Assembly: GCA_964019425.1 (NCBI GenBank) | Contig: OZ025796.1 | Span: 1,302,001-1,366,000 of the forward strand | Reading direction: 5' to 3' | Length of the DNA stretch: 64,000 nucleotides | From: Flectonema sp. DT1601 | Lineage: Eukaryota | Part shown: positions 1 to 64,000 of the stretch, piece by piece | Numbering within the stretch: the stretch's first letter is position 1 | Layout of the letters: the number at the start of each line of letters is the position of its first letter | Notes under the pieces: generated by a model | What the model was told of the DNA's origin: nothing | Seen by the model: the letters and a program-made list of their open reading frames with translations, nothing else | Database searches by the model: none | Made by a program: the position numbers and the translations under genes

Positions 1-3000
1 GATGCTATGACTAGTGGAATGGCTGTGTGTTAGTTAATTAAATTTTATAATTCCGTTTTAAAAGCAGACAAAACTGCAATAGCGAAGTCCGCAAGGGGGA
101 GCACATATTCTTCCAGAAACAGTTCATAGATTCCGCGAGAAGAAAATTGGGCGCTCCCCTTCATTCTCTCATTCACTATTCTCACATACATTCTCGTCGC
201 TTGACTGAATATCAATTAGGTGTCTACAACACAGTCATTAAAAAAAAAAAAACGAAAAAAGAAAAAGATAAAAAGGTTGTGATCCCCAAAAAAAAATATT
301 TCTGGGAAGCATCACAAAGAATTGTAAAAAGAACCAACTTTGAGAAGAAAATAAAATAAACTTGCCCCAACTGGTTGTTCTTCACAAGAAAAACACGAAG
401 TTAAAAAAAAAAATAATTAAAAAAAAAAAAACCAAACTAACGATTTGCGTAGCAAGTACGGTAGTTCTCTTTTTACCCCACTAATCGGTAGCGTGTAATG
501 TATTGTTATTTAAAAAAAAAAAAAATAAAGATTATGAATAAGAAAAGAGCCGAAGTCCCTATTGAGAAACGGCACGAAACTCCACCGAGTCCTGTTTTCA
601 TTTTGTTTTTTTTCATTTCTTTCTGTGTTTACTTTTTATTTCATTAGAATTCCTCAAAAGGGTGATGTAGATTTGACCTCGTCTCTCGTGACGTACGATA
701 GGTTTGATTTCATTCACCAAATTATTAGTTAATTACTGCGACCCGAGCTGCTCGGCTGCGCGCAGCTCTTCTTATCTGTCTCTCTCCGTCCTACGTGGGT
801 ATTGAGATGTGCATTTGTAATGATTTGCGTCTCGTCATTTTTTAATCTGTCTTATAGATCTCACTGCATTGGAAAAAAAATTTGTACATTGCTGGACTTA
901 CAGGTAAGTTCAGCAGGTGGAAAGCTCCAGTGAGAGGTCATTACGAGTTTAAAAAAAAAAAAATCTTTGTTCGTTTCATTTGTACCCAATTCATTTTGAA
1001 ACTACACAATAAAAATAACAAACTTGGATACTGCAGATGTCTTTTTGTTTTGTAGTGTTCACACTGTTATGTCGGATAATCTGTGCCACTTAGTTGGCTA
1101 CACTTTTGTATAAGGCATAACATGTTCTTGTTAATTGTGCAATGTTGTTGTCTTCCCTGAATCTTCCCTAGGTTACTTGGAGACCTTTGTAAGAGAGATA
1201 ACTCTTTCTTTTTCTTCCCTTAAAAACTATGATGTAATGCATGGTTTCTTTTATCGGGCATTCTCCAGGAGTTTTTTCTGCGGTGACATTCCGCAGTGGT
1301 TGAAACGGGGAATTCGTTTCTCAAACGTGGTTGTTTAAAATAGCACAACTCTCCTGTTTCCCGAAAAATTTCTTTTTTTTTTTTTTTTTTTTTTTTTTCG
1401 TTAGCGCGTGTTTTTGCTTTCGGTTTTATTGCCTGGCAAAAAAAAAAAAAAAAATACGAAAAGAAATAAAATTATCCTATTGTGTTCACTGTTCTGAAGT
1501 TGTTTCTTTACTTTTATTTATCTGTTAGGCGGCTGTAGATGTTGTTGTGCTCTTCTTTACTCCTTCTGTCTCCTCTTTTTTTTTTTGGGTTTTTGAGTCT
1601 TCGAGGACAGCGGCTAACATGTTGACTTGGCGCAATAGCGAATTAGGAAAAAAAAAAAAAAAAAAAAAAAGGATAAGGTGATTCTGAATTTTTTGACTTA
1701 AAATTAGGTACTATATTGTTTATTGTACTAGGATGATGGTTGGTTTTTTATTTATTCATTTATTTTTATTATTATTATTATTTTTGTTCTTCTTCATATT
1801 TGTGTTCCCAAAAAAAAAAAAAAAACTCCAAGATAAATATAGTGGAAAAAAAAATAATAATAATGAAAAAAGAAATGAATAAAGTGTGATGGAGGCATTT
1901 GTTTGTTTGTTTGTCTCAGTTGATAGGAAAAAAAAAAAAGACGAAGCTGAGCAATAACATTCTTAGAATCGTTTTTTTCTTTCCTTTTCTTTTTTTACAA
2001 TGAAATACCACTACTGGTACCGTCGCAATGACGGAGTGCGTCTCGTTTATTCTTATCAATTTACTCTGCCACCTTTTCATTTTAATTCAAGTAGGGCTTA
2101 ATTTGCAATAAATTAACCGTTACTGGTCAGCTGGATGCTGGCAGCTCACGGAGGGCTTGTTTGGCTAAGTTCTAGACAAGGCACCTGTTCTCCTCGAGAG
2201 CGGGGACCGCTCTCGAGGTTGATTGCGCACTGACGCTAGCTGTTGAAAAGAAATACAAAAAAAAAAAAAAAAAAAAAAATGTCAAATCAAAGAAAAAAAG
2301 GAGGGAAAAAAAAAAAAAAAATCATATCATTTTTTTTATTTTCTTTCAAACAGCTTTTTCTCCCTATAATGTTCTTTTTTTTTTTTTTTTTTCTTTTAAA
2401 AAAGAATATACCAGCAGAGCCTAGAGATAAGAGTATTTTTCTGTCTCACAGAAGATCGATGACAAGTGTTTATAGATTTGTAATCCTACGGGAAGATCTC
2501 AATAGTGTCATATGGTGGTTGTTTGTTTGTTTCACCTCCCTTTCCCTCTTTTTTTCCCCTTCACCCCTCACGTTTCTTAGCTCAGTTCTGTAAAAATAAT
2601 AATTTTGGGCAAGCATGCTCCAAAAATAAAACCAATTTTGCTTTTTTTTTTCCTCTTTTTTTGTTTTTTTTTTATATATTCTCTGACAATTAATCGATGC
2701 ATTATTCTTATGCATAAGCTCAGGACACACAGCAATTGAAATGAAGTCTTGAAGCAGTAGGTAGCGTATTGCCAACGGAAATACATGGTAGTGCCTTTCT
2801 AGGAAGACCAGAGTATTATTTCTATTTTTCTTTTTGAAAAAATAATTAACTTGCGACGTATTCCAACCCTCACGCAGATACTCTTCTGAATGACATGACA
2901 ACAACAACAACAACAAAATGTTTTTTTTTGTCTGGAAATTGGAGAACAACCTCACGTATGTTCGCACCTTCTGGTGGCTGTCACATGTTAGGACAACAAC

Positions 3001-3188
3001 AAAAATGATACCTTTGTAGAAACGGTGTTATAAAATATTCGTGTGTGTTTCTTTTTTAATTGTTTTATTCAGGTTGTGTTGCCCACATGTGTGCAGTGCA
3101 ATTACAGCACTGAAGGACTTGACTGAAATGATCATCTCGGGTGTACTTTTTCTCATACCTTTTATACTTCAGGTAACACGCAGCCAAC

Positions 3189-5204
3189 ATGGCATCAGGT
3201 GGAGCATACAGCTTATTAGTATTTGTTGATAATGCGGTTACCGCTGTTAAGATCGACTTAGAAGCGAATGACGTAAACGAACTCGTTCTTCAAATTCAAC
3301 GAATCATCGGACTTCCTCTCGCCAGCATATGTTATTGGGATGAGGTTTCACGTGAATACGTACAACTCAGAACATTAGCACCATTGACTGATGGAAAATG
3401 TAAGATTTGGGTCGCTACTAGAGGAGTTAAAGCAATGCCCATAACTGAAGATAAAGACGCATTAGAATTCAGTTCTATTCGAGAACAGGTAGAAAAACTA
3501 ACTCCACCAGAAGACGGACTTGCATTTCGAGTTAATGAAATCTTGAGAGTACAGAATCACACTTTGGATCAGAAATTTCGGATGCGAAGATCTCAGTTGT
3601 TCGATCCGTCGGCGAGGACGACTTTAAAATTTCATGCGGGAAATCAACCGACTGATCAAATATTAAAAGAGGGATTCCTAATTCCAACCCGACCAGGTCC
3701 CTACGGACTCGGCGTCATCTTCAGTTCTGACATAAGCGTCGCGTATCACACAGAAGCAGTGAGATTCTTATTATGTGAAGTAGCAATAGGAAGAAGTACA
3801 ACTCTACACAATGAAGAAGATCGTGGAACCACATACGAAGTGTTACAACACATGGGATACGATTCAGTCATAAGTAGAACATCAGCACATCCGACATTTG
3901 ATCAACTTGAAGAAAACATCGTATACCATCCTCACCAGGCTATTCCAAGATATTTAGTAACTTGTAACCTTGTAAAGAGTAGAGGTCATAAGTCAAAGTT
4001 AAATGATCGATGTAGGCAACACAGTGGTGAACAATTAAAACTTTGGTGTTTAACATGTGGTCACATGGTTTGTCCTTATTGTATGTTTGGATCTCATGCT
4101 GGTCATACAGCGAAGGGATTAGATGAAGTTGCATCAAAAGAAAGAGATCTACTTATGAGATGTGAAACAGTTTTACAAAGAACTATCGAACAAAGACAAA
4201 ACGATCTCGGTGATCTTGAAAAAATGAAATCTCACTATCACTCTGTTGCAAGAGACACAGTTGATACTCTTGGTAGAGATATCACTGATATTAAAACACA
4301 ACTTGATACTCAACACCATGAGTTGTTGAGACAGATTGAAAGTACTGAAAATACTGTTGGTCTTCGTTTAGCTGGTTTTGTCAACCCGTTGCAACAAGAG
4401 GTGTGTTTACAGTTAGATATTTGAAATTAGTTAGGCGTATTTTTTTTTTATCAAAAAAAAAATAAAAAAAAATAAAAACAGCTCGCGGAATTGATTGGAA
4501 AACAACAACAACTCAGAGAGGCCCTGGATATCGCTAAGAACTCAAGGCCTAGTTCGCAGGCGGAATTCTTAAATCGAACAGTTGACCTGCATAACAGTCT
4601 AAATACGGTACCGAAGTTTGATGAGGCTCCAGATGTGACGACATTCGCTCCATCTGTTGAGTTTTTTATTGATACTAAAACAGTGAAAGATGCAGTGTCT
4701 CACATGCATGTTGAAGACAGAGATCCTCATCCACACAAACAAGTTCATCCTCTTGGAACATTAGCTCTTCAGAGTGAGGGTCTTCTATCAAGAGATGACA
4801 GCTTAGATACAACAGAGTCGAGGTTGTTAGCTCTTGAGACTGGTCATATCTGGGCTATTCCCAACTTTAATGAACATATCAGTGCCAATCAGACTGTTGA
4901 TATATTTTCTGATCCTTTCCTCATGTCTGGACAGTATTGGGAAATGAAACTATCTTTTCTCCCACTCGAAAAATCAATTGCTGTCTACTTGTATGCCGTC
5001 AGACATCAGTTTCGTACAAACTTTCGTGTTGCAGTATTCAGATCAAAACGTTGGCATGTAAAGTCAACTCGTAATTGGGCTGATGAATTTCGTGGTAGAG
5101 GTTGGGGAATTAAACCGTTTATTTCTTATGATGAGTTATTAACATATGTTCACAATGACACATTAAAATGGGTGATTACCTTTACTGGAAACGGTTTATA
5201 CTGA
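3189..5204 (+). CDS. PARP-like (ADP-ribosyltransferase fold) + B-box zinc finger + coiled coil + MATH domain protein, ~644 aa; exons 3189-4400, 4482-5204
   Basis: Phase-0 intron 4401-4481 (GTGTGT...AAAAACAG) joins ORFs 3189 and 4491. PARP-like motifs FHAG..ILKEGF..YGLGVIFS..LLCEVAIG..EENIVYHPHQAIPRYLV; B-box CRQH-x7-CLTC-x4-CPYC-x4-HAGH; MATH-like IWAIPNF..SDPFLMSGQYWEMKL..GWGIKPFISYDEL. Confidence 0.85.
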
Positions 5205-5682
5205 GAGAGGGATGACTCTTTGTGGAATCTACCCAAGGCAAGGGTGCTGCTGATCGTTATTTTTGTTGTATTGTTCTTACGTTACGATATATATATTTAG
5301 TTTAGGTTTTTGTGTTATAAAAAAAAAAACAAACAAACAAACAAACTCGGAACTTTAAAACTATTTAGTCAGAGAAGGTCAGCCTGATTACCTTTTTTTT
5401 TTATTTTTTTTATTTGTACCTACGAAACCTATTGTGGTGGAAACAGAATCGTGGTAGGGCAACTTTACCTGTTCCTTTGTAAGGATTGAGTGAAAAAAAA
5501 AAAAAAAAAAAAGTACGAGTTGACCAATTCTTTTTCCCCCCCTTTTTATTTTTGTTTTTCTACCTTTTTCCCTAATGGTATTATTAGATTGCATAGAAAT
5601 TTATAATTATTTACGAATTCTCAACTTTTTTGTTTTTTTAAAAAAATATCATAACTTTTTTTTCCCCCAGAAGTTAACAACG

Positions 5683-6188
5683 ATGCGTGTTCGTAAAGGG
5701 TTTTCTGATTTCCGACTAGCAGCGCCAAGCCCTATGCAGGTGATTCTTTAACTCCATTATACTTCACCCCTCAGGAATTACCGAACAAGATCAAAAGACT
5801 CAATTAATTCTGCCTTTTTCCCTGAGGTATTGGATTGTTTTCCCAGACGTCAACGTTGGATTCTGCCGTTGGATATAATGATGAGAACCTCTTGAGTCAA
5901 TCATCTTTCCATGTCAGTATACACATCTTAAATATTTCCAATAAAATGGTACGTGCTCCCAGAGCCCATGCTGTCGATAGCGAGTCTTTCGTAGACGCAG
6001 ATGCTCCTCTTTCAGTAAACAACACGATGTTGTTCAACAGTCCGACAACTCCTGTTGCGGGTGGGCCGGGTATCTTGACAACTGTTGGTAGAAGAATGCA
6101 CTTATCAGGTCCAGCTAATCATATGATTACAACGTTCTCTACGATGGGTGCCGAGTCTATCGTTGCTGGTGATTATGATGGATTTTAG
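5683..6188 (+). CDS. Possible small hypothetical protein (exons 5683-5739, 5847-6188)
   Basis: ATG 13 nt after a pyrimidine-tract AG (5670); CAG|GTGA donor at 5740 joins in frame to ORF 5835-6188 at CCCAG|ACG. No recognisable domain, and the acceptor is atypical for this genome's introns. Confidence 0.35.
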
Positions 6189-6339
6189 TAGTAAAAAAAA
6201 AAAAAAAAAAAAAAAGGTACAGTCTTCCAAAACCCCTTGGCTCCATACACCATTTACCCTGTGAGCAGTGTATTTCTTTTTATTGTGCTGTTAAATTTTT
6301 TTTTTTAAAAATCTTATTTTTTTTCAACAAGGAGATAGA

Positions 6340-8925
6340 ATGCCAGTACCAGCATCTCCCTCGATATGGAGAGACGATGAAGGAGTTAGCCAACCGGTAC
6401 CAGTATCGGAACCCTTATCAAGAAATGTTAAAATAGATAGAAGACAACGAAGGAATTCTAACAGAGTACTCCCCCCTCATTTGGGAAAGAGAAATCCGTC
6501 GATGTCACATACGTTGCCACCTCTTGGGGTGAGACCGTCTCTTGATAATATCTTTTCAGCGCCGTCGTTTGTTGATACTCCAATGGATGTTGATATCACT
6601 CTGAGGCCTTCAATTTATTCAAAGGGTTCTGGTAATCATGGACTAGTACCTCCTCAACCTCCACCACCACCACCAGCGAATGACATCTTTAGAAGTTCAC
6701 AGCAACCACAACATCTACAGAAGCTTCCTGTCATTCCTGGAGTGTTGCAGGTCGAATCAGTGCCAACGAGTAGAAGTAGTACGGTAGTAGAGCCAAGTAG
6801 TGTAACACCCTTGACATCATCAAAAAATATACTACTACCTCCTCACGTTATTGATAACAATAATACCGGTATGATCTTCAATACTGACGTACCTGGTATT
6901 GGGGATAGGAGGACACCACTTAAAGATGTTCGATATGAAAGAGAGTGTAAGACACCACCACTTCCTCAAGAAGCACCTCCAATAGAACAAAGACATATGT
7001 TGATTGATACTTCAGAGATTAATCATGATAGTGATACGAGTACAGATCAACAAACACAACAGGGAAATGTATTCACTCCTCCTGATATTTCGATAATGGA
7101 CTCTCATAATACGCTGAGTGTTCATCAATTGAGAAATCAATTAGTGATGATGGACACTTCAGAAATACATGAATCTCACACTCCTAAACTAATACCACAA
7201 ATTGATGAGAGAAGACACCACGAAAAGTTTATGGATGTATCTGAGGTGGGACCAATGAGAAGTTTTACTAATCAACCTGTATCTGAAATAGATCACATGG
7301 GAATACAAACCGACATTGAAGAAGTACCATCAGTAAGTGATATTACAGACAATCTTCAAAAAGCAAAGAGAAAACACAGTCAAAGAGGACCACCTGCACC
7401 ACCTCCACCTCCAGAAAGAGTTTTTCAAATCGATGATGGAATTCGTGATGTATCAGAACCCATTCGACTTCCAGTAAATACAATTCCGTCTACTGAGATC
7501 TTTAATATGAACCCAGTGAGAGATGTGTGTCAACCACAACCAATCTTTAAACAAACAGAGCTAATCTCAAATGATGACTTGATACCAGCTCCTCGTTATA
7601 ATGATGTTGATGAAGTTAGTAATGTTCAGATAGATCGGGAATCGAGTGTTGGTTTAGAACAGTTTGACTTAAGACCGTCAGCTGATCCTGTTGTTGCGGA
7701 TAATATAAACTTTGAAACTGATAAAAATAAAAATAAAGTTCAATCAGTTTCATTCAATCCGATCCTGTCGGTGACAGAGGGAACTACAAAACAATCATTC
7801 AACAGCGACGATAACCAGTCAGGCTGTACATGCCCAAAACCAAAATTGTTATCACCTCTGTCAGTTCGTAGGAATAAGAAGCTGACTGTTGTTCTTGCTG
7901 TTGGTTGTTTTCTTTTATTATTCTTTTTAATATTCGGAATCATAGTAAGTGTCTCATTAGGTAGATCAGACATACCTATCGATTCACGATGTGAAGGTGT
8001 ACACCATTATCCTTATACATTATCAGGAAAGTTTTCTTCAATACGTGCAAGTAATCGATTTCAAATGGACATAAGTCAACTTTCAGGTCTCGCATTCCAA
8101 GAAGGAACAACATTAATAGCAACCAAGAGTAGTGTTTTTAACTTTCATGGCGAAGGTTCAATATTTGGTATTAAATTAAATAGCACTGGCTCTCTTGAAC
8201 ATGTTGACTTACCACAAATTAGTTCTGTTGTAAATCTTCACCAACCAACAGGTGTTACCATCGCTAGTGATGGAGGAGTTTGGGTAGCAGACAGATCAGG
8301 AAGTACTATTCATCAGTTGTCAGATACGTCTACGAAAGTAACTTTAGGAAGTATTGGAGTGTCTGGTAGAGGAAACTTATCAAAATCTTCATCATTTCCA
8401 TCAGAAAGGTTATTATTCGGAAATGGAAATCTTGATCTCTCATCCAACAGAGAACACGTAAAAGTTCTAGACACCAACAACTGTGCTGTTCACAGCTTCT
8501 CATCGACAGGTGCCTTCATTTCTTCTATTGGAAGCTGCTCAGAATTATCAGACGCTGTTTCTGTTGCCTCAGCTGAACGAACAACGTATGTTGCGACACA
8601 ATCTGGTATTGTTGTATACGATGATAGTTCTAATCAACCAGTTGTGATATATTCTCTTAATGTTCCTTCTTCTCCTTTAGATTATTTTAAATTTTCTCTT
8701 CTACGAGAATCCTGGAGAGGCAAAGTATCATCAATCTCCTTCACACCAACTGGTCACTTACTTACTACAGAAGGATCTCGGGTTCAAGTCCGTGATGTTG
8801 CAGGAAATACTTTGTGTGCATTCGGTGACTTACGCGAACCAGTTGCCGCGGTTATGTTACCAGACCTTCGTATTGTTGTCGCAGAGAGAGATCGGATATT
8901 GGTTTTTTCTGTTTCTTCAGAATAA
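6340..8925 (+). CDS. Single-pass (type II) membrane protein: Pro/Ser-rich disordered N-terminus, TM helix, C-terminal NHL-like beta-propeller
   Basis: 861 aa ORF; hydrophobic VVLAVGCFLLLFFLIFGIIVSVSL after basic RRNKK; NHL-type blades LHQPTGVTIASDGGVWVADR and LREPVAAVMLPDLRIVVAERDRILVF. Confidence 0.8.
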   Translation: MPVPASPSIWRDDEGVSQPVPVSEPLSRNVKIDRRQRRNSNRVLPPHLGKRNPSMSHTLPPLGVRPSLDNIFSAPSFVDTPMDVDITLRPSIYSKGSGNHGLVPPQPPPPPPANDIFRSSQQPQHLQKLPVIPGVLQVESVPTSRSSTVVEPSSVTPLTSSKNILLPPHVIDNNNTGMIFNTDVPGIGDRRTPLKDVRYERECKTPPLPQEAPPIEQRHMLIDTSEINHDSDTSTDQQTQQGNVFTPPDISIMDSHNTLSVHQLRNQLVMMDTSEIHESHTPKLIPQIDERRHHEKFMDVSEVGPMRSFTNQPVSEIDHMGIQTDIEEVPSVSDITDNLQKAKRKHSQRGPPAPPPPPERVFQIDDGIRDVSEPIRLPVNTIPSTEIFNMNPVRDVCQPQPIFKQTELISNDDLIPAPRYNDVDEVSNVQIDRESSVGLEQFDLRPSADPVVADNINFETDKNKNKVQSVSFNPILSVTEGTTKQSFNSDDNQSGCTCPKPKLLSPLSVRRNKKLTVVLAVGCFLLLFFLIFGIIVSVSLGRSDIPIDSRCEGVHHYPYTLSGKFSSIRASNRFQMDISQLSGLAFQEGTTLIATKSSVFNFHGEGSIFGIKLNSTGSLEHVDLPQISSVVNLHQPTGVTIASDGGVWVADRSGSTIHQLSDTSTKVTLGSIGVSGRGNLSKSSSFPSERLLFGNGNLDLSSNREHVKVLDTNNCAVHSFSSTGAFISSIGSCSELSDAVSVASAERTTYVATQSGIVVYDDSSNQPVVIYSLNVPSSPLDYFKFSLLRESWRGKVSSISFTPTGHLLTTEGSRVQVRDVAGNTLCAFGDLREPVAAVMLPDLRIVVAERDRILVFSVSSE

Positions 8926-9102
8926 AAAAAAGACAAAAAAACAAAAACAAAAACAATTACTTTCTATTACCCTTAGTCTCTTGACTACTCATAGTATAGA
9001 TTAACATAGATAGCTATTATTAGAATAAGTTAGGGGATGGTTTTTTACGATACGATTTTTCTCATTTTACATTACTTTCTCATACGTAAGAGTATACATA
9101 AA

Positions 9103-9829
9103 ATGGGTCAGAACCACTCATTCAGCGCAGATGAGCTCGAGGAGCTTCAAAAGGATACAAATTTCACTCAGGATCAAATCGTTCGGTTGCATAAAAGATT
9201 TCGTAAACTTGACGTCGATGGAAACGGTGAGATCTCATGGGAGGAGTTCGAGTCGATTCCCAGTTTACAACAAAATCCCTTACTTGGGAGGTATGAGAGT
9301 TCCTTTTTTAAATTCATTCATTGCACTTCTCTTAATCCAACTAAAACAGAGTACTAACAATATTCGACACTAACGGTGACAGAAGTGTTGATTTCAGAGA
9401 ATTCGTAAAGGCGCTATCTGTCTTCTCAAACGACTGTGCTAAGGAGAGAAAATTACAATTCACCTTTAAGATGTACGACATTGATGGTGATGACAGGATT
9501 AGTAACAAGGATTTATTTAAAACTCTTCAGGTATGAAATCAGTTTTTATGAAGAACAACTAATGTCATAAAACTAATTTTAACAAAAAAAAAAAAACAGA
9601 TCATGGTGGGTTCGAACTTGAGTGATATTCAACTTCAGCAGATTGTTGACAAAACGTTCTTAGAGGCCGATGAAAACAGGTTTGTGAAAACTACTTGAGT
9701 ATTTAATAATGACACCAACACCAACACCAACACCAATAACAACACAGAGATGGATACATTGACTTCTCCGAATTTGTGAAAATAGTTGAAGCCAGCGACT
9801 TCGGCGACAAGCTCACCCTTCAGTTCTAA
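9103..9829 (+). CDS. CNB1: Calcineurin B regulatory subunit, copy 1 (176 aa); exons 9103-9290, 9350-9530, 9600-9679, 9748-9829
   Basis: Myristoylation-type start MGQNHS; RLHKRFRKLD, QQNPLLGRV, MVGSNLSDIQLQQIVDKT; four EF-hand loops (DVDGNGEIS, DTNGDRSVD, DIDGDDRIS, DENRDGYID); three GT-AG introns restore the frame. Confidence 0.95.
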
Positions 9830-10966
9830 GTTGTTTCTGTTCCTATATAACGCGTTGTAGTTGTTTATTTTGGGGCGTTGTAGGTAGCTTTGAGGAGGAG
9901 AAAAAAAAAAAAAAAAAAAAAAAAAACACAGCTACCTGGCAGTCGGGTGAGTCAGTCTCTAAATTGAGCTGACGAGTTAATTATTGTCAGATGGTTAAAA
10001 GATAGCCAACTAATATGGACAATCACAGGTCAGGGATACCTTTCCTTGACGCCCATTCTGGAAAGAGTGAGCGTTGCTTCATGTGCTGCAATGTGACAGC
10101 CTGTTTCAGCAATTACATCCGTGGTGGATATGTCAAATGGGTCCTCCTCCTCAGCTATAGAAGGAGAATCTGGGAGACGTTAAGGAGTAAGCACTTCGAA
10201 TGCTGCTGCTATGCAGAATTTAAAGAAAAAAAAAAAAAAAATGATCTTTTTATCTTTTTATACCATTCCCCCCTTCCTCTTTTTTACCTTCCCTCCTCTC
10301 CCAGTTGTAGCTGCCGTGTTTGAGATGAAGGCGGAACTAGTCTGAAAAAATAATGAAAGAATTTTGCGAAAAAAAAAAAAAAAAATTATGTAAAAAGAAT
10401 TATAACGTAGCTGTATTTGTTAGAAAATAAAGTCTAATTGCTGCGCCTGCTAACCTCGTCCTCACCAAAGGTTCGAGTTGTCAAGTGAAACCATGACACA
10501 ATTGATAACGAAATTTTTAAAAAAAAAAAAAAAAAAAAGGGAACAAACAAAAAAAAAAAAAAAAAATAATAACTTTGTTTCCAATCAGACAAGCAAGATT
10601 GGAAGCAGGTTAATGTGCTTCAACGTAATGGGAAAAAAAAAAAAAAAAAAAAGTAAAAAGTAAAAGAGGAAATGGTTTAGTGTACAGTACAGGTTGTTCT
10701 ACGTTTGGTTTTGTCCAAAAGCCTACCTCGCAACCCCCCGCCATCGCTGTTTTTTAAGCGATTGGCTGTCTGAATAGTCTCGTAGTGTGAATTTTGTTTA
10801 TTCTGTTTTTTTAATGATTTACTTATTATTATAATAAACCTCATCATTCAATCCCTCAATCAGTTTTCTGAAAACATGAAATAAACAAAACGACGATTAC
10901 TTATTGTGAGGTTATTATTAGAATCTGTTTTTTTACATCCATTTCAATAAAATAAGGTCACTTAAA

Positions 10967-11721
10967 ATGGGTCAGAACCACTCATTCAGCGCAGATGAGC
11001 TCGAGGAGCTTCAAAAGGATACAAATTTCACTCAGGATCAAATCGTTCGGTTGCATAAAAGATTTCGTAAACTTGACGTCGATGGAAACGGTGAGATCTC
11101 ATGGGAGGAGTTCGAGTCGATTCCCAGTTTACAACAAAATCCCTTACTTGGGAGGTATGAGAGTTCCTTTTTTAAATTCATTCATAGCCACCAATTCCAC
11201 TTCTCTTAATCCAACTAAAACAGAGTACTAACAATATTCGACACTAACGGTGACAGAAGTGTTGATTTCAGAGAATTCGTAAAGGCTCTTGCGGTATTCT
11301 CAAACGACTGCGCTAAGGAGAGAAAATTACAATTCACTTTCAACATGTACGACATCGATGGTGATGACAGGATTAGTAACAAGGATTTATTTAAAACTCT
11401 TCAGGTATGTACATTCGTATCTCCAAAAAAAAAAAAGAGAAAAAAAAAAAGCCAACAACGACCCTATTTCAACACAGATTATGGTTGGGTCGAACCTGAG
11501 TGACGTTCAACTTCAGCAGATCGTTGATAAAACATTCATAGAAGCGGATGAGAATAGGTATTTTTAAAATTCATATTATAATCACCACACAGTTGCTACT
11601 TGAAAAAAAAAAAACTCAAAAACACAAAACACAACACAGAGACGGCTATATCGATTTCAAAGAGTTCGTTAAAATTGTAGAGGCCAGCGACTTTGGTGAC
11701 AAACTCACCCTTCAATTCTAA
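10967..11721 (+). CDS. CNB1: Calcineurin B regulatory subunit, copy 2 (176 aa); exons 10967-11154, 11224-11404, 11478-11557, 11640-11721
   Basis: Same exon structure as copy 1; five residue differences (S/A, K/N, I/V, L/I, S/K). Confidence 0.95.
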
Positions 11722-13176
11722 GGTCGATTTACCCATTATCGTCCAATGCTGTAATCATAGAAACACATACGGGGTGTTCGCATCCACCAAATCCAACTTC
11801 TATTTCTTTCCCCCCCACCCTTTTTTTTTTGCCTGCAATTTATTTTCCTTTTTTTTCCTATTTCCCACTGTTCCTTACTTACTAACTTTGATACATATAT
11901 TTATATCATTATAAGTTTACTCAACCAGTTGATCCCCTTCACTGATCTTTACTTCTAAAAAGTAAGGTTTGTTCAAGTACAATGAAGGAGGAAAAAACTA
12001 AAAAAAACTGACGAGTCCTTTCTGACATGAAACATTAATAAGGGATGAATGGGTTTTCTGTTTTTCTTTCTTTCTTTCTTTTTTCTTTTTTTTGTTGTTC
12101 TTACGTTGGTGGCCTTGTAGGGAACATGTCTCTTCTTGGTGACTTAATTTTGACTGGAGGTTGTTGGGTGTTACCACGCTGAAATCTGCTATGAATCTCC
12201 TGTATGTTTACGATCAAAGAATGCGATATTTTTGGTTGTTTGTATTTCCGGTGTGTTTGTTCTCTTTTCACTCGTGGGAATTCCCTTCGGGATGAAAAAA
12301 AGAGGGGGAAAAAAAACAACAACAACAACAATAAATCTTGTCGCCCAGTTTTAAGGGAAAATATTAACATATATACTCGTAGCAAAAACTATTACACAAA
12401 TGCTTGAAATATAATAAATAAGGATCCGTGTCTTACCTATTGTTATTATTTATTTTTTTTATTTATTTTTTTTATATAATTTTTTTTTTATATTCCTCTT
12501 CCTTCCTCGTCGCCCTTTCAAATTTGAAAAAAAAAAAAATACAAAAAAAAAGAAGAGTTTTATCTGACATTCCCGTTGATTTTGGAGGCGTGAAATTCCT
12601 TAACAGCGCTTTAACTGCTTCTCTTGTTTAGTAAGGCAAGGTCATTGTTCCCAGTAAGGATGCAATACTATTATTGCTTTTGGTAGTTTTGTTGTATTTT
12701 TATGTATCATAAAATGTGTTACGAAGCAAGCTACGAAAAGGGGAAAAAAAAAAAAAAAAAAAAAAAAAAACTAACTAGCAATAGTAGAGTAAGGCGGCAG
12801 ACTGGGTTAATTCCTGTGTTCGGATTCTGAGGAAATCTGAGAAGCAAGCTGTATTCACTATTTTTTATGTTTTTTTTTTCTTCTTCTTCAACGAGGTGTC
12901 TTAGTGAATATGAACACCAGCCACGAAAAAAAAAAGGGGGGGGAAAGGAACGATGGGAAAAAAAAAAAAAAAAAAAAGTTAGTCTGCATCCTTCTTATTA
13001 TTTTTTACTACTGAACATAGTACCCAGCAAGTATGCTGTGATCATTACTTTATTATAGCTGCAAATAATAATTACTTATTGATTGTGTCAGTCTAACTTA
13101 AAAAAATAAAATGCAAATCAACCACTCTAACCGAGTCGTTTTTATTATAAATATCTCATTACAGATGAAGTAATAA

Positions 13177-15645
13177 ATGGATACGCATCCAACACTATTA
13201 AGCATCTTAACAAAGAAATTACCAAAGAATGAATCGAGGCCTATGGAAAAACTTCTATCGGAGTCTCCCAGAGGAGGAGGATTAAAACGGAATAAATCAG
13301 GAAAGATGATCTGTATCGATAAGCAAGCGTATGATCCATCCAGTCGGCTTCCTGCAAGTAAAAGTCTTCGTTTGAAAATGCTGATGAACAAACGCCAACA
13401 GCGATTGGAAGTTAAAGAATCTGAATCATCATTGCAAAAAACCCCGTTATTCAAACTGTTTCTCCGAAAGAAACGTGAACACCACATAGAAGTAGCTAAA
13501 AAAGACCCAACTACACCATACAAACCAAAATTAGACGATAAACTTAATGATATTGTAGAGCTTGCAGTCGAGGATAGAGTTAGAAAAAATAAACTAAAAC
13601 AAAAAGGAGCACAACTCGTCTCATCAATCGCACACGCAGGTATATTCACTAAAATTGCGAGTGGAAAAGGTCACTTAGTTCCGTTTAGCCAATCAAACAA
13701 GCCAAAGGAACCTTTCCAAAACGACATGGATGTCGCTATGCAGCAGCAGCCTCGTCCGGAGGACTCGATGTGGGGATTGTTAGATTCTCTGGGTAAGACT
13801 AATGAAAAAATAGGTTCCATTCATTATGAGGTTGCGTTACCAACAGCTACAGACTTGTCTTTTTTACCATCAAATTTAAAGGCTACTTTTTTTGGTCTTG
13901 CGGGTGAAACTTTGAAGAAATTCTTATATCCGAGATCCCTACTATGGTTGCATCGAAGAGAAGCAAAGAAACTATTGGAATACGGTAGGACGGTGTGTCC
14001 AGAGATTACTGTCAAACTACTACGTGAACAGACGACGTTTAAACAATGGCCGACAAACGTTCTTGAATCAGTTATTCAAGTATTGGAGCTGTGTAGTTAC
14101 GAAGCTGGGAAATTCATCATTCATGAAGACGAAGCTTCTGGAAGTGGCATCTTCTTCATCATGTGTGGGAATGTTAAAGTAGTTAAGAAGATAAATCGAT
14201 CTAAGAAATCAATTGGTAGTGACAACACTAAAACACTCGTGACTCTGTCTCCAGTTGTTTGTGTCGGAGAATTCTTATTCTTAACTGAAGAACCTCGAAT
14301 GGCCTCAATAAGAGCAATCACACGAGTCCACTGTTTAGTACTTCGAAAACAAGACTTCACTCGGTTTGTAAAAACCCTTCCTGAAGATACCTTCGCACAG
14401 GTAATCGAAGCTGCCTTTGCAACTCGCAACCGAAATATGCATCTGGCTAATCCCATGACTGAACAACACCTCAGTAAATTTGCAATTTTCAAACCATGTC
14501 CACCTTCAATGCTCCGACAATTTGTATCAAACATGGTCCCTTGTGCAATGCCAAAAGATGTTGTTGTTTGTAGAAAAGATCAGCCTTCAGAAAAGATATT
14601 CTTTTTGATGAATGGACTGTGTGGAGTCTTTCGAAAATTTTCAAAGAGAAGTGTATCAGATGAAGTTCATGTTATTACAGTAAGAGCCAATGCGATTTTA
14701 TGTGATGTGGCGGTGTTATATGGTTCATACTACACAGACACGTATAGGACATTGAAAACATGTGATTTTTGGGTTTTATCAAGAAAGACTTTTGATCAAA
14801 CTCTGCATATGAATATGTCAGCCGTCCAACTTATGATGGCTGAAGCACGTGTGTTACGACAGGCACAGTTATCACTTCAAAAAAATCTTTTTAAAAAGAA
14901 TATCAATTCGATTCCATTGTTGAAAAATATCTGCAGCAAAGCTGTGATCCGACCGCTTATAAACAAGTTTGTTGCCAGAGTATACAAACCACTATCAGTG
15001 ATAACATCTTGCTCTCAATCTGCAGACAGGGTTATCATTCTTTATAGAGGCGACGCTCAAGTCTATTTAGGGAGTAATAAATGGGCGAAATGGCACGTCG
15101 GAGACTGCGCAGGATACACCTGTATCATCCCACATAGATGGGCTTATAAAAGTGTAGCCTTAGATATCGTTGAGTGTATAGAACTGTCTAGATCACAGTA
15201 TGAGGAATTCTTAGAAAATAATAACGTATTGATGAAGATAAAATCTTGGGTTAAGAGATTAATGTTTCCTCTTGCGTTTGATGAGGAGAGTACGAATTAT
15301 GTTCATAGTCTTGTTGATGGGATTTCTACTCCTTCGTTGTATCCGATTTCTTATTCAGAGAATGTTGATTTCTCACAAGAGGGATTCTTACTAAAACACT
15401 TGTCATATTTAGAATCTCATCTGTCAACGGAATTTGTTAAAGAAAGTGATACGCCTCTTCCGTTGTCGTTGAAACGAAAAGACTGGAAACGAAGTTCAGA
15501 GTACCTCTGGCTTCCAACTTCTTCACAAAAACCATCCAGCGATATAGAGAGAGTTCGAAGTGATGCTATCATTCAAAATCTCCGAAATGTTGGGAAAACT
15601 AAAAGAAAGGAACTACCCAAGAAATCAATGTTTCACCATCCCTGA
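13177..15645 (+). CDS. Multi cyclic-nucleotide-binding (cNMP) domain protein
   Basis: 822 aa ORF; CNB-like repeats, e.g. YEAGKFIIHEDE..IFFIMCGNVKV..VGEFLFLTEEPRMASIRA, followed by two more divergent copies. Confidence 0.85.
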   Translation: MDTHPTLLSILTKKLPKNESRPMEKLLSESPRGGGLKRNKSGKMICIDKQAYDPSSRLPASKSLRLKMLMNKRQQRLEVKESESSLQKTPLFKLFLRKKREHHIEVAKKDPTTPYKPKLDDKLNDIVELAVEDRVRKNKLKQKGAQLVSSIAHAGIFTKIASGKGHLVPFSQSNKPKEPFQNDMDVAMQQQPRPEDSMWGLLDSLGKTNEKIGSIHYEVALPTATDLSFLPSNLKATFFGLAGETLKKFLYPRSLLWLHRREAKKLLEYGRTVCPEITVKLLREQTTFKQWPTNVLESVIQVLELCSYEAGKFIIHEDEASGSGIFFIMCGNVKVVKKINRSKKSIGSDNTKTLVTLSPVVCVGEFLFLTEEPRMASIRAITRVHCLVLRKQDFTRFVKTLPEDTFAQVIEAAFATRNRNMHLANPMTEQHLSKFAIFKPCPPSMLRQFVSNMVPCAMPKDVVVCRKDQPSEKIFFLMNGLCGVFRKFSKRSVSDEVHVITVRANAILCDVAVLYGSYYTDTYRTLKTCDFWVLSRKTFDQTLHMNMSAVQLMMAEARVLRQAQLSLQKNLFKKNINSIPLLKNICSKAVIRPLINKFVARVYKPLSVITSCSQSADRVIILYRGDAQVYLGSNKWAKWHVGDCAGYTCIIPHRWAYKSVALDIVECIELSRSQYEEFLENNNVLMKIKSWVKRLMFPLAFDEESTNYVHSLVDGISTPSLYPISYSENVDFSQEGFLLKHLSYLESHLSTEFVKESDTPLPLSLKRKDWKRSSEYLWLPTSSQKPSSDIERVRSDAIIQNLRNVGKTKRKELPKKSMFHHP

Positions 15646-16057
15646 GAAGGGTCTGGTAGTCTACCTGCTCAATCATTCTCTGTTGCTTTTTTTTTTTTTT
15701 TTTGCCTTGAGTTCAGATTTATTGCTTTTATACTAACCAAAAACCAGTTCAAGTCTGAAAAGACTCAAAGATCACCCTCTCAGTGAGTTAAGTTACTCTT
15801 TTATATTTTCTTTATTAAATACAGACACTGATTCTGTATATAAACCCTATTTTCAAATTGTAGATAATTTGAATTTCGTGGAGTCAGTTTTTATTATAAA
15901 CAATTGTCTTTACAGACAATCGATGCTTGTTGCATCAGTTTGTTTGCTCATGTGGAAAGTGATTCCACTTTATCTTTTACACATCATTCTTTGGCAAGTA
16001 TACTCTTTTTGTGTTTATTTTAACTTCTATCACAGAATTTAAAAAAAAAAAAAAAAA

Positions 16058-18802
16058 ATGTCGATCCCAGTACGTTCCATTCTGTTAATCGGAACAAAGG
16101 ATGCTGGGATTGCTGAATTAGTAGCAACTCTTACTGCGAATCGAAATTTGATATTCCCGTGTCTTCACAGGGTAAGTATTGACAGTGAAGAGGGAAAAGT
16201 TCAAGCTGATTTAAAACTGTTTTACAGAGAGAATATTAAGGTTGCTATTAATGAACCAAAACCGGATGTTATACTAATCGTATTCAACACAACTAATGAA
16301 GAAAGTTCATCAGTTTTATCAAAAGAATGGACAGAAGACATCCAAGCAATGGACGCTCCAAAAATATTAATCGCAACGGGTATGGAACAAGGTGTAAAAT
16401 ATCTCGTTGATGACAGTGAAAAAAAAGATCCTCTCTTAAATATTCATAACACATTTAAGACAGCGGTAGCTGTAGGAGCATCAGCGCTGTTTGAAATATC
16501 GATAAAACAAGTTCATCGAATTAGAGAAGTTTTTGTACACGCACTGCGAGCTTCCATTGATCCTGAAGGTTCAAAGCTTGCCATTACTGAAGACAGCATA
16601 ATAGAAGCGCGTAATGAGCTGTTCGATGTTTTTCGTGAAGAAGGTATCGGTGTTCCCTTGTCTGTTCCGAGTATTAAAAAAAATCAAAATCCAAAACTTA
16701 AAAAAATGATCACGACGGAAGCAACCAACGAAAAACCAAAATGGCAAACTAAAGAAACTAAATCAAAAAAAACATACTACTCAAACAGTGTTACTGGTGA
16801 AACATTGTGGCAGAAACCTAGTAATTTCGACGGTGATTTGACTCAAGAACAGAAAGAAAAAAGAGCCGAAAAACGTTTCGAACGTGAAATCGATAAATTA
16901 CGTCAACGTCACTACGCCATTGCCAGCAACGACAGGATTGGAAAAATTACTGAACTGACGAGGGAAGAAGAAGAAAATTTTGTTACACTAATGCAAGCCT
17001 TATCAAAAGAACACACCACTCTGGAAGAGGAAGTTAGAGGACTCAGAGAAGAATTAAAATCAATAAAACAATTGGAACAACAAAACGACATCAGAGGTGA
17101 TAGAATCCAAGACTTGGCTGACCTCCGATCACGAAAAGACACCAGCATTCATGAACGTGTCCAAGCAGACGTTGACCATGAACGTCACATCGAGGGACTC
17201 GAAGCTCAATTAGATTCCCTAAAATCTGCTGATCGTTGCAAAACTATTCCTGAAGAAACATTCGACTCCGTAAAACATGAAAACAGACGTCTCACACAGC
17301 AGTTGGGAACTATATTCGAAGAAGCAAAAACAACCCGTCTTGCGATTAAAAATGTAACTACTGCTGCTAAGAATTTAAAAGCTAAAACTGACGGAGAAGA
17401 AATGAGATGCATGAAAGGAGAAGCAAAGATCCAAACTGTTCGTAATAATGTGATGTCTAAAAAGGAAGCCATTTCAAAGTTGAAAGCGAAGAAGGAATGG
17501 ATAACTAACGAACTCATCCTTCAGCGTGGAACAGAAGCAAACGTCGCACAACAATTAAAAGAATGGAAACGAGAAGTTGGAATGCTGACCTGCATGTTAA
17601 ATGAAATTGATGACAAAATTTCAAAACAAGAAATTCCAATATCAAAATATATGACAGAAGAAAAACGAAAAGCGAGAGTTCGAGGAGGACCACTCATCCT
17701 CGATGAAGAAGACATGAACCACTACCGATCTCGACAATCAAGCAACGGAGACTATAAAGCACCAACAAACAGACAACTAATGGAACAGTTAAAGACAAAC
17801 CACGATAGAATATCTTTACAATATCAATTTCACTGTACCGATGTTGCTGAGTCTGCTTCACTAGCAGATGAGCATTTACAACAAATCCAACAATACAATG
17901 ATAAATATATCATAGCTGAACAGATTAATTCACATGTTCTTCAAGACGTTATGAGAAGTCTTCATAATCTACTTCTACTTCTTCGGGATATCGGAGAAGC
18001 CAGAAGACGATCACTCTTTCGTTTACAACGAAAGGAAGATCGTCATTGTGAAAGGCTTTGCAACCTACAAGACGAATTAGATACATATTTAAGTTATTCT
18101 ATGAACCCAAGTGCTCTCATCGAAGGTTCTCCTGCTGACCCTACGTCTCAAATAAGTGGCATCAGTAAACAACTACAGCGAAAAATTCATTCAACGAGAC
18201 TAAAGCTTTATGCTACCACAGAAAAGGTTGAAACTCTGGTCAGTCTTAGACGAGAGCAATCGAAAGCGTTGAAGGCTGTGACGGTTGAAAAGGAGAATAT
18301 TGAAAAGAGAATAAGACAATGTGAATCGGATGCTGAAGCATCAGAAGAAGGAGCTCGAAAACTCGTCACTGACACGATGTCTTTAGTGAATAGTGTTGAA
18401 GAGATGCCAATCAATTCTGTTACACGGAGACGTGCTGATGGTGAAGTTGGTCGATTCTTTCTATCAAAATCACTAACTGGTCTTCACCCTCGCAGCAAAG
18501 ATATTATTGTAAAAAGATGTAGTTCAAAACAACCACCTGCTGCTGGCAATTCTGATAACGGACCGTCAAAGCAATCTTCATCTAGTATAGCGAATATTAC
18601 AAACACAGTTCATAATTCAAATTCTCGACCTGCTTCTACCAAATCCCGAGTGACTTCTACTGCCAGACCACCGTCAGTAGTGTCATCTGTTGCAGAAGAC
18701 CAATACTCTAATTTAGTATCGTCTCTAAAAAAAGAATTCGGTATTGAAAAACGATCAAACAAAACTGACAAACGAGAGGGTGCTTGGAGAAAGACTTGGT
18801 GA
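16058..18802 (+). CDS. Degenerate Rho/Miro-like GTPase domain + WW domain + long coiled coil
   Basis: 914 aa ORF; ILLIGTKDAGIAEL, DVILIVFN, KEWTEDIQ..APKILIATG, FEISIK..IREVF (Rho-like secondary-structure pattern); WW-like KWQTKETKSKKTYYSNSVTGETLWQKP; E/K/Q/L-rich heptads. Confidence 0.75.
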   Translation: MSIPVRSILLIGTKDAGIAELVATLTANRNLIFPCLHRVSIDSEEGKVQADLKLFYRENIKVAINEPKPDVILIVFNTTNEESSSVLSKEWTEDIQAMDAPKILIATGMEQGVKYLVDDSEKKDPLLNIHNTFKTAVAVGASALFEISIKQVHRIREVFVHALRASIDPEGSKLAITEDSIIEARNELFDVFREEGIGVPLSVPSIKKNQNPKLKKMITTEATNEKPKWQTKETKSKKTYYSNSVTGETLWQKPSNFDGDLTQEQKEKRAEKRFEREIDKLRQRHYAIASNDRIGKITELTREEEENFVTLMQALSKEHTTLEEEVRGLREELKSIKQLEQQNDIRGDRIQDLADLRSRKDTSIHERVQADVDHERHIEGLEAQLDSLKSADRCKTIPEETFDSVKHENRRLTQQLGTIFEEAKTTRLAIKNVTTAAKNLKAKTDGEEMRCMKGEAKIQTVRNNVMSKKEAISKLKAKKEWITNELILQRGTEANVAQQLKEWKREVGMLTCMLNEIDDKISKQEIPISKYMTEEKRKARVRGGPLILDEEDMNHYRSRQSSNGDYKAPTNRQLMEQLKTNHDRISLQYQFHCTDVAESASLADEHLQQIQQYNDKYIIAEQINSHVLQDVMRSLHNLLLLLRDIGEARRRSLFRLQRKEDRHCERLCNLQDELDTYLSYSMNPSALIEGSPADPTSQISGISKQLQRKIHSTRLKLYATTEKVETLVSLRREQSKALKAVTVEKENIEKRIRQCESDAEASEEGARKLVTDTMSLVNSVEEMPINSVTRRRADGEVGRFFLSKSLTGLHPRSKDIIVKRCSSKQPPAAGNSDNGPSKQSSSSIANITNTVHNSNSRPASTKSRVTSTARPPSVVSSVAEDQYSNLVSSLKKEFGIEKRSNKTDKREGAWRKTW

Positions 18803-19045
18803 TGAACCTTACCTGTATTAGATTTATTTATTTATTTCATTCTTTTTTTTTGACAAACTGTTTTTCTTTTTTTTTTTCTTCTGTTCCCTTTCCATTTCCC
18901 ATATTAATATTACAACTCCTACATGCGTTCATACTATTAGATATTTATGTTACATTGAAAGCACGATGAGATGTCTCAAATAACTTTAATTCTTTTTTTT
19001 TTTACAGGTTGAAAAAAAAAAAAAAAAAAAAAAAAAAATCAACAA

Positions 19046-19729
19046 ATGGAAAGCAGTGATGAGGAACTAAAAGCTGCTCATGAAGACAATAAAGAAAATG
19101 AAGAAATGAAATCCCCAAATAGTCAGACCGTACTAGTTGATAATGATACAGAAATACCTAAACGATCAATCACCATTGATGTGGACATAGATACAGTTCG
19201 AGAGGCTAAAGACAGTAAACGAACATCGATAAGTCAACTAACTCCAACACCACCTCAAGATGCATTAAACATATCAAATGAAGGAACTTTAAAAAGACCG
19301 TCTTTTCGAGACTTACCACTGACAGCAACTCGATCTCAAGAAAACTTTAAAAGAAAGCAATCAATGCTTTCCGCGACTACTAATGTTTCAGTAACTGAGA
19401 TTCCCGACATCCCCGAAAGAGTTGGAAAGGCTAAGGTTCCAACGTCAGCTAAGGTAATCGCCTTGTCAAGTTTCGTTTTTGGATCACTTTTTTTATTATT
19501 AAAAAGTTACGTTACTTGGGAATCATGTTCCGTTCTAGCTTACTCAGGGTTAGCATTGTTCTTTGCGACTTCCGTTGTTATTATCTGGACGTGGATAAAG
19601 GAACGACTTGCCGACAGAGACTGGTCGGAATATTACGTTAAACAACACATAGAAAAGATGCAATCACGTAAAAGAGTGAGGAGATCACGTGCGGAATCGA
19701 TTGTTAATGTCAAGAAAATGCCAATTTGA
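19046..19729 (+). CDS. Hypothetical protein with two C-terminal TM helices
   Basis: 227 aa ORF after acceptor-like TTTTTTACAG (19007); hydrophobic VIALSSFVFGSLFLLL and VLAYSGLALFFATSVVIIW. Confidence 0.7.
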   Translation: MESSDEELKAAHEDNKENEEMKSPNSQTVLVDNDTEIPKRSITIDVDIDTVREAKDSKRTSISQLTPTPPQDALNISNEGTLKRPSFRDLPLTATRSQENFKRKQSMLSATTNVSVTEIPDIPERVGKAKVPTSAKVIALSSFVFGSLFLLLKSYVTWESCSVLAYSGLALFFATSVVIIWTWIKERLADRDWSEYYVKQHIEKMQSRKRVRRSRAESIVNVKKMPI

Positions 19730-20146
19730 GATTTTTTTTCTTTTTTAGTTCAGTTCTGGGAATCTTCGCTGGCTTCTGTTGGCTGCTTTTTTTTAAAAAA
19801 ATTATATTATTATTTTGATGTCATTTACACATTGATTGGTAGTCAGATTTGAGAGATGGATTTCTTCTTTTTAAAAAAAATAAAAAAAAAAAATTCGTTC
19901 ACCAGGTGGAGGCGCTCAACTATGTTCACGTGGCCTCCAATGGCATTATTTATTTATTTGCAGTCATTTACTACGCTGCCGTTGACAGTCAAGATTGTCG
20001 GAGAAATTGTTATTCCTTTTGAACCTTGATAGTAAAGTATCAATTTACCCCTCTGTGACTCTTGACTTATTTATATTATTTCTCAACATTGTACAAACTG
20101 ACTGAGTTATAATAATATTTTACTTCTTCGGCAGATCTTATTCAAA

Positions 20147-22213
20147 ATGCAGATCTCAATTACGTATCCTGAGACTCATTTACCTGATGTTTGTTTCACA
20201 GCAACGGCTGATTCGTTAGTTATAGACGCCATCGAGTCGGCAACAGAAGAGTGGGGAATTCTGTCTAATACTGTTGAACTAACATATGAGGGTGAGGAGT
20301 TATCTGAATCGAGTCGTGTTTTGGATATTGGTCTTATGGAAGGGCATGAGTTGTGGGCTAGAGAAAAGATAAAGTTATATAGACGGGAAGACTTTCTTAA
20401 TTTGTCCTTAAGGAATGCTATGATAGCAGACTACCACAGTAACCAATGTAAAACAATTCATATTGACACACCAACGTTTGTTCAAAATGGTTTACTGTTA
20501 TTTCCCAATCCTTTAGTATTGAGGTATCAGGATTTCGAACGATTTTCATTTCGCCGTGCCATACCAGCAGTAACCCGAATAGGTAGTATCTTCTTAGGGA
20601 ATTCAAGTTGCTTGCGTAGTTTAGATCTCTCAGGGATGCACTACGTAACTGCTATAGGAAATAATTTCTTATTTTATACTACTCTGCTTAATGTTGACTT
20701 GTCTGGGTTATGCAATCTTACTAGTGTGGGATGTTCATTCATGGCGGGGAGTAAGAATTTAGAAACAATTGATTTATCTGCTTTGACTAAACTTCGTCTC
20801 TGCGGACGAAAATTTCTCAGCTGCTGTAGAAATGTTCAAAACGTGAGGCTTCCGAACTCAACGGCCATGGAAACAGTTGGTAGCCTTTTTATGAGCACAT
20901 GTACTTCTTTAGAAAAGATTGAATTAAACTCTCTCAGGAATGTCACGTCGCTAGGAAACCATTTCTTCAGTGACTGCACGAAGCTCACTTGTGTTGAAAT
21001 TTGCTTAAGTAACATACGAGTTCTCGGGTCTCATTTCTTCTCTAATTGTACTTCTCTCAAGAATATTGAATTGTCGAGTTCTGTAGATCGAATCGAGTCA
21101 GGGTTTTTACAAAATTGTGATAACATAATAAAACTATCGTTATTGGACTTCCCAAATATAAATGAGATCGGAAACAGATTTCTTTCTGAGTGTAGTTCGT
21201 TGCAAACACTGAATGCTAAGTTAGATAACGTGACGAATCTGGAGTCACACTTTGGTAGTTATAGCTGTTTGTCTCACGTAGACTTATCGTGTGATTCTAA
21301 TCGTATCCGAGATAGTGATTTTCAATTCTCGAAATCGGTAACAGAAATCGGACATGACGTTCTATTAAATTCATCATTATCGAAAATTATTATATCTGAA
21401 GTTTCTTCAGTCACATCTATTGGTGATAATTTCTTGGCTGAATCATCTACATCGACTGTTATACTAACGGGTTTGGTGTCTTTGCAGTCTGTTGGTTGTA
21501 ATTTCTTACGAAAAACTTCCATACTAGAACTTGACTTATCTCCGCTACAATATCTTGTTTCAATACCTGCGGGATTTCTTAGCAACTGTACTCGTTTAAA
21601 GAAGATAACAATTTCTGATAATGGCAACCTCAAGTCGATAGGAAGTTGTTTTTTAGAAAACTGTGCAGACCTCGAAACGATCGATTTGTCAGGTTGTGGT
21701 AATGTAAAAAGTATTGGAGGAGGGTTTTTATGGGGTTGTCAGGGGTTGTTAAAACTGAATATGTCGAAAATGAATAACATTTTATTTATAGGAGGGGCAT
21801 TTTTAAAGAATTGCAAGTCACTGAAACAACTGAAGCTACCGACGTCTTCAAATCTTTCAGCTTTCAGCTACGGTTTTCTATCAGGGTGTGAATCCTTGTC
21901 TGAGTGTTCCTTGTCTTGTTTTTCTAAAGTCACTTGTATTGAGAAAGACTTCATGGTTGGATGTTGTCAAATTGTTATTGTTGATTTATCAATTTTTTCA
22001 AATCTCTCTTTTATTGGAAAAAATTTCCTCAAAGACTGTACTGCTGTTCAGTCACTTGATGTGTCAAATCTTGGAACTGTTTGCTTTGTCGGAAAAAATT
22101 TTCCATCCGTTCTACTCAGAGCCTCAGGTCAGACCATCAGCAGAGACGAGTTTCTCAGAAGGATTGAAAAGAAGGAAAGTTACACGCCGGAAGAACAGTT
22201 TTATATTTATTAA
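20147..22213 (+). CDS. Ubiquitin-like N-terminal domain + BspA-type leucine-rich-repeat protein
   Basis: 688 aa ORF; UBL-like MQISITYP..LTYEGEELSESSRVLDIGLMEGHEL; many ~24-25 aa repeats of type LxxIGxxFLxxCxxLxxIDLS. Confidence 0.85.
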   Translation: MQISITYPETHLPDVCFTATADSLVIDAIESATEEWGILSNTVELTYEGEELSESSRVLDIGLMEGHELWAREKIKLYRREDFLNLSLRNAMIADYHSNQCKTIHIDTPTFVQNGLLLFPNPLVLRYQDFERFSFRRAIPAVTRIGSIFLGNSSCLRSLDLSGMHYVTAIGNNFLFYTTLLNVDLSGLCNLTSVGCSFMAGSKNLETIDLSALTKLRLCGRKFLSCCRNVQNVRLPNSTAMETVGSLFMSTCTSLEKIELNSLRNVTSLGNHFFSDCTKLTCVEICLSNIRVLGSHFFSNCTSLKNIELSSSVDRIESGFLQNCDNIIKLSLLDFPNINEIGNRFLSECSSLQTLNAKLDNVTNLESHFGSYSCLSHVDLSCDSNRIRDSDFQFSKSVTEIGHDVLLNSSLSKIIISEVSSVTSIGDNFLAESSTSTVILTGLVSLQSVGCNFLRKTSILELDLSPLQYLVSIPAGFLSNCTRLKKITISDNGNLKSIGSCFLENCADLETIDLSGCGNVKSIGGGFLWGCQGLLKLNMSKMNNILFIGGAFLKNCKSLKQLKLPTSSNLSAFSYGFLSGCESLSECSLSCFSKVTCIEKDFMVGCCQIVIVDLSIFSNLSFIGKNFLKDCTAVQSLDVSNLGTVCFVGKNFPSVLLRASGQTISRDEFLRRIEKKESYTPEEQFYIY

Positions 22214-22351
22214 AGTACTGCCTTGTCTGTCGACTTTACTCTACTAACCAACACAGTTCCAGCTTGCGCAGAATAATATTAGTTAACTATGTGAATATAA
22301 TATTAAATAAACACACATGAATCTCTCAGGTAATACATTAATAGAATAAAT

Positions 22352-22543
22352 ATGGCCGACGCTGTTTTAAAAGGATTGAGCAGGATGGCAATTGCCGCAA
22401 GTGGATTTGGATTCATCGCATCCCAATGCACCTACGTCCTCTACCCAGGAGAGGCAGCGATAGTATACGATAGGCTGACTGGTGTTCAGCATGATGTAAA
22501 GTATGAAGGATTTCATTTTAAGGTATGGTTTGATTCCTGTTGT

Positions 22544-22575
<32 letters not shown>

Positions 22576-23340
22576 CATTTGATGCATCTGATTTAATAAA
22601 ACAACAACACCAAAACAGGTACCATACCTTCACTACCCTAAGGTTTATGACATACGTCTCCGACCATCAGTGATTGAGACGATGACGGGTACAAAAGATC
22701 TTCAAAAAGTACACATCAAGTTACGAGTACTTTACATGCCTGCGGTTGACAAGTTGGGAATTTTGTACGAGACTCTAGGGTTAGATTACAGCGAGCGTGT
22801 TCTTCCATCCATCGGAAACGAAATTATGAAAGCAGTAGTTGCGGAGTACAACGCTGAAGAACTTGTTGTAAGACGTGAACGTGTCTCGATGGAGATTAAG
22901 AAAAGAATAACACTTAAGGCAGAACAAGATTTCAACATCCTTCTCAAAGATATTTCTCTTATGGACATCAGTTTTGGAGCTGAATTCATGCAGGCAGTTG
23001 AGGCTAAGCAGGTTGCCCAACAAGAAGCCCAGAAGTTACAATGGGTCGTTCTTAAGAACGAACAGGAAAAACTCGCTGCTGTCACTAAGGCTGAGGGAGA
23101 AGCAACTGCTGCCAAGTTGATCTCTGATGCTGTCAGCTCTGCTGGACCAGGATTAGTATGTGTTGTTTTTATCTATTATTAATGTAAAGAATAAGCAACA
23201 AACAAACAAACAAAAAAAAACAGGTTGAAATCCGTAAAATCCAGGCCGCTAAGGAAATTGCGCAAACCCTCTCTCAATCTCCTAATGTCTCGTACGTTCC
23301 AAGTGGTGGTAACATCCTCTTGGGAGTTAAGTCATCGTAG
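22352..23340 (+). CDS. PHB1: Prohibitin (PHB1-like, SPFH family), 274 aa; exons 22352-22522, 22619-23155, 23224-23340
   Basis: TGTKDLQKVHIKLRVL, LGLDYSERVLPSIGNEIMKAVVAEYNA, AVEAKQVAQQEA, AEGEATAAKLISDA; two phase-0 introns. Confidence 0.93.
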
Positions 23341-23564
23341 TCTTGAAGTACAGGGTAGGTGGGATACTATGTATGATGTGACTTGATCGGTTTTTGCATT
23401 TCTAACCAAGGAAAAAAAAGGGAAAAAAAGGAAGGCAGCATAAAGAAAAAAAAGGAGGAAAAACGAAATGGAAAAAAAAAAAAAAAAAAAAAACAGGTTT
23501 CGTATTATTTGTTATTTATTAGTGTTGATTGCCTGATGGCAACAGAAATTGTTTGAACGAATTG

Positions 23565-23598
<34 letters not shown>

Positions 23599-24026
23599 AC
23601 GAAGAACCATTTTTATCATCGTCATCCTATCTCTGTGATAAAATGGCGTTATTGGTTTTTTTTTTTCCCTCTTTTTTTTTTTCCCCATCTAAAATCTAAA
23701 AGGCAATTCCATTTCCTGTTTTTTTTTTATAGTTTACTTATTCAGCCTATCCCTGGAACTCTCTCAAGAGCAGGTTTTTCAAAAAAAAAAAAAAAAAAAA
23801 AAATAAATGGAGGAAAACAATGGAAAAAAAAAAAAAGAAAGAAAAAAATGTCCATCTTGAAAGGCACGAAATCATAAAATGATAAGTAACTTGGCAGTTA
23901 ATTTTGATTTAAAAAAAAAAAAAAAACAAATTCACGTAAATTAATAACAATACTTTTCATCTCACGCAGACAAGACATGATGTGTATAGCTTCTTCTTAT
24001 TCGTAACCCTCTCTCTGGTTATAACA

Positions 24027-26060
24027 ATGAACACCTTCTTGTGTGATTGCATGACAGGTCGAGTAGACGCAGTTCTCGACGCAATAAATAATGATGAAAA
24101 ACTTCTAACAAAGTGTGACGATGTTGGAAGGAATTGTTTTTGGCATGCGGCAGCAATGGGTCATTCAGAACTGATTAATAGTTTGTGTGATTTGGCTGAA
24201 AAAAAACACATCCCTGGGACTTCTGGACTACTTTGTAAAGACAACCATAGAGGAACAGCATTACACGCAGCGGTGTTGGGAGGATGTGGGATAAAATTAA
24301 AAAAATCATCAGACGAAGTTGATGAAATAATTAAAATAAAATTAAACAACCTCTATCACGATAAATACGTCTTGGAAATCTCACCTTACATTTCGATAAT
24401 ACAAACTATTTATAACAGAGCACCTGACTGCTGTTGGGGACGAGGAAGAAGAGGACGAATGGGATCAGAGTCACGTTCTATATTGGAATCTCGTGGAGGA
24501 GTTGATAACAACACAGCTGTTGAGTTGGCTTCCATCTGTTCTAAAAATTATTTCATTGCTGTTTTACTGCTGACTCAAATTCAGTTAAATTCAGTCATGA
24601 AATCAGAATTGAGAAATGAATTCGGAACTCTACTACAACTACATCACCCTGACAACAACATCAACATTATTGATATTATTAAACAATCAAAGGCGACAAT
24701 ATTATGGAATGAATCACCCGATTCTACGTCAGCTATTTCAATTTTCAACACCTCCGGATTCTTCGACGTAATCCCCGAAAAGGGATTCTCACACACAGAC
24801 AGTGCCTTCTATTTCGCAATACAACACCAGCATGTTGAAACAGCAGAGTTTTTACTTTACGCTGGTGCCAATCCGAACCGGGTTATAAATAAGAAAACCA
24901 TTCTAAGACTCTGCTGTGAACAGGGTTATATTGAAGGGTGTCGTCTCGTTATAAATTGGGGAGGGAGACTGTTACCGTCTGAAGAAAGAAATTTAAAACT
25001 TACTGCCACAGCTGAAATTGAAACCCTCTTATCTACTTTAAAAGATAAAGACAGAGTATTGTTAACTGAAGCTTCCTTCAGTGAACTAAACGAACTGGTT
25101 AGGATGATAAGACAAAAGAATTATATTGAAAATAAAAAAACTACTCATCGAGTGTGGGATCTCTTTGAAACTCTTCAGTGTGCTTTAGCAGGTGCACCTC
25201 AATACGGTAATGAATTTGATTGGAATGCTATTTGTAAGTACACTTCAGCAATGTTACTGTCGGATGTTTTGCATTGTTTTTACTACACACCATCGGTAGA
25301 AGAATTACAAAATACAGAAATAGTTGACAAGTCTTTTTCATTGGGATCTGTTAACGAGGTCTTCTTTCAAAAATTAGCAAACAGAACAGATGGTGTAGTG
25401 CTTCGGGTGTTGGAATCTTTAATCACAAAACAATTTCAGAATGACGAGTCAATTTCGAAAAAGGCATTTGAAAATTCTGTTAAAAGACGTCAAAAAACTT
25501 CGGAAAATAATAGTCAAAGACCACATCCATACTCAAATAGCAGCAGCTATCTGGTGTTGGTTGTGTTGTCGACTGTTGCCGTTATAACAGCCTGTGATAC
25601 ATCCAGAGAAGTTGGAGATCACGTTATGATCATCAGACCTGTTCCTCTGTCGTCAGCAACTCCAGGGACACGAGGAATTGTAACATCAGTTGTTAGGATT
25701 AAAGCAGTTGTTGAACTTCAGATTACATTCTCACAACCTGATTTAATGACATATTTCTATCCGAGCTCACATGTAAAACTACTTTGGAGGAAATCGTGGA
25801 ATAGACGAAATGAATCGCCTGGTAGTCGTCGTCCTTCACGTCGGAGGAGTGTTCTTTGTAACGTATCAGTTGAACTCTCAAGGAGTAATCTGTTCCCATA
25901 TTCTAATCAGTTGATTACTTCAATATGTTCAACTAGAGAGTATCAGAATCTTGTTATTCAGATACAAAACCTTCCCATTGAACCTCCACCACCACCACCA
26001 CCTCAGACTGTTGATAAAAATACCACAGATGGGTGTTGTTCTAACTGTGTTATGAGTTAA
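24027..26060 (+). CDS. Ankyrin-repeat protein with C-terminal CaaX box
   Basis: Ankyrin motifs GRNCFWHAAAMGHSELI, GTALHAAVLGG, SAFYFAIQHQHVETAEFLLYAGANPN; ends GCCSNCVMS*. ATG 24027 preferred over the GTG start at 23982. Confidence 0.8.
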   Translation: MNTFLCDCMTGRVDAVLDAINNDEKLLTKCDDVGRNCFWHAAAMGHSELINSLCDLAEKKHIPGTSGLLCKDNHRGTALHAAVLGGCGIKLKKSSDEVDEIIKIKLNNLYHDKYVLEISPYISIIQTIYNRAPDCCWGRGRRGRMGSESRSILESRGGVDNNTAVELASICSKNYFIAVLLLTQIQLNSVMKSELRNEFGTLLQLHHPDNNINIIDIIKQSKATILWNESPDSTSAISIFNTSGFFDVIPEKGFSHTDSAFYFAIQHQHVETAEFLLYAGANPNRVINKKTILRLCCEQGYIEGCRLVINWGGRLLPSEERNLKLTATAEIETLLSTLKDKDRVLLTEASFSELNELVRMIRQKNYIENKKTTHRVWDLFETLQCALAGAPQYGNEFDWNAICKYTSAMLLSDVLHCFYYTPSVEELQNTEIVDKSFSLGSVNEVFFQKLANRTDGVVLRVLESLITKQFQNDESISKKAFENSVKRRQKTSENNSQRPHPYSNSSSYLVLVVLSTVAVITACDTSREVGDHVMIIRPVPLSSATPGTRGIVTSVVRIKAVVELQITFSQPDLMTYFYPSSHVKLLWRKSWNRRNESPGSRRPSRRRSVLCNVSVELSRSNLFPYSNQLITSICSTREYQNLVIQIQNLPIEPPPPPPPQTVDKNTTDGCCSNCVMS

Positions 26061-26175
26061 GTTTGGCATTGATATTTACACTTTTTCTTTTGGTCGTATT
26101 TAGATTACAGTCCGTTCTCAGTTGTTTGTTCATTTCTTACTCTTCAAACAGAATAAATAAAACAACACCCACATA

Positions 26176-27081
26176 ATGAAATACAAAGATTCAATTATTG
26201 TTAAAAAACCCTTACAGAGAGTAGTATCAAACAGTAAGTCACCTCGAAGAAAGTGTTTAAAAGCTTCCCCAGGTAGTATTAGAAGGAGGAAGCGATTAAA
26301 AGAAGAAGAAATAGCGATTGCGCCACCACCAATACTACTGCCAGAAGTTGACTATGTTTCGTGCACTGTTAAATGTAAAACAATAGCATTGGGTGGATAC
26401 CTGAGCTTTAGGGAAACTGATATTCAAGTATACAAGAGCGGGCTATTAGCCTTTTCAATCATGACTGAGGAGAGGTCTGGAGCGAAGGTTATAATTAGAA
26501 CTGAGGAGATCATCGGATGTAGTGTCACTGAAAAAGTTATAGCGATAAAATTACAATCTGTTTCTGGGATACTATCACGCTATATCATACCTGGTAGTAA
26601 TGATAAATCAACTGTTGTCATACAGTTAGATGTGATTAATTTTAATGTATTAGAAGATATAAGAAAAAGACTGAGATCAATGTACGGGGAACTTCCAACC
26701 ACAACAGTCGGTGTCTTAGAAAGTAAAGTCAGACTGATGAGCGCACAAAGCAGCATAGCCTCACTGACAGATAGCATCTCTCTTGCTAAAGGTGAAAATC
26801 TCAATTCTCTATCTGACATTCAACTAAGTCAGCATCGAGAGTCTACCTTCTTCGCTCTTCAAAAGGTTCAACACCTCCTTGATTCAAAATATGCATCGCT
26901 CCTCTCTGAACATCATTGCGTCTGCTGTACTGACTCTCTGACTTCTATTTTATTATTACCCTGTAGACATATGGTGTTATGTGGTGACTGCTACAAACAG
27001 TTATCGATAAAAACAGGTGAGATGATATGTCCGTTATGTAGGACTGCTGTTGAAGAACATCATGAAGCTTATCGTAGCTGA
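26176..27081 (+). CDS. C3HC4 RING-finger protein (putative E3 ligase), possibly with a PH-like N-terminal region
   Basis: CVCC-x9-LPCRHMVLCGDC...CPLCR at the C-terminus. Confidence 0.85.
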   Translation: MKYKDSIIVKKPLQRVVSNSKSPRRKCLKASPGSIRRRKRLKEEEIAIAPPPILLPEVDYVSCTVKCKTIALGGYLSFRETDIQVYKSGLLAFSIMTEERSGAKVIIRTEEIIGCSVTEKVIAIKLQSVSGILSRYIIPGSNDKSTVVIQLDVINFNVLEDIRKRLRSMYGELPTTTVGVLESKVRLMSAQSSIASLTDSISLAKGENLNSLSDIQLSQHRESTFFALQKVQHLLDSKYASLLSEHHCVCCTDSLTSILLLPCRHMVLCGDCYKQLSIKTGEMICPLCRTAVEEHHEAYRS

Positions 27082-27237
27082 GGTTGTTATGTGTATTTAC
27101 TATTTCTTGGTGAGGTTTTCAATACTCCCATGTTAGATTATTTTATTAGATTATAATGGTTAATTTATTACTTCTGATTGATGAGTTTTATGTTCTTCTC
27201 GCCACAGCTCTTTTTAGTTTACACCCCTTCGCTAAAA

Positions 27238-27600
27238 ATGTCTTCCGGAGCCGCCGATGGTGTCATGTGTCCGCACTGCAAGTCCTTCCAGTACTACTAC
27301 TGCCAGAACTGTCCTGGAAACAAGGTATGTGATGTGATGTGATGTGTTCCTTTTTGACTTCATTCTAATTTCCCTTTTTTGAAACATAACAAACTAAAAC
27401 AGGTTGCCTACTGTGCTGCCCACAACACCCAGGCTAAGAACAAGCACGCCCTTCACGTTAAGGTTTACGAAGGAAGCTCCCAGAAGTGTAATAAATGCGG
27501 AAACAACTACTGCATCAAGCCAGCTACTGTTGCGCAAGTTCAGGAGTTTGAGAAGAAGGAGGCGACCCTCTTCCAGGGACGTCTTGAGTTGGACCGTTAA
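27238..27600 (+). CDS. Cys/His-rich microprotein, array copy 1 (94 aa); exons 27238-27324, 27403-27600
   Basis: MSSGAADGVMCPHCKSFQYYYCQNCPGNK|VAYCAAHNTQAKNKHALHVKVYEGSSQKCNKCGNNYCIKPATVAQVQEFEKKEATLFQGRLELDR; phase-0 intron GTATGT...AAAACAG. Confidence 0.9.
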
Positions 27601-28024
27601 GCAACTTGTTGTAATGGGAGCACTCCGATGTACGATTTGGAAAGATAAACTTCTATCCCTCAATGCAATTGAAAATAAGTACTTCACATAAGTGAATTAC
27701 TTTATTATAATTTTATAAATGCACTCGAATAAAACAGAAAAACAAAACAAGCAGACGATCCCAAACGTCAAAATTGCTTGTAGACAGCCTTCTCTCTTCT
27801 TGCAACAATACGCTGCACATATGAATTCCCTTCCCAAGACTGGGTTGCGTGGTTTGAAAAGAAGTGGGTTGTTTTAAGTAGTTTTAAAGAAATACTTAAC
27901 AACAGGTCTCACAGTCATGGTCAGTCGTCGTTGAAAAATTAAACTCTTGGGCTTTTGTGTTGTATTCCCTTTTAGATATTTTCCCAACGACAGCTCTTTT
28001 AATTTTCTTAACCCTTCTCTAAAA

Positions 28025-28391
28025 ATGTCCTCCGGAGCCGCCGATGGTGTCATGTGTCCGCACTGCAAGTCCTTCCAGTACTACTACTGCCAGAACTGTC
28101 CTGGAAACAAGGTATGTGATGTGATGTGATGTGATGTGTTCCTTTTTGACTTCATTCTAATTTCCCTTTTTGAAACATAACAAACTAAAACAGGTTGCCT
28201 ACTGTGCTGCCCACAACACCCAGGCTAAGAACAAGCACGCCCTTCACGTTAAGGTTTACGAAGGAAGCTCCCAGAAGTGTAATAAGTGCGGAAACAACTA
28301 CTGCATCAAGCCAGCTACTGTTGCGCAAGTTCAGGAGTTTGAGAAGAAGGAGGCGACTCTCTTCCAGGGACGTCTTGAGTTGGATCGTTAA
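28025..28391 (+). CDS. Cys/His-rich microprotein, copy 2; exons 28025-28111, 28194-28391
   Basis: Same protein as copy 1; synonymous changes only. Confidence 0.9.
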
Positions 28392-28771
28392 ACTTATTTT
28401 GGAATCTCGACTTTATTCTCCTATGTCGTCGTCTTATTGTTCGCCTACTGATCTTATTGTTTTATTTTTATATCGTTCGTACATCCTCAGCGATCCGCCT
28501 GCCTACCCAGCGGGATTATTATCGATTGCAAGGTTTTCTTCCTCTCTTTATTCTCACACTTTGTTGTGTGTATGCTGGGGTATTATCCGGGTATTACTTA
28601 GGCTGTTATGTCATCACGTAATTAATTTATTTACATTGTCAGACTTAGCCTCATAGATGGGTTATTAGTAAGCAAATATTGTTATCGATTATCGATAGGA
28701 TTTATTTCTGTTTATTGAGTACTTCATACTTTCCAAAGCTCATTTGTTACCAAAACCCAAAAACACTCAAA

Positions 28772-29153
28772 ATGTCCTCCGGAGCCGCCACTGGTGTCAT
28801 GTGCCCGCACTGCAAGTCCTTCCAGTACTACTACTGCCAGAACTGCCCTGGAAACAAGGTATGTGATGTGATGTATTGAATAAGGGAAACTACTCTTGTC
28901 TACTAATTTATATCATCTGCGTCACAACAACAACAATCACAACATAAAACAGGTTGCCTACTGTGCTGCCCACAACACCCAGGCTAAGAACAAGCACGCC
29001 CTTCACGTTAAGGTTTACGAAGGAAGCTCCCAGAAGTGCGTAAAGTGCGGAAACAACTACTGCATCAAGCCAGCTTCCGTTGCACAGGTTCAGGAGTTTG
29101 AGAAGAAGGAGGCTACTCTGTACCAGGGACGTATGGACGAGGGAACTCGTTAA
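28772..29153 (+). CDS. Cys/His-rich microprotein, copy 3 (variant B, 95 aa); exons 28772-28858, 28953-29153
   Basis: MSSGAATG..., CVKC, ends YQGRMDEGTR; different intron body from copies 1 and 2. Confidence 0.9.
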
Positions 29154-29615
29154 ACGTGAGAACTGCTGTTGGACGGTTCTGAAACGTAGATGGCGTGTCG
29201 TAGCAGACTGACTAAACAGAAAAAAAGAAAGAAAAAAAAAAAAAAAGAAATGCACACAAGAAACAATAAACCAACTCGTTGCATAAGCAGCTCCTGCACT
29301 TAACGGCCATCCTGCTATTCCTCTACGTGATGTAATTTCACACTGGCGTGCCACCGCGCTTTGCTAGTGCGAGCGGCCTTCTCCACGGCTTGTGAGAGCC
29401 GAGCGTTGGGTTTTTCGCAGTTGCTGCTCCTGCTGTGAAGAAAAGTACTTCAATCGTTTTTACCTCCCGTCCACCAGAAGATTTTAATATTAATCGAAAT
29501 GTGTGTTCCTGAAGTACAATCTGACCTTGTGTTCTATTTCTTCGTATTTATACTCAGCGACAAGTAGTTTTCATTTCCTCCTCTCAGCTTTTTAGTTTTC
29601 TAAAACACTACAAAA

Positions 29616-29978
29616 ATGTCTTCCGGAGCCGCCGATGGTGTCATGTGCCCGCACTGCAAGTCCTTCCAGTACTACTACTGCCAGAACTGTCCTGGAAACA
29701 AGGTATGTGATGTGATGTGATGTGTTCCTTTTTGACTTCATTCTAATTTCCCTTTTTTGAAACATAACAAACTAAAACAGGTTGCCTACTGCGCTGCCCA
29801 CAACACCCAGGCTAAGAACAAGCACGCCCTTCACGTTAAGGTTTACGAAGGAAGCTCCCAGAAGTGTAATAAGTGCGGAAACAACTACTGCATCAAGCCA
29901 GCTACTGTTGCGCAAGTTCAGGAGTTTGAGAAGAAGGAGGCGACTCTCTTCCAGGGACGTCTTGAGATGGACCGTTAG
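29616..29978 (+). CDS. Cys/His-rich microprotein, copy 4; exons 29616-29702, 29781-29978
   Basis: Variant A ending RLEMDR. Confidence 0.9.
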
Positions 29979-30410
29979 AAAATATTCTATTCTGTGATGC
30001 CACAAATATTTACAAGAATTTCTCTTAATTATATTACCAACAGCCTTGTCTGTATTACTCTCAAAGAAAAGAAAAAAAAAGGAAGAAAATAAAACTACTT
30101 TGCTACCTTGGATGAGCGGCGAACAAGCCCGCAATAAGATCATCGAGAACATCCGGCTCACGATCGGGTACCCCTGCTTTCACGGCTGGGTGTGGGTAAG
30201 TGGCAATTACGTCACTTTTTTTTATAAAATTAATTTGATAATGTAAATAAAATAAATTATCTCTTCCATTTTTTCTTGTTTCAGTCACCACAGATGTCTG
30301 CTTGCTATTCTGCGTAAGACGAAGTTTTATTTATCCTTGTGGCTGTGAGTGTTATGGAGCAACTTAACTATGTTATGTTTGTAGATATTTTTTTATCCTT
30401 TTTACTAAAA

Positions 30411-31339
30411 ATGTCTTCCGGAGCCGCCGATGGTGTCATGTGTCCGCACTGCAAGTCCTTCCAGTACTACTACTGCCAGAACTGTCCTGGAAACAAGGTA
30501 TGTGATATGTTCTCTTGATAATTTAATTTAGTTTTGTGAACTCTTTCTTATTCCGTCTGGATTATCGCCAGCGATTATGAGGAGGTCTTTTCGTTTCTCA
30601 TGTCTTGGGAGTTAATGCATTTCGTCTTGGTCGTCTCATCAATCGATTCTGGAGTTTTTCGAAACAGAGCGGCGCACCACATCTTCTACATCGAAGGCTG
30701 TGAAGGTTCTCGAAAACAAGAGAAACCGATTAAAGAGAGAAAACCACAGAGAACATGAAACCAGCCGCTGAACTGGCTGCTTCATTCACCCAAGCCATTA
30801 CGAGGTCAGCGAACCTGACACACTCGAGCTCAAGCGCACCCCAGACACTGTGCGTGATGTCGGAGAGTTCCGCTTCACATGCGGGCCACACTTGGAAGCT
30901 TGACCCGGGTCATCGTGAACCGGATCCCGAAGCACTTCACAACCCCATCGGTGGTGTCGTGATCGGATTGGCTGCTCTTCATCAGCTCTTCGACGGCCAC
31001 TCTGCTCGCGGAACCAAACGCCCTCAAATGCATTAAATTTTTTTTTTCATACTACCTGCAAACTGTCTCTTCATTTTTCTCTACCGTTTACATGCTGACG
31101 CAAAAAAACGCTTACATTTAATGTGGGTCCAGGGCAATTGTTCTTCTATTCTTCCTCAGGTAGTATGAAACGTTTTAACTTATTTATGAGGTGGTTCGAT
31201 TATCATCATAAGATCTGACTTATTTATCACATATGTAAAATATGTGAAAAAGGAAGGAACAAAAGTTAATAATGCTTCGTGTCGAAGTAAGTTGTGTCTC
31301 GTGGCGATTGAGTTGACATAACTGTCAGACTTAAATCAA

Positions 31340-31374
<35 letters not shown>

Positions 31375-32165
31375 TTGTTACTATGAAATAGAAAGGATAA
31401 GCTCTCATGTCACACATCATCCTGTAGATGAATGGGGTAAGAAGAACGAAAGACTTAGCTAATCAGCATATTTAAACATCAAACCTGAACCCTAGATGTT
31501 GTACTCAGCGGGGTGTTTTACTTAATGAGAATGGTCTCTCTTCTGTACATTTAAATAACTGCAGTATCCTCATCATCTGTTCTTTCTCCCTTTTCAGCTT
31601 CTCTTCGGCATCTTAATAGGCACTCACCTATCAGATAATTCATTCAAGATGTAATCGGTAATACCTTGCCACACATCTTTCTAATTCCAATAAGATTCCA
31701 TACAAAAAGTGGGTTAAAAGAATTGTTTCTTTAATCTCTTATGGGCTTCTGTTTTTTGGACAAGTCGTTTTCTCACTTAATAAATAAAAAAACGTCACGT
31801 ATGTTAAGCGCCCATACTGTAATGGCAGCACACCTGATTCTCGAAAAAGGTGGTCCTGGTTCGATCCCGGGTGGGTGCATTTTGAGAATTCAAAAATGTA
31901 ACAGACACAGTTTAATCTTTTGACTTCATTCTAATTTCCCTTTTTGAAACATAACAAACTAAAACAGGTTGCCTACTGTGCTGCCCACAACACCCAGGCT
32001 AAGAACAAGCACGCCCTTCACGTTAAGGTTTACGAAGGAAGCTCCCAGAAGTGTAATAAATGCGGAAACAACTACTGCATCAAGCCAGCTACTGTTGCGC
32101 AAGTTCAGGAGTTTGAGAAGAAGGAGGCGACTCTCTTCCAGGGACGTCTTGAGATGGACCGTTAG
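30411..32165 (+). CDS. Cys/His-rich microprotein, copy 5 with an expanded 1470-nt intron; exons 30411-30497, 31968-32165
   Basis: Intact exon 1 and donor at 30498; the standard intron 3' part and exon 2 resume at ~31917. Could alternatively be two orphan half-genes. Confidence 0.7.
30512..31916. other. ~1.4 kb foreign insertion within the copy-5 intron
   Basis: Absent from the 77-82 nt introns of copies 1, 2, 4 and 6; contains a GC-rich coding-like fragment (~30660-31030), a long T run (~31345-31373) and a tRNA-like element. Boundaries approximate. Confidence 0.7.
31808..31879 (+). tRNA. tRNA-like element / tRNA pseudogene with a degenerate anticodon arm (identity unassignable)
   Basis: 72 nt; acceptor stem GCGCCCA/TGGGTGC+A; T-arm CCTGG-TTCGATC-CCGGG (intact B box); D-region TACTGTAATGGCAGCAC; anticodon stem pairs only 3 of 5; followed by TTTT. 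Confidence 0.75.
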
Positions 32166-32574
32166 AAAATATTCTATTCTGTGATTCCACAAATATTTAA
32201 AAAGAATTTTTTTTTATTTATATTATTGACGCACGCATTTATGTGATTGAAGCGACGAGAAAGAAAATATGAAAACATGTCAGCAAGTTCGATCGTTCCA
32301 GCAGCTCCACTGAAAAGAGCTCAAAACGATGGTTATGCTGCGGGTCCCCTGTCGTAAAGACCGGGTGTGGGTTGTGACTCTCGCGAGTCACATCTTTTGA
32401 GAACCTAATCTGATACCATTTTGAAGTTAATTCTACCTCACAGACAAGACATGAGAACCTATTGAACTGTGGTATTATCTGTTGCTGTATTTCTTGAATT
32501 TCTGATCGGTGGGTTTTATTTTCGTTATGTTCTTCTCGCCACAGCTCTTTTTAGTTTACACCCCTTCGCTAAAA

Positions 32575-32936
32575 ATGTCTTCCGGAGCCGCCGATGGTGT
32601 CATGTGCCCGCACTGCAAGTCCTTCCAGTACTACTACTGCCAGAACTGTCCTGGAAACAAGGTATGTGATGTGATGTGATGTGTTCATTTTTGACTTCAT
32701 TCTAATTTCCCTTTTTGAAACATAACAAACTAAAACAGGTTGCCTACTGTGCTGCCCACAACACCCAGGCTAAGAACAAGCACGCCCTTCACGTTAAGGT
32801 TTACGAAGGAAGCTCCCAGAAGTGTAATAAATGCGGAAACAACTACTGCATCAAGCCAGCTACTGTTGCGCAAGTTCAGGAGTTTGAGAAGAAGGAGGCG
32901 ACTCTCTTCCAGGGACGTCTTGAGTTGGACCGTTAA
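32575..32936 (+). CDS. Cys/His-rich microprotein, copy 6; exons 32575-32661, 32739-32936
   Basis: Variant A; shares ~45 nt of 5' flank with copy 1. Confidence 0.9.
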
Positions 32937-33321
32937 GCTGATATAAAACGGGACGAGTAAAAAAATCCGAAAACCAAAGAAGATGATTTCAAGCCGTGGG
33001 TTACCACACTCATCCCTCTCAAGACTATCTACATAAGTAGTTAGTCTATCACATCCCCAACACAGAGTGATTGTCTTTACCGACTTGTGTTCTGTTTTTC
33101 CCCTCCCGTAATTGGGCTGGGTTGTGGTTCAGAAAGTTATATATTCATTCGAAACGTTCTTTTATCACTAATTTACACACAGGGAGACTTGTACTACGGT
33201 GAGGCCATGTTGGTAAGGCCATGATTGCATTCCTCGTGTGAGAAAGAGAAAATATTGCGTATGGTCACTCGTGACACCAATTCTCTCACAGCTCTCTAAG
33301 TCATCACCAAAAACACTCAAA

Positions 33322-33703
33322 ATGTCCTCCGGAGCCGCCACTGGTGTCATGTGCCCGCACTGCAAGTCCTTCCAGTACTACTACTGCCAGAACTGCCCTG
33401 GAAACAAGGTATGTGATGTGATGTATTGAATAAGGGAAACTACTCTTGTCTACTAATTTATATCATCTGCGTCACAACAACAACAATAACAAACTAAAAC
33501 AGGTTGCCTACTGTGCTGCCCACAACACCCAGGCTAAGAACAAGCACGCCCTTCACGTTAAGGTTTACGAAGGAACTTCCCAGAAGTGCGTAAAGTGCGG
33601 AAACAACTACTGCATCAAGCCAGCTTCAGTTGCACAGGTTCAGGAGTTTGAGAAGAAGGAGGCTACTCTGTACCAGGGACGTATGGACGAGGGAACTCGT
33701 TAG
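33322..33703 (+). CDS. Cys/His-rich microprotein, copy 7 (variant B); exons 33322-33408, 33503-33703
   Basis: Intron nearly identical to that of copy 3; YEGTSQK variant. Confidence 0.9.
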
Positions 33704-34223
33704 GTTACCCAAAGAGAGGGGAGTATCAGGTCAGTTGAAAAAAGAAAACAATAAGAATACTGATTAGACTTGTCCATGGGTTCATCAACGAGTACTACGT
33801 CTACGGATAGCCACCACAAGTAAAGCTAAATGTGTTAATTTCAATACAGAATAGTATCCAAAACAACAAGATGTTCACAACTCAAGATAATTGACCCTTT
33901 TAACAGAAGTGAATAATTTCCTTTCTTGCCTTGCTGAGTAGCAAATCGTTTTTTTATCCCGAACGTTTTTTTTCTTCCTTTTTTTTCTTTTTTTTTCTAT
34001 TTTCTTTGTTGTTGTGCGAAATTATTCTCGTCAGTCGTTAAAAGGAATAGAGTCTGGGCAGGTAATGGAACATAACTCTCTTTTTTACTTCAGGTTGGTT
34101 GTTCTTAAATACGAAAACAAGTGAGATGGTAGAGGATTAGCTCGTGGCTTATTTGTACGAATTTCCGGTTAAAACTTTTTGTTTCACAGCATTTTATTAG
34201 TTCACAAAAAAACTCAAAAAAAA

Positions 34224-34659
34224 ATGTCCTCCGGATCCGCCGATGGTGTCATGTGCCCGCACTGCAAGTCCTTCCAGTACTACTACTGCCAGAACTGTCC
34301 TGGAAACAAGGTATGTGATGTGATGTGATGTGATGTATTTAATTGAAAACTTTAATATGTTTCCAAGGGTAGGCCTTCAGATGCGCAGTCCTATCCCTGA
34401 AGCCTTCTTTAGACATAACGTATCTGGTAATTGGTTGAAACATAACAAACTAAAACAGGTTGCCTACTGTGCTGCCCACAACACCCAGGCTAAGAACAAG
34501 CACGCCCTTCACGTTAAGGTTTACGAAGGAAGCTCCCAGAAGTGCGTAAAGTGCGGAAACAACTACTGCATCAAGCCAGCTTCAGTTGCACAGGTTCAGG
34601 AGTTTGAGAAGAAGGAGGCGACCCTCTTCCAGGGACGTATGGACGAGGGAACTCGTTAA
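34224..34659 (+). CDS. Cys/His-rich microprotein, copy 8 (A/B mosaic); exons 34224-34310, 34459-34659
   Basis: MSSGSADG (A-like), CVKC and PASV (B), LFQG (A), RMDEGTR plus 3' flank like copy 3 (B); 148-nt intron. Confidence 0.9.
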
Positions 34660-34886
34660 ACGTGAGAACTGCTGTTCTGAACGGTTCTGAAACGTAGATG
34701 GCGTGTCGTAACAGACTGACTAAACAGAAAAAAAATTAACAAAAAGAAAAGAAGGTCTTGGTATGCTTTGCTAAACAGTGAAAGCAACGATAAAAAGAAA
34801 CCTCCGCAAAGCCAATTATAATTCTAATCGAGATTGGAAGGAAGCTAGCGGTGACGGGTTGACATAATCCGTCACGTCTCTTTGGG

Positions 34887-34920
<34 letters not shown>

Positions 34921-35344
34921 GACTAGTAGCACATCTCTACTTTCCTTGCAATTTCGACCCCACCGATTGGTTGTCCCTTCCCGACTGAAGTCAATACCCC
35001 TTCCGATAAAGGCTGTGGTGCACGCTTTACATGTGTTTTCTTTTTTGGGTATAATGAGTTTCGTAAGGTACCTGCTCATTTATGAAAATAAAACTGTAAT
35101 ATCGAATATAGCAGGTGTCTTTAGCAGTTTTTATTTCAACAGAAACACACAAAAATGCGAATATTTCATTGTTTTGGTTTACCTACCGTATCTCAACTCA
35201 TTTTATGTACATAGTGGCTAGTTATATATTGCAAAAAAAAAAAAAACTCACTAACAAGGAAATAGTATTTCTGGAGTTGCAGAAATGTCTTACTAAGAAG
35301 AGGAGGATTAAAAACAAAAAAATAAAAAAAAAATATAAAAAAAC

Positions 35345-36409
35345 ATGTCTGAAACCGCTGAGATTTCATCCCTTAAGGGTGACATTACTAATGTTGAAAA
35401 GGGAGGAAAGAAATCTTCCAAAGGCTGGTTTAGTTCTCTCTTTAAAAAGAACAAACCAGAATCTGAAGAGACCGATCCCTACGGACTCACAGCTACTCAA
35501 AGAGAGAAATTTTCAAATGGAGTTCCCATGTTAGAGGCAATGGCTGGTCAAAACGCCTCAGCAGAAAGGTGGGAAGAAGCAGCTGAAGGATATGCCTTTG
35601 CTGCTAGAACATATTTACTCTTGGGAAACAGAACCAAATGCAGTTCACACTTTGTTAATTCCGGAAGCTGCCTTGCGAATGAAGCACAAAAAGTAATACG
35701 AAAATCTAATTCCCTTCCTGAAGAAGACCCAACAAAGACAGAACTCCAATCAAAGGCGACCAGCCTGCTAAAATCACAAATTGATCAGCTTAATAGAGCT
35801 TGTGAAGAGTCACAGATTGCTGGACACTTCACAACAGCAGCAAATATATTAGAAGACATCAGTAAGATACAGTGTGACATCAAAAGACCTCAGACATACG
35901 ATCCAATCAAAGGAGTCAAAACTTTAAAAGACGCTGCGAATATTTATACTCAAAGTGGTGCAGTCCAACAGGCGATTGATTGCCTTTCAAAGTTAGCAGT
36001 TGTTTATGAACATGAAAGTAAACTTGAAGAAGCTGAAGACCTTTGGAATGAATGCGCAAATCATGCCAGTGAGAAGAAAATACTACAAATGTCAATCATA
36101 AAATATCAATTTTCAGCTTTGATATGTCGCATATTAAGACTGTCGTTAAACACCGATAGGGAAGATTCATGTGAAAAGATGTCGGAGTCACTCGGTGATT
36201 GTATGATTGAAAATCCGCAATTCTCTCAAATTAGAGTTGAGTATCAGTTTTGTAACTCTTTAATCGATTTTATTAAAAATAATTCTACTGCTCCGATAGA
36301 TGATTTGATAAAGTCACATTCAGAGATACTGTTGCCTCATCACATATCCCTCTTGCGAAAATTTTTTGGAAAAAAGGGAGACAAAAAGTCGTTTTTCAGC
36401 TTTCGGTAG
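35345..36409 (+). CDS. Divergent alpha-SNAP-like (soluble NSF attachment protein / TPR-like) protein
   Basis: 354 aa; RWEEAAEGYAFAARTY, AGHFTTAANILEDIS, AIDCLSKLA, IIKYQFSALIC, NPQFSQIRVEYQFCNSLI match the SNAP pattern. Confidence 0.7.
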   Translation: MSETAEISSLKGDITNVEKGGKKSSKGWFSSLFKKNKPESEETDPYGLTATQREKFSNGVPMLEAMAGQNASAERWEEAAEGYAFAARTYLLLGNRTKCSSHFVNSGSCLANEAQKVIRKSNSLPEEDPTKTELQSKATSLLKSQIDQLNRACEESQIAGHFTTAANILEDISKIQCDIKRPQTYDPIKGVKTLKDAANIYTQSGAVQQAIDCLSKLAVVYEHESKLEEAEDLWNECANHASEKKILQMSIIKYQFSALICRILRLSLNTDREDSCEKMSESLGDCMIENPQFSQIRVEYQFCNSLIDFIKNNSTAPIDDLIKSHSEILLPHHISLLRKFFGKKGDKKSFFSFR

Positions 36410-36479
36410 CTCCCCCTCTCTTTCCTTCCTTTCTTCGCATCAGTTTTATTATTATTACTACAAGACAACACTATAAGAC

Positions 36480-36947
36480 ATGTCTATGAATGTAATTGCT
36501 GTGTTACAAGGACAGAAGGAGGCTATAGAAGTGAATTACGATACTAGTCTGGAAGACCTGAAAAACCGAATTTCAGAAGAATTCGGTCTGAAATGTGAAT
36601 TAAATTTATACACAGCTGATGGCAAAGTTGAGGATCTCAGTTCTCTAGTTCCGGATGTGGAAATAGAGGTTGAGACTAACATGAATGTGTGGGGTAGTTT
36701 GTATATAAATGAAGTCGGGAACAATGGGAGAAAAAGTTCCAATTTGAGAGTTAAATTCTGTGGTGAGAGGAACATTGCAACGTTCTTTATCGGACTCTCT
36801 AGTTTTGAGATTACGGATCTGCATTGGAAAGATTCAAATACAATGCATGGGATGTCATCGAAAGGAAATCAAATAGTTTATAATTTTAATACCGATAAAT
36901 CCATATTTACTGTCGGCTCACAAAAATTCGTTCTCACAGAAAATTGA
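36480..36947 (+). CDS. Small protein with N-terminal ubiquitin-like/PB1-like domain
   Basis: 155 aa; MNVIAVLQGQKEAIEVNYDTSLEDLKNRISEEFGL..LNLY is beta-grasp-like. Confidence 0.6.
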   Translation: MSMNVIAVLQGQKEAIEVNYDTSLEDLKNRISEEFGLKCELNLYTADGKVEDLSSLVPDVEIEVETNMNVWGSLYINEVGNNGRKSSNLRVKFCGERNIATFFIGLSSFEITDLHWKDSNTMHGMSSKGNQIVYNFNTDKSIFTVGSQKFVLTEN

Positions 36948-37077
36948 CCTCTGCTAACAAAGTAAGCCGACTCACAGTTTTTTCTAACTCTTTGTGAGTG
37001 GCTCAGTAATCGATTTGTGTACCTATTATTTTTATTTATTGTTGTTTTCACAGTACCTTATACACAACGAAAAAAAC

Positions 37078-38282
37078 ATGTCCAAAGGAATTCCAAACCA
37101 GATAGCGAAGAGGAAGTTAGATCACATCAACATTTGTGTGAATGATAAAATTGAACCTTTTAAAGAATCTCCGTTTCAAAAATGGAAAATGCCATACAAA
37201 ACACTTCCGGAAATCGACATGAATAATATAAACATGAGAACGAAATTTTTTAAATGGGACATATCATTCCCTCTAATCGTCGCTTCGATGACCGGAGGTG
37301 AGGAACACGGCAGGACAATAAACGAGAATATAGCCAGAGCATGCAACGCTGAGGGAATTCCTTTTGGTCTTGGATCTATGAGAATAATGACCCGTTATCC
37401 AGAATCGAAGTATCTATTATTACTATTATTATTAATTACAAAGACTTCTTTAAAAAAAATGATAAAATAAATATAACTAACCTCAGGCATACCTTTGACG
37501 TTAAGTCGTGTTGTCCAGATGTTCCAATGTTCGCTAATATTGGATTGGTACAGTTGAATTATGGTGTTACAGCTGAGGTATGTTTTTTTATTTTATTTTT
37601 TATTTTTTTTCATTCTGCGTAATTATAATGAAAATTCCTCCAAAAAAAAAAAAAAAAACAGGATATTAATAAATTAGTAGAAGAAGTTAAAGCTGACGGT
37701 CTATTTATTCACGTTAACCATCTTCAAGAAGCTGTCCAACCTGAAGGAGATGTAAATTTTGCTGGTCTCGTTGTTAAACTAAAAGAACTACTACCACAGA
37801 TATCTGTACCAGTTGTAGTAAAAGAAGTAGGACACGGATTCGATCCTGTGAGTGCTAGAATACTCTGGGATGCTGGGATCACATCTATTGATGTTGCTGG
37901 TGTAGGTGGTTGTTCATGGGCTTGGATTGAAGGTAGAAGACAAAAAGACTACTCAGAAGAAGAAAATTTAGGATACATCATGAGAGACGTAGGAGTTCCA
38001 ACAGATGTTAGTATCATAGAATGTCGTAAAGAGCTTCCTAACTCTTACTTAGTCGCATCCGGTGGACTCAGAAATGGTCTTGACATGGCGAAGGCCATTG
38101 CGCTAGGAGCTGACTACGTTTCCTGCGCAAAACCGTTCCTCAAAGCAGCGATGACCAGCACTGAAGAAGTACAAAAAGTTATCCAGAGATACAAAAAGGA
38201 AATGAGAGTCTCAATGTTTGCCTGTGGTGCAGGTGACGTCTCTGAGCTTAAACAAATTACAAACTTAATGACAAAATCATAA
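37078..38282 (+). CDS. idi2: Type 2 FMN-dependent isopentenyl-diphosphate delta-isomerase, 347 aa; exons 37078-37409, 37487-37577, 37662-38282
   Basis: RKLDHI, PLIVASMTGG, FGLGSMR, FANIGLVQL, IHVNHLQEAVQPEGD, PVVVKEVGHG, IDVAGVGGCSWAWIE, ASGGLRNGLDMAKAIALGAD. Confidence 0.95.
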
Positions 38283-38927
38283 TTAAACCTGACTTCAGCT
38301 CTCTTTCAAAAGGTACCTCGCTACTTGTATTTGTGTTTGTGTTTGTTTTAAGATGACGGGAAACAATTTTTAACGTATCTGTTCAAATATCCGATGACTT
38401 TAAATCTCGTTTGACAGTATTCCCACCTCGTTATTCCTGTGAGACTTGAAAAAAAGGCCAAAAAAAAAAAAAAAAACATCGAAAAAGAAAAAAAAAAAAA
38501 AAAACATGGCATCTCTCCGCAAGGATCCAACGTGTGCAGGCACCCGTCGGCTTCATGCCAGCTGGTCTCGAACCATTTTCTAAATCGGGCTGCCTGTTCT
38601 TTGCGTATGCTATTGACCATTCAGTTGTTGTACAAGCAGCTGCAAAAAAAAAAAAAAAAACATTAATTTTCTCTCTTGGCGAGTCGTCTATTGCCATCTT
38701 GTACTCAATTAGTTCGTATGCCTGCTTTTTAACACAAACGGTTAAGTGAACACAACCTGACAACACAGACTGCGAAATTATATATGTCACTCATTCTACA
38801 GCATAAAGGAAAGACATACAGATGAATTTATTTCGTACAAAACCACAAGAATAGCAGAATAGGATTTCCCCTTTTTATTTTTATATCCTTTCACGCTTTC
38901 ATATTTATCTATTCAGAACCTAAATAA

Positions 38928-41900
38928 ATGTCGGGACACGTCGACCCGACAGAGCAGGTGGTCGATGCTGTTAAAGATTCAGATGTAAGTAGTCCACCTG
39001 ACGTGACCGAAAGCAGTCCAAATAAAACGGCCGATGAGGAAACGAGAGCTACTGCTGATGAAGAAATAGCATCCGAACCACGCAGTCCAAACAACACAAT
39101 TGAAGAAGAGAAAAGAACATCTGCTGAAGACGAAGAGCTGGTTGAAGAGACGCATGACAAAACAATTGAAGAAGAGAAACGTGCGAGTATTCAAGAAGAA
39201 GAAATTGCTATCGGAGCAGATGATGAAATGGAGTTGCAGAGTCCGAATAAAAGTGACACAGCAGAAGAACAACAACCGACAGGAGATGAGCACCAACCCG
39301 AAATAAATAAAACAACTGACGAGGAACAAATACTTGAACGTGAAGAACAACCTCAACAAGAAGACACTGATTGTGATCATGACGATCCGTGGGTAAAGGT
39401 AACTGAAGGCAGTACTGGAACCTTCACAACCACTACAGACATTCCTTGGAGACCAACCGTTCATTACGTAATTGAAGGCAGTGCTGATGGTCAGTCAAAC
39501 AGAAGTGACGTCATTAAATCGTATTTTATAATGTCAATGCTTGGAACCTCTCGAAATACAAAACTAATTACTATCTGTCCATTGACTGGAACACTCGTAC
39601 ATGAAGGTATTTGGGGAACAGATATATTTAAATCCGAAGGAGACGCTCGCGCATACCTCACCGACAAACTAGGACTTCGAATAATAAATTGTGCTAAGGG
39701 ACCAGCTCTACTTGGTGCTGCAATATCAGGTAGTAAACTTCATATTTGTGTTGTCACTAAATCTGAAGCACGTCTTTGTCTACCAACAGGAGATCCTGTG
39801 TACACCATAACTGATGTTAAATGGGTACCAGTCAAATTAGCGTATCCAACACAAGGGCAATATCAATCAGTTTATTCTGGGCTGATAACTGACTTTAACA
39901 TAAGTAATCTTCACTACTACACACAACCCTTTGTTGATATAACTCATCCTTTTCCATCAACTGAACGCTCGTCTGATCCAAACTACGTGTGGAATCATTT
40001 TTTACAAGAACCCTTTAAGGCAATCGGTCTTAGCTCTTTGGTAGTTGACATGATTCAGGGACTTGCTATGAGTAAAGTTGTTAGTTTGGGTACTTTGAGG
40101 GTTCCTGTTGGAATGCAAAGAAGATTAACAAGATTTTATTTAAAATATAATAAAGAAAAATTAAGTTCAGTTCCGGAATTACTTCAGAAATACGCTCGTG
40201 GTCCGGAAGTGTTATTTAAGAAACTGACTTCGAAATACGGATCTGAACCAGCTGATGACGAAGAGTTAGAAGGTGAGAATATCGATGATTATGTTGAAAA
40301 ACCTTCTGAAGGGAATTATTGTCTTATAACCAGAAGAAGTTGTAAACATGCCGGAACTCGTTACAACGCTCGTGGAATCGATCAATTCGGGCACGTTGCT
40401 AACGAACTCGAATGTGAATTAATCCTGTCTTCCGGTAATAAGTTTTCATCATTTCTTTGGAGGAGAGGTTCAGTTCCAATAGGATGGTATTCATCTCTCG
40501 GACGTGCTGTTAAAGTCGGTCAAGCAACATTTCTAATCAAAGAAAACCCTTACGACTATAGTAATAAATATTGGGATTCCTTAGCTAGGAGATTCGCAGG
40601 TTGGGGTAAAGACAACAAAGCCCCTCTGATAACATGTCTTTCTCTACTTCATACTGAACCAGAACACGGTGAACTACTACTGGTAGAACACTTTCAAGAA
40701 TCATTAAGATCCGTAAAGAGTAAACGATCCACTACTAATGTTGATTTGTTTGGTTTTGATTGGCACAGAACTGTTAAGCAGCTCGGACTTCAAACAGCAG
40801 TTGAAGGCGCATGGGCTCGTCTTGCCGGGCCATTAACATCTGGTGGAGCAACAGTCGGAACTATGACGAACTCGGGTGATAATAAAGATGACTTCAGTGG
40901 ATCAGAAGCAAACAACAGTTTTATAAATACGACAGCACCAGGAGGATCTCCAACAAGTGATAGTAAGAAAAAGAAACAAGGAGCCTTTGGTATGATTCGA
41001 GGACTTGTTAGTCAACAAAAACTACGTTTTCAAGAAGGAGGATTCAACCTCGACCTGACATACATCACCCCGAGGATTATCGCAATGGGATTCCCTAGTT
41101 CTGGTGCTGAAGGTTATTATCGTAATCCAGTTGATGAAGTTGAAAGATTATTTGAAACACGTCACAAAGGTCATTATCGTATTTATAATCTATGTTCTGA
41201 ACGTGACTATGATTCAGACAACAGATTCAAAGGCTGCTATCTTCGAATGCCATTTGAAGATCACAACGCACCAGCACCCATTTCAATTATGCCTTGTTTA
41301 GTTAAAGATGCAATGGATTTTTTAAAACAACATCCTGAAAATGTTGTTTCAATCCATTGTAAAGCAGGTAAAGGAAGAACAGGACTGATGATAAGTGCGA
41401 TACTAATGGCGGGTGCTGAACCAGACTTAGTACCGCCAGCATCAGCAGCTGCGGCTTTGGGTTTCTTTGGTGCTGCTCGAACTAAAGATGGATTGGGAGT
41501 AACGATACCTTCTCAGAGAAGATATCTCACATATTATCAAGAAATGTTACTACATCATCATGGGTCTGTTAATCCTAATCCGCTACCACTTCGTATTGCT
41601 AAGATAGTAATTCAATCACCAATAAAACAAAACACTACTCCAAGTGTATATGTTCTAGTTCACGATGGGCCTAAATGGGTTAAAACAAAACTTGGAAGTC
41701 AATCAGTAGAAAGAGACACTCCAACATGTAAATGGGATTCTCGAAAAGTTGAATCTCCTCAACAAGCCGGAGCGAGATTCACATTATTTGATTTAGAAGA
41801 AGGAAAAGACGGGATGGGTCTAATCGTTAGAGGGGATACTAAGATATCATTCATGTCTGCTAGATCAATGCTTCGAGATGAGCATTTATTCCATCTCTGG

Positions 41901-44058
41901 TTTCACACGTCATTTATAAATATTGAAAGTATTAAAAAAGGAGAACCATTGCGATTCAACAAGTCTGAATTAGACAAAGCGTGTAAAGATGAAAAACATA
42001 CATCATTAAGACGAGACCTTCAGGTTGAGGTGTATTTTCAATTAGTTGACAACAATGAAGAAAGTCCTGTCTTAAACGATCAAGAGGTTCCTGAAAAAGT
42101 TAGTTCTGAAGTCGCAAATGAACCCTTGGCATCTCAATTACAAGAATCAGACGATGGGTCGGATGAAAATGAAATAATATCTTGTGTATCACAAAGACAG
42201 AGTGGTATTCTTCGATTAAATTGCGTTGATTCCCTCGACAGAACTAATTTAGTATCTTTCTTTGTCGCTCTTCAAGCATCGGGTGAGCTTCGTCGTCTTC
42301 TTAGAAATGACAGCGAACCCTCATTTCCATTTCAACAACTGACACTTCCACAAGTGAGATCATATTTGGGAGAAGATTTGGTTGGATTTCTCGCTGAAGC
42401 GTTTGTTTCAAATGGTGACGTCTGTTCGCTGTTGTACACAAACACACCCGCTACTCATACCGATGCTATCCGTGAAATGTCTCCTCGACTGTCAAAGGCT
42501 CAAAGTAACGCAAAACTATCAGTTATGAGGAGGTATCAAAATACAGTAAATGATACTGGTCGTCATAATGGTATTCTTGCATTCTTGGGATTGTTAAAGA
42601 AACCACCTCATCCACCTGCAGTACTGACTGGTGTGAGTAGCGCAGTGATATCTGGAGATATGAAACACATCAAAGAAACGAATGCTGACCCAACCTCTCT
42701 GTTAACAGGTCTTCCTGTTGGTGATCACCCTTGGATAACTAAGGCTGAGAATATGAGAGTTATTATTCTTTTACCAGCAGGTGTTGGTGCGGTCACTGAG
42801 GTGTCGTTGTGTTTTAGAAATGATCCAACTGGTGATGATGAAGGTTTCCCAACCAGACTTGAAATTGAAACAGGAAGTGACTTAAATTCTCTTAACTCTG
42901 CTCTTCCTCTAATTGCAGTTCCGAGAGCTGCAGATCATTGTTGGTTAACTTATGAGTTACAATCCCCAAGTAGATCCGGTGATAGAATTATTTCATTATC
43001 GTTTTCTGGTTGTCTGGGGTCACAGATGATCCTTGGGGGATTCCGTGTCCTCGGATGCGGTGTTGAAAAACCAATCAATACTCAACAACAAGACACAACA
43101 AATACCTTTTTGTGTGATAAAATTAAATGTACCACAGACGGTCAACTCACTTTCGCACCGAGTGGTATCTTCTTTATTGAATGTATAGAAATATTAAAAG
43201 GAACGTGCAGCAAGGAAATCTCAGTTGCCATTGGTATGAACCTTTCTATTATTATTTTTAATTTTTTCAAAAGAGAGAAAATAAGAAAAAAAATTAAAAA
43301 AAAAAAAAAAAAAACACAACAGCCATGAACCTCTCTGGAGCATCTGACGTGGAGTTCACTACCGACGGTAATCTATTGAAGTTGGAATCACCAATGAAAG
43401 GAAGGCTTATTATTATTAAGGGTGCTTCTAGCGATTTAAAAATTCAGATTCATGGAAAGAGAGAGCCAATGGCATTCAAGACTCCTCCACCTCCTTCGTC
43501 AGGATTGAGCTTGCGAAGACGTCAACTGTCTCGTAAAAAAGCGAGGGTGTTAGCGACGGTTCAGGTTTGTTGTTTTTTTATTTTATTTTTTTTATGGAGA
43601 AATAATGATATTTTAAAAATTAAAAAAAAAAAACTAAAAAAAAAAACAGGATGATGAAATGTTGGGAGCACTATTCGTTCTCATCGCAGAACCGAATGCG
43701 AACATTGTTGGCATCCGACTTTCTACTGCAGCACCAAACATTCAATCAAAAGGCATCCTTGTTGGAGTCGCAAATGATCCTGCAGTACAAACACTACCAT
43801 CCTCAAGTGCTAGATCAGCGATCATTGAGTATGTGTTTTCTTTATTTTATTTCATTCGACACACACGAAATCAAATAAATAACAACAAACAGTTACGCCG
43901 AAGACTTTGCGATCCCAGCTTGTGCGGAAAAGACTGTTCTCGATTATCACTTTTCTCAGCCAGTTAAAGGATCACTCGTTAGAATTGAAGTCCAACCTCT
44001 CACAGTTGATTCTTCATTTGTTGCTCTTTCCAGGGTATCTGTTCTGATAGCAAGCTGA
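38928..44058 (+). CDS. SAC9-like phosphoinositide phosphatase with an inserted PTEN phosphatase + C2 module, ~1630 aa; exons 38928-43233, 43323-43564, 43650-43828, 43893-44058
   Basis: SAC motifs RRSCKHAGTRYNARGID, VANELECELI, WRRGSVPIGW, RLNCVDSLDRTN; PTEN motifs LVSQQKLRFQEGGFNLDLTYITPRIIAMGFP, YNLCSERDYD, PFEDHNAP, HCKAGKGRTG, VTIPSQRRY, FHLWFHTSFI..ELDKACKD. Confidence 0.92.
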
Positions 44059-44876
44059 GATGGATAGAGATTTCTTGTTAAGTTCAGACACCAGTTGTTT
44101 TATCCCATTGCTGCTTGAGATGTATTTTGGTTTGTTACTTTTGATCGGAAAAAAAAAAATATAATATATTTGTAATCCTTCCTGCCTGTAGGTAGTTAGC
44201 TGTGTGTCTGTTGTAAGTCATTAGTCTTGTTCAATTCAATTGTTTTTGGGGGCCGCTTGTCTTCCTATCCCGACGGTGCTTCGTTCGAGACGGTTGTACA
44301 GTTGCTTCTTGTTTTTATGTATGACCTAGCCTGTAAAAAGGGATTTAAAAAAAAAAAAAATAAAGAGAAAAAAAACAAAACGGAAGCAATGGAAACCAAA
44401 TTTAACCAAAAAAAAAAAAAAATAAATAAATAAAAGACACTTCCTGTAATTGGTTAAAACCCTCAAAAAGACTACAATTCATATTATAGTGCGTCGTGCT
44501 AACGTGTGACTCTGCTGTTGTATCGCAATATCTCTCCTACGGTTTAGTTCGCTGGAGTTTTTTTTTTTTTTTTCTTCGTTCTCGTTTCGAAGTACGTTGG
44601 CTTAGCATGTGTTTTAATTTCTTTTCCTCTTGTTTTCAAAAGGTACAACCGGATATGATAAGAAGTTGAAAAGTGTTTATATCAATTTTGAGTTAATTAT
44701 TAGCTCCTGTTGTTTATCTCAGAATGTATTTGAGGTGATTAATGTTGACCTTTCAGTGTGAAGACTTAAAAATAATTATCAAGTTATCCCCCCGCAGTCG
44801 GTACGGTGCCAACCATCGTTCATCGGACTTATCAGGGAAACAAGAAATAATTTATAATTCAAGTGAAAGTCAGGAG

Positions 44877-47143
44877 ATGAGTGACGCATATCTGTCGGGT
44901 GACTCACATCGATCAAACAGATCAACAGAAGGGAAGTGGGCTGTTCAAACATATCAAAAAAAGAAAGAACAACGCGTTGGTGTCTACCACCACGACAGTG
45001 ATGGAGGTCGACGAGAACGTCGTGGAAACCAACAACCAATAAATTCAAGACTCGGATTGTTATTTATATTAATGGTGTGCGGTGTTGCAATGCATGTTCT
45101 GTATCAGAGGTATGTATTTATAAAAAAAAAAAAAAAATGTAATACTGAGTAATAATAATATCAAAACAGCACATCCCAACTTCCCATTCAACAACTGTCA
45201 GGAGGAGTTCAACAGAAACTCGCTGCCTGGATGCCAGGAGGTAGTTTTGGAGATGAAATAACAATACAACGTGATCCGAGAACTAAGACTTGGGGAATGT
45301 ACATCACTCCTTCACTAATGCTTCGACGAGTTGATGAAAAAGCCCCTGCGAGAACAGCAGGACTACTACGATTTGTTTCTCGTAAGATAACTCACGCTAA
45401 TGGAGTATCAGTACTGACTCACGATCAATTTAGAAGTGTAGAGTCACGTGTTGGGGACTCCATCACTCTTCGATTTGCTCCTTCTATGGTATGCAATATT
45501 CTTATATATAAACTACTTCTACAACTTCCATAACAAAACATGACCACTTCTACAACTTCCATAACAAAACATGACCACTAAAAACAATAAAACAGTTCGT
45601 AGTCGGAGCAACAGTCGTAGTAATCGAAAGAGTAATATTTGAAAGTGGAAAAGGAGTTGACGTTGGTATGACTGGGGTTGTTGTTAAGATTCCGGGTGAC
45701 ATAGATGGATCTGTAGCATCAGTAAGTACGGCTGGTATTGGTTTATGGGATGCTTTCCCAGGTCAAGTTGAACCAACAGAAGACGCTATAAAACTAACAC
45801 CAGGAATGGCTGTCAGAGCTCGTAAAATGATAATTTTTCAAAGTGGAAAACGAGTTCCACAAGGAGCTGTTGGTGTTGTGAACAAAGTACCAGGTGAGGT
45901 TATCGGATCTGTTGCTGAAGTAACTGTTGGAGGACTTAAATGGGACGCAACAGAAGGACAATTAGAAATCATCGGATCTCTAGCATCTGATAAAGAAACA
46001 CCTCAACCGCCAACTATCGCTACTGAAGAAGTTGCTCAACTGTTGGAGTCACTCGGACATCAACAATACCTTCCAAAGTTAATTCTTTATGGATTTGATA
46101 AACTTGATTTCTTATCACAATCTACTAAAAGAGATGGTGAAGCTCTCAATATCAAACCAATGCATTGGAAACGCATCGTCACAGAAGCCGGGAAACGAGT
46201 TCCCCTATCAGGACGTGGCCGTTCTGGTTTGGAACACCTCTGCAGCGATCTCGGTGAAAAGAAACTTTTACCAAAACTACTTAAGTACGGTCTTGACAGA
46301 CTTGATCAAGTAGCTCAGGCTCAGAATGTTGAAGGTATGGTTGCTTTGTTTTGTATACTCATCCCTCACAAACTACTATTTGCGAAATTAAAAAAAAAAA
46401 CTACCAAAACAGGTCAACATCTTGGACTGAAACCTGAAACCTGGAAGCGTGTTGTTGATGAAGCACGTAAAAGGGTAAACATGACCACCAATGCTATGGA
46501 ACAACCACAAACTAATACTCATCAAAGTCTGTATAGATTACTACAAGATGTTGGGTTAATAAAACATTATAAAAGATTAATTGTTTTTGGTTTAGACTCT
46601 GTTGAGAGGATGGCTAACTCACAAAACATAAGTTCAACAATAGAACTTCAGGGATGGGAATGGGACAGAATACGTACCGAAGCTAACAACAGATTGCAAG
46701 GTAAGGCTCCGACAATATTCGTTTCATCCGATCCTGAGGGTGAGAAAGAACAGGATCTCATTGAACATGAAACACTAGCTAAGAAATACGATCAAGAAGA
46801 TGTCGGAAAGGAAGAAAGAACTGAAGCACATTCTTCTACTGTTGACACAATCAGAGGAGGAGGTCAAACCGGAGGTGGTCTCTCTATCACAGATCGATTA
46901 GTTGGTGGTGCCGTAGCTAAGGAAGAAGAAGGTCGAGAGCGATTTAAAAATGTTATCCAACGACTTAGTAACTTACCACTTCAGGAGAGGACTGCGTTAC
47001 TTCAGCAGGTTTGTTAACCTTCTTTTTTTTTTTTTTTTTGAACTAAAATTTATACTGAAATCTTCGTTATGTTATGTCTTGGGGAAAAAAAAAAAAAAAC
47101 ACAACACACACACACACAGGCCGAAGGCAAATCAAAAGGATAA
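44877..47143 (+). CDS. Type II membrane protein: TM + PDZ + 2 SH3-like beta repeats + 3 SAM-like repeats; exons 44877-45109, 45170-45488, 45596-46334, 46413-47008, 47120-47143
   Basis: TM LGLLFILMVCGVAMHVLY; PDZ-like ITIQRDPRTKTWGMYIT..VDEKAPARTAGL..ITHANGV; SAM-like VAQLLESLGHQQYLPKLILYGFDKL..WKRI three times; four GT-AG introns give a continuous frame. Confidence 0.78.
45515..45576 (+). repeat. Perfect 31-nt tandem duplication inside an intron
   Basis: ACTTCTACAACTTCCATAACAAAACATGACC present twice. Confidence 0.95.
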
Positions 47144-47394
47144 GAACCGGCAGTGTGCCGTAGGCTGAAATTACACTTTATAACCAACAAAGAGCAAACA
47201 AAACTCTTGAAGAAGACACTCTCTTAATATTGCAGTTAGCCTGCCTGATAATAGGCTGATGACCGATGGTAAGTGCTACTCTCTCGTTGCACTACCTCGT
47301 GTAATAATTATTGTTTCAACGTCGCTGCTACTGATTTCCTTGGTTAGGGGGCTGAGGCAAGATTATGTCGGAAGTTACATAAAAAAAAAATAAA

Positions 47395-47426
<32 letters not shown>

Positions 47427-48931
47427 CAAACAAACAACTAGTCTGCCAGCCTTTACCTATAGAAAAAACAGTGGTTGTTTACGTTTTTAACAAACGACAA
47501 AGTTGAGCAATCTGGCGACATACATCAGTAGCTGCAAAAAAGCAAGTTATTGCTTACTTTTCCCCTTTTTATTTTATTTTTGTTTTTTTTTTAAAAAAAA
47601 AACATTGTTTAGTTTTATTTTATGTATTTATTGCTTTTTTTTTACTTATTACTCCACTTGGTTTTTCCAGTATTCTCTATTCTTTTTTTATTTATTCTTT
47701 TTTGCTAACACACGAACTTTTCAAACAAGAATGAAATTCCTGTTTTCTTCTTCTTCTTCTTATTTGAATGCTTGAAGAAAAAGAAACTCGTGTTTGGTAT
47801 TCAAAATTTCCCCTTTTTTTATTTTTCCTCTTCTTTTTCTGCAGCAATTAGAGAGACAGTCAGCTGAAGAGAGACTTCAATTCCAACCACAACTGACTTT
47901 GTCACTGAAGGTTTCTGGAGGCAGTGAGTTACGTGCTTCCTGTCTGGTTGATTTCCTTTTTGTAGTTTTTTGTTTAACTTTAGAGGGTAATCGATCTTTG
48001 GGGCACTCTCCTTCCCCTGATAATACACCCCCACCACTAATGATGTGGATTCCGTACTGCACTGAATGACAACAAAGCTAAGTTAGAAAACATTTATTAT
48101 AATGTAAAAGTTTTTACGTCAATTGCCTACACTAACATTGGTTATATTTATAATACAATAAAGTTGTATTTTTACGTACAAAAAATCGAACAGTTAATCC
48201 CCTACCAATCAGTGGTGTTTGGCCTTTGGAAGTAATACGTGAATTTCTATTCGTTAGGTTTGTTTACAGTGATATGTAAGTCTGGGAACAGACTCATTCC
48301 AGCCTTTCATTCAACGGTATCAGGATATTCAGATTCTCCATATGTGGAGACATAAACTGATTTGCGTTCACAATAAACGATCGCGTTGAGGTCCTAATGA
48401 TGGGGGTGGCCATTCTTATGGATCTCCCTTCTTTCTCACGCTGTGGTCGCTTTCAAAAAAGATGTTCACATGAATTCTTAGGCTTTTGGGAAAACAAAAA
48501 ATAATAATAATAAAAAAATGAGAGAATTTTTCAAATAAAAGAGAGAAAAAAAAAAAAAAAAATTAAACTAAAGTCTGATTGCGATTGCCATCAACTTTTA
48601 TTTTTTATTTTTTTCAAAAAGATGCAGTTCCTTCACAGTTAAGATTTCTGTGTCTCACAAAAACTGATTAAAAATATCTGCATCTGGACTTTGCTTGCTT
48701 TTCTTTTGAGACCCAACTGCTGAGGTCATACTTCTTTTCCGACTTCTTTTTGTTCGTTAGTTTACGTTTTGCGACACGATGCCGGGTAACAATAGGTGAT
48801 CTGACTTTTCTTTTATTAAATTCAACTTACTTACGTCTCTCTGCAGGTAGTACATGGTGGCTGTAAATTCTGTTTGTATTTAGTTGGTTGGTTTAAGTTG
48901 CTACGTATTCGACAGCCAAGAGGTTCATAAT

Positions 48932-51900
48932 ATGAATCCGCGGAAGCGACAGGCTGCATCAGCCACGTCCTTCCGTATCGTACCTCCAACTCCACCAACT
49001 AACCCTGCTACTCAACATGTTCAACCACAACCTGTGCAGTCATCATGCACCACTTTAGGACGTCTTGTTTTGATTTGTGTTATTATTGTTAGTACGGTTC
49101 TCGCTATTAGGTTTGTTGTATTCTTTTTATATACATACAGTGATCTTCTTCTTTACAAACAAGTCTTATATATTAAACTCAAAAACTCAAAAACAGCGGA
49201 TATCTAGAAACCGGATCTCAAAAGCCTTCACTCGACTCAACCATAACACTGAAGAGATCTTCTCCAGTGGAATCGTTCGGTGCGAAGTTCAGGTGTGTGA
49301 AGACGTTGAATTGGTTTTAATTAGCGTTGAACTAAGTAATTAATAAAATAAATAAAAAACAGTAACCAACTACAACTAACAAGGGTAGAACCATACAGCA
49401 TAGCTCAAGAAGAAGGGATGACAAAGTTTGTTGGAAAGGTGCTAAGCCGCGTTAACGGAGTTGCGATATCAACTTATGAGGAGTTGTTAGACTCCATGCA
49501 GAATGTAAACAGTGTGCAGTTTCAATTTAGTAAGGAAACAGATCCACACAAAGCCACTGCTGCAGTTAAGGTAACAGAACCCCCCATGACATTTGTAATT
49601 GGACAGGCTGTTCGATTCTCTAAGTCAGTCTTTGCAAGTGGAAGACAGATCTCCTCTGGTTCTAAGGGAATTATTATGACTCTTCCTGATGAGAACGAAG
49701 ACTTCGTCGCTGAGGTTGAAATCAATGGCATCCGCTACGATGCCAAAGCCGGAGAAATTGAAGACATTGTCGAACGCGACTCGGAACCGAACTTGTACCC
49801 AAAAGAAATATTTTTCCGATCGAGTATAATTTCACTTGATTTTAAGATAACGGCACGCCGTTGGAGTCTATCGCCTACCTGGGAGGAGTCTAACGGAATG
49901 GTTTTGTATACCAATAAAAATGGACGTTGGATGGTTGGACACGGCATAACCAGCATGAAGAATAACAGAGGCTCCATTAGATCAAAGTATAAACATAATG
50001 GAACAATGCCACACTTTATTTCTGATTGGGATATTCTCTCAAAGGAGAGTAAACGATGGCAAGCATTTCCAGACCTGATTGCTACGGCTCCAGGGGAACC
50101 GGTGAAGGCTACTGTAGTCAATTCTGCTACTTCTGAGAGTAAGCCTGTTGATAATTTATCTTCCAATCCACCAGTTTCAGTACCAGTCACTTCTTTAGTG
50201 GTATCCAGTGAGAGTAATGTTGTTATCCCTACAACAGTAATACCGGTTAGTTATCAGTCGACTGCGGCTCCTGTTGTTGATGTTGTTCGGGTCGCTGTGC
50301 CGTCGTCAACAGAAATTGGTAAAGTGGAATCATCGCAGTCGGATACAAATAATAAAATTATGAGAGAGGATGAGGAAATTGATTTTGATAAAATAAAAGT
50401 GAGTGAGGAAAAACCGGTGAAGCAGCTTCCTCCGCCGCCACCACCACCACCACCACCACCACCACCGCCGCCACCGCCGCCTGATACTCCGAAGCCGCCT
50501 CCGCCTCCTCCGCCACCACCTCCAGCAACACCGATCCCAACGGAGTCCAAGATTGCGGTCGTCACGAATTGTAAGTCCGAAGTATCGCCTCGTATTGTCT
50601 TTGAATGGCCGAGTGGTACTTCTATATTTGAAATCCGTGAAAAGGACTGGAACAGAATGCCCATCTGGAAAGATCAACACGGGAATTGTTTATTCTCAAC
50701 CAACGGAGGCAGGTGGATGATTGGACCTTCTGACGGCCCTTCCAACAACAGAGGTACTCTCTTAGCTAATAAGAATCACGAAGGTCAGATGCCGTATGCG
50801 AGTGAGGAATGGAAATATCAAGAATCGGGAGGTTGGAGTCTCGTAAAGGTTACGATGGATTGCAAATCTCAAATAATTGGAACTCCACATTCAGGTTCTG
50901 GTCCTCCACCATTCATTGTCATCACCCACTCTCGTTTTGCGGGAAGTTTTAAACTTATATCACAGAAGTGGGCAGGTAGATCAACGTGGGCTGATGAACA
51001 CGGTGCTAAGTTATTTATTAATAATGGTGGGTATTGGATGGTTGGTATACCAGAGGAGAACAAAGGTTTCTTAAAATCTAAAACCATAAACCAGGCAGTT
51101 CTTCCACACCTAACAAAAGAGTGGGAGATTCAAAACAAAGGATGGAATCCGTTTGATGGAATAATTGAAGGGTTGGATTCTCTTACTCCTTCCTCTTCTC
51201 AAAGTAGCAGTACACACACTCGTGGAAGGGGAGGAGGAAGGAGTCGAGGTGGGTCCTCTATCACCGCCGCTGCTACTTTACCACCTGCGAGTCCTTCATC
51301 GAAGTCTTCAGGAGGTATAAAACCTTTACAGAAATTGAATCGCGCAACACGTGATCCCAGTCTCCCTCATGTTCAGTTGGTCATTGCTGATCTACCTCAC
51401 ACTACCGATACCTGGCAATGCACCTTCGGATCGATATTCGGAACTGCACTTCAAAATAGACATGACACTGCTAACCTTGAAAAGATAAGCCTGACTGTCA
51501 ATACTGACATTAACACACCAGTTGACCTCGATGGGAAGGTTGTTAAAATTGCGATGTTTCGCGAGCCTATTACTCGAATGGTTGCTGCCATCAGTACTGG
51601 TGCTGCTCACTGTGAAGGTTTGTAGTTTGTGGTAATGTGTTGCTTATCATTTCTTTTTTATATAAAATAATTAACAACAACTACCTAGGTATTGAGAAGC
51701 TTACTCCTAAGAGTTTTGTTCGACTGAGTGCAGCTCAACGATCTAAGTGTATTGGACTTGATAGCAATGCCTATGTTAAACATCTGTCTGGTACGAGTGA
51801 AACAGTTACAAAGGAAGATCTCGATAGGGCGAAGGAGGTTCTTTCAAAACTTGATTTTGTTTTCGTTTTGGAGTATCTTGACCAGAGTTTTTTTCAATTG

Positions 51901-52441
51901 TATGTAACAATATCATGTTGAGTTTTCTATAAAAAAAAAAAAAAGAAAAAATTCACAACACAGAAACCAAGCTCTCGGATTAGGCCTAACTGGATATACA
52001 CAATGCTGGCCTAAAGAGCTCTTACGACCGGAACCCGAGGTATGTCGCACTTTTCTATAAAATAAAATAATAAAGTGAAGTAGGTAGTCATAACCTTTAC
52101 AAAATAAAATACAGCTTCAGGATATCTCTTCAGAAGAAAATGAGTTCGACAACGCTCTCATGGACTACGCTAAGTCTTTATTTAACGACAAGTATAGGGA
52201 GGTTTCCGACGGTTATGGAAAATCTAGTTGTCAACCCGATGGAAAAAAGTGTTGGGATAGAACCGATCCAGATGTATGAAATTTTCTTTTTTTTCCCCTC
52301 TTCTTTCAATTTTATAATAGTTTGTTATCAAAAGTAAATTAAATAAAACAGTTGAAGGTCCGCTTTAATGAAATTCACCTCCTCCCAAATGCTAATTCGG
52401 GTAAGATTATGTGCGGCATAAAGTGTACATTCAAAGCTTAA
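48932..52441 (+). CDS. Type II membrane mosaic protein: TM + PDZ + SH3-like + 3 Trp-rich repeats + poly-Pro + degenerate sulfotransferase-like domain; exons 48932-49110, 49197-49292, 49363-51617, 51689-51899, 51964-52039, 52115-52273, 52352-52441
   Basis: TM LVLICVIIVSTVLAI; PDZ-like ITLKRSSPVESFGAKF..VLSRVNGVAI; repeats W..xGxxL(F/Y)xxxxGxWM(V/I)G..(R/K)GxL; sulfotransferase-like MFREPITRMVA, AKEVLSKLDFVFVLEYLDQS, NEFDNALMDYAKSLF. Last intron uncertain (unspliced stop at 52279). Confidence 0.75.
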
Positions 52442-53383
52442 TTTCACGTTGTTTTCATGTGGACAAGTCTTTGACGAGGTACAACAAAAGAAAGAAAAAA
52501 AAAAAAAAAAAAAAAGAAACATTTTCAGTTTTGTTCTTTACACTTTCTGGTACCTATTGCATAGTACACACCAATAATAACACATTACACGTGCGGCCGA
52601 TGGACGCGGGTGGTGGAGTTTTTATTTTTAATTTTTATTTTTTAAAAAAATTAAAATAATTCTTGTCAGGAATTTGTAATTTTTTTATCCCCCTGGTAGT
52701 GAATATTTTAAAAAATTAATAGAAACAAGTGAAAAAAGTCATTTTTTTTCACTCAGAGTTTGTTAGCCTAGTCCTAGTCATGAGATCTTTATTTGAGTTG
52801 CATACGGGTGTGTCCCTTCAGAGATTTTTTATATCTTTCCTTTTCTACTGAAAATAGTATGGTGAGAAGAATGGCCCGACAACTTCCATAAGGCAATCAG
52901 TGGAAGACACAGTCAGTCATGGCCAGTTCCGCCTGCGCAATCAGTACAAAAAGAGAAAGAAAAAAAAATAAAGAAAAAATCAAAAAAAGATAGATTTTTT
53001 ATTTTTTTATTTTCTTCGCCCGTTCGATATCGGTTCCCTATTCCCTTGGCAACTATTCATCAGGTCTTGCTTTGCTTTTTTTTCAGTTGAGATTTCGTTT
53101 CGTACATTAATGTAAACCGTTCCCGCTCAAGATGAAGCGAACGGGTACCGATTCACTTTATGTTTTTAAAAAAAAAAAAAAAAAAAACTTTTTTTTTTAT
53201 TCATTTCATCATTCACAGTCACAGACTGAAATGAAGACGGGAATCTATCTTTTTATAGCACCCCTGCAACAGGCTACATGTTCACCTAAGTTAACTGTTT
53301 AGTTATAAATAATTTATTCTCTCAAAAGCAGTGGCCTAACCACCCATACATCTTAAGCAGTATATATATCCGCCCCCCTTAAA

Positions 53384-54905
53384 ATGGGGGATATGATGGA
53401 GGAGCTGAAGGCCCTGAGAAGGAGCAAGGTATCTATTAGATTCCTTATCTTAAATAAAGTAATGTCATAACATCTACTTACATAACAAACAATCAATAAC
53501 AGGAACAAGCTAGCGCGGCAAAGGCAGTCGCGCAGGATCTTCGATGGCAGGAAGTTCACAACAGTCACGGCGGTGATGAACGCACTTCCGATTTCACACA
53601 CAACCCCCTTAAAGTTCCAGCAACAATTTCAGGATGCCTACAGGTATTGTTAACTTATTTGTATTATTAATTTATTTATATATTTCTATAATAACCCAAC
53701 CAATAAAGGTATCCGTCAACGATGGTGACTGGCATTCTATGATAGTTGAAATGAGAGGTCCATTCTTAATATGGTACGAGAAAGGAGTGAATCCGGAAGA
53801 AGATCCCCAACAAGTATCAAAGCAAAGTGTGATAGGTTACGACATCATTGAGGATGAGAGAGGAATAATAAAAATTCAATTCGACTCTCACAAATCTGTG
53901 AAACTAGACACCGAAGGAAATACACAAACATTTCCAACAAGTAAAGACTGGGCGACTACTATTCGAAAAGCTGCCAGACAAGATGCAAAGAGAAGTGGTC
54001 AAGCACAAGACTCAGCCTATCAGAATCACGAAGAGCGGTATTCAATAAATGATATTTCTTTAATGGAATTAATTGGTAAAGGAACTTACGGTGAAGTTTG
54101 GAAAGCAACCCTCACAAGCAATGGTACCACTAGCCTCTCAGCTGTAAAGATAAGCCATCAACAACAAGAAAGAACTGTAGAGCAATCTCTTTTAATGAAA
54201 ATGGATTGTCCGTACGTCGTCCGCGCTGATGGTGTGTTCACACATGAGGGTCGTAGTTATATTGTAATGCCGTTATTAGAAGGAGGTGACTTAGATCTTC
54301 ACCTCGACTTGACTCCTCACGGTTATTTCACTGCCGATCGTTCTCGCTTCCACGCCGCCGAAATTCTTTGCGCTTTAGACTACCTTCATTCAAAGGGAGT
54401 CGTATACAGGGATTTAAAACCAGAAAATGTTGTTCTTGACGTCAAAGGGCATACCGTCCTCACAGATATGGGACACGCGAGGTCTCTCTCTAACACAGCT
54501 CGGGCAGAAACCTTTTGTGGAACTGCCGAGTACTTGGCGCCTGAGATTCTTAGTTGTGACGGACATAATCACGCAGTTGATCATTGGGCTCTCGGAGTGT
54601 TGATGTTTGAAATGATAACTGGATCTCTTCCTTTTACTGGAAGTGGTCATGAGGGTGATTTATATGAAAAAATATTAACAACTCAGCCTGAATTCCCTGC
54701 CTATGCTGATCCAGATGCTCATAATTTGATTCTTTCATTATTGGAGAAGGATCCGAAGAGGCGATTAAAATCACCATCGATAAAGGAACACCCCTTCTTC
54801 GCCTCTCTTAACTTCGCCTCAATTCTTGACATGACTCATCCCCCGCCATTCGTTCCAGACGTCGAATTAGTTCGTACGATGATGAGAAGAAAACTAAAGG
54901 ATTGA
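53384..54905 (+). CDS. PH-domain AGC-family Ser/Thr kinase (Akt/PKB-like architecture), 460 aa; exons 53384-53428, 53503-53643, 53709-54905
   Basis: IGKGTYGEV, AVK, YRDLKPEN, DMG, TFCGTAEYLAPE, DHWALG, PPPFVP; PH-like N-terminal region ending DWATTIRKA. Confidence 0.9.
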
Positions 54906-55598
54906 CCAACTGAAGTAGTAATGAGGTGGTTTCTTCAACCCGGGATGGGTTTTAATAATACGAAGTTATGCACGGAAGAAGAAATAATTTTTTTTTTTTT
55001 TTTTTTTTTTTGCACCCTTTTTTTTTCGTTTCTGCTTTATTTGTATTACTTCTTTATATTGACAATGAAGTAAAGGTTCTCCTCCATGGAGAACACCTGA
55101 GGATGATGAGCCCTTTTGAAGGCTAAATTCATCTTACAAAGACTCCGACGCTATCCTTTTGTAGTGAACACAGCAGCCAAAGCATCCATGGCAGCCTTTT
55201 TGTCGATTTTTTCCCATCCTGTTTTCCCCCTCTTCCTTTTCGTTTTCTCTTTCCACAAAGGTTTTTTTTTTTTTTTTTTTACATATTTTTTTTATTTCCC
55301 CTTTTCTTCCTCATTTTTTTTCCGGTGTAAAAAAAAGCAACAACAACGGCAGAAGAAGAAAAAAAAATAAGAGAGAGAGAGATTCTCTTGTAGAGTTTTT
55401 CTTGTAAAAAGATATCAACAGAAACCCTTGTTACCAGATGGGACGATGTTACGAAATTATCTTTTCGAATGTGCTTAGAGAAGATTAAGAGACTTCCTAG
55501 GTGCCAATCTCACTGCCCTTGGGATGAGGGGAGGGGGGGGGAATGTGTTCTCTATTTAATTAATCGACAAAGTGTGTGAGTCACCACAAGATAACTAC

Positions 55599-55629
<31 letters not shown>

Positions 55630-57660
55630 TAACGCTTTTTGTAGTTCTTCAGATAAATTGATGTTACAGCCTGCAGAACTTCGCGGAATTTTAGTACTGC
55701 GACGTGTAGTAAAATGTAAAATAATTTTTTTTTCTTTTTCTTTTTTCTTTTTTTTATTTTTTATTTTTTTAAATATTGTGCGGCAACGTAGCAGAAAGAA
55801 GCCATCCTGGTTTATTATTCCTATCGTCTTTGAGTTTGCCGCTTGGGTTTATTATTTTTTTTTTTAAAATCTTTTTTCTTCGTGTTTACGTTGTTTTCAT
55901 ATTGAGTGGCCTATTTCTTCTAGGGAGGGAGAAAAACAAAACAAAACACACGAAGTATTAACATGTGTTTTGTTTTTCCTTACTTAGTTTTCTAGTCTGT
56001 AGTGTTTTCCACGGACTCCCACATACAAAAGTCATTCTTTGTTTATGGGAGAGAGGATCATGATAATATGAAAGCTATGGGAAGCAAGCAGGTTGATTTA
56101 GAAATAATGAAATCGACCAGAATACATGAATGTGGTGTCCCCTACTTCACATTCTTTTTCACAAACGTGTCCTACAACTGAATTAGTACGTATTTTTGCG
56201 ATTACAACAACTCTTTACTTTATTTATTTTTTTTTTTTTTTGAAATATTTTTAATATCTCCTTTTTATTTTTTATTCTTCTTCTTCTTCCAGTTTTTTTT
56301 TTTTTCTTTCTTTTTTTTTTTTTTTTTTTTAAAAAAGTACAGCAATCCCTTGTTGCTGCATCAGAATTTTTAAAAAAAAAAAAAAAAAAGAAAAAGAAAG
56401 GGAAAAAAAAAAAAAAAAAAAGTTCAGGGGCAACCAGTAATAATCCTTAATATCTTTGTAAGAAACTAATTTGAAAAAAAAAAACAAAAAAAAAAGTATC
56501 TGGATTGACGAATTGGTGTCACAAAATTTATTTTATTTATTTATTTCTGATTTGCTTTTTGTTTTATTTCTGGTGTCTTTTGGGGATGACCTTTTTTTTT
56601 TTTTTTTTTTTAAAATCGTGTTTTTTTGGTAAGCCGTTACTTGGTTATAAGTTATCTCGCCTCCCATTTGGGACGAAACCGGATCAGTACCATTTGTTAC
56701 GTGATAAAGAAGGAATTTTAATAATATTCTTCCAAAGTGATAAATTCGTAAAAAAAAAAAAAAAAAAAACTCAAAAGCAAGGGAGAAAAAAAAAATTGCA
56801 TCCACACAATTGAAAGAAAAAAACGGAGAAAACAAAGGAATATTCGAGACAAACAGCAGTTCGTCTCTGCCTTCCCCCAGGCACCTTTAGTTCCCCCCCC
56901 ACGAATTATCGAAGGCGGGAAAAAAAAAGAAGAAAAAACAAAAAAAAAACTAATAGTACGTGCAGTGAACAATAATGGTCGCAGTAGTGATTTTTTGTTC
57001 ACAAAAAACAGAGATGAGACCCAGATCCTAAAAAACCCACACTCAAAAAAAAAAAAAAAATAATAAAACTTCAAACAACAATATTTTATAAAATTCTGAA
57101 AAGTTGGACAGCTTTGTCCTGTGACGGAACGAAAAAAAGAAAAAAACTAAATAAGAGAACAAAAAAAAAAATACAAAAAATTCGAAAATTAAAAAAACAA
57201 AAACAAAAACTTTTTTTTTTTTCTTGGGGAAGACGGCTTAATCCAAAAAACGAAACAAAAAAAAAAAAAATTACAACAACACTGAATACAACAGAGCCTA
57301 AGGACAATTTTTTTTTTTTAAAAAAAAAAAAAATCGAAATTAACGATGATATGATATTAGTACATATGGAATAATCCTCAGAAAAAAATAAAAAGAAAAA
57401 AAAAACAAAAAAAAAAGCAAAAAAAAACCGCAAAAAAAAAAAATCCTTCTTTCGCGTAGGTTACTTAAAAAAAAAAATAAAAAAAAAAACATCTCCAATG
57501 ACATACTTTATTTTTATTATTAACAAGTATTGCTAGTAGAATCAAGATATGTTACCATCGAGAGAAGTACCACTGCAACAGACAAACTTGATGTGGATTG
57601 GTCGCTGATTTCCTTTTCTAAATATCGACTATTACTTACTTTAAAAGATTACAACAAAAG

Positions 57661-60020
57661 ATGACGCTTCGACGTTCAGGGAGTGGCCTGGATATCGATT
57701 CACAAAAGAGAGTTGCTGATCTCACAGAACAAATGAGACAACTCATGGCTGACGAAGAACAGCACAGCGATGAGAGTGACGACAATAATACTGCGGAGGA
57801 GTTCTGGGAGTCTAATATTTGTAAACCGGATTTAATAAATATCGAAGACGCTGAGAAGAAAATTTTAGAAAAACAACTTCAGCAGACTGTTGCTAATCTC
57901 GGAGACACGAAAGACGACCTCCACTTTGCTGAACACAAATTACGTGAAGCAGAATCCAGAAACAAGACACTCATAACTCAACTACTCAGTGAGAGGGATA
58001 GAACTAATTCATATAATAAACAAGCGTTGACTGGGGCACAGAAATTTATGTTTCAAAAGAATTTGATGCTCCAAAGAAGAGCATTAAATAAAAAACACAA
58101 CAAAGCAGTTGAAGAACTCCACGAGAGAATTGAATCCCAAGAACAGTCGCTAATGTTTTCTCACGACACTCTACTGAACCCTCTTCCTGAATCAATGAAT
58201 TCAGCACCTCCAGCAGGTCCACATGAATATATGAGAGAATCAGAATCGTTTAAGGAACAACAGTACATTGAAGTTCATAAAGCTGTTGATACCTCTGCTG
58301 ATGATGAATACGCTGATATAAAAGCAACGCAATCACTATTCGAATCACAACTTACGAAACTTAGAAAAGACATCCGACCAGTTATGAAAGACTTCAAGGA
58401 CAGTACTGACAATAGTTTAATAAATATAGAAAGGATCTTATGGCCTCCTGTTGGTCGACATCCGAGACCAAAAGACGCGTTTTCGAGAGCTGCAAAGGCG
58501 CAGATGGCGAAGTCCAAAATGCTATTGGCTGACGGCTATCGTAGACTTAACAATGCTGTTCTATCATTCGTAGCTGAGGAGAAAACAGTAAAAGACTCAT
58601 GGACACGATCATATCAAGACACCGTTAGTAAATGTGACGTAGAAATTCAAACAGACATCCAAACTGGACCAACAGAAGAAGAATTACGACTCCAATCAGA
58701 CCTCGATATGATAAAAGACCGAATGAAAAAAATGAGAGAACAATCAATAAAGAAAGAAAGGACTGTTCAAACAGCTCTTGATAGGGTTAAGTTAAATCTT
58801 CAATACATCCAAGAAAAAGCTACAGAACTACACAAAGAGATGTACACAGCATTACATGCGTGTTTTAAACATAGATTTCGATGGATAGACAGACACGTTG
58901 ATCACTTCAGAGATGCATCTCAACAAAAAGACCTCCGTCGGAATCCCCAGGAAGTTAAATACAACCTCTCACTCGGATTAGTAGTAAGCAAAGACATCGA
59001 ACAGCTAAAACGATTTACAGAATACTTCACAAGAGATGACTTCTTCGGACTCGACATGACTTCGAAGTATGTTCCCCTTAATCATATTATTTATCGAGGT
59101 AGTTTGTTTAGAATAAAATATAAAATTAATAAAACAGGGACGCTCCAATTCCTGGATGCCCTCCATCATCCATAACATGGAAACCAGGAGGTAGAAAGAA
59201 CGTAAAAAGAAAGTCATCGATGAGTTCTTTAACGAGAGCTGCTGGTAGTGAAAAGGATTTGGAACATTCTCCGAGTCCTCCGAGGAAGATGACTGCGCCA
59301 GTTTGTTCTGATTCTGGAGTGTTGTCGCATGCGGAGTTGAGCATGAATAGTAATCTTCAGATTCTTGGAATTAATGAAGTAACAAGTTCTTCAACACTTC
59401 CAATTGTTCCACCGATAGCACCTCCAAAGATTCATGGATCCTCTCCTCGTAAAAGACATGAAGTAATTGATAACGAGCAAACTTTTGATATTCGTCACGT
59501 CAATCGACGTCGATCTGCAGCCATTACTCAAGAGGAGATTGCCCTCGTCGGGTCAGGAAATATCAACAGCCGTCGTCCTTCTATTGGAGGTGATTCATTA
59601 TGTACTGTTGAGAGTATTCAAACAGCTCCAATGGTGACTTCTGTTAAACAAATTGAAGAAAGAAGATCATCAATTGTCCCTCGACTTGAATTAAAAGGAT
59701 GCAACAGAAGTGTTAGTTCTGAACATCGACAATCTCCACATCCTCCTGGTGCTGGAAATAGTGGACGGTCACCATCTCCCAGGTCTGGGAGACCTCCGCG
59801 GTCTGCAGGTGGAAGTGGTCGAACCAGATCGCAGAGGCATTTAATTGCTTCGAAATCAACAATAGCTGAACCGCAGACTCAGACTGCTGAAGATGTAGCT
59901 AAGGCTGTTAGCAGTCTGTTAACGTATCCAATTAAAAATATGACAGGATGGTGTTCCCCTCCTAAACACAGTGTTGTAACTCAACCGGATGGTACTCACA
60001 CTCTCTCAAGTGGAAGATAA
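57661..60020 (+). CDS. Hypothetical coiled-coil protein with a Ser/Pro/Arg-rich tail, ~762 aa; exons 57661-59066, 59138-60020
   Basis: Phase-2 intron 59067-59137 (GTATGT...AAAACAG) joins ORFs 57661 and 59220 in frame. Confidence 0.8.
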
Positions 60021-63000
60021 TTATATTATCGTTTTGCCTGTTGGGAGATTTCTAGTTACCTCTTCCCATCTCATCCAAGTATTCAAAATCAAAAAATATA
60101 AATAACCTCACGGTGGCTGTCTATTAGAAGTTGAACTCGTCAACTATTAGCCAAGTGTGACTGCTATCAATAATAAGATTGAAGTGATGTCGAGTAGTTG
60201 TTTAGAATGAGAACAGAAATCACCACACGACCAAATCCTCTTCATTTTTGTTAATAAACTAACGGAGAAGGAAACTCATCATAATCTTCTGTTCTGAAAC
60301 GACTACGACGATGGCTGATCTTCTTCTTAAGTAAAAAGTGACCTTTACTGTTAAAGATATTTTATTCTGTACTAATTAGATATTACTGCACCTTATTAAG
60401 GTTGTAGTATCGGTCTCAGAGATTACTACCGAGAGACCCTACTAAGAGAGTCACTGTTTCGACTATTTTTCGTCGTCATTTTCCTTTAATATTTCTTTTT
60501 TATATAAAAAAAAAAAAAATAGAGGAAATATAACGACGCTATTTGAAATGACACTTTTGTGCCTCTTGTTGTGGAGTGCATTCAGTGTCGTTGCGGTTAT
60601 CCTTTCCTTCCCATAATTGAAATACTGTGACACTTCTTTACATAGCAACAACTAAGTTGATATTAATTTTTTTTTTTTTTTTTTTAAAATATCTAAAGTT
60701 GTTGCTGTTTTTTACGTTGTCAAAGTTTCACCCCTTTACATAGCAACCAGGTTTTGACCAGGTGCTTATTATTTTTATAACAGTTTCAAGTAGCTCCCGT
60801 GGTAACTAAGATGCGGTTCGTATGTTCAAAAGACGGGTTTCAATCTGTTTTAGAACTGTCCTTTATGTGAGTAATTGCCACATATAGAATTCTTTTTGAA
60901 TTAAACGAAACGACACTATTCACTAACTAGCAACCGGCGCAACATGAGCCCGGAAGCCTAAAGAGTTTTCGCGTTTCTTTTTTTAAAGAGGTTTTGGACA
61001 AAAAGCCTTTGTTTTGTTTCTTTTGCAAGTAGTTCTTTTGTTTTGGAAGACGTGTTTCTAAACATCTGTTCTGTTTTCATTGAAATGAAATGAATCAGTT
61101 CCCTCAGTAGTAAAAAAAAAAACTAGTTCGTTCTGAAAGTTAAAACAAACTATTTCAGTAGTCGAAGCCAACTTGTTTGTTGTCCTACGAAATTTTGCTT
61201 TTTTTTTTTTGATTGACTGATAATTATTAGTACTATCTAATAGTACATGTGATCTATTTCAGTAACTCTCTGCGAGTACGATTGTTGGCTTTTTGTTTAT
61301 TACCTTTGATTTAAGAAACTAGTTTTTTTTTTTTTTTTTTTTTTTAAATTTCTGTTTTGAAGTTTTTATAGTAAAAAGAGAAAAAAAAAAAAAAGTGAAA
61401 ATATTCATCACTTTATATATATGCGATTATTTACCGTCTGTTTTTGTTTTCTTTTTATTTTGTTGTTTCTTGCCTACTTACTTTCCTTGTCGTAGTGGAC
61501 TGCGTCTATCATTCTGGCGATGTCCTCTGTGGACGTAGGCTGAAAACCTCTCTGTGGTTGATTTCATCTTTTGTTTTACTAACTGTCGGAATTCGTTTCT
61601 TATCATCGGAGAATGTCTGCAACGGGTCTGTCTTATAGATAGGACTTAGTAATGTTCTCTTTTTGACATTTGAAAGGTTTTCACGCACCACCGCCCCTAG
61701 ATAAAATTTAGAAAAAAAAAAAACTGAAAAAATACTATTTTCTGATATAGAAGGACGTTCTTTTTTTTTTGAATTTTTTTTTTTATTTCCGTTGTTTGTT
61801 GTGTTTTGTTTTTTTCTTTGAGTTTCTATATTATTGAATTCCGCCTATTTATTTTATTTTATTTTTTTTCGTTGCCTTTCCCCACTTTAATTGAGGACCA
61901 GCCTGTACTCATCTTACGCGTTGATTTCGATTGTGTAGTTCAACAAAATTTCGTTTTTTTTTAAAGCACCCGCGTCATTGGGAGGTATTGGGGGGGGTTG
62001 ACTTCCCAATACCGATCCTCCGCAATAGAGATTAGCCGCAAGGATGCTTTTTATTCTTCTTCTTTTTTTCCCCTTTCTTTGATTAACAACTACAAATATT
62101 TTTTCAGTCAAGTACTTGATATTAATTTTGTTTTTTAATATCCTAAAGTTCGATCTATTCCGTTGGTTGGAGAGACCGATTACCCTTTTTTTTTGTTGTT
62201 GTTCGCAACAAAAAAAAAAGGGGGAGGGGAGATCCCAAATCTGATATTAGTGTTACAGGCGTGGTGAATGTTGTTATGTTGAGTGATAAAATATATATAG
62301 GGGGGTGGGTATTGGATTCCCTGACTTCGATAACTACTTCTATACTGATGATGAGTGAACTGAGCTGAGTTGTCGGAATAGTTCTTTTTCTAGTTTTCTT
62401 TTTACCTTTAAAAGAAAAGAAAGAAAAGAAATGAAATCCGTCAAAATGACGACATCTCTTTACAGTTTGTCGCTTATGCCGCAACAGCGTTTCTTTTTTT
62501 TTTTTTTTTTTTTTTTTTCAATCGAACTAATCTTGTTGTTGTCATCCCCCTGCGGGAATGATGACAGTTGACACAAAGAAAACCGAAAATGAGTTTTTTG
62601 TCTGGTTGTTGTGGAACTTTATGTTTTACTACTTTTCCTTTTTTTCTTTTCTTTTGTTCTCCCCCCCCTACTAAGTTTTATTTCGAATACTCCTTCCCGC
62701 ACAAAATTACATAACCTGCTGTGATTGTTGTGCGCACTCACCTTACGGTGGTTTCGTTCTTTAATTGTCGGTGTTCGTTTTCTACGTCCCGAATATTTCC
62801 CTTTTTTTTTAGTACAATACTTTTAGCAGCTCTTATGTGTGGTGATTGAAGAATCATAAATTATTAAGTCTCTTTTTTTTTTTTTTACAATTGCAAAAAG
62901 AAAATTGCCACACACGAATGGGAATGTTAATAAACAGGTGAGTGAGATGTTGATGTTTGTTTTATTTAGCTTACCTTCCTTTCACAGGTAGTGGTCTTCT

Positions 63001-63179
63001 ATCACATGGATGGAGTACGAGTGACCACTTTTAACAATCCATCTGTTTGGAAAGCAATGGTTGTTGTTGTTTAATCTAAAATACTTTACTACTTCTGTTT
63101 CAAATGAGTTTTTTTTTAAACTAGATTTTCAACTTGTCTTTAAATCCGTTGATTCTTACCAAGTGAATGTGATTCTCTT

Positions 63180-63700
63180 GTTTTAGTTGACTTTATTGGT
63201 CTTTTTCGTAACGTCGAATGTGTTGGAAATAATCTTCTTATTTAAGAACTGAATACTATTTCTTGTAGGGAACTGTATTTGAGTTCCTTTGTTAGCATTA
63301 AAGGAATCGATAACCATATTCTACATCAGTAGCTGTATTGGAATTATCAGCTTTTAGTAACTTCACAGGTGGTGTTGTCAGTCGTTCGATTCTATCTTTT
63401 GGATGTTTGTTTTTGGGAATTTTAAATCTGTTGGTTGTTGTTTTCTGTGTGATTGTTCACTTCTTACATCACTGGACTTGTCTCCGTTGACGATATTAAC
63501 CATGCGATGTGATGGATTTCGTTCTTCTCTTATTGAGTTGAATTTATCGGACTTGAACTTTTGTTACATCGGAGATTGCAGCTTTTTTTGAAAGGATGTT
63601 CATCCCTCACAACATTAGACCTTTCAGGTCTGAGTAGCTTAATATCTGTTGGAAATGGTTTCCTTCTCTCTGTTGTAAATCACTCACAGATGTTGACTCT
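63180..63700 (+). pseudogene. Decayed BspA-type LRR gene fragment, same family as 20147-22213
   Basis: Frameshifted or stop-interrupted pieces NVECVGNNLL, FKSVGCCFLCDCSLLTSLDLSPL, LTTLDLSGLSSLISVGNGFL. Boundaries approximate. Confidence 0.75.
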
Positions 63701-63811
63701 GAGAATTGTGAATTACTTTTTTTTTTTTTGAATTAGTTCCAAACTTTTTGTTTCTTATTTCTTTCTATTTTTCACTTCCCCAAAACAAGAATGGACTAAT
63801 AAATAAAAAAA

Positions 63812-64000
63812 ATGCTGAGCAAGCGACGTGCTCACAAAGACTCCAAACCAGATGACGTCAGCATCCAAATAACAGCTCACGAGAAGAAATTAAAAAAGAG
63901 TAAACGATGGAGGTACGGATTATACGCGGCACTAATTATGATAATTTTAATATTCGCTGAAGACGCGAGACAGTTATTTATTAGAGTTCAGAGAATAGCT
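63812..64000 (+). CDS. 5' part of a probable type II membrane protein (runs off the window)
   Basis: MLSKRRAHKD...KKSKRWRYGLYAALIMIILIFAEDA..., open to the window end. Confidence 0.6.
   Translation, partial: MLSKRRAHKDSKPDDVSIQITAHEKKLKKSKRWRYGLYAALIMIILIFAEDARQLFIRVQRIA

Follow-up and report, generated by a model that had tools for sequence, protein, structure and literature searches.

Two compositional classes of 3' splice site in a diplonemid window: A-rich intron ends and U-richer candidate spliced-leader acceptors

Two compositional classes of acceptor exist in the stretch of DNA analysed here (64 kb, the window), and they are told apart by U versus A rather than by pyrimidine content as such. 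At positions -18 to -4, the 28 non-redundant cis acceptors have A 0.70, T 0.13, C 0.17 and G 0.00, whereas the 24 CAGs found ahead of start codons have A 0.24, T 0.44, C 0.23 and G 0.09 (p=1e-9 for A, 2e-8 for T, 0.075 for C). The pre-ATG sites also differ from 210 distant intergenic CAGs (A 0.31, T 0.32, C 0.19, G 0.19; p=5e-6 for pyrimidines). Leave-one-out classification separated 51 of the 52 sites, the sole misclassified one being the cis acceptor at 11477, and the contrast holds when nine introns supported by homology or paralogy are compared with the 13 pre-ATG sites that the initial annotation of this DNA had not quoted (p=2.5e-4, A). That annotation had set pyrimidine against A/C; the two classes stand, but the variable is a different one. 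The U-versus-A difference beside the AG may well bias sites towards cis- or trans-splicing, with the pre-ATG CAGs as likely spliced-leader (SL) acceptors, a reading in which our confidence is evenly balanced.

By its sequence the window is diplonemid DNA. Its prohibitin falls in the diplonemid clade (100/99), nearest to Diplonema ambulator and D. japonicum and identical to neither (83% identity with the latter over the one exon compared). A metagenome scan with this prohibitin returned eight loci at 41-67% identity, and neither of the two examined (L001, L006) had a diplonemid transcript leader or upstream region. All 26 gene models lie on the plus strand, GC is 30-44%, and all counts are drawn from this one window. 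Essentially all mRNAs of D. papillatum carry an SL and its genes form unidirectional clusters (PMC10161547), from which we infer SL addition in the window.

The 26 gene models contain 34 GT-AG introns, each of which restores one reading frame (34/34). A 35th is possible in copy Z5 of a tandem Cys/His-rich gene; it includes a tRNA-like element (an ARAGORN run returned no tRNA) and was kept out of the statistics. This agrees with the approximately 35 frame-consistent introns of the initial annotation, all 16 of whose quoted motifs were recovered in place. Redundant members (copies Z2, Z4, Z6, Z7 and Z8, and intron 1 of calcineurin B copy 2) were removed to give the 28 introns of the cis counts. 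A gene finder without a splice-site composition term predicted 19 introns, 16 of which have the curated acceptors; in the other three it missed an exon start once and wrongly joined adjacent genes twice. It is only partly independent, since its training intervals were chosen by the same analysis and A-runs score as non-coding. The nine supported introns belong to calcineurin B, prohibitin and type 2 IPP isomerase (IDI); a homology search with the short middle exon of IDI gave no match. Among the weak introns, 46335-46412 is in frame and contains no stop, and those at 43829, 47009 and 52274 alter the product by fewer than 30 residues each. No spliced route with a typical donor and an A-rich acceptor was found for the ATG at 5683, and this gene was kept out of the statistics. 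Coordinates of all features are collected in Table 1.

Table 1. Introns and candidate SL acceptors in the window (positions of the whole stretch; aa, residues).
Feature	Positions	Strand	Basis
Intron, PARP/B-box/MATH gene, A-rich acceptor	4401..4481	+	frame restored, 644 vs 411 aa
Intron 1, calcineurin B copy 1	9291..9349	+	exons colinear with 1mf8_B
Intron 2, calcineurin B copy 1	9531..9599	+	exons colinear with 1mf8_B
Intron 3, calcineurin B copy 1, AC-repeat acceptor	9680..9747	+	frame; position matched in copy 2
Intron 1, calcineurin B copy 2, near copy of 9291-9349	11155..11223	+	curated model
Intron 2, calcineurin B copy 2; exception, pyrimidine-rich run ahead of AACACAG	11405..11477	+	curated model
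Intron 3, calcineurin B copy 2	11558..11639	+	curated model
Intron 1, prohibitin; 36-nt pyrimidine tract ending 38 nt before A/C-rich acceptor	22523..22618	+	gap-free alignment to D. papillatum prohibitin
Intron 2, prohibitin	23156..23223	+	curated model
Intron, Cys/His-rich copy Z1	27325..27402	+	frame, 94 vs 34 aa
Intron, Cys/His-rich copy Z2	28112..28193	+	curated model
Intron, Cys/His-rich copy Z3	28859..28952	+	curated model
Intron, Cys/His-rich copy Z4	29703..29780	+	curated model
Possible 1470-nt intron, copy Z5; insertion with pyrimidine-rich CAGs 31159 and 31597 and tRNA-like element	30498..31967	+	outside statistics
Intron, Cys/His-rich copy Z6	32662..32738	+	curated model
Intron, Cys/His-rich copy Z7	33409..33502	+	curated model
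Intron, Cys/His-rich copy Z8	34311..34458	+	curated model
Intron 1, type 2 IPP isomerase	37410..37486	+	exon spacing fits 1vcf_A, at most 1 residue off
Intron 2, type 2 IPP isomerase, pure A-run acceptor	37578..37661	+	curated model; exon spacing vs 1vcf_A
Intron 1, SacI-PTEN gene	43234..43322	+	frame
Intron 2, SacI-PTEN gene	43565..43649	+	frame
Intron 3, SacI-PTEN gene (weak)	43829..43892	+	curated model, gene finder
Intron, SAM-domain gene	45110..45169	+	curated model
Intron, SAM-domain gene	45489..45595	+	curated model, gene finder
Possible intron (weak)	46335..46412	+	curated model
Possible last intron, CA-repeat acceptor (weak)	47009..47119	+	curated model
Intron, gene starting 48932	49111..49196	+	curated model
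Intron, gene starting 48932	49293..49362	+	curated model, gene finder
Intron with TAG end	51618..51688	+	curated model, gene finder
Intron, gene starting 48932	51900..51963	+	curated model
Intron, gene starting 48932	52040..52114	+	curated model, gene finder
Possible last intron (weak); would bypass pyrimidine-tract TAG at 52320	52274..52351	+	curated model
Intron 1, protein kinase gene	53429..53502	+	frame
Intron 2, protein kinase gene, AAG end	53644..53708	+	frame
Intron, gene starting 57661	59067..59137	+	curated model, gene finder
Candidate SL acceptor, 16 nt before ATG 3189; second CAG at 3183	3155..3172	+	inferred
Pyrimidine-tract CAG quoted in the initial annotation, gene uncertain	5653..5670	+	
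Candidate SL acceptor, 12 nt before ATG 13177, mixed A/T	13147..13164	+	inferred
Candidate SL acceptor, 22 nt before ATG	16018..16035	+	inferred
Candidate SL acceptor, 38 nt before ATG	18990..19007	+	inferred
Candidate SL acceptor, 12 nt before ATG	20117..20134	+	inferred
Candidate SL acceptor, 22 nt before prohibitin ATG, short tract	22312..22329	+	inferred
Candidate SL acceptor, 57 nt before in-frame ATG, short upstream ORF between	23952..23969	+	inferred
Candidate SL acceptor, 24 nt before ATG	26134..26151	+	inferred
Candidate SL acceptor Z1, 30 nt before ATG	27190..27207	+	inferred
Candidate SL acceptor Z2, 31 nt before ATG	27976..27993	+	inferred
Candidate SL acceptor Z3 (AAG), 33 nt before ATG	28721..28738	+	inferred
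Candidate SL acceptor Z4, 28 nt before ATG	29570..29587	+	inferred
Candidate SL acceptor Z5 (TAG), 26 nt before ATG	30367..30384	+	inferred
Candidate SL acceptor Z6 (copy of Z1), 30 nt before ATG	32527..32544	+	inferred
Candidate SL acceptor Z7, 30 nt before ATG	33274..33291	+	inferred
Candidate SL acceptor Z8, 34 nt before ATG	34172..34189	+	inferred
Candidate SL acceptor, 36 nt before ATG	36426..36443	+	inferred
Candidate SL acceptor, 24 nt before ATG	37036..37053	+	inferred
Candidate SL acceptor, 11 nt before ATG	38899..38916	+	inferred
Candidate SL acceptor, 16 nt before ATG, weak tract	48898..48915	+	inferred
Candidate SL acceptor, 23 nt before ATG, weak tract	53343..53360	+	inferred

The introns have a median length of 76 nt. 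The heptamer AA(A/C)ACAG ends 20 of the 28 non-redundant cis acceptors and occurs 48 times on the plus strand of the window versus 23 times on the minus strand. A is found at -7, -6 and -4 in 25, 25 and 26 of the 28 acceptors, the A/C bias reaches back about 25 nt, and no other AG lies within 17 nt of any of them. Donors (GTATG 17, GTTTG 5, GTGTG 2, GTATT 2, GTATC 2) conform to the U1-type consensus expected of U2-type spliceosomal introns. The initial annotation described the intron ends as A- or AC-rich without a polypyrimidine tract, which is correct close to the AG (no adjoining tract; pyrimidines 0.30 at -18 to -4), but neither at 11477 nor further upstream, as the 5' half is U-rich (T 0.51 at +6 to +30) and four of the 28 introns, two of them weak, contain a pyrimidine tract of 16-36 nt whose 3' edge lies 38-80 nt before the AG.

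The near-fixed AA at -7/-6 recalls the fused branch point and 3' splice site of Giardia, Trichomonas and Spironucleus, in which a branch adenosine within this AA would make a tract between branch and AG unnecessary; the published Giardia consensus, VCTRACACRCAG, is also A/C-rich and has no tract (PMC6679479). Such an arrangement would be compatible with routing, by another cause, but we regard it as doubtful: only three of the 28 introns have a CTRA whose A falls at -6 or -7, there is no invariant CTRAC at a fixed distance, YTRAY within 50 nt of the AG is not enriched (12/28 versus 13.0 +/- 2.3 in shuffles), and the A/C bias is spread over some 25 nt instead of forming a short fixed motif. The opposite composition of the intron halves (T 0.51 in the 5' half, A 0.65 in the 3' half) could also suggest that a G/U-rich 5' half pairs with an A/C-rich 3' half and so joins the ends, in the style of non-canonical introns of euglenids and hemistasiids. 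Five of the 28 introns do fold at z <= -2.4, but the mean z is only -0.6, an intron's own ends pair no more stably than ends swapped between introns (p=0.61, 0.34 and 0.37 for 12, 20 and 25 nt), and published pairing is lower in diplonemids with canonical introns, making this explanation extremely improbable. End-paired, non-conventional euglenozoan introns were rejected as a class, as all introns are GT-AG and own and swapped pairing are alike.

Upstream sites were chosen blind to composition, as the nearest CAG before the start codon, and 24 of 25 genes gave one (calcineurin B copy 1 has no CAG within 150 nt of its start; Z6 was removed from these counts; paralogs make up five of the 24). 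A CAG lies 10-40 nt before the ATG in 17 of the 25 genes versus eight sites expected (p=0.004), the U/C enrichment tracks the position of the CAG itself and not merely the distance to the ATG (permutation p=0.001), and all eight tandem Cys/His-rich paralogs retain an AG 26-34 nt before the ATG although their flanks have diverged. Together with the diplonemid lineage and the SL of D. papillatum, this suggests that the pre-ATG CAGs are plausibly SL acceptors. The claim that AGs upstream of starts follow pyrimidine tracts holds for the class (T 0.44 versus 0.13 in cis), but these are modest tracts (pyrimidines average 0.67, and the longest tract has a median of 9 nt, against 6.5 nt for cis) and two of the eight sites quoted for it are atypical: 5670 and 23969 are not simple AGs before a start, since the next ATG opens only 22 and 9 codons, respectively. 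That these AGs are instead ends of cis introns in 5' UTRs, or chance sites in U-rich intergenic DNA, is very unlikely. In its favour, 58 of 407 distant YAGs have at least 73% pyrimidine, and a looser donor, GT[ATG]TG, lies upstream of 10 of the 24 pre-ATG CAGs (48/210 in background), which also tells against the SL reading. The donor evidence points both ways, since GTATG, the most frequent donor, is no commoner 55-150 nt upstream of these CAGs than in background (2/24 versus 16/210; 17/28 in cis); the CAG enrichment and alignment and the near-universal SL of D. papillatum also argue against it.

In diplonemids, polycistronic transcription of the trypanosome kind, with an SL on every mRNA, occurs alongside many introns, and a single spliceosome must therefore choose between cis and trans at each AG. 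We propose that short introns are marked by their A/C-rich, U-poor AA(A/C)ACAG ends, and trans sites by U/C-rich tracts ahead of CAGs 10-45 nt before starts. Transcription would be polycistronic, with the SL joined to nearly every mRNA at a U2AF-type tract beside the AG, as in relatives. Recognition of the introns, 59-111 nt long, would span the whole intron: U1 would bind the GUAUG-type donor with help from the U-rich stretch that follows, an A inside the A-rich zone would serve as branch point, and the first good CAG past the AG-free spacer would be used. With U kept away from its AG, an intron end would be a poor independent acceptor, limiting mid-gene SL addition and the coupled premature polyadenylation, while donor proximity would likely supply part of the choice.

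The initial annotation went too far in supposing that intron AGs are hidden from the SL. The 5' halves are U-rich, and the four introns with tracts of at least 16 nt have them at a trypanosome-like distance (start median 43 nt in T. brucei); their remoteness from the AG would not be enough to conceal them. The 15 nt ahead of the ATG are A-rich too (A 0.55), and A-richness ahead of coding sequence may therefore be a general habit. Acceptor 11477, being pyrimidine-rich, counts against sorting by composition, and most other diplonemids have C-preferring intron tracts while Euglena uses like tracts for both purposes, implying that such a code is not generally required. The A-rich sequence before starts, the C-preferring tracts and the Euglena case also fit an outron rule, in which an upstream 5' splice site decides between cis and trans and composition does not route; the A-rich intron end would then be a lineage habit, an ancestral C/CA-rich tract that drifted to A in an AT-rich genome, as the low GC would allow, and that selection against extra AGs has kept free of G. 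The CA-rich motifs of other diplonemids and the U-tracts inside introns point the same way. We consider this rule possible, though on the unlikely side: A at -7, -6 and -4 is tighter than expected from drift, T at intron ends (0.13) is far below the intergenic level (0.35) although T cannot create an AG, and some upstream GT would precede every SL acceptor on a polycistronic transcript.

A stronger form of the sorting proposal, which we put forward only tentatively, would have two 3' splice-site systems in one spliceosome, a U-tract/U2AF65 system for the SL and a U-independent one for introns, in which case sequence alone would sort acceptors on intron-rich polycistronic RNA. A candidate for the divergent or duplicated U2AF that the initial annotation suggested looking for is listed in a published gene-family table: a second, diplonemid-gained family annotated 'U2af large subunit', which could possibly read the U-independent introns. 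The same table lists an expanded PTB-like family in diplonemids. The U-independent end would be A-rich here and in D. japonicum, and C-rich in relatives.

Every SL-using lineage faces the question of how an AG is assigned to cis- or trans-splicing. The near-perfect split in the window (51/52 sites) lends itself to a sharp tract-swap test, and diplonemids include a transformable member. Sorting would give a rationale for the A-rich tract of D. japonicum, so far unexplained, and with a two-class acceptor signal genes could be predicted better in an abundant marine group. Should routing not hold, this would still be a second diplonemid species whose spliceosome works without an AG-adjacent pyrimidine tract.

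Among known systems, D. japonicum is closest. The initial annotation could not say whether A-rich intron ends had been described; they have been reported for this species, in the presence of U2AF (Thakur et al. 2025, PMC12621601), together with GT-AG borders, a GTATG donor, a CAG acceptor, A as the commonest base before the AG and weak YTRAY. It is another species, with shorter introns (median 41 nt versus 76 here), and in the accessible text of that paper, which also describes CA-rich motifs in relatives, the term 'spliced leader' is absent and SL acceptors are not compared. A literature search, with thin coverage of subscription journals and restricted to the main texts of PMC10161547 and PMC12621601, whose supplements may show SL-acceptor logos, yielded no diplonemid comparison of intron and SL acceptors; what appears new from the present sequence is this contrast, A-rich intron ends being already known in the lineage.

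Kinetoplastids such as T. brucei share one-strand arrays, an AG after a U-preferring tract, avoidance of G at -3 and a short 5' UTR (PMC2936537, PMC9639853). Their tracts are longer (median 18 nt versus 9 nt here) and lie farther from the AG (start median 43 nt versus end median 10 nt here, measures that differ). Trans-splicing in T. brucei depends on U tracts; (C)17 does not support it, and inserted purines impair it (PMC9639853). Kinetoplastids have three intron genes, whose introns retain tracts and permit SL addition at exon 2. Giardia, Trichomonas and Spironucleus share the A/C-rich intron end without a tract before the AG, but have a near-invariant motif of 12-13 nt with CTRAC, where no branch consensus was detectable here (PMC6679479). 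In Schistosoma mansoni trans acceptors are more U-rich with longer tracts, and composition has been proposed to influence the choice, but the difference is graded among pyrimidine-tract introns, with no A-rich/U-rich split (PMC5832876). Euglena gracilis, also a euglenozoan with cis- and SL trans-splicing and CAG acceptors, has a C-rich tract common to introns and outrons, whereas the two classes are sharply split here (PMC11170887).

The contrast between the two acceptor classes is real and statistically strong within the window. After removal of six redundant copies, the 28 remaining cis acceptors (3' ends of modelled introns) show base fractions of A 0.70, T 0.13, C 0.17 and G 0.00 at positions -18 to -4. 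Candidate spliced leader (SL) acceptors were selected blind to composition, by taking the closest non-coding CAG that precedes the ATG by 5 nt or more, which 24 of 25 genes possess; their fractions are A 0.24, T 0.44, C 0.23 and G 0.09. The two classes depart in opposite directions from a background of 210 distant intergenic CAGs (A 0.31, T 0.32), and comparison with each other gives p = 1e-9 for A, 2e-8 for T and 0.075 for C. Leave-one-out classification sorted 51 of the 52 sites correctly, the lone error being the acceptor at 11477. The difference is also seen between nine supported introns and 13 upstream sites that the initial annotation had not quoted (A 0.68 vs 0.27, p = 2.5e-4).

Most of the predicted introns are almost certainly real. 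All 16 motifs quoted in the initial annotation were recovered in place, and each of 34 curated GT-AG introns in the window restores a single reading frame. A dynamic-programming gene finder without a splice-site composition term returned 19 introns, 16 of whose acceptors coincide with curated ones; this is only a partial control, because the training intervals were our own choice and runs of A are scored as non-coding. Nine introns, in the prohibitin, calcineurin B and IPP isomerase genes, have homology backing: the spliced prohibitin aligns with that of D. papillatum without gaps, the exons of calcineurin B follow one another without a break on 1mf8_B and their intron positions are common to both gene copies (proteins aligned without gaps), and the space between IPP isomerase exons 1 and 3 on 1vcf_A fits the middle exon within one residue. 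This middle exon, searched alone, gave no match. Support is weak for the introns starting at 43829, 46335, 47009 and 52274.

Features of the window and their coordinates
Feature	Window positions	Observation
PARP-like gene	3189-5204	One predicted protein with PARP-like catalytic domain, B-box and MATH domain
Short ORFs	5670-6188	Strong pyrimidine-tract CAG, then 22-codon ORF, then 80-aa ORF from 5946
Calcineurin B genes	9103-11721	Two in tandem, proteins 97% identical, three intron positions in common; intron 1 hardly differs between them, the other two introns have diverged, ends A/C-rich in both
Prohibitin exon	22619-23155	Best matches diplonemid, 87-79% identity
Z1-Z8	27238-34659	Tandem array of eight gene copies for a Cys/His-rich protein of 94-95 aa with CxxC motifs; coding sequence and intron near-identical, leaders and spacers diverged; no Pfam match for either exon of Z1
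Copy Z5	30498-31967	Exons intact, 1470 nt apart; insertion occurs once in the window and contains two pyrimidine-tract CAGs, at 31159 and 31597
tRNA match in Z5 insertion	31808-31879	Weak (Rfam 32.8 bits); not found by ARAGORN
SNAP gene leader	35142-35258	U-rich CAG at 35142, then possible intron of 71 nt in the 5' UTR, running from a GTATC donor at 35188 to an A-rich end with AAG at 35258, giving both acceptor styles in one leader (by eye)
IPP isomerase gene	37078-38282	Type 2 (FMN-dependent), two introns; five solved isomerase matches
Phosphatase gene	38928-44058	1630 aa: SacI phosphoinositide-phosphatase domain, PTEN-type phosphatase and C2 domains
GT-AG stretch	62938-62987	GTGAG donor, pyrimidine-rich end; region without modelled gene
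Decayed coding pieces	near 63361-63660	Apparently leucine-rich-repeat-like, downstream of the GT-AG stretch (by eye)

The CAGs upstream of start codons are very probably SL addition sites. Of 25 genes, 17 carry a CAG 10-40 nt before the ATG, where 8 sites would be expected (p = 0.004), and pyrimidine richness tracks the CAG rather than the distance to the ATG (permutation p = 0.001, or 0.002 keeping one paralog). All eight tandem paralogs have an AG 26-34 nt before the ATG (six CAG, one AAG, one TAG) in leaders that have diverged. The upstream tracts are modest, with a median of 9 nt versus 6.5 nt for cis acceptors, and two of the eight upstream AGs listed in the initial annotation precede ORFs of just 22 and 9 codons. 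That the upstream CAGs are instead 5'-UTR introns or chance sites is very unlikely. A loose donor pattern is commoner upstream of them (10/24) than in the background (48/210), which runs against the simple reading, though GTATG is not (2/24 versus 16/210).

The initial annotation had proposed a code that routes pyrimidine-tract AGs to SL addition, and several results run against a simple reading of it. Introns are polar, with T 0.51 at +6 to +30 and A 0.65 at -28 to -4, and four of the 28 contain a pyrimidine tract, 16-36 nt long, whose end lies 38-80 nt upstream of the AG. The AGs of these four would not be hidden in any obvious way, because the tract distance is similar in T. brucei (start median 43 nt upstream, length 18 nt; PMC2936537). 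The 15 nt before the ATG are likewise A-rich (0.55) and follow a T-rich zone at -21 to -70; coding boundaries of both kinds have a T-then-A order ahead of them, in which the AG sits at different places. Presence of a donor may decide between cis and trans, A-richness being a by-product, a possibility that we regard as somewhat doubtful. AA(A/C)ACAG terminates 20 of the 28 cis acceptors and occurs 10 times in intergenic sequence. A fused branch/acceptor element at the intron end is improbable. A branch consensus found no support in the intron set. Pairing of the intron ends, also without support in that set, is scarcely credible. Thirty internal AGs are separated from a donor by 30 nt or more, and none of them falls within 17 nt of a cis acceptor.

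The most probable explanation, at about even odds, is that having U rather than A next to the AG tilts the choice between cis and trans, composition contributing to routing. CAGs with U/C tracts would then recruit a U2AF-type complex unaided and accept the SL, and short introns would be defined from the donor side, ending in a U-poor spacer that makes a poor independent acceptor. Precedents are U-rich sequences behind the donor that help U1 (TIA-1/Nam8 type) and fungi with tracts upstream of the branch point. Copy Z5 offers a natural test of competition between cis and SL splicing. All that is said here of introns and SL addition is predicted from 64 kb of sequence.

The window prohibitin falls inside the diplonemid clade (support 100/99) in a 21-row tree, with no settled place within it; the shortest paths lead to D. 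ambulator and D. japonicum. Its matches are labelled D. ambulator (87%), D. japonicum (83%), R. euleeides, D. papillatum, R. humris and L. lanifica, and it differs from every matched diplonemid prohibitin. All 26 modelled genes lie on the + strand. D. papillatum has unidirectional gene clusters, with about 70-nt 5' UTRs and the SL on essentially all mRNAs, according to the available part of Valach et al. 2023 (PMC10161547). The gene-family data there (Additional file 6) contain canonical U2AF2 (DIPPA_10128) and a diplonemid-gained orthogroup automatically labelled U2af large subunit (OG0019132, DIPPA_35898; present in D. papillatum, S. specki and H. phaeocysticola, absent from R. humris), and the PTB-like OG0000268, also an automatic label, is expanded to 11-32 copies in four diplonemids versus 0-3 in kinetoplastids.

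Half of the observation is already published for a relative: A is the most frequent tract base in D. japonicum introns, with a weak A preference in L. lanifica and R. humris and C preferred elsewhere (Thakur et al. 2025, PMC12621601). That study reports CA-rich motifs and the presence of U2AF1/2, and the term 'spliced leader' does not occur in its available text. The cis/trans contrast seems undescribed within reach of our literature search, which yielded no diplonemid comparison of both acceptor classes; Additional file 1 of PMC10161547, outside that search, may bear on novelty. Among other systems, kinetoplastid introns retain tracts, and SL-exon 2 products arise. The sources available for the remaining systems describe a C-rich tract that the introns of E. 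gracilis share with its outrons (PMC11170887), a requirement for U in T. brucei, where (C)17 is inactive (PMC9639853), and more U-rich acceptors at trans-spliced sites in S. mansoni (PMC5832876).

What the first reader, a model, noticed from the sequence alone, without database searches (positions are those of the whole stretch)
38928..44058. Nested dual phosphoinositide phosphatase: a whole PTEN (phosphatase + C2) inserted inside a SAC9-like domain
Seen in one uninterrupted exon: SAC motifs up to FDWH..AWARL, a linker, a full PTEN module (~40980-42050, HCKAGKGR at 41355, FEDH acid loop, C2), an acidic linker, then the SAC catalytic RLNCVDSLDRTN (Cys at 42222). Both CX5R sites look intact. Established: PTEN is a 3-phosphatase for PI(3,4,5)P3/PI(3,4)P2; SAC domains remove other phosphoinositide phosphates; CxDSLDRTN is the SAC9-type variant; synaptojanin is a tandem rather than nested SAC fusion. 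Inference: a single-chain sequential lipid-dephosphorylation enzyme created by domain insertion. I do not know this architecture from elsewhere.
Basis: partly seen in the sequence, partly recalled or inferred. Interest (0 to 1): 0.82.

Follow-up and report, generated by a model that had tools for sequence, protein, structure and literature searches.

The report
PTEN nested inside a SAC9 phosphatase
In this genome and eight named diplonemid marine protists, one gene carries a whole PTEN lipid phosphatase inserted into a loop of a SAC9 lipid phosphatase with both catalytic motifs intact, likely making a single protein that strips two phosphates in turn from membrane signalling lipids.

Summary
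A 4-exon gene (38928-44058, 1630 aa) has, within exon 1, a SAC9 domain split just before its catalytic strand by a complete PTEN phosphatase + C2 module. A 14-residue loop of Naegleria SAC9 corresponds to 442 residues here. It is not an assembly artefact: 11 other records share the layout, covering eight named diplonemid species, seven from transcript assemblies. Both CX5R motifs are invariant in 11 of 11 aligned fused proteins. An AlphaFold model closes the two SAC halves onto yeast Sac1 (Z 30.7, 474 residues, 3.0 A), though only when unfused SAC9s were in the alignment. Diplonemids also keep an unfused SAC9 (sister clade, 100/100) and stand-alone PTENs, so the gene likely arose by duplication and insertion in their ancestor. 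No fusion outside diplonemids appeared in four protein searches, and eight paper searches found no description. Likely function (inferred, untested): PTEN removes the 3-phosphate and SAC9 the 5-phosphate, PIP3 to PI(4,5)P2 to PI4P, on flexible tethers. It works like synaptojanin but is not one. Verdict: new variant of a known kind.

The parts
38928..43233 (+). Exon 1 (ATG 38928): acidic N-terminus, split SAC9 domain, PTEN insert, GBDL-like domain
38928..39377 (+). Acidic, poorly conserved N-terminal region (aa 1-150; 23% mean identity among fused orthologues)
39450..40865 (+). SAC9 N-part: SacN subdomain and first half of the catalytic subdomain (aa 175-646), ending in the first strand of the hairpin that carries the insert
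40110..40247 (+). Second, small insert inside the SAC domain: 46-aa module predicted as three helices, no Pfam family; absent from Lacrimia and from unfused SAC9s
40866..40979 (+). Linker 1 (26-42 aa in orthologues, 20% identity, low pLDDT), lysine run at its end here
40980..41567 (+). PTEN phosphatase domain (aa 685-880): acid loop FEDH at 41253, P-loop HCKAGKGR at 41355, TI loop; best-conserved segment (72%)
41577..42047 (+). PTEN-type C2 domain (aa 884-1040)
42048..42173 (+). Linker 2, acidic in 10 of 10 orthologues examined (36-115 aa, 10-31 D/E), low pLDDT
42174..42602 (+). SAC9 C-part (aa 1083-1225): return strand of the hairpin and catalytic motif RLNCVDSLDRTN (42213-42248, Cys 42222)
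42615..43082 (+). SAC9 first GBDL domain (weak here, E 0.029; E 1e-8 to 8e-8 in four orthologues)
43234..43322 (+). Intron 1, 89 nt, GT-AG, A-rich 3' end
43323..43564 (+). Exon 2
   Evidence: tblastn of the Flectonema protein, 64.5%
43565..43649 (+). Intron 2, 85 nt, GT-AG
43650..43828 (+). Exon 3, C-terminal domain shared weakly with unfused diplonemid SAC9
43829..43892 (+). Intron 3, 64 nt, GT-AG
43893..44058 (+). Exon 4, ending in TGA
   Evidence: 94.5% to the Flectonema protein

Best explanation
The gene encodes one chain in which a complete PTEN module sits inside a loop of a SAC9 domain with both catalytic motifs intact, and it likely works as a two-step phosphoinositide eraser: PTEN would remove the 3-phosphate and SAC9 would then remove the 5-phosphate, turning PI(3,4,5)P3 into PI(4,5)P2 and then PI4P on the same patch of membrane. 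Shown: the nested layout, invariant active-site motifs, transcription in seven relatives, presence in both Diplonemidae and Hemistasiidae, and unfused SAC9 and PTEN paralogues in the same species. Predicted: the SAC halves refold into one Sac1-like domain, with PTEN on two flexible linkers, so coupling would come from shared location rather than a channel. Inferred: the substrates (from human PTEN and plant SAC9), the order of the steps, a role on forming endosomes or food vacuoles, the C2 domain as the membrane anchor in place of the FYVE or WW domains of other SAC9s, and origin by SAC9 duplication and PTEN insertion in the diplonemid ancestor. The architecture itself is near certain (about 0.97); the confidence given is for the sequential 3-then-5 mechanism.
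For: Nesting: (Naegleria 423/438 against aa 646/1089). The xWH-to-catalytic-motif distance is 471-556 aa in 11 fused and 47-98 aa in 36 unfused SAC9-type proteins. Both hairpin strands are kept. Real gene: 10 other records plus one cluster member, eight named species, seven TRINITY-derived. Active sites: HCKAGKGR, DHN and TIPSQRRY in 11 of 11 fused rows; CVDSLDRTN in 11 of 11; mean identity PTEN 72%, SAC C-part 67%, SAC N-part 59%, C2 59%, linkers about 20%. Fold: pLDDT 79.4; Sac1 8c81_E aligns over model 7-1058, Z 30.7, rmsd 3.0, 474 residues; PTEN 5bug_A Z 27.5, rmsd 4.0, 305 residues. Origin: fused clade 99/96, sister to the unfused diplonemid SAC9 clade 100/99, together 100/100 (names). 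Substrates: PTEN core CKAGKGR acts on PI(3,4,5)P3 (PMC6563779 section 46); sac9 mutants gain PI(4,5)P2 and lose PI4P (PMC9436410). No FYVE or WW hit in 5 of 5 fused orthologues scanned or in the window protein, while Naegleria, Pharyngomonas and unfused Namystynia SAC9 hit FYVE and the grass SAC9 hits WW.
Against: No activity was measured. SAC9's 5-phosphatase activity could not be confirmed in vitro (PMC9436410). As of 2013 there was no definite evidence of PI(3,4,5)P3 in the protists that encode class I PI3K (PMC3823935), and I did not test for class I PI3K in diplonemids. The control fold from the 11 fused sequences alone was poor (pLDDT 52.7) and did not close the SAC halves (Sac1 3lwt Z 8.9, model 5-471 only), so the good model leans on unfused SAC9 rows. 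pTM is 0.60 and the linkers are low-confidence, so the placement of the two sites is unknown. Only two of the four basic residues of human PTEN's N-terminal lipid-binding stretch are kept (alignment; the stretch's role is recalled). One D. papillatum record (P0010) lacks the SAC catalytic motif, although the other has it. The PTEN donor is unresolved: sister to a stand-alone diplonemid clade at 94 in FastTree, a polytomy in IQ-TREE.
Confidence: 0.55

Rival explanations
1. Both sites are active but not as a 3-then-5 relay. The SAC site would act like Sac1 or the synaptojanin Sac domain on PI4P, PI3P or PI(3,5)P2, so the protein would take PI(3,4)P2 to PI4P to plain PI, or clear different lipids in parallel.
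For: Sac domains are broad in specificity, and Sac1 and synaptojanin Sac act on PI3P, PI4P and PI(3,5)P2 (PMC6563779). SAC9's substrate is unproven in vitro. The fused motif has V where 12 of 15 unfused SAC9s have A, so specificity may have shifted after duplication.
Against: The only genetic evidence for a SAC9 points to PI(4,5)P2. The motif stays SAC9-type (DSLDR) and the domain falls within SAC9 in the tree.
Confidence: 0.25
2. One module mainly serves the other. PTEN + C2 would be a membrane anchor or PIP3 sensor that positions or switches the SAC9 domain (or the SAC body would be a scaffold for PTEN), with one site contributing little catalysis.
For: The fused proteins lack the FYVE or WW domains of other SAC9s. 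Linker 2 is acidic in 10 of 10, recalling PTEN's inhibitory tail (recalled; PDB titles show that tail). The unfused paralogues could cover the ordinary catalytic jobs.
Against: Both catalytic motifs and the PTEN acid and TI loops are invariant across Diplonemidae and Hemistasiidae, and the two catalytic segments are the best-conserved parts. A silent site would be expected to decay.
Confidence: 0.17
3. The nesting is an artefact: a chimeric assembly, a merged gene model, or a PTEN gene lying in an intron that is spliced out.
For: No sequencing run was available to read the junctions of this genome. A GTATGA hexamer lies at 40990, near the start of the insert. One old D. papillatum model is merged with its upstream neighbour.
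Against: The same layout is in seven transcript assemblies and in genome-derived records. The frame is open throughout. The nine AG sites in linker 2 have 33-43% A upstream against 63-83% at the three real acceptors.
Confidence: 0.03

Closest known systems
SAC9 (Arabidopsis SAC9 and protist SAC9-like proteins)
   Same: SacN + SAC domain with the CxDSLDRT motif, followed by a GBDL domain; falls inside the SAC9 clade.
   Different: About 415-440 residues of PTEN + C2 + linkers replace a short hairpin loop; second 46-aa insert; no WW or FYVE hit; V instead of the usual A after the catalytic Cys.
PTEN
   Same: Phosphatase + C2 in order, HCKAGKGR P-loop, acid loop and TI loop; E 5e-58 to 1d5r; fold Z 27.5.
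   Different: Both ends are tied into another enzyme's fold; no free C-terminal tail or PDZ-binding end; N-terminal basic stretch partly changed.
Synaptojanin / yeast Inp51-53
   Same: One chain with a Sac domain and a second phosphoinositide phosphatase, the Sac domain being proposed to use the other's product (PMC6563779; PMC4133831).
   Different: Synaptojanin is tandem, with a 5-phosphatase of another fold and a non-SAC9 Sac domain. Here the partner is a 3-phosphatase, it is nested, and the Sac is SAC9-type.
Sac1 and Fig4
   Same: Same predicted fold: Z 30.7 (8c81_E) and 27.6 (7k1w).
   Different: About 20% identity; single-activity enzymes; no PTEN.
VSP/TPTE and auxilin (PTEN module fused to other domains)
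   Same: PTEN-type module reused within a larger protein.
   Different: Those are end-to-end fusions to a voltage sensor or a J-domain protein (recalled), not insertions into a second lipid phosphatase.

Membership tests
SAC9 | SAC domain that groups with SAC9s rather than other SAC families | tested here: met
   nearest non-fused hits are SAC9s; only two non-SAC9 outgroups were in the tree
SAC9 | CxDSLDRT catalytic motif | tested here: met
   CVDSLDRTN in 11 of 11 fused rows
SAC9 | GBDL domain after the SAC domain | tested here: met
   E 0.029 here; E 1e-8 to 8e-8 in 4 of 5 orthologues, 0.0013 in the fifth
SAC9 (plant type) | WW domain | tested here: not met
   no WW hit in the window protein or 5 of 5 orthologues; also absent from Naegleria and Pharyngomonas SAC9, so it marks the plant form only
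SAC9 | PI(4,5)P2 5-phosphatase activity | not testable with these tools
   Not confirmed in vitro even for plant SAC9
PTEN | Phosphatase domain followed by PTEN-type C2 | tested here: met
PTEN | HCKAGKGR P-loop, acid-loop Asp and TI loop | tested here: met
   11 of 11 fused rows
PTEN | N-terminal basic lipid-binding stretch | tested here: inconclusive
   alignment: two of four basic residues kept; a lysine run lies just upstream
PTEN | 3-phosphatase activity on PI(3,4,5)P3 | not testable with these tools
   Inferred from the motif
Synaptojanin | Inositol 5-phosphatase domain C-terminal to an intact Sac domain | tested here: not met
   no such Pfam domain; the partner is PTEN and lies inside the Sac domain
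Sac1 | Sac1-like fold | tested here: met
   Z 30.7, rmsd 3.0, 474 aligned (predicted model); the fused-only control model was too poor to test it
Sac1 | C-terminal transmembrane anchors | not tested
   No transmembrane predictor was run; the C-terminus is SAC9-like

The most novel reading that the evidence does not exclude
The nesting is itself the mechanism. Because PTEN is threaded through the hairpin that leads straight into the SAC9 catalytic strand, PTEN's docking on a PIP3-bearing membrane, or release of the acidic linker, would switch the SAC9 site on. That would be a one-chain gated eraser that takes PI(3,4,5)P3 to PI4P without leaving PI(4,5)P2, evolved independently of synaptojanin in a very abundant group of marine protists.
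Probability: 0.2. Interest if true: 0.82.

Novelty: new variant of a known kind. Interest (0 to 1): 0.63.

Why it matters
Two-activity phosphoinositide phosphatases are known as synaptojanins. A PTEN-SAC9 pairing, and one built by insertion, did not turn up in eight paper searches or outside diplonemids in four protein searches. If both sites work, diplonemids end 3-phosphoinositide signals in their own way, which also suggests they make PI(3,4,5)P3 or PI(3,4)P2. The fused and unfused SAC9 pair in one species gives a natural comparison for an open question, what SAC9 really dephosphorylates. The site also shows where a Sac fold tolerates a 400-residue insert. Pfam-based annotation hides the nesting, which may explain why it went unnoticed: the NCBI name for the D. 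papillatum protein is just 'Phosphatidylinositol 3'.

Tried and rejected
No genome is held for this window, so paralogues and class I PI3K could not be sought in it. No sequencing run was listed; that is no evidence either way. The test of whether PTEN docks on the SAC domain (complex prediction) was not available, so that question is open. Alignment A3 (69 rows of mixed layout) put unfused SAC C-parts onto the PTEN columns and was dropped; A4 was folded instead. The fused-only fold was too poor to judge. The ESM Atlas gave only hits under 0.9, all Syja_N, for the small insert. NCBIfam gave nothing for the protein. Earlier findings of the scan: nothing by sequence or words. A fusion in shorter proteins: 0 of the 120 listed (of 1243 hits) carry PF02383. 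Proteins over 2517 aa were covered only by the representatives search. Lacrimia P0098 (same TRINITY cluster number as the fusion) is a separate PTEN, 67% identical, not a skipped isoform. In-frame splicing-out of the insert was rejected for lack of an A-rich acceptor. The exact PTEN donor clade was not resolved. Supplements of the D. papillatum genome paper were not read and could list this gene.
Full report
Observation. A stop-free frame begins at ATG 38928. Human PTEN matches aa 693-890 and 965-1038 (E 5e-58), and the Fig4 model's best stretch is aa 1081-1225. The Syja_N model stops before the catalytic motif, so Pfam alone shows SAC then PTEN in tandem.

Gene model. tblastn with the Flectonema neradi transcript protein gives four exons (38928-43233, 43323-43564, 43650-43828, 43893-44058) with GT-AG introns of 89, 85 and 64 nt. 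The model is open for 1630 aa and 77.6% identical to that protein over 1636 columns. The whole SAC-PTEN-SAC stretch is in exon 1. The window is therefore from a diplonemid close to Flectonema (inference). Most Diplonemidae introns are canonical (PMC12621601, passages). The nine AG sites in linker 2 lack the A-rich stretch of the real acceptors (33-43% against 63-83% A), so skipping of the insert is unlikely, although one GTATGA lies at 40990.

The insertion. Against Naegleria SAC9, aa 175-646 match 2-423 and aa 1089-1387 match 438-767: 14 residues there, 442 here. The distance from the xWH motif to the catalytic motif is 471-556 aa in 11 fused proteins and 47-98 aa in 36 unfused SAC9-type proteins (the window's duplicate record was left out, and P0010 has no catalytic motif). 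Both strands that flank the loop are kept. An AlphaFold2 model of aa 170-1240 from 26 sequences (11 fused, 15 unfused SAC9) has pLDDT 79.4 and pTM 0.60, low mainly in the two linkers. Yeast Sac1 8c81_E aligns across both halves (model 7-1058, Z 30.7, rmsd 3.0, 474 residues), Fig4 7k1w at Z 27.6 (3.6, 431) and PTEN 5bug_A on the insert at Z 27.5 (4.0, 305) (Foldseek, finds the same families). The control from the 11 fused sequences alone was poor (pLDDT 52.7) and matched Sac1 only over model 5-471 (Z 8.9). The closed fold therefore rests partly on the unfused rows; the sequence evidence for nesting does not.

Distribution. Of 40 hits to aa 170-1420, 11 carry both PF02383 and PF10409, one being the window's own record. 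The look-up names Flectonema neradi, Diplonema ambulator, D. japonicum, D. papillatum (two records), Rhynchopus humris, Lacrimia lanifica, Artemidia motanka and Namystynia karyoxenos; one ENA record is unnamed and one more ENA record sits in the R. humris cluster. Seven are TRINITY transcript products. The SAC N-part search gave 22 hits and no new fusion. In the search of 1.84 billion representatives, 150 of 8091 hits were listed; the four fused ones score 899-1487 bits, the next 408, and rank 150 scores 206, so a moderately distant fusion should have been listed. Among shorter proteins 0 of 120 listed (of 1243) carry PF02383. Profiles of my own find both a PTEN and a SAC9 part in 13 of 294 proteins held: two window records and the 11 above. 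P0010, a draft D. papillatum model, lacks several segments including the SAC motif; KAJ9443301.1 has them.

Both sites are kept. HCKAGKGR, DHN and TIPSQRRY are present in 11 of 11 fused rows, and CVDSLDRTN in 11 of 11; 12 of 15 unfused SAC9s have A at the second position. Mean pairwise identity over 10 fused proteins (P0010 dropped) is 72% for the PTEN phosphatase, 67% for the SAC C-part, 59% for the SAC catalytic N-part and C2, 51% for SacN, 40% for GBDL and about 20% for the linkers; linker 2 is acidic in all ten.

Origin. Diplonemids also have an unfused SAC9: D. japonicum, Namystynia, Flectonema and Lacrimia. In a 40-row tree of the SAC pieces (10 near-duplicate or partial rows left out) the fused proteins form one clade (99/96), the four unfused diplonemid ones another (100/99), and the two are sisters (100/100) (quick version). 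The deepest split in the fused clade separates Artemidia + Namystynia from the rest. The PTEN parts form one clade (100) in both trees. FastTree (110 rows) joins it at 94 to a clade with stand-alone PTENs of D. papillatum, D. japonicum and Artemidia; IQ-TREE (44 of 177 candidate rows) leaves it in a polytomy with several clades that include diplonemid PTENs. One duplication and insertion before the Diplonemidae-Hemistasiidae split is the simplest reading. No named kinetoplastid or euglenid SAC9 was in the sample and several rows are unnamed, so an earlier date is not excluded.

How it likely works. PTEN's CKAGKGR core dephosphorylates PI(3,4,5)P3 (PMC6563779, section 46) and also PI(3,4)P2 and PI3P (PMC4133831, passages). 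Arabidopsis sac9 mutants gain PI(4,5)P2 and lose PI4P, the catalytic Cys is needed, and the protein sits on early endosomes, but the activity was not confirmed in vitro (PMC9436410, passages; PMC8717918, passages). Put together, PTEN's product is SAC9's proposed substrate: PIP3 to PI(4,5)P2 to PI4P. The linkers are variable and low-confidence, so I expect tethering rather than a channel. The fused proteins lack the FYVE or WW domain of other SAC9s, so the C2 domain may be the anchor. All of this is inference. Class I PI3K genes are reported in Trypanosoma cruzi, Leishmania and Naegleria, but PIP3 itself had not been shown there as of 2013 (PMC3823935, passages). The main rivals are a Sac1-like SAC site that takes PI4P on to PI (0.25) and a targeting or switching role for one module (0.17).

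Comparison and novelty. It works like synaptojanin, whose Sac domain is proposed to use the product of its 5-phosphatase, but fails membership: no 5-phosphatase domain, a SAC9-type Sac, and nesting. It passes the sequence tests for both SAC9 and PTEN. Eight paper searches (listings only) found no description, ranked with more terms first, none of the 25 listed held both SAC9 and diplonemid. The main text of the D. papillatum genome paper has no PTEN, phosphoinositide or phosphatase (PMC10161547, term search); its supplements were not read, and subscription journals are not covered. The proteins are public and their domains are precomputed, so the pairing is visible in databases, but I found it neither named nor discussed. 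Verdict: real, a new variant of a known kind, interest 0.63.

Noticed in passing
window 40110-40247: A 46-aa module, predicted as three helices and without a Pfam family, is a second insert in the SAC domain. It is missing in Lacrimia and in unfused SAC9s, and occurs as 10-24 copies in nine otherwise unrelated proteins held here, one with a PH domain.
   Followed up: partly
window 37078-38282: The upstream gene is a type 2 isopentenyl-diphosphate isomerase (TIGR02151). The draft D. papillatum model P0010 starts with 29 aa that match its end (52%, E 1e-5), suggesting the same neighbour there and a merged gene model.
   Followed up: partly
proteins P0070, P0073, P0074, P0081, P0085: SAC9 is called plant-specific in PMC9436410, but SAC9-type proteins occur in Pharyngomonas, Ancoracysta, Thecamonas, Anaeramoeba, Naegleria and diplonemids; databases already name several as SAC9.
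   Followed up: partly
protein P0043, aa 513-543: In plant SAC9 the WW domain lies between two pieces that match the SAC C-part profile (447-484 and 547-646), so it too looks inserted in the SAC domain, at another site.
   Followed up: partly
proteins P0101, P0158: The unfused diplonemid SAC9s of Namystynia and Lacrimia carry long inserts of their own inside the SAC N-part (about 150 and 420 aa by profile gaps); Namystynia's also has an N-terminal FYVE.
   Followed up: no
window 35339-36409: SNAP-family gene (PF14938, E 5e-19) three genes upstream; a trafficking gene, but probably a chance neighbour.
   Followed up: no
window 45575-47017: Downstream ORF with SAM-like repeats; its intron at about 45490-45595 holds a short direct repeat.
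   Followed up: no
window 3177-5204: PARP catalytic domain, B-box and, in the next ORF, a MATH domain, possibly one gene.
   Followed up: no
window, many introns (e.g. 43322, 43649, 37661): Intron 3' ends are A-rich runs before CAG rather than pyrimidine tracts.
   Followed up: partly
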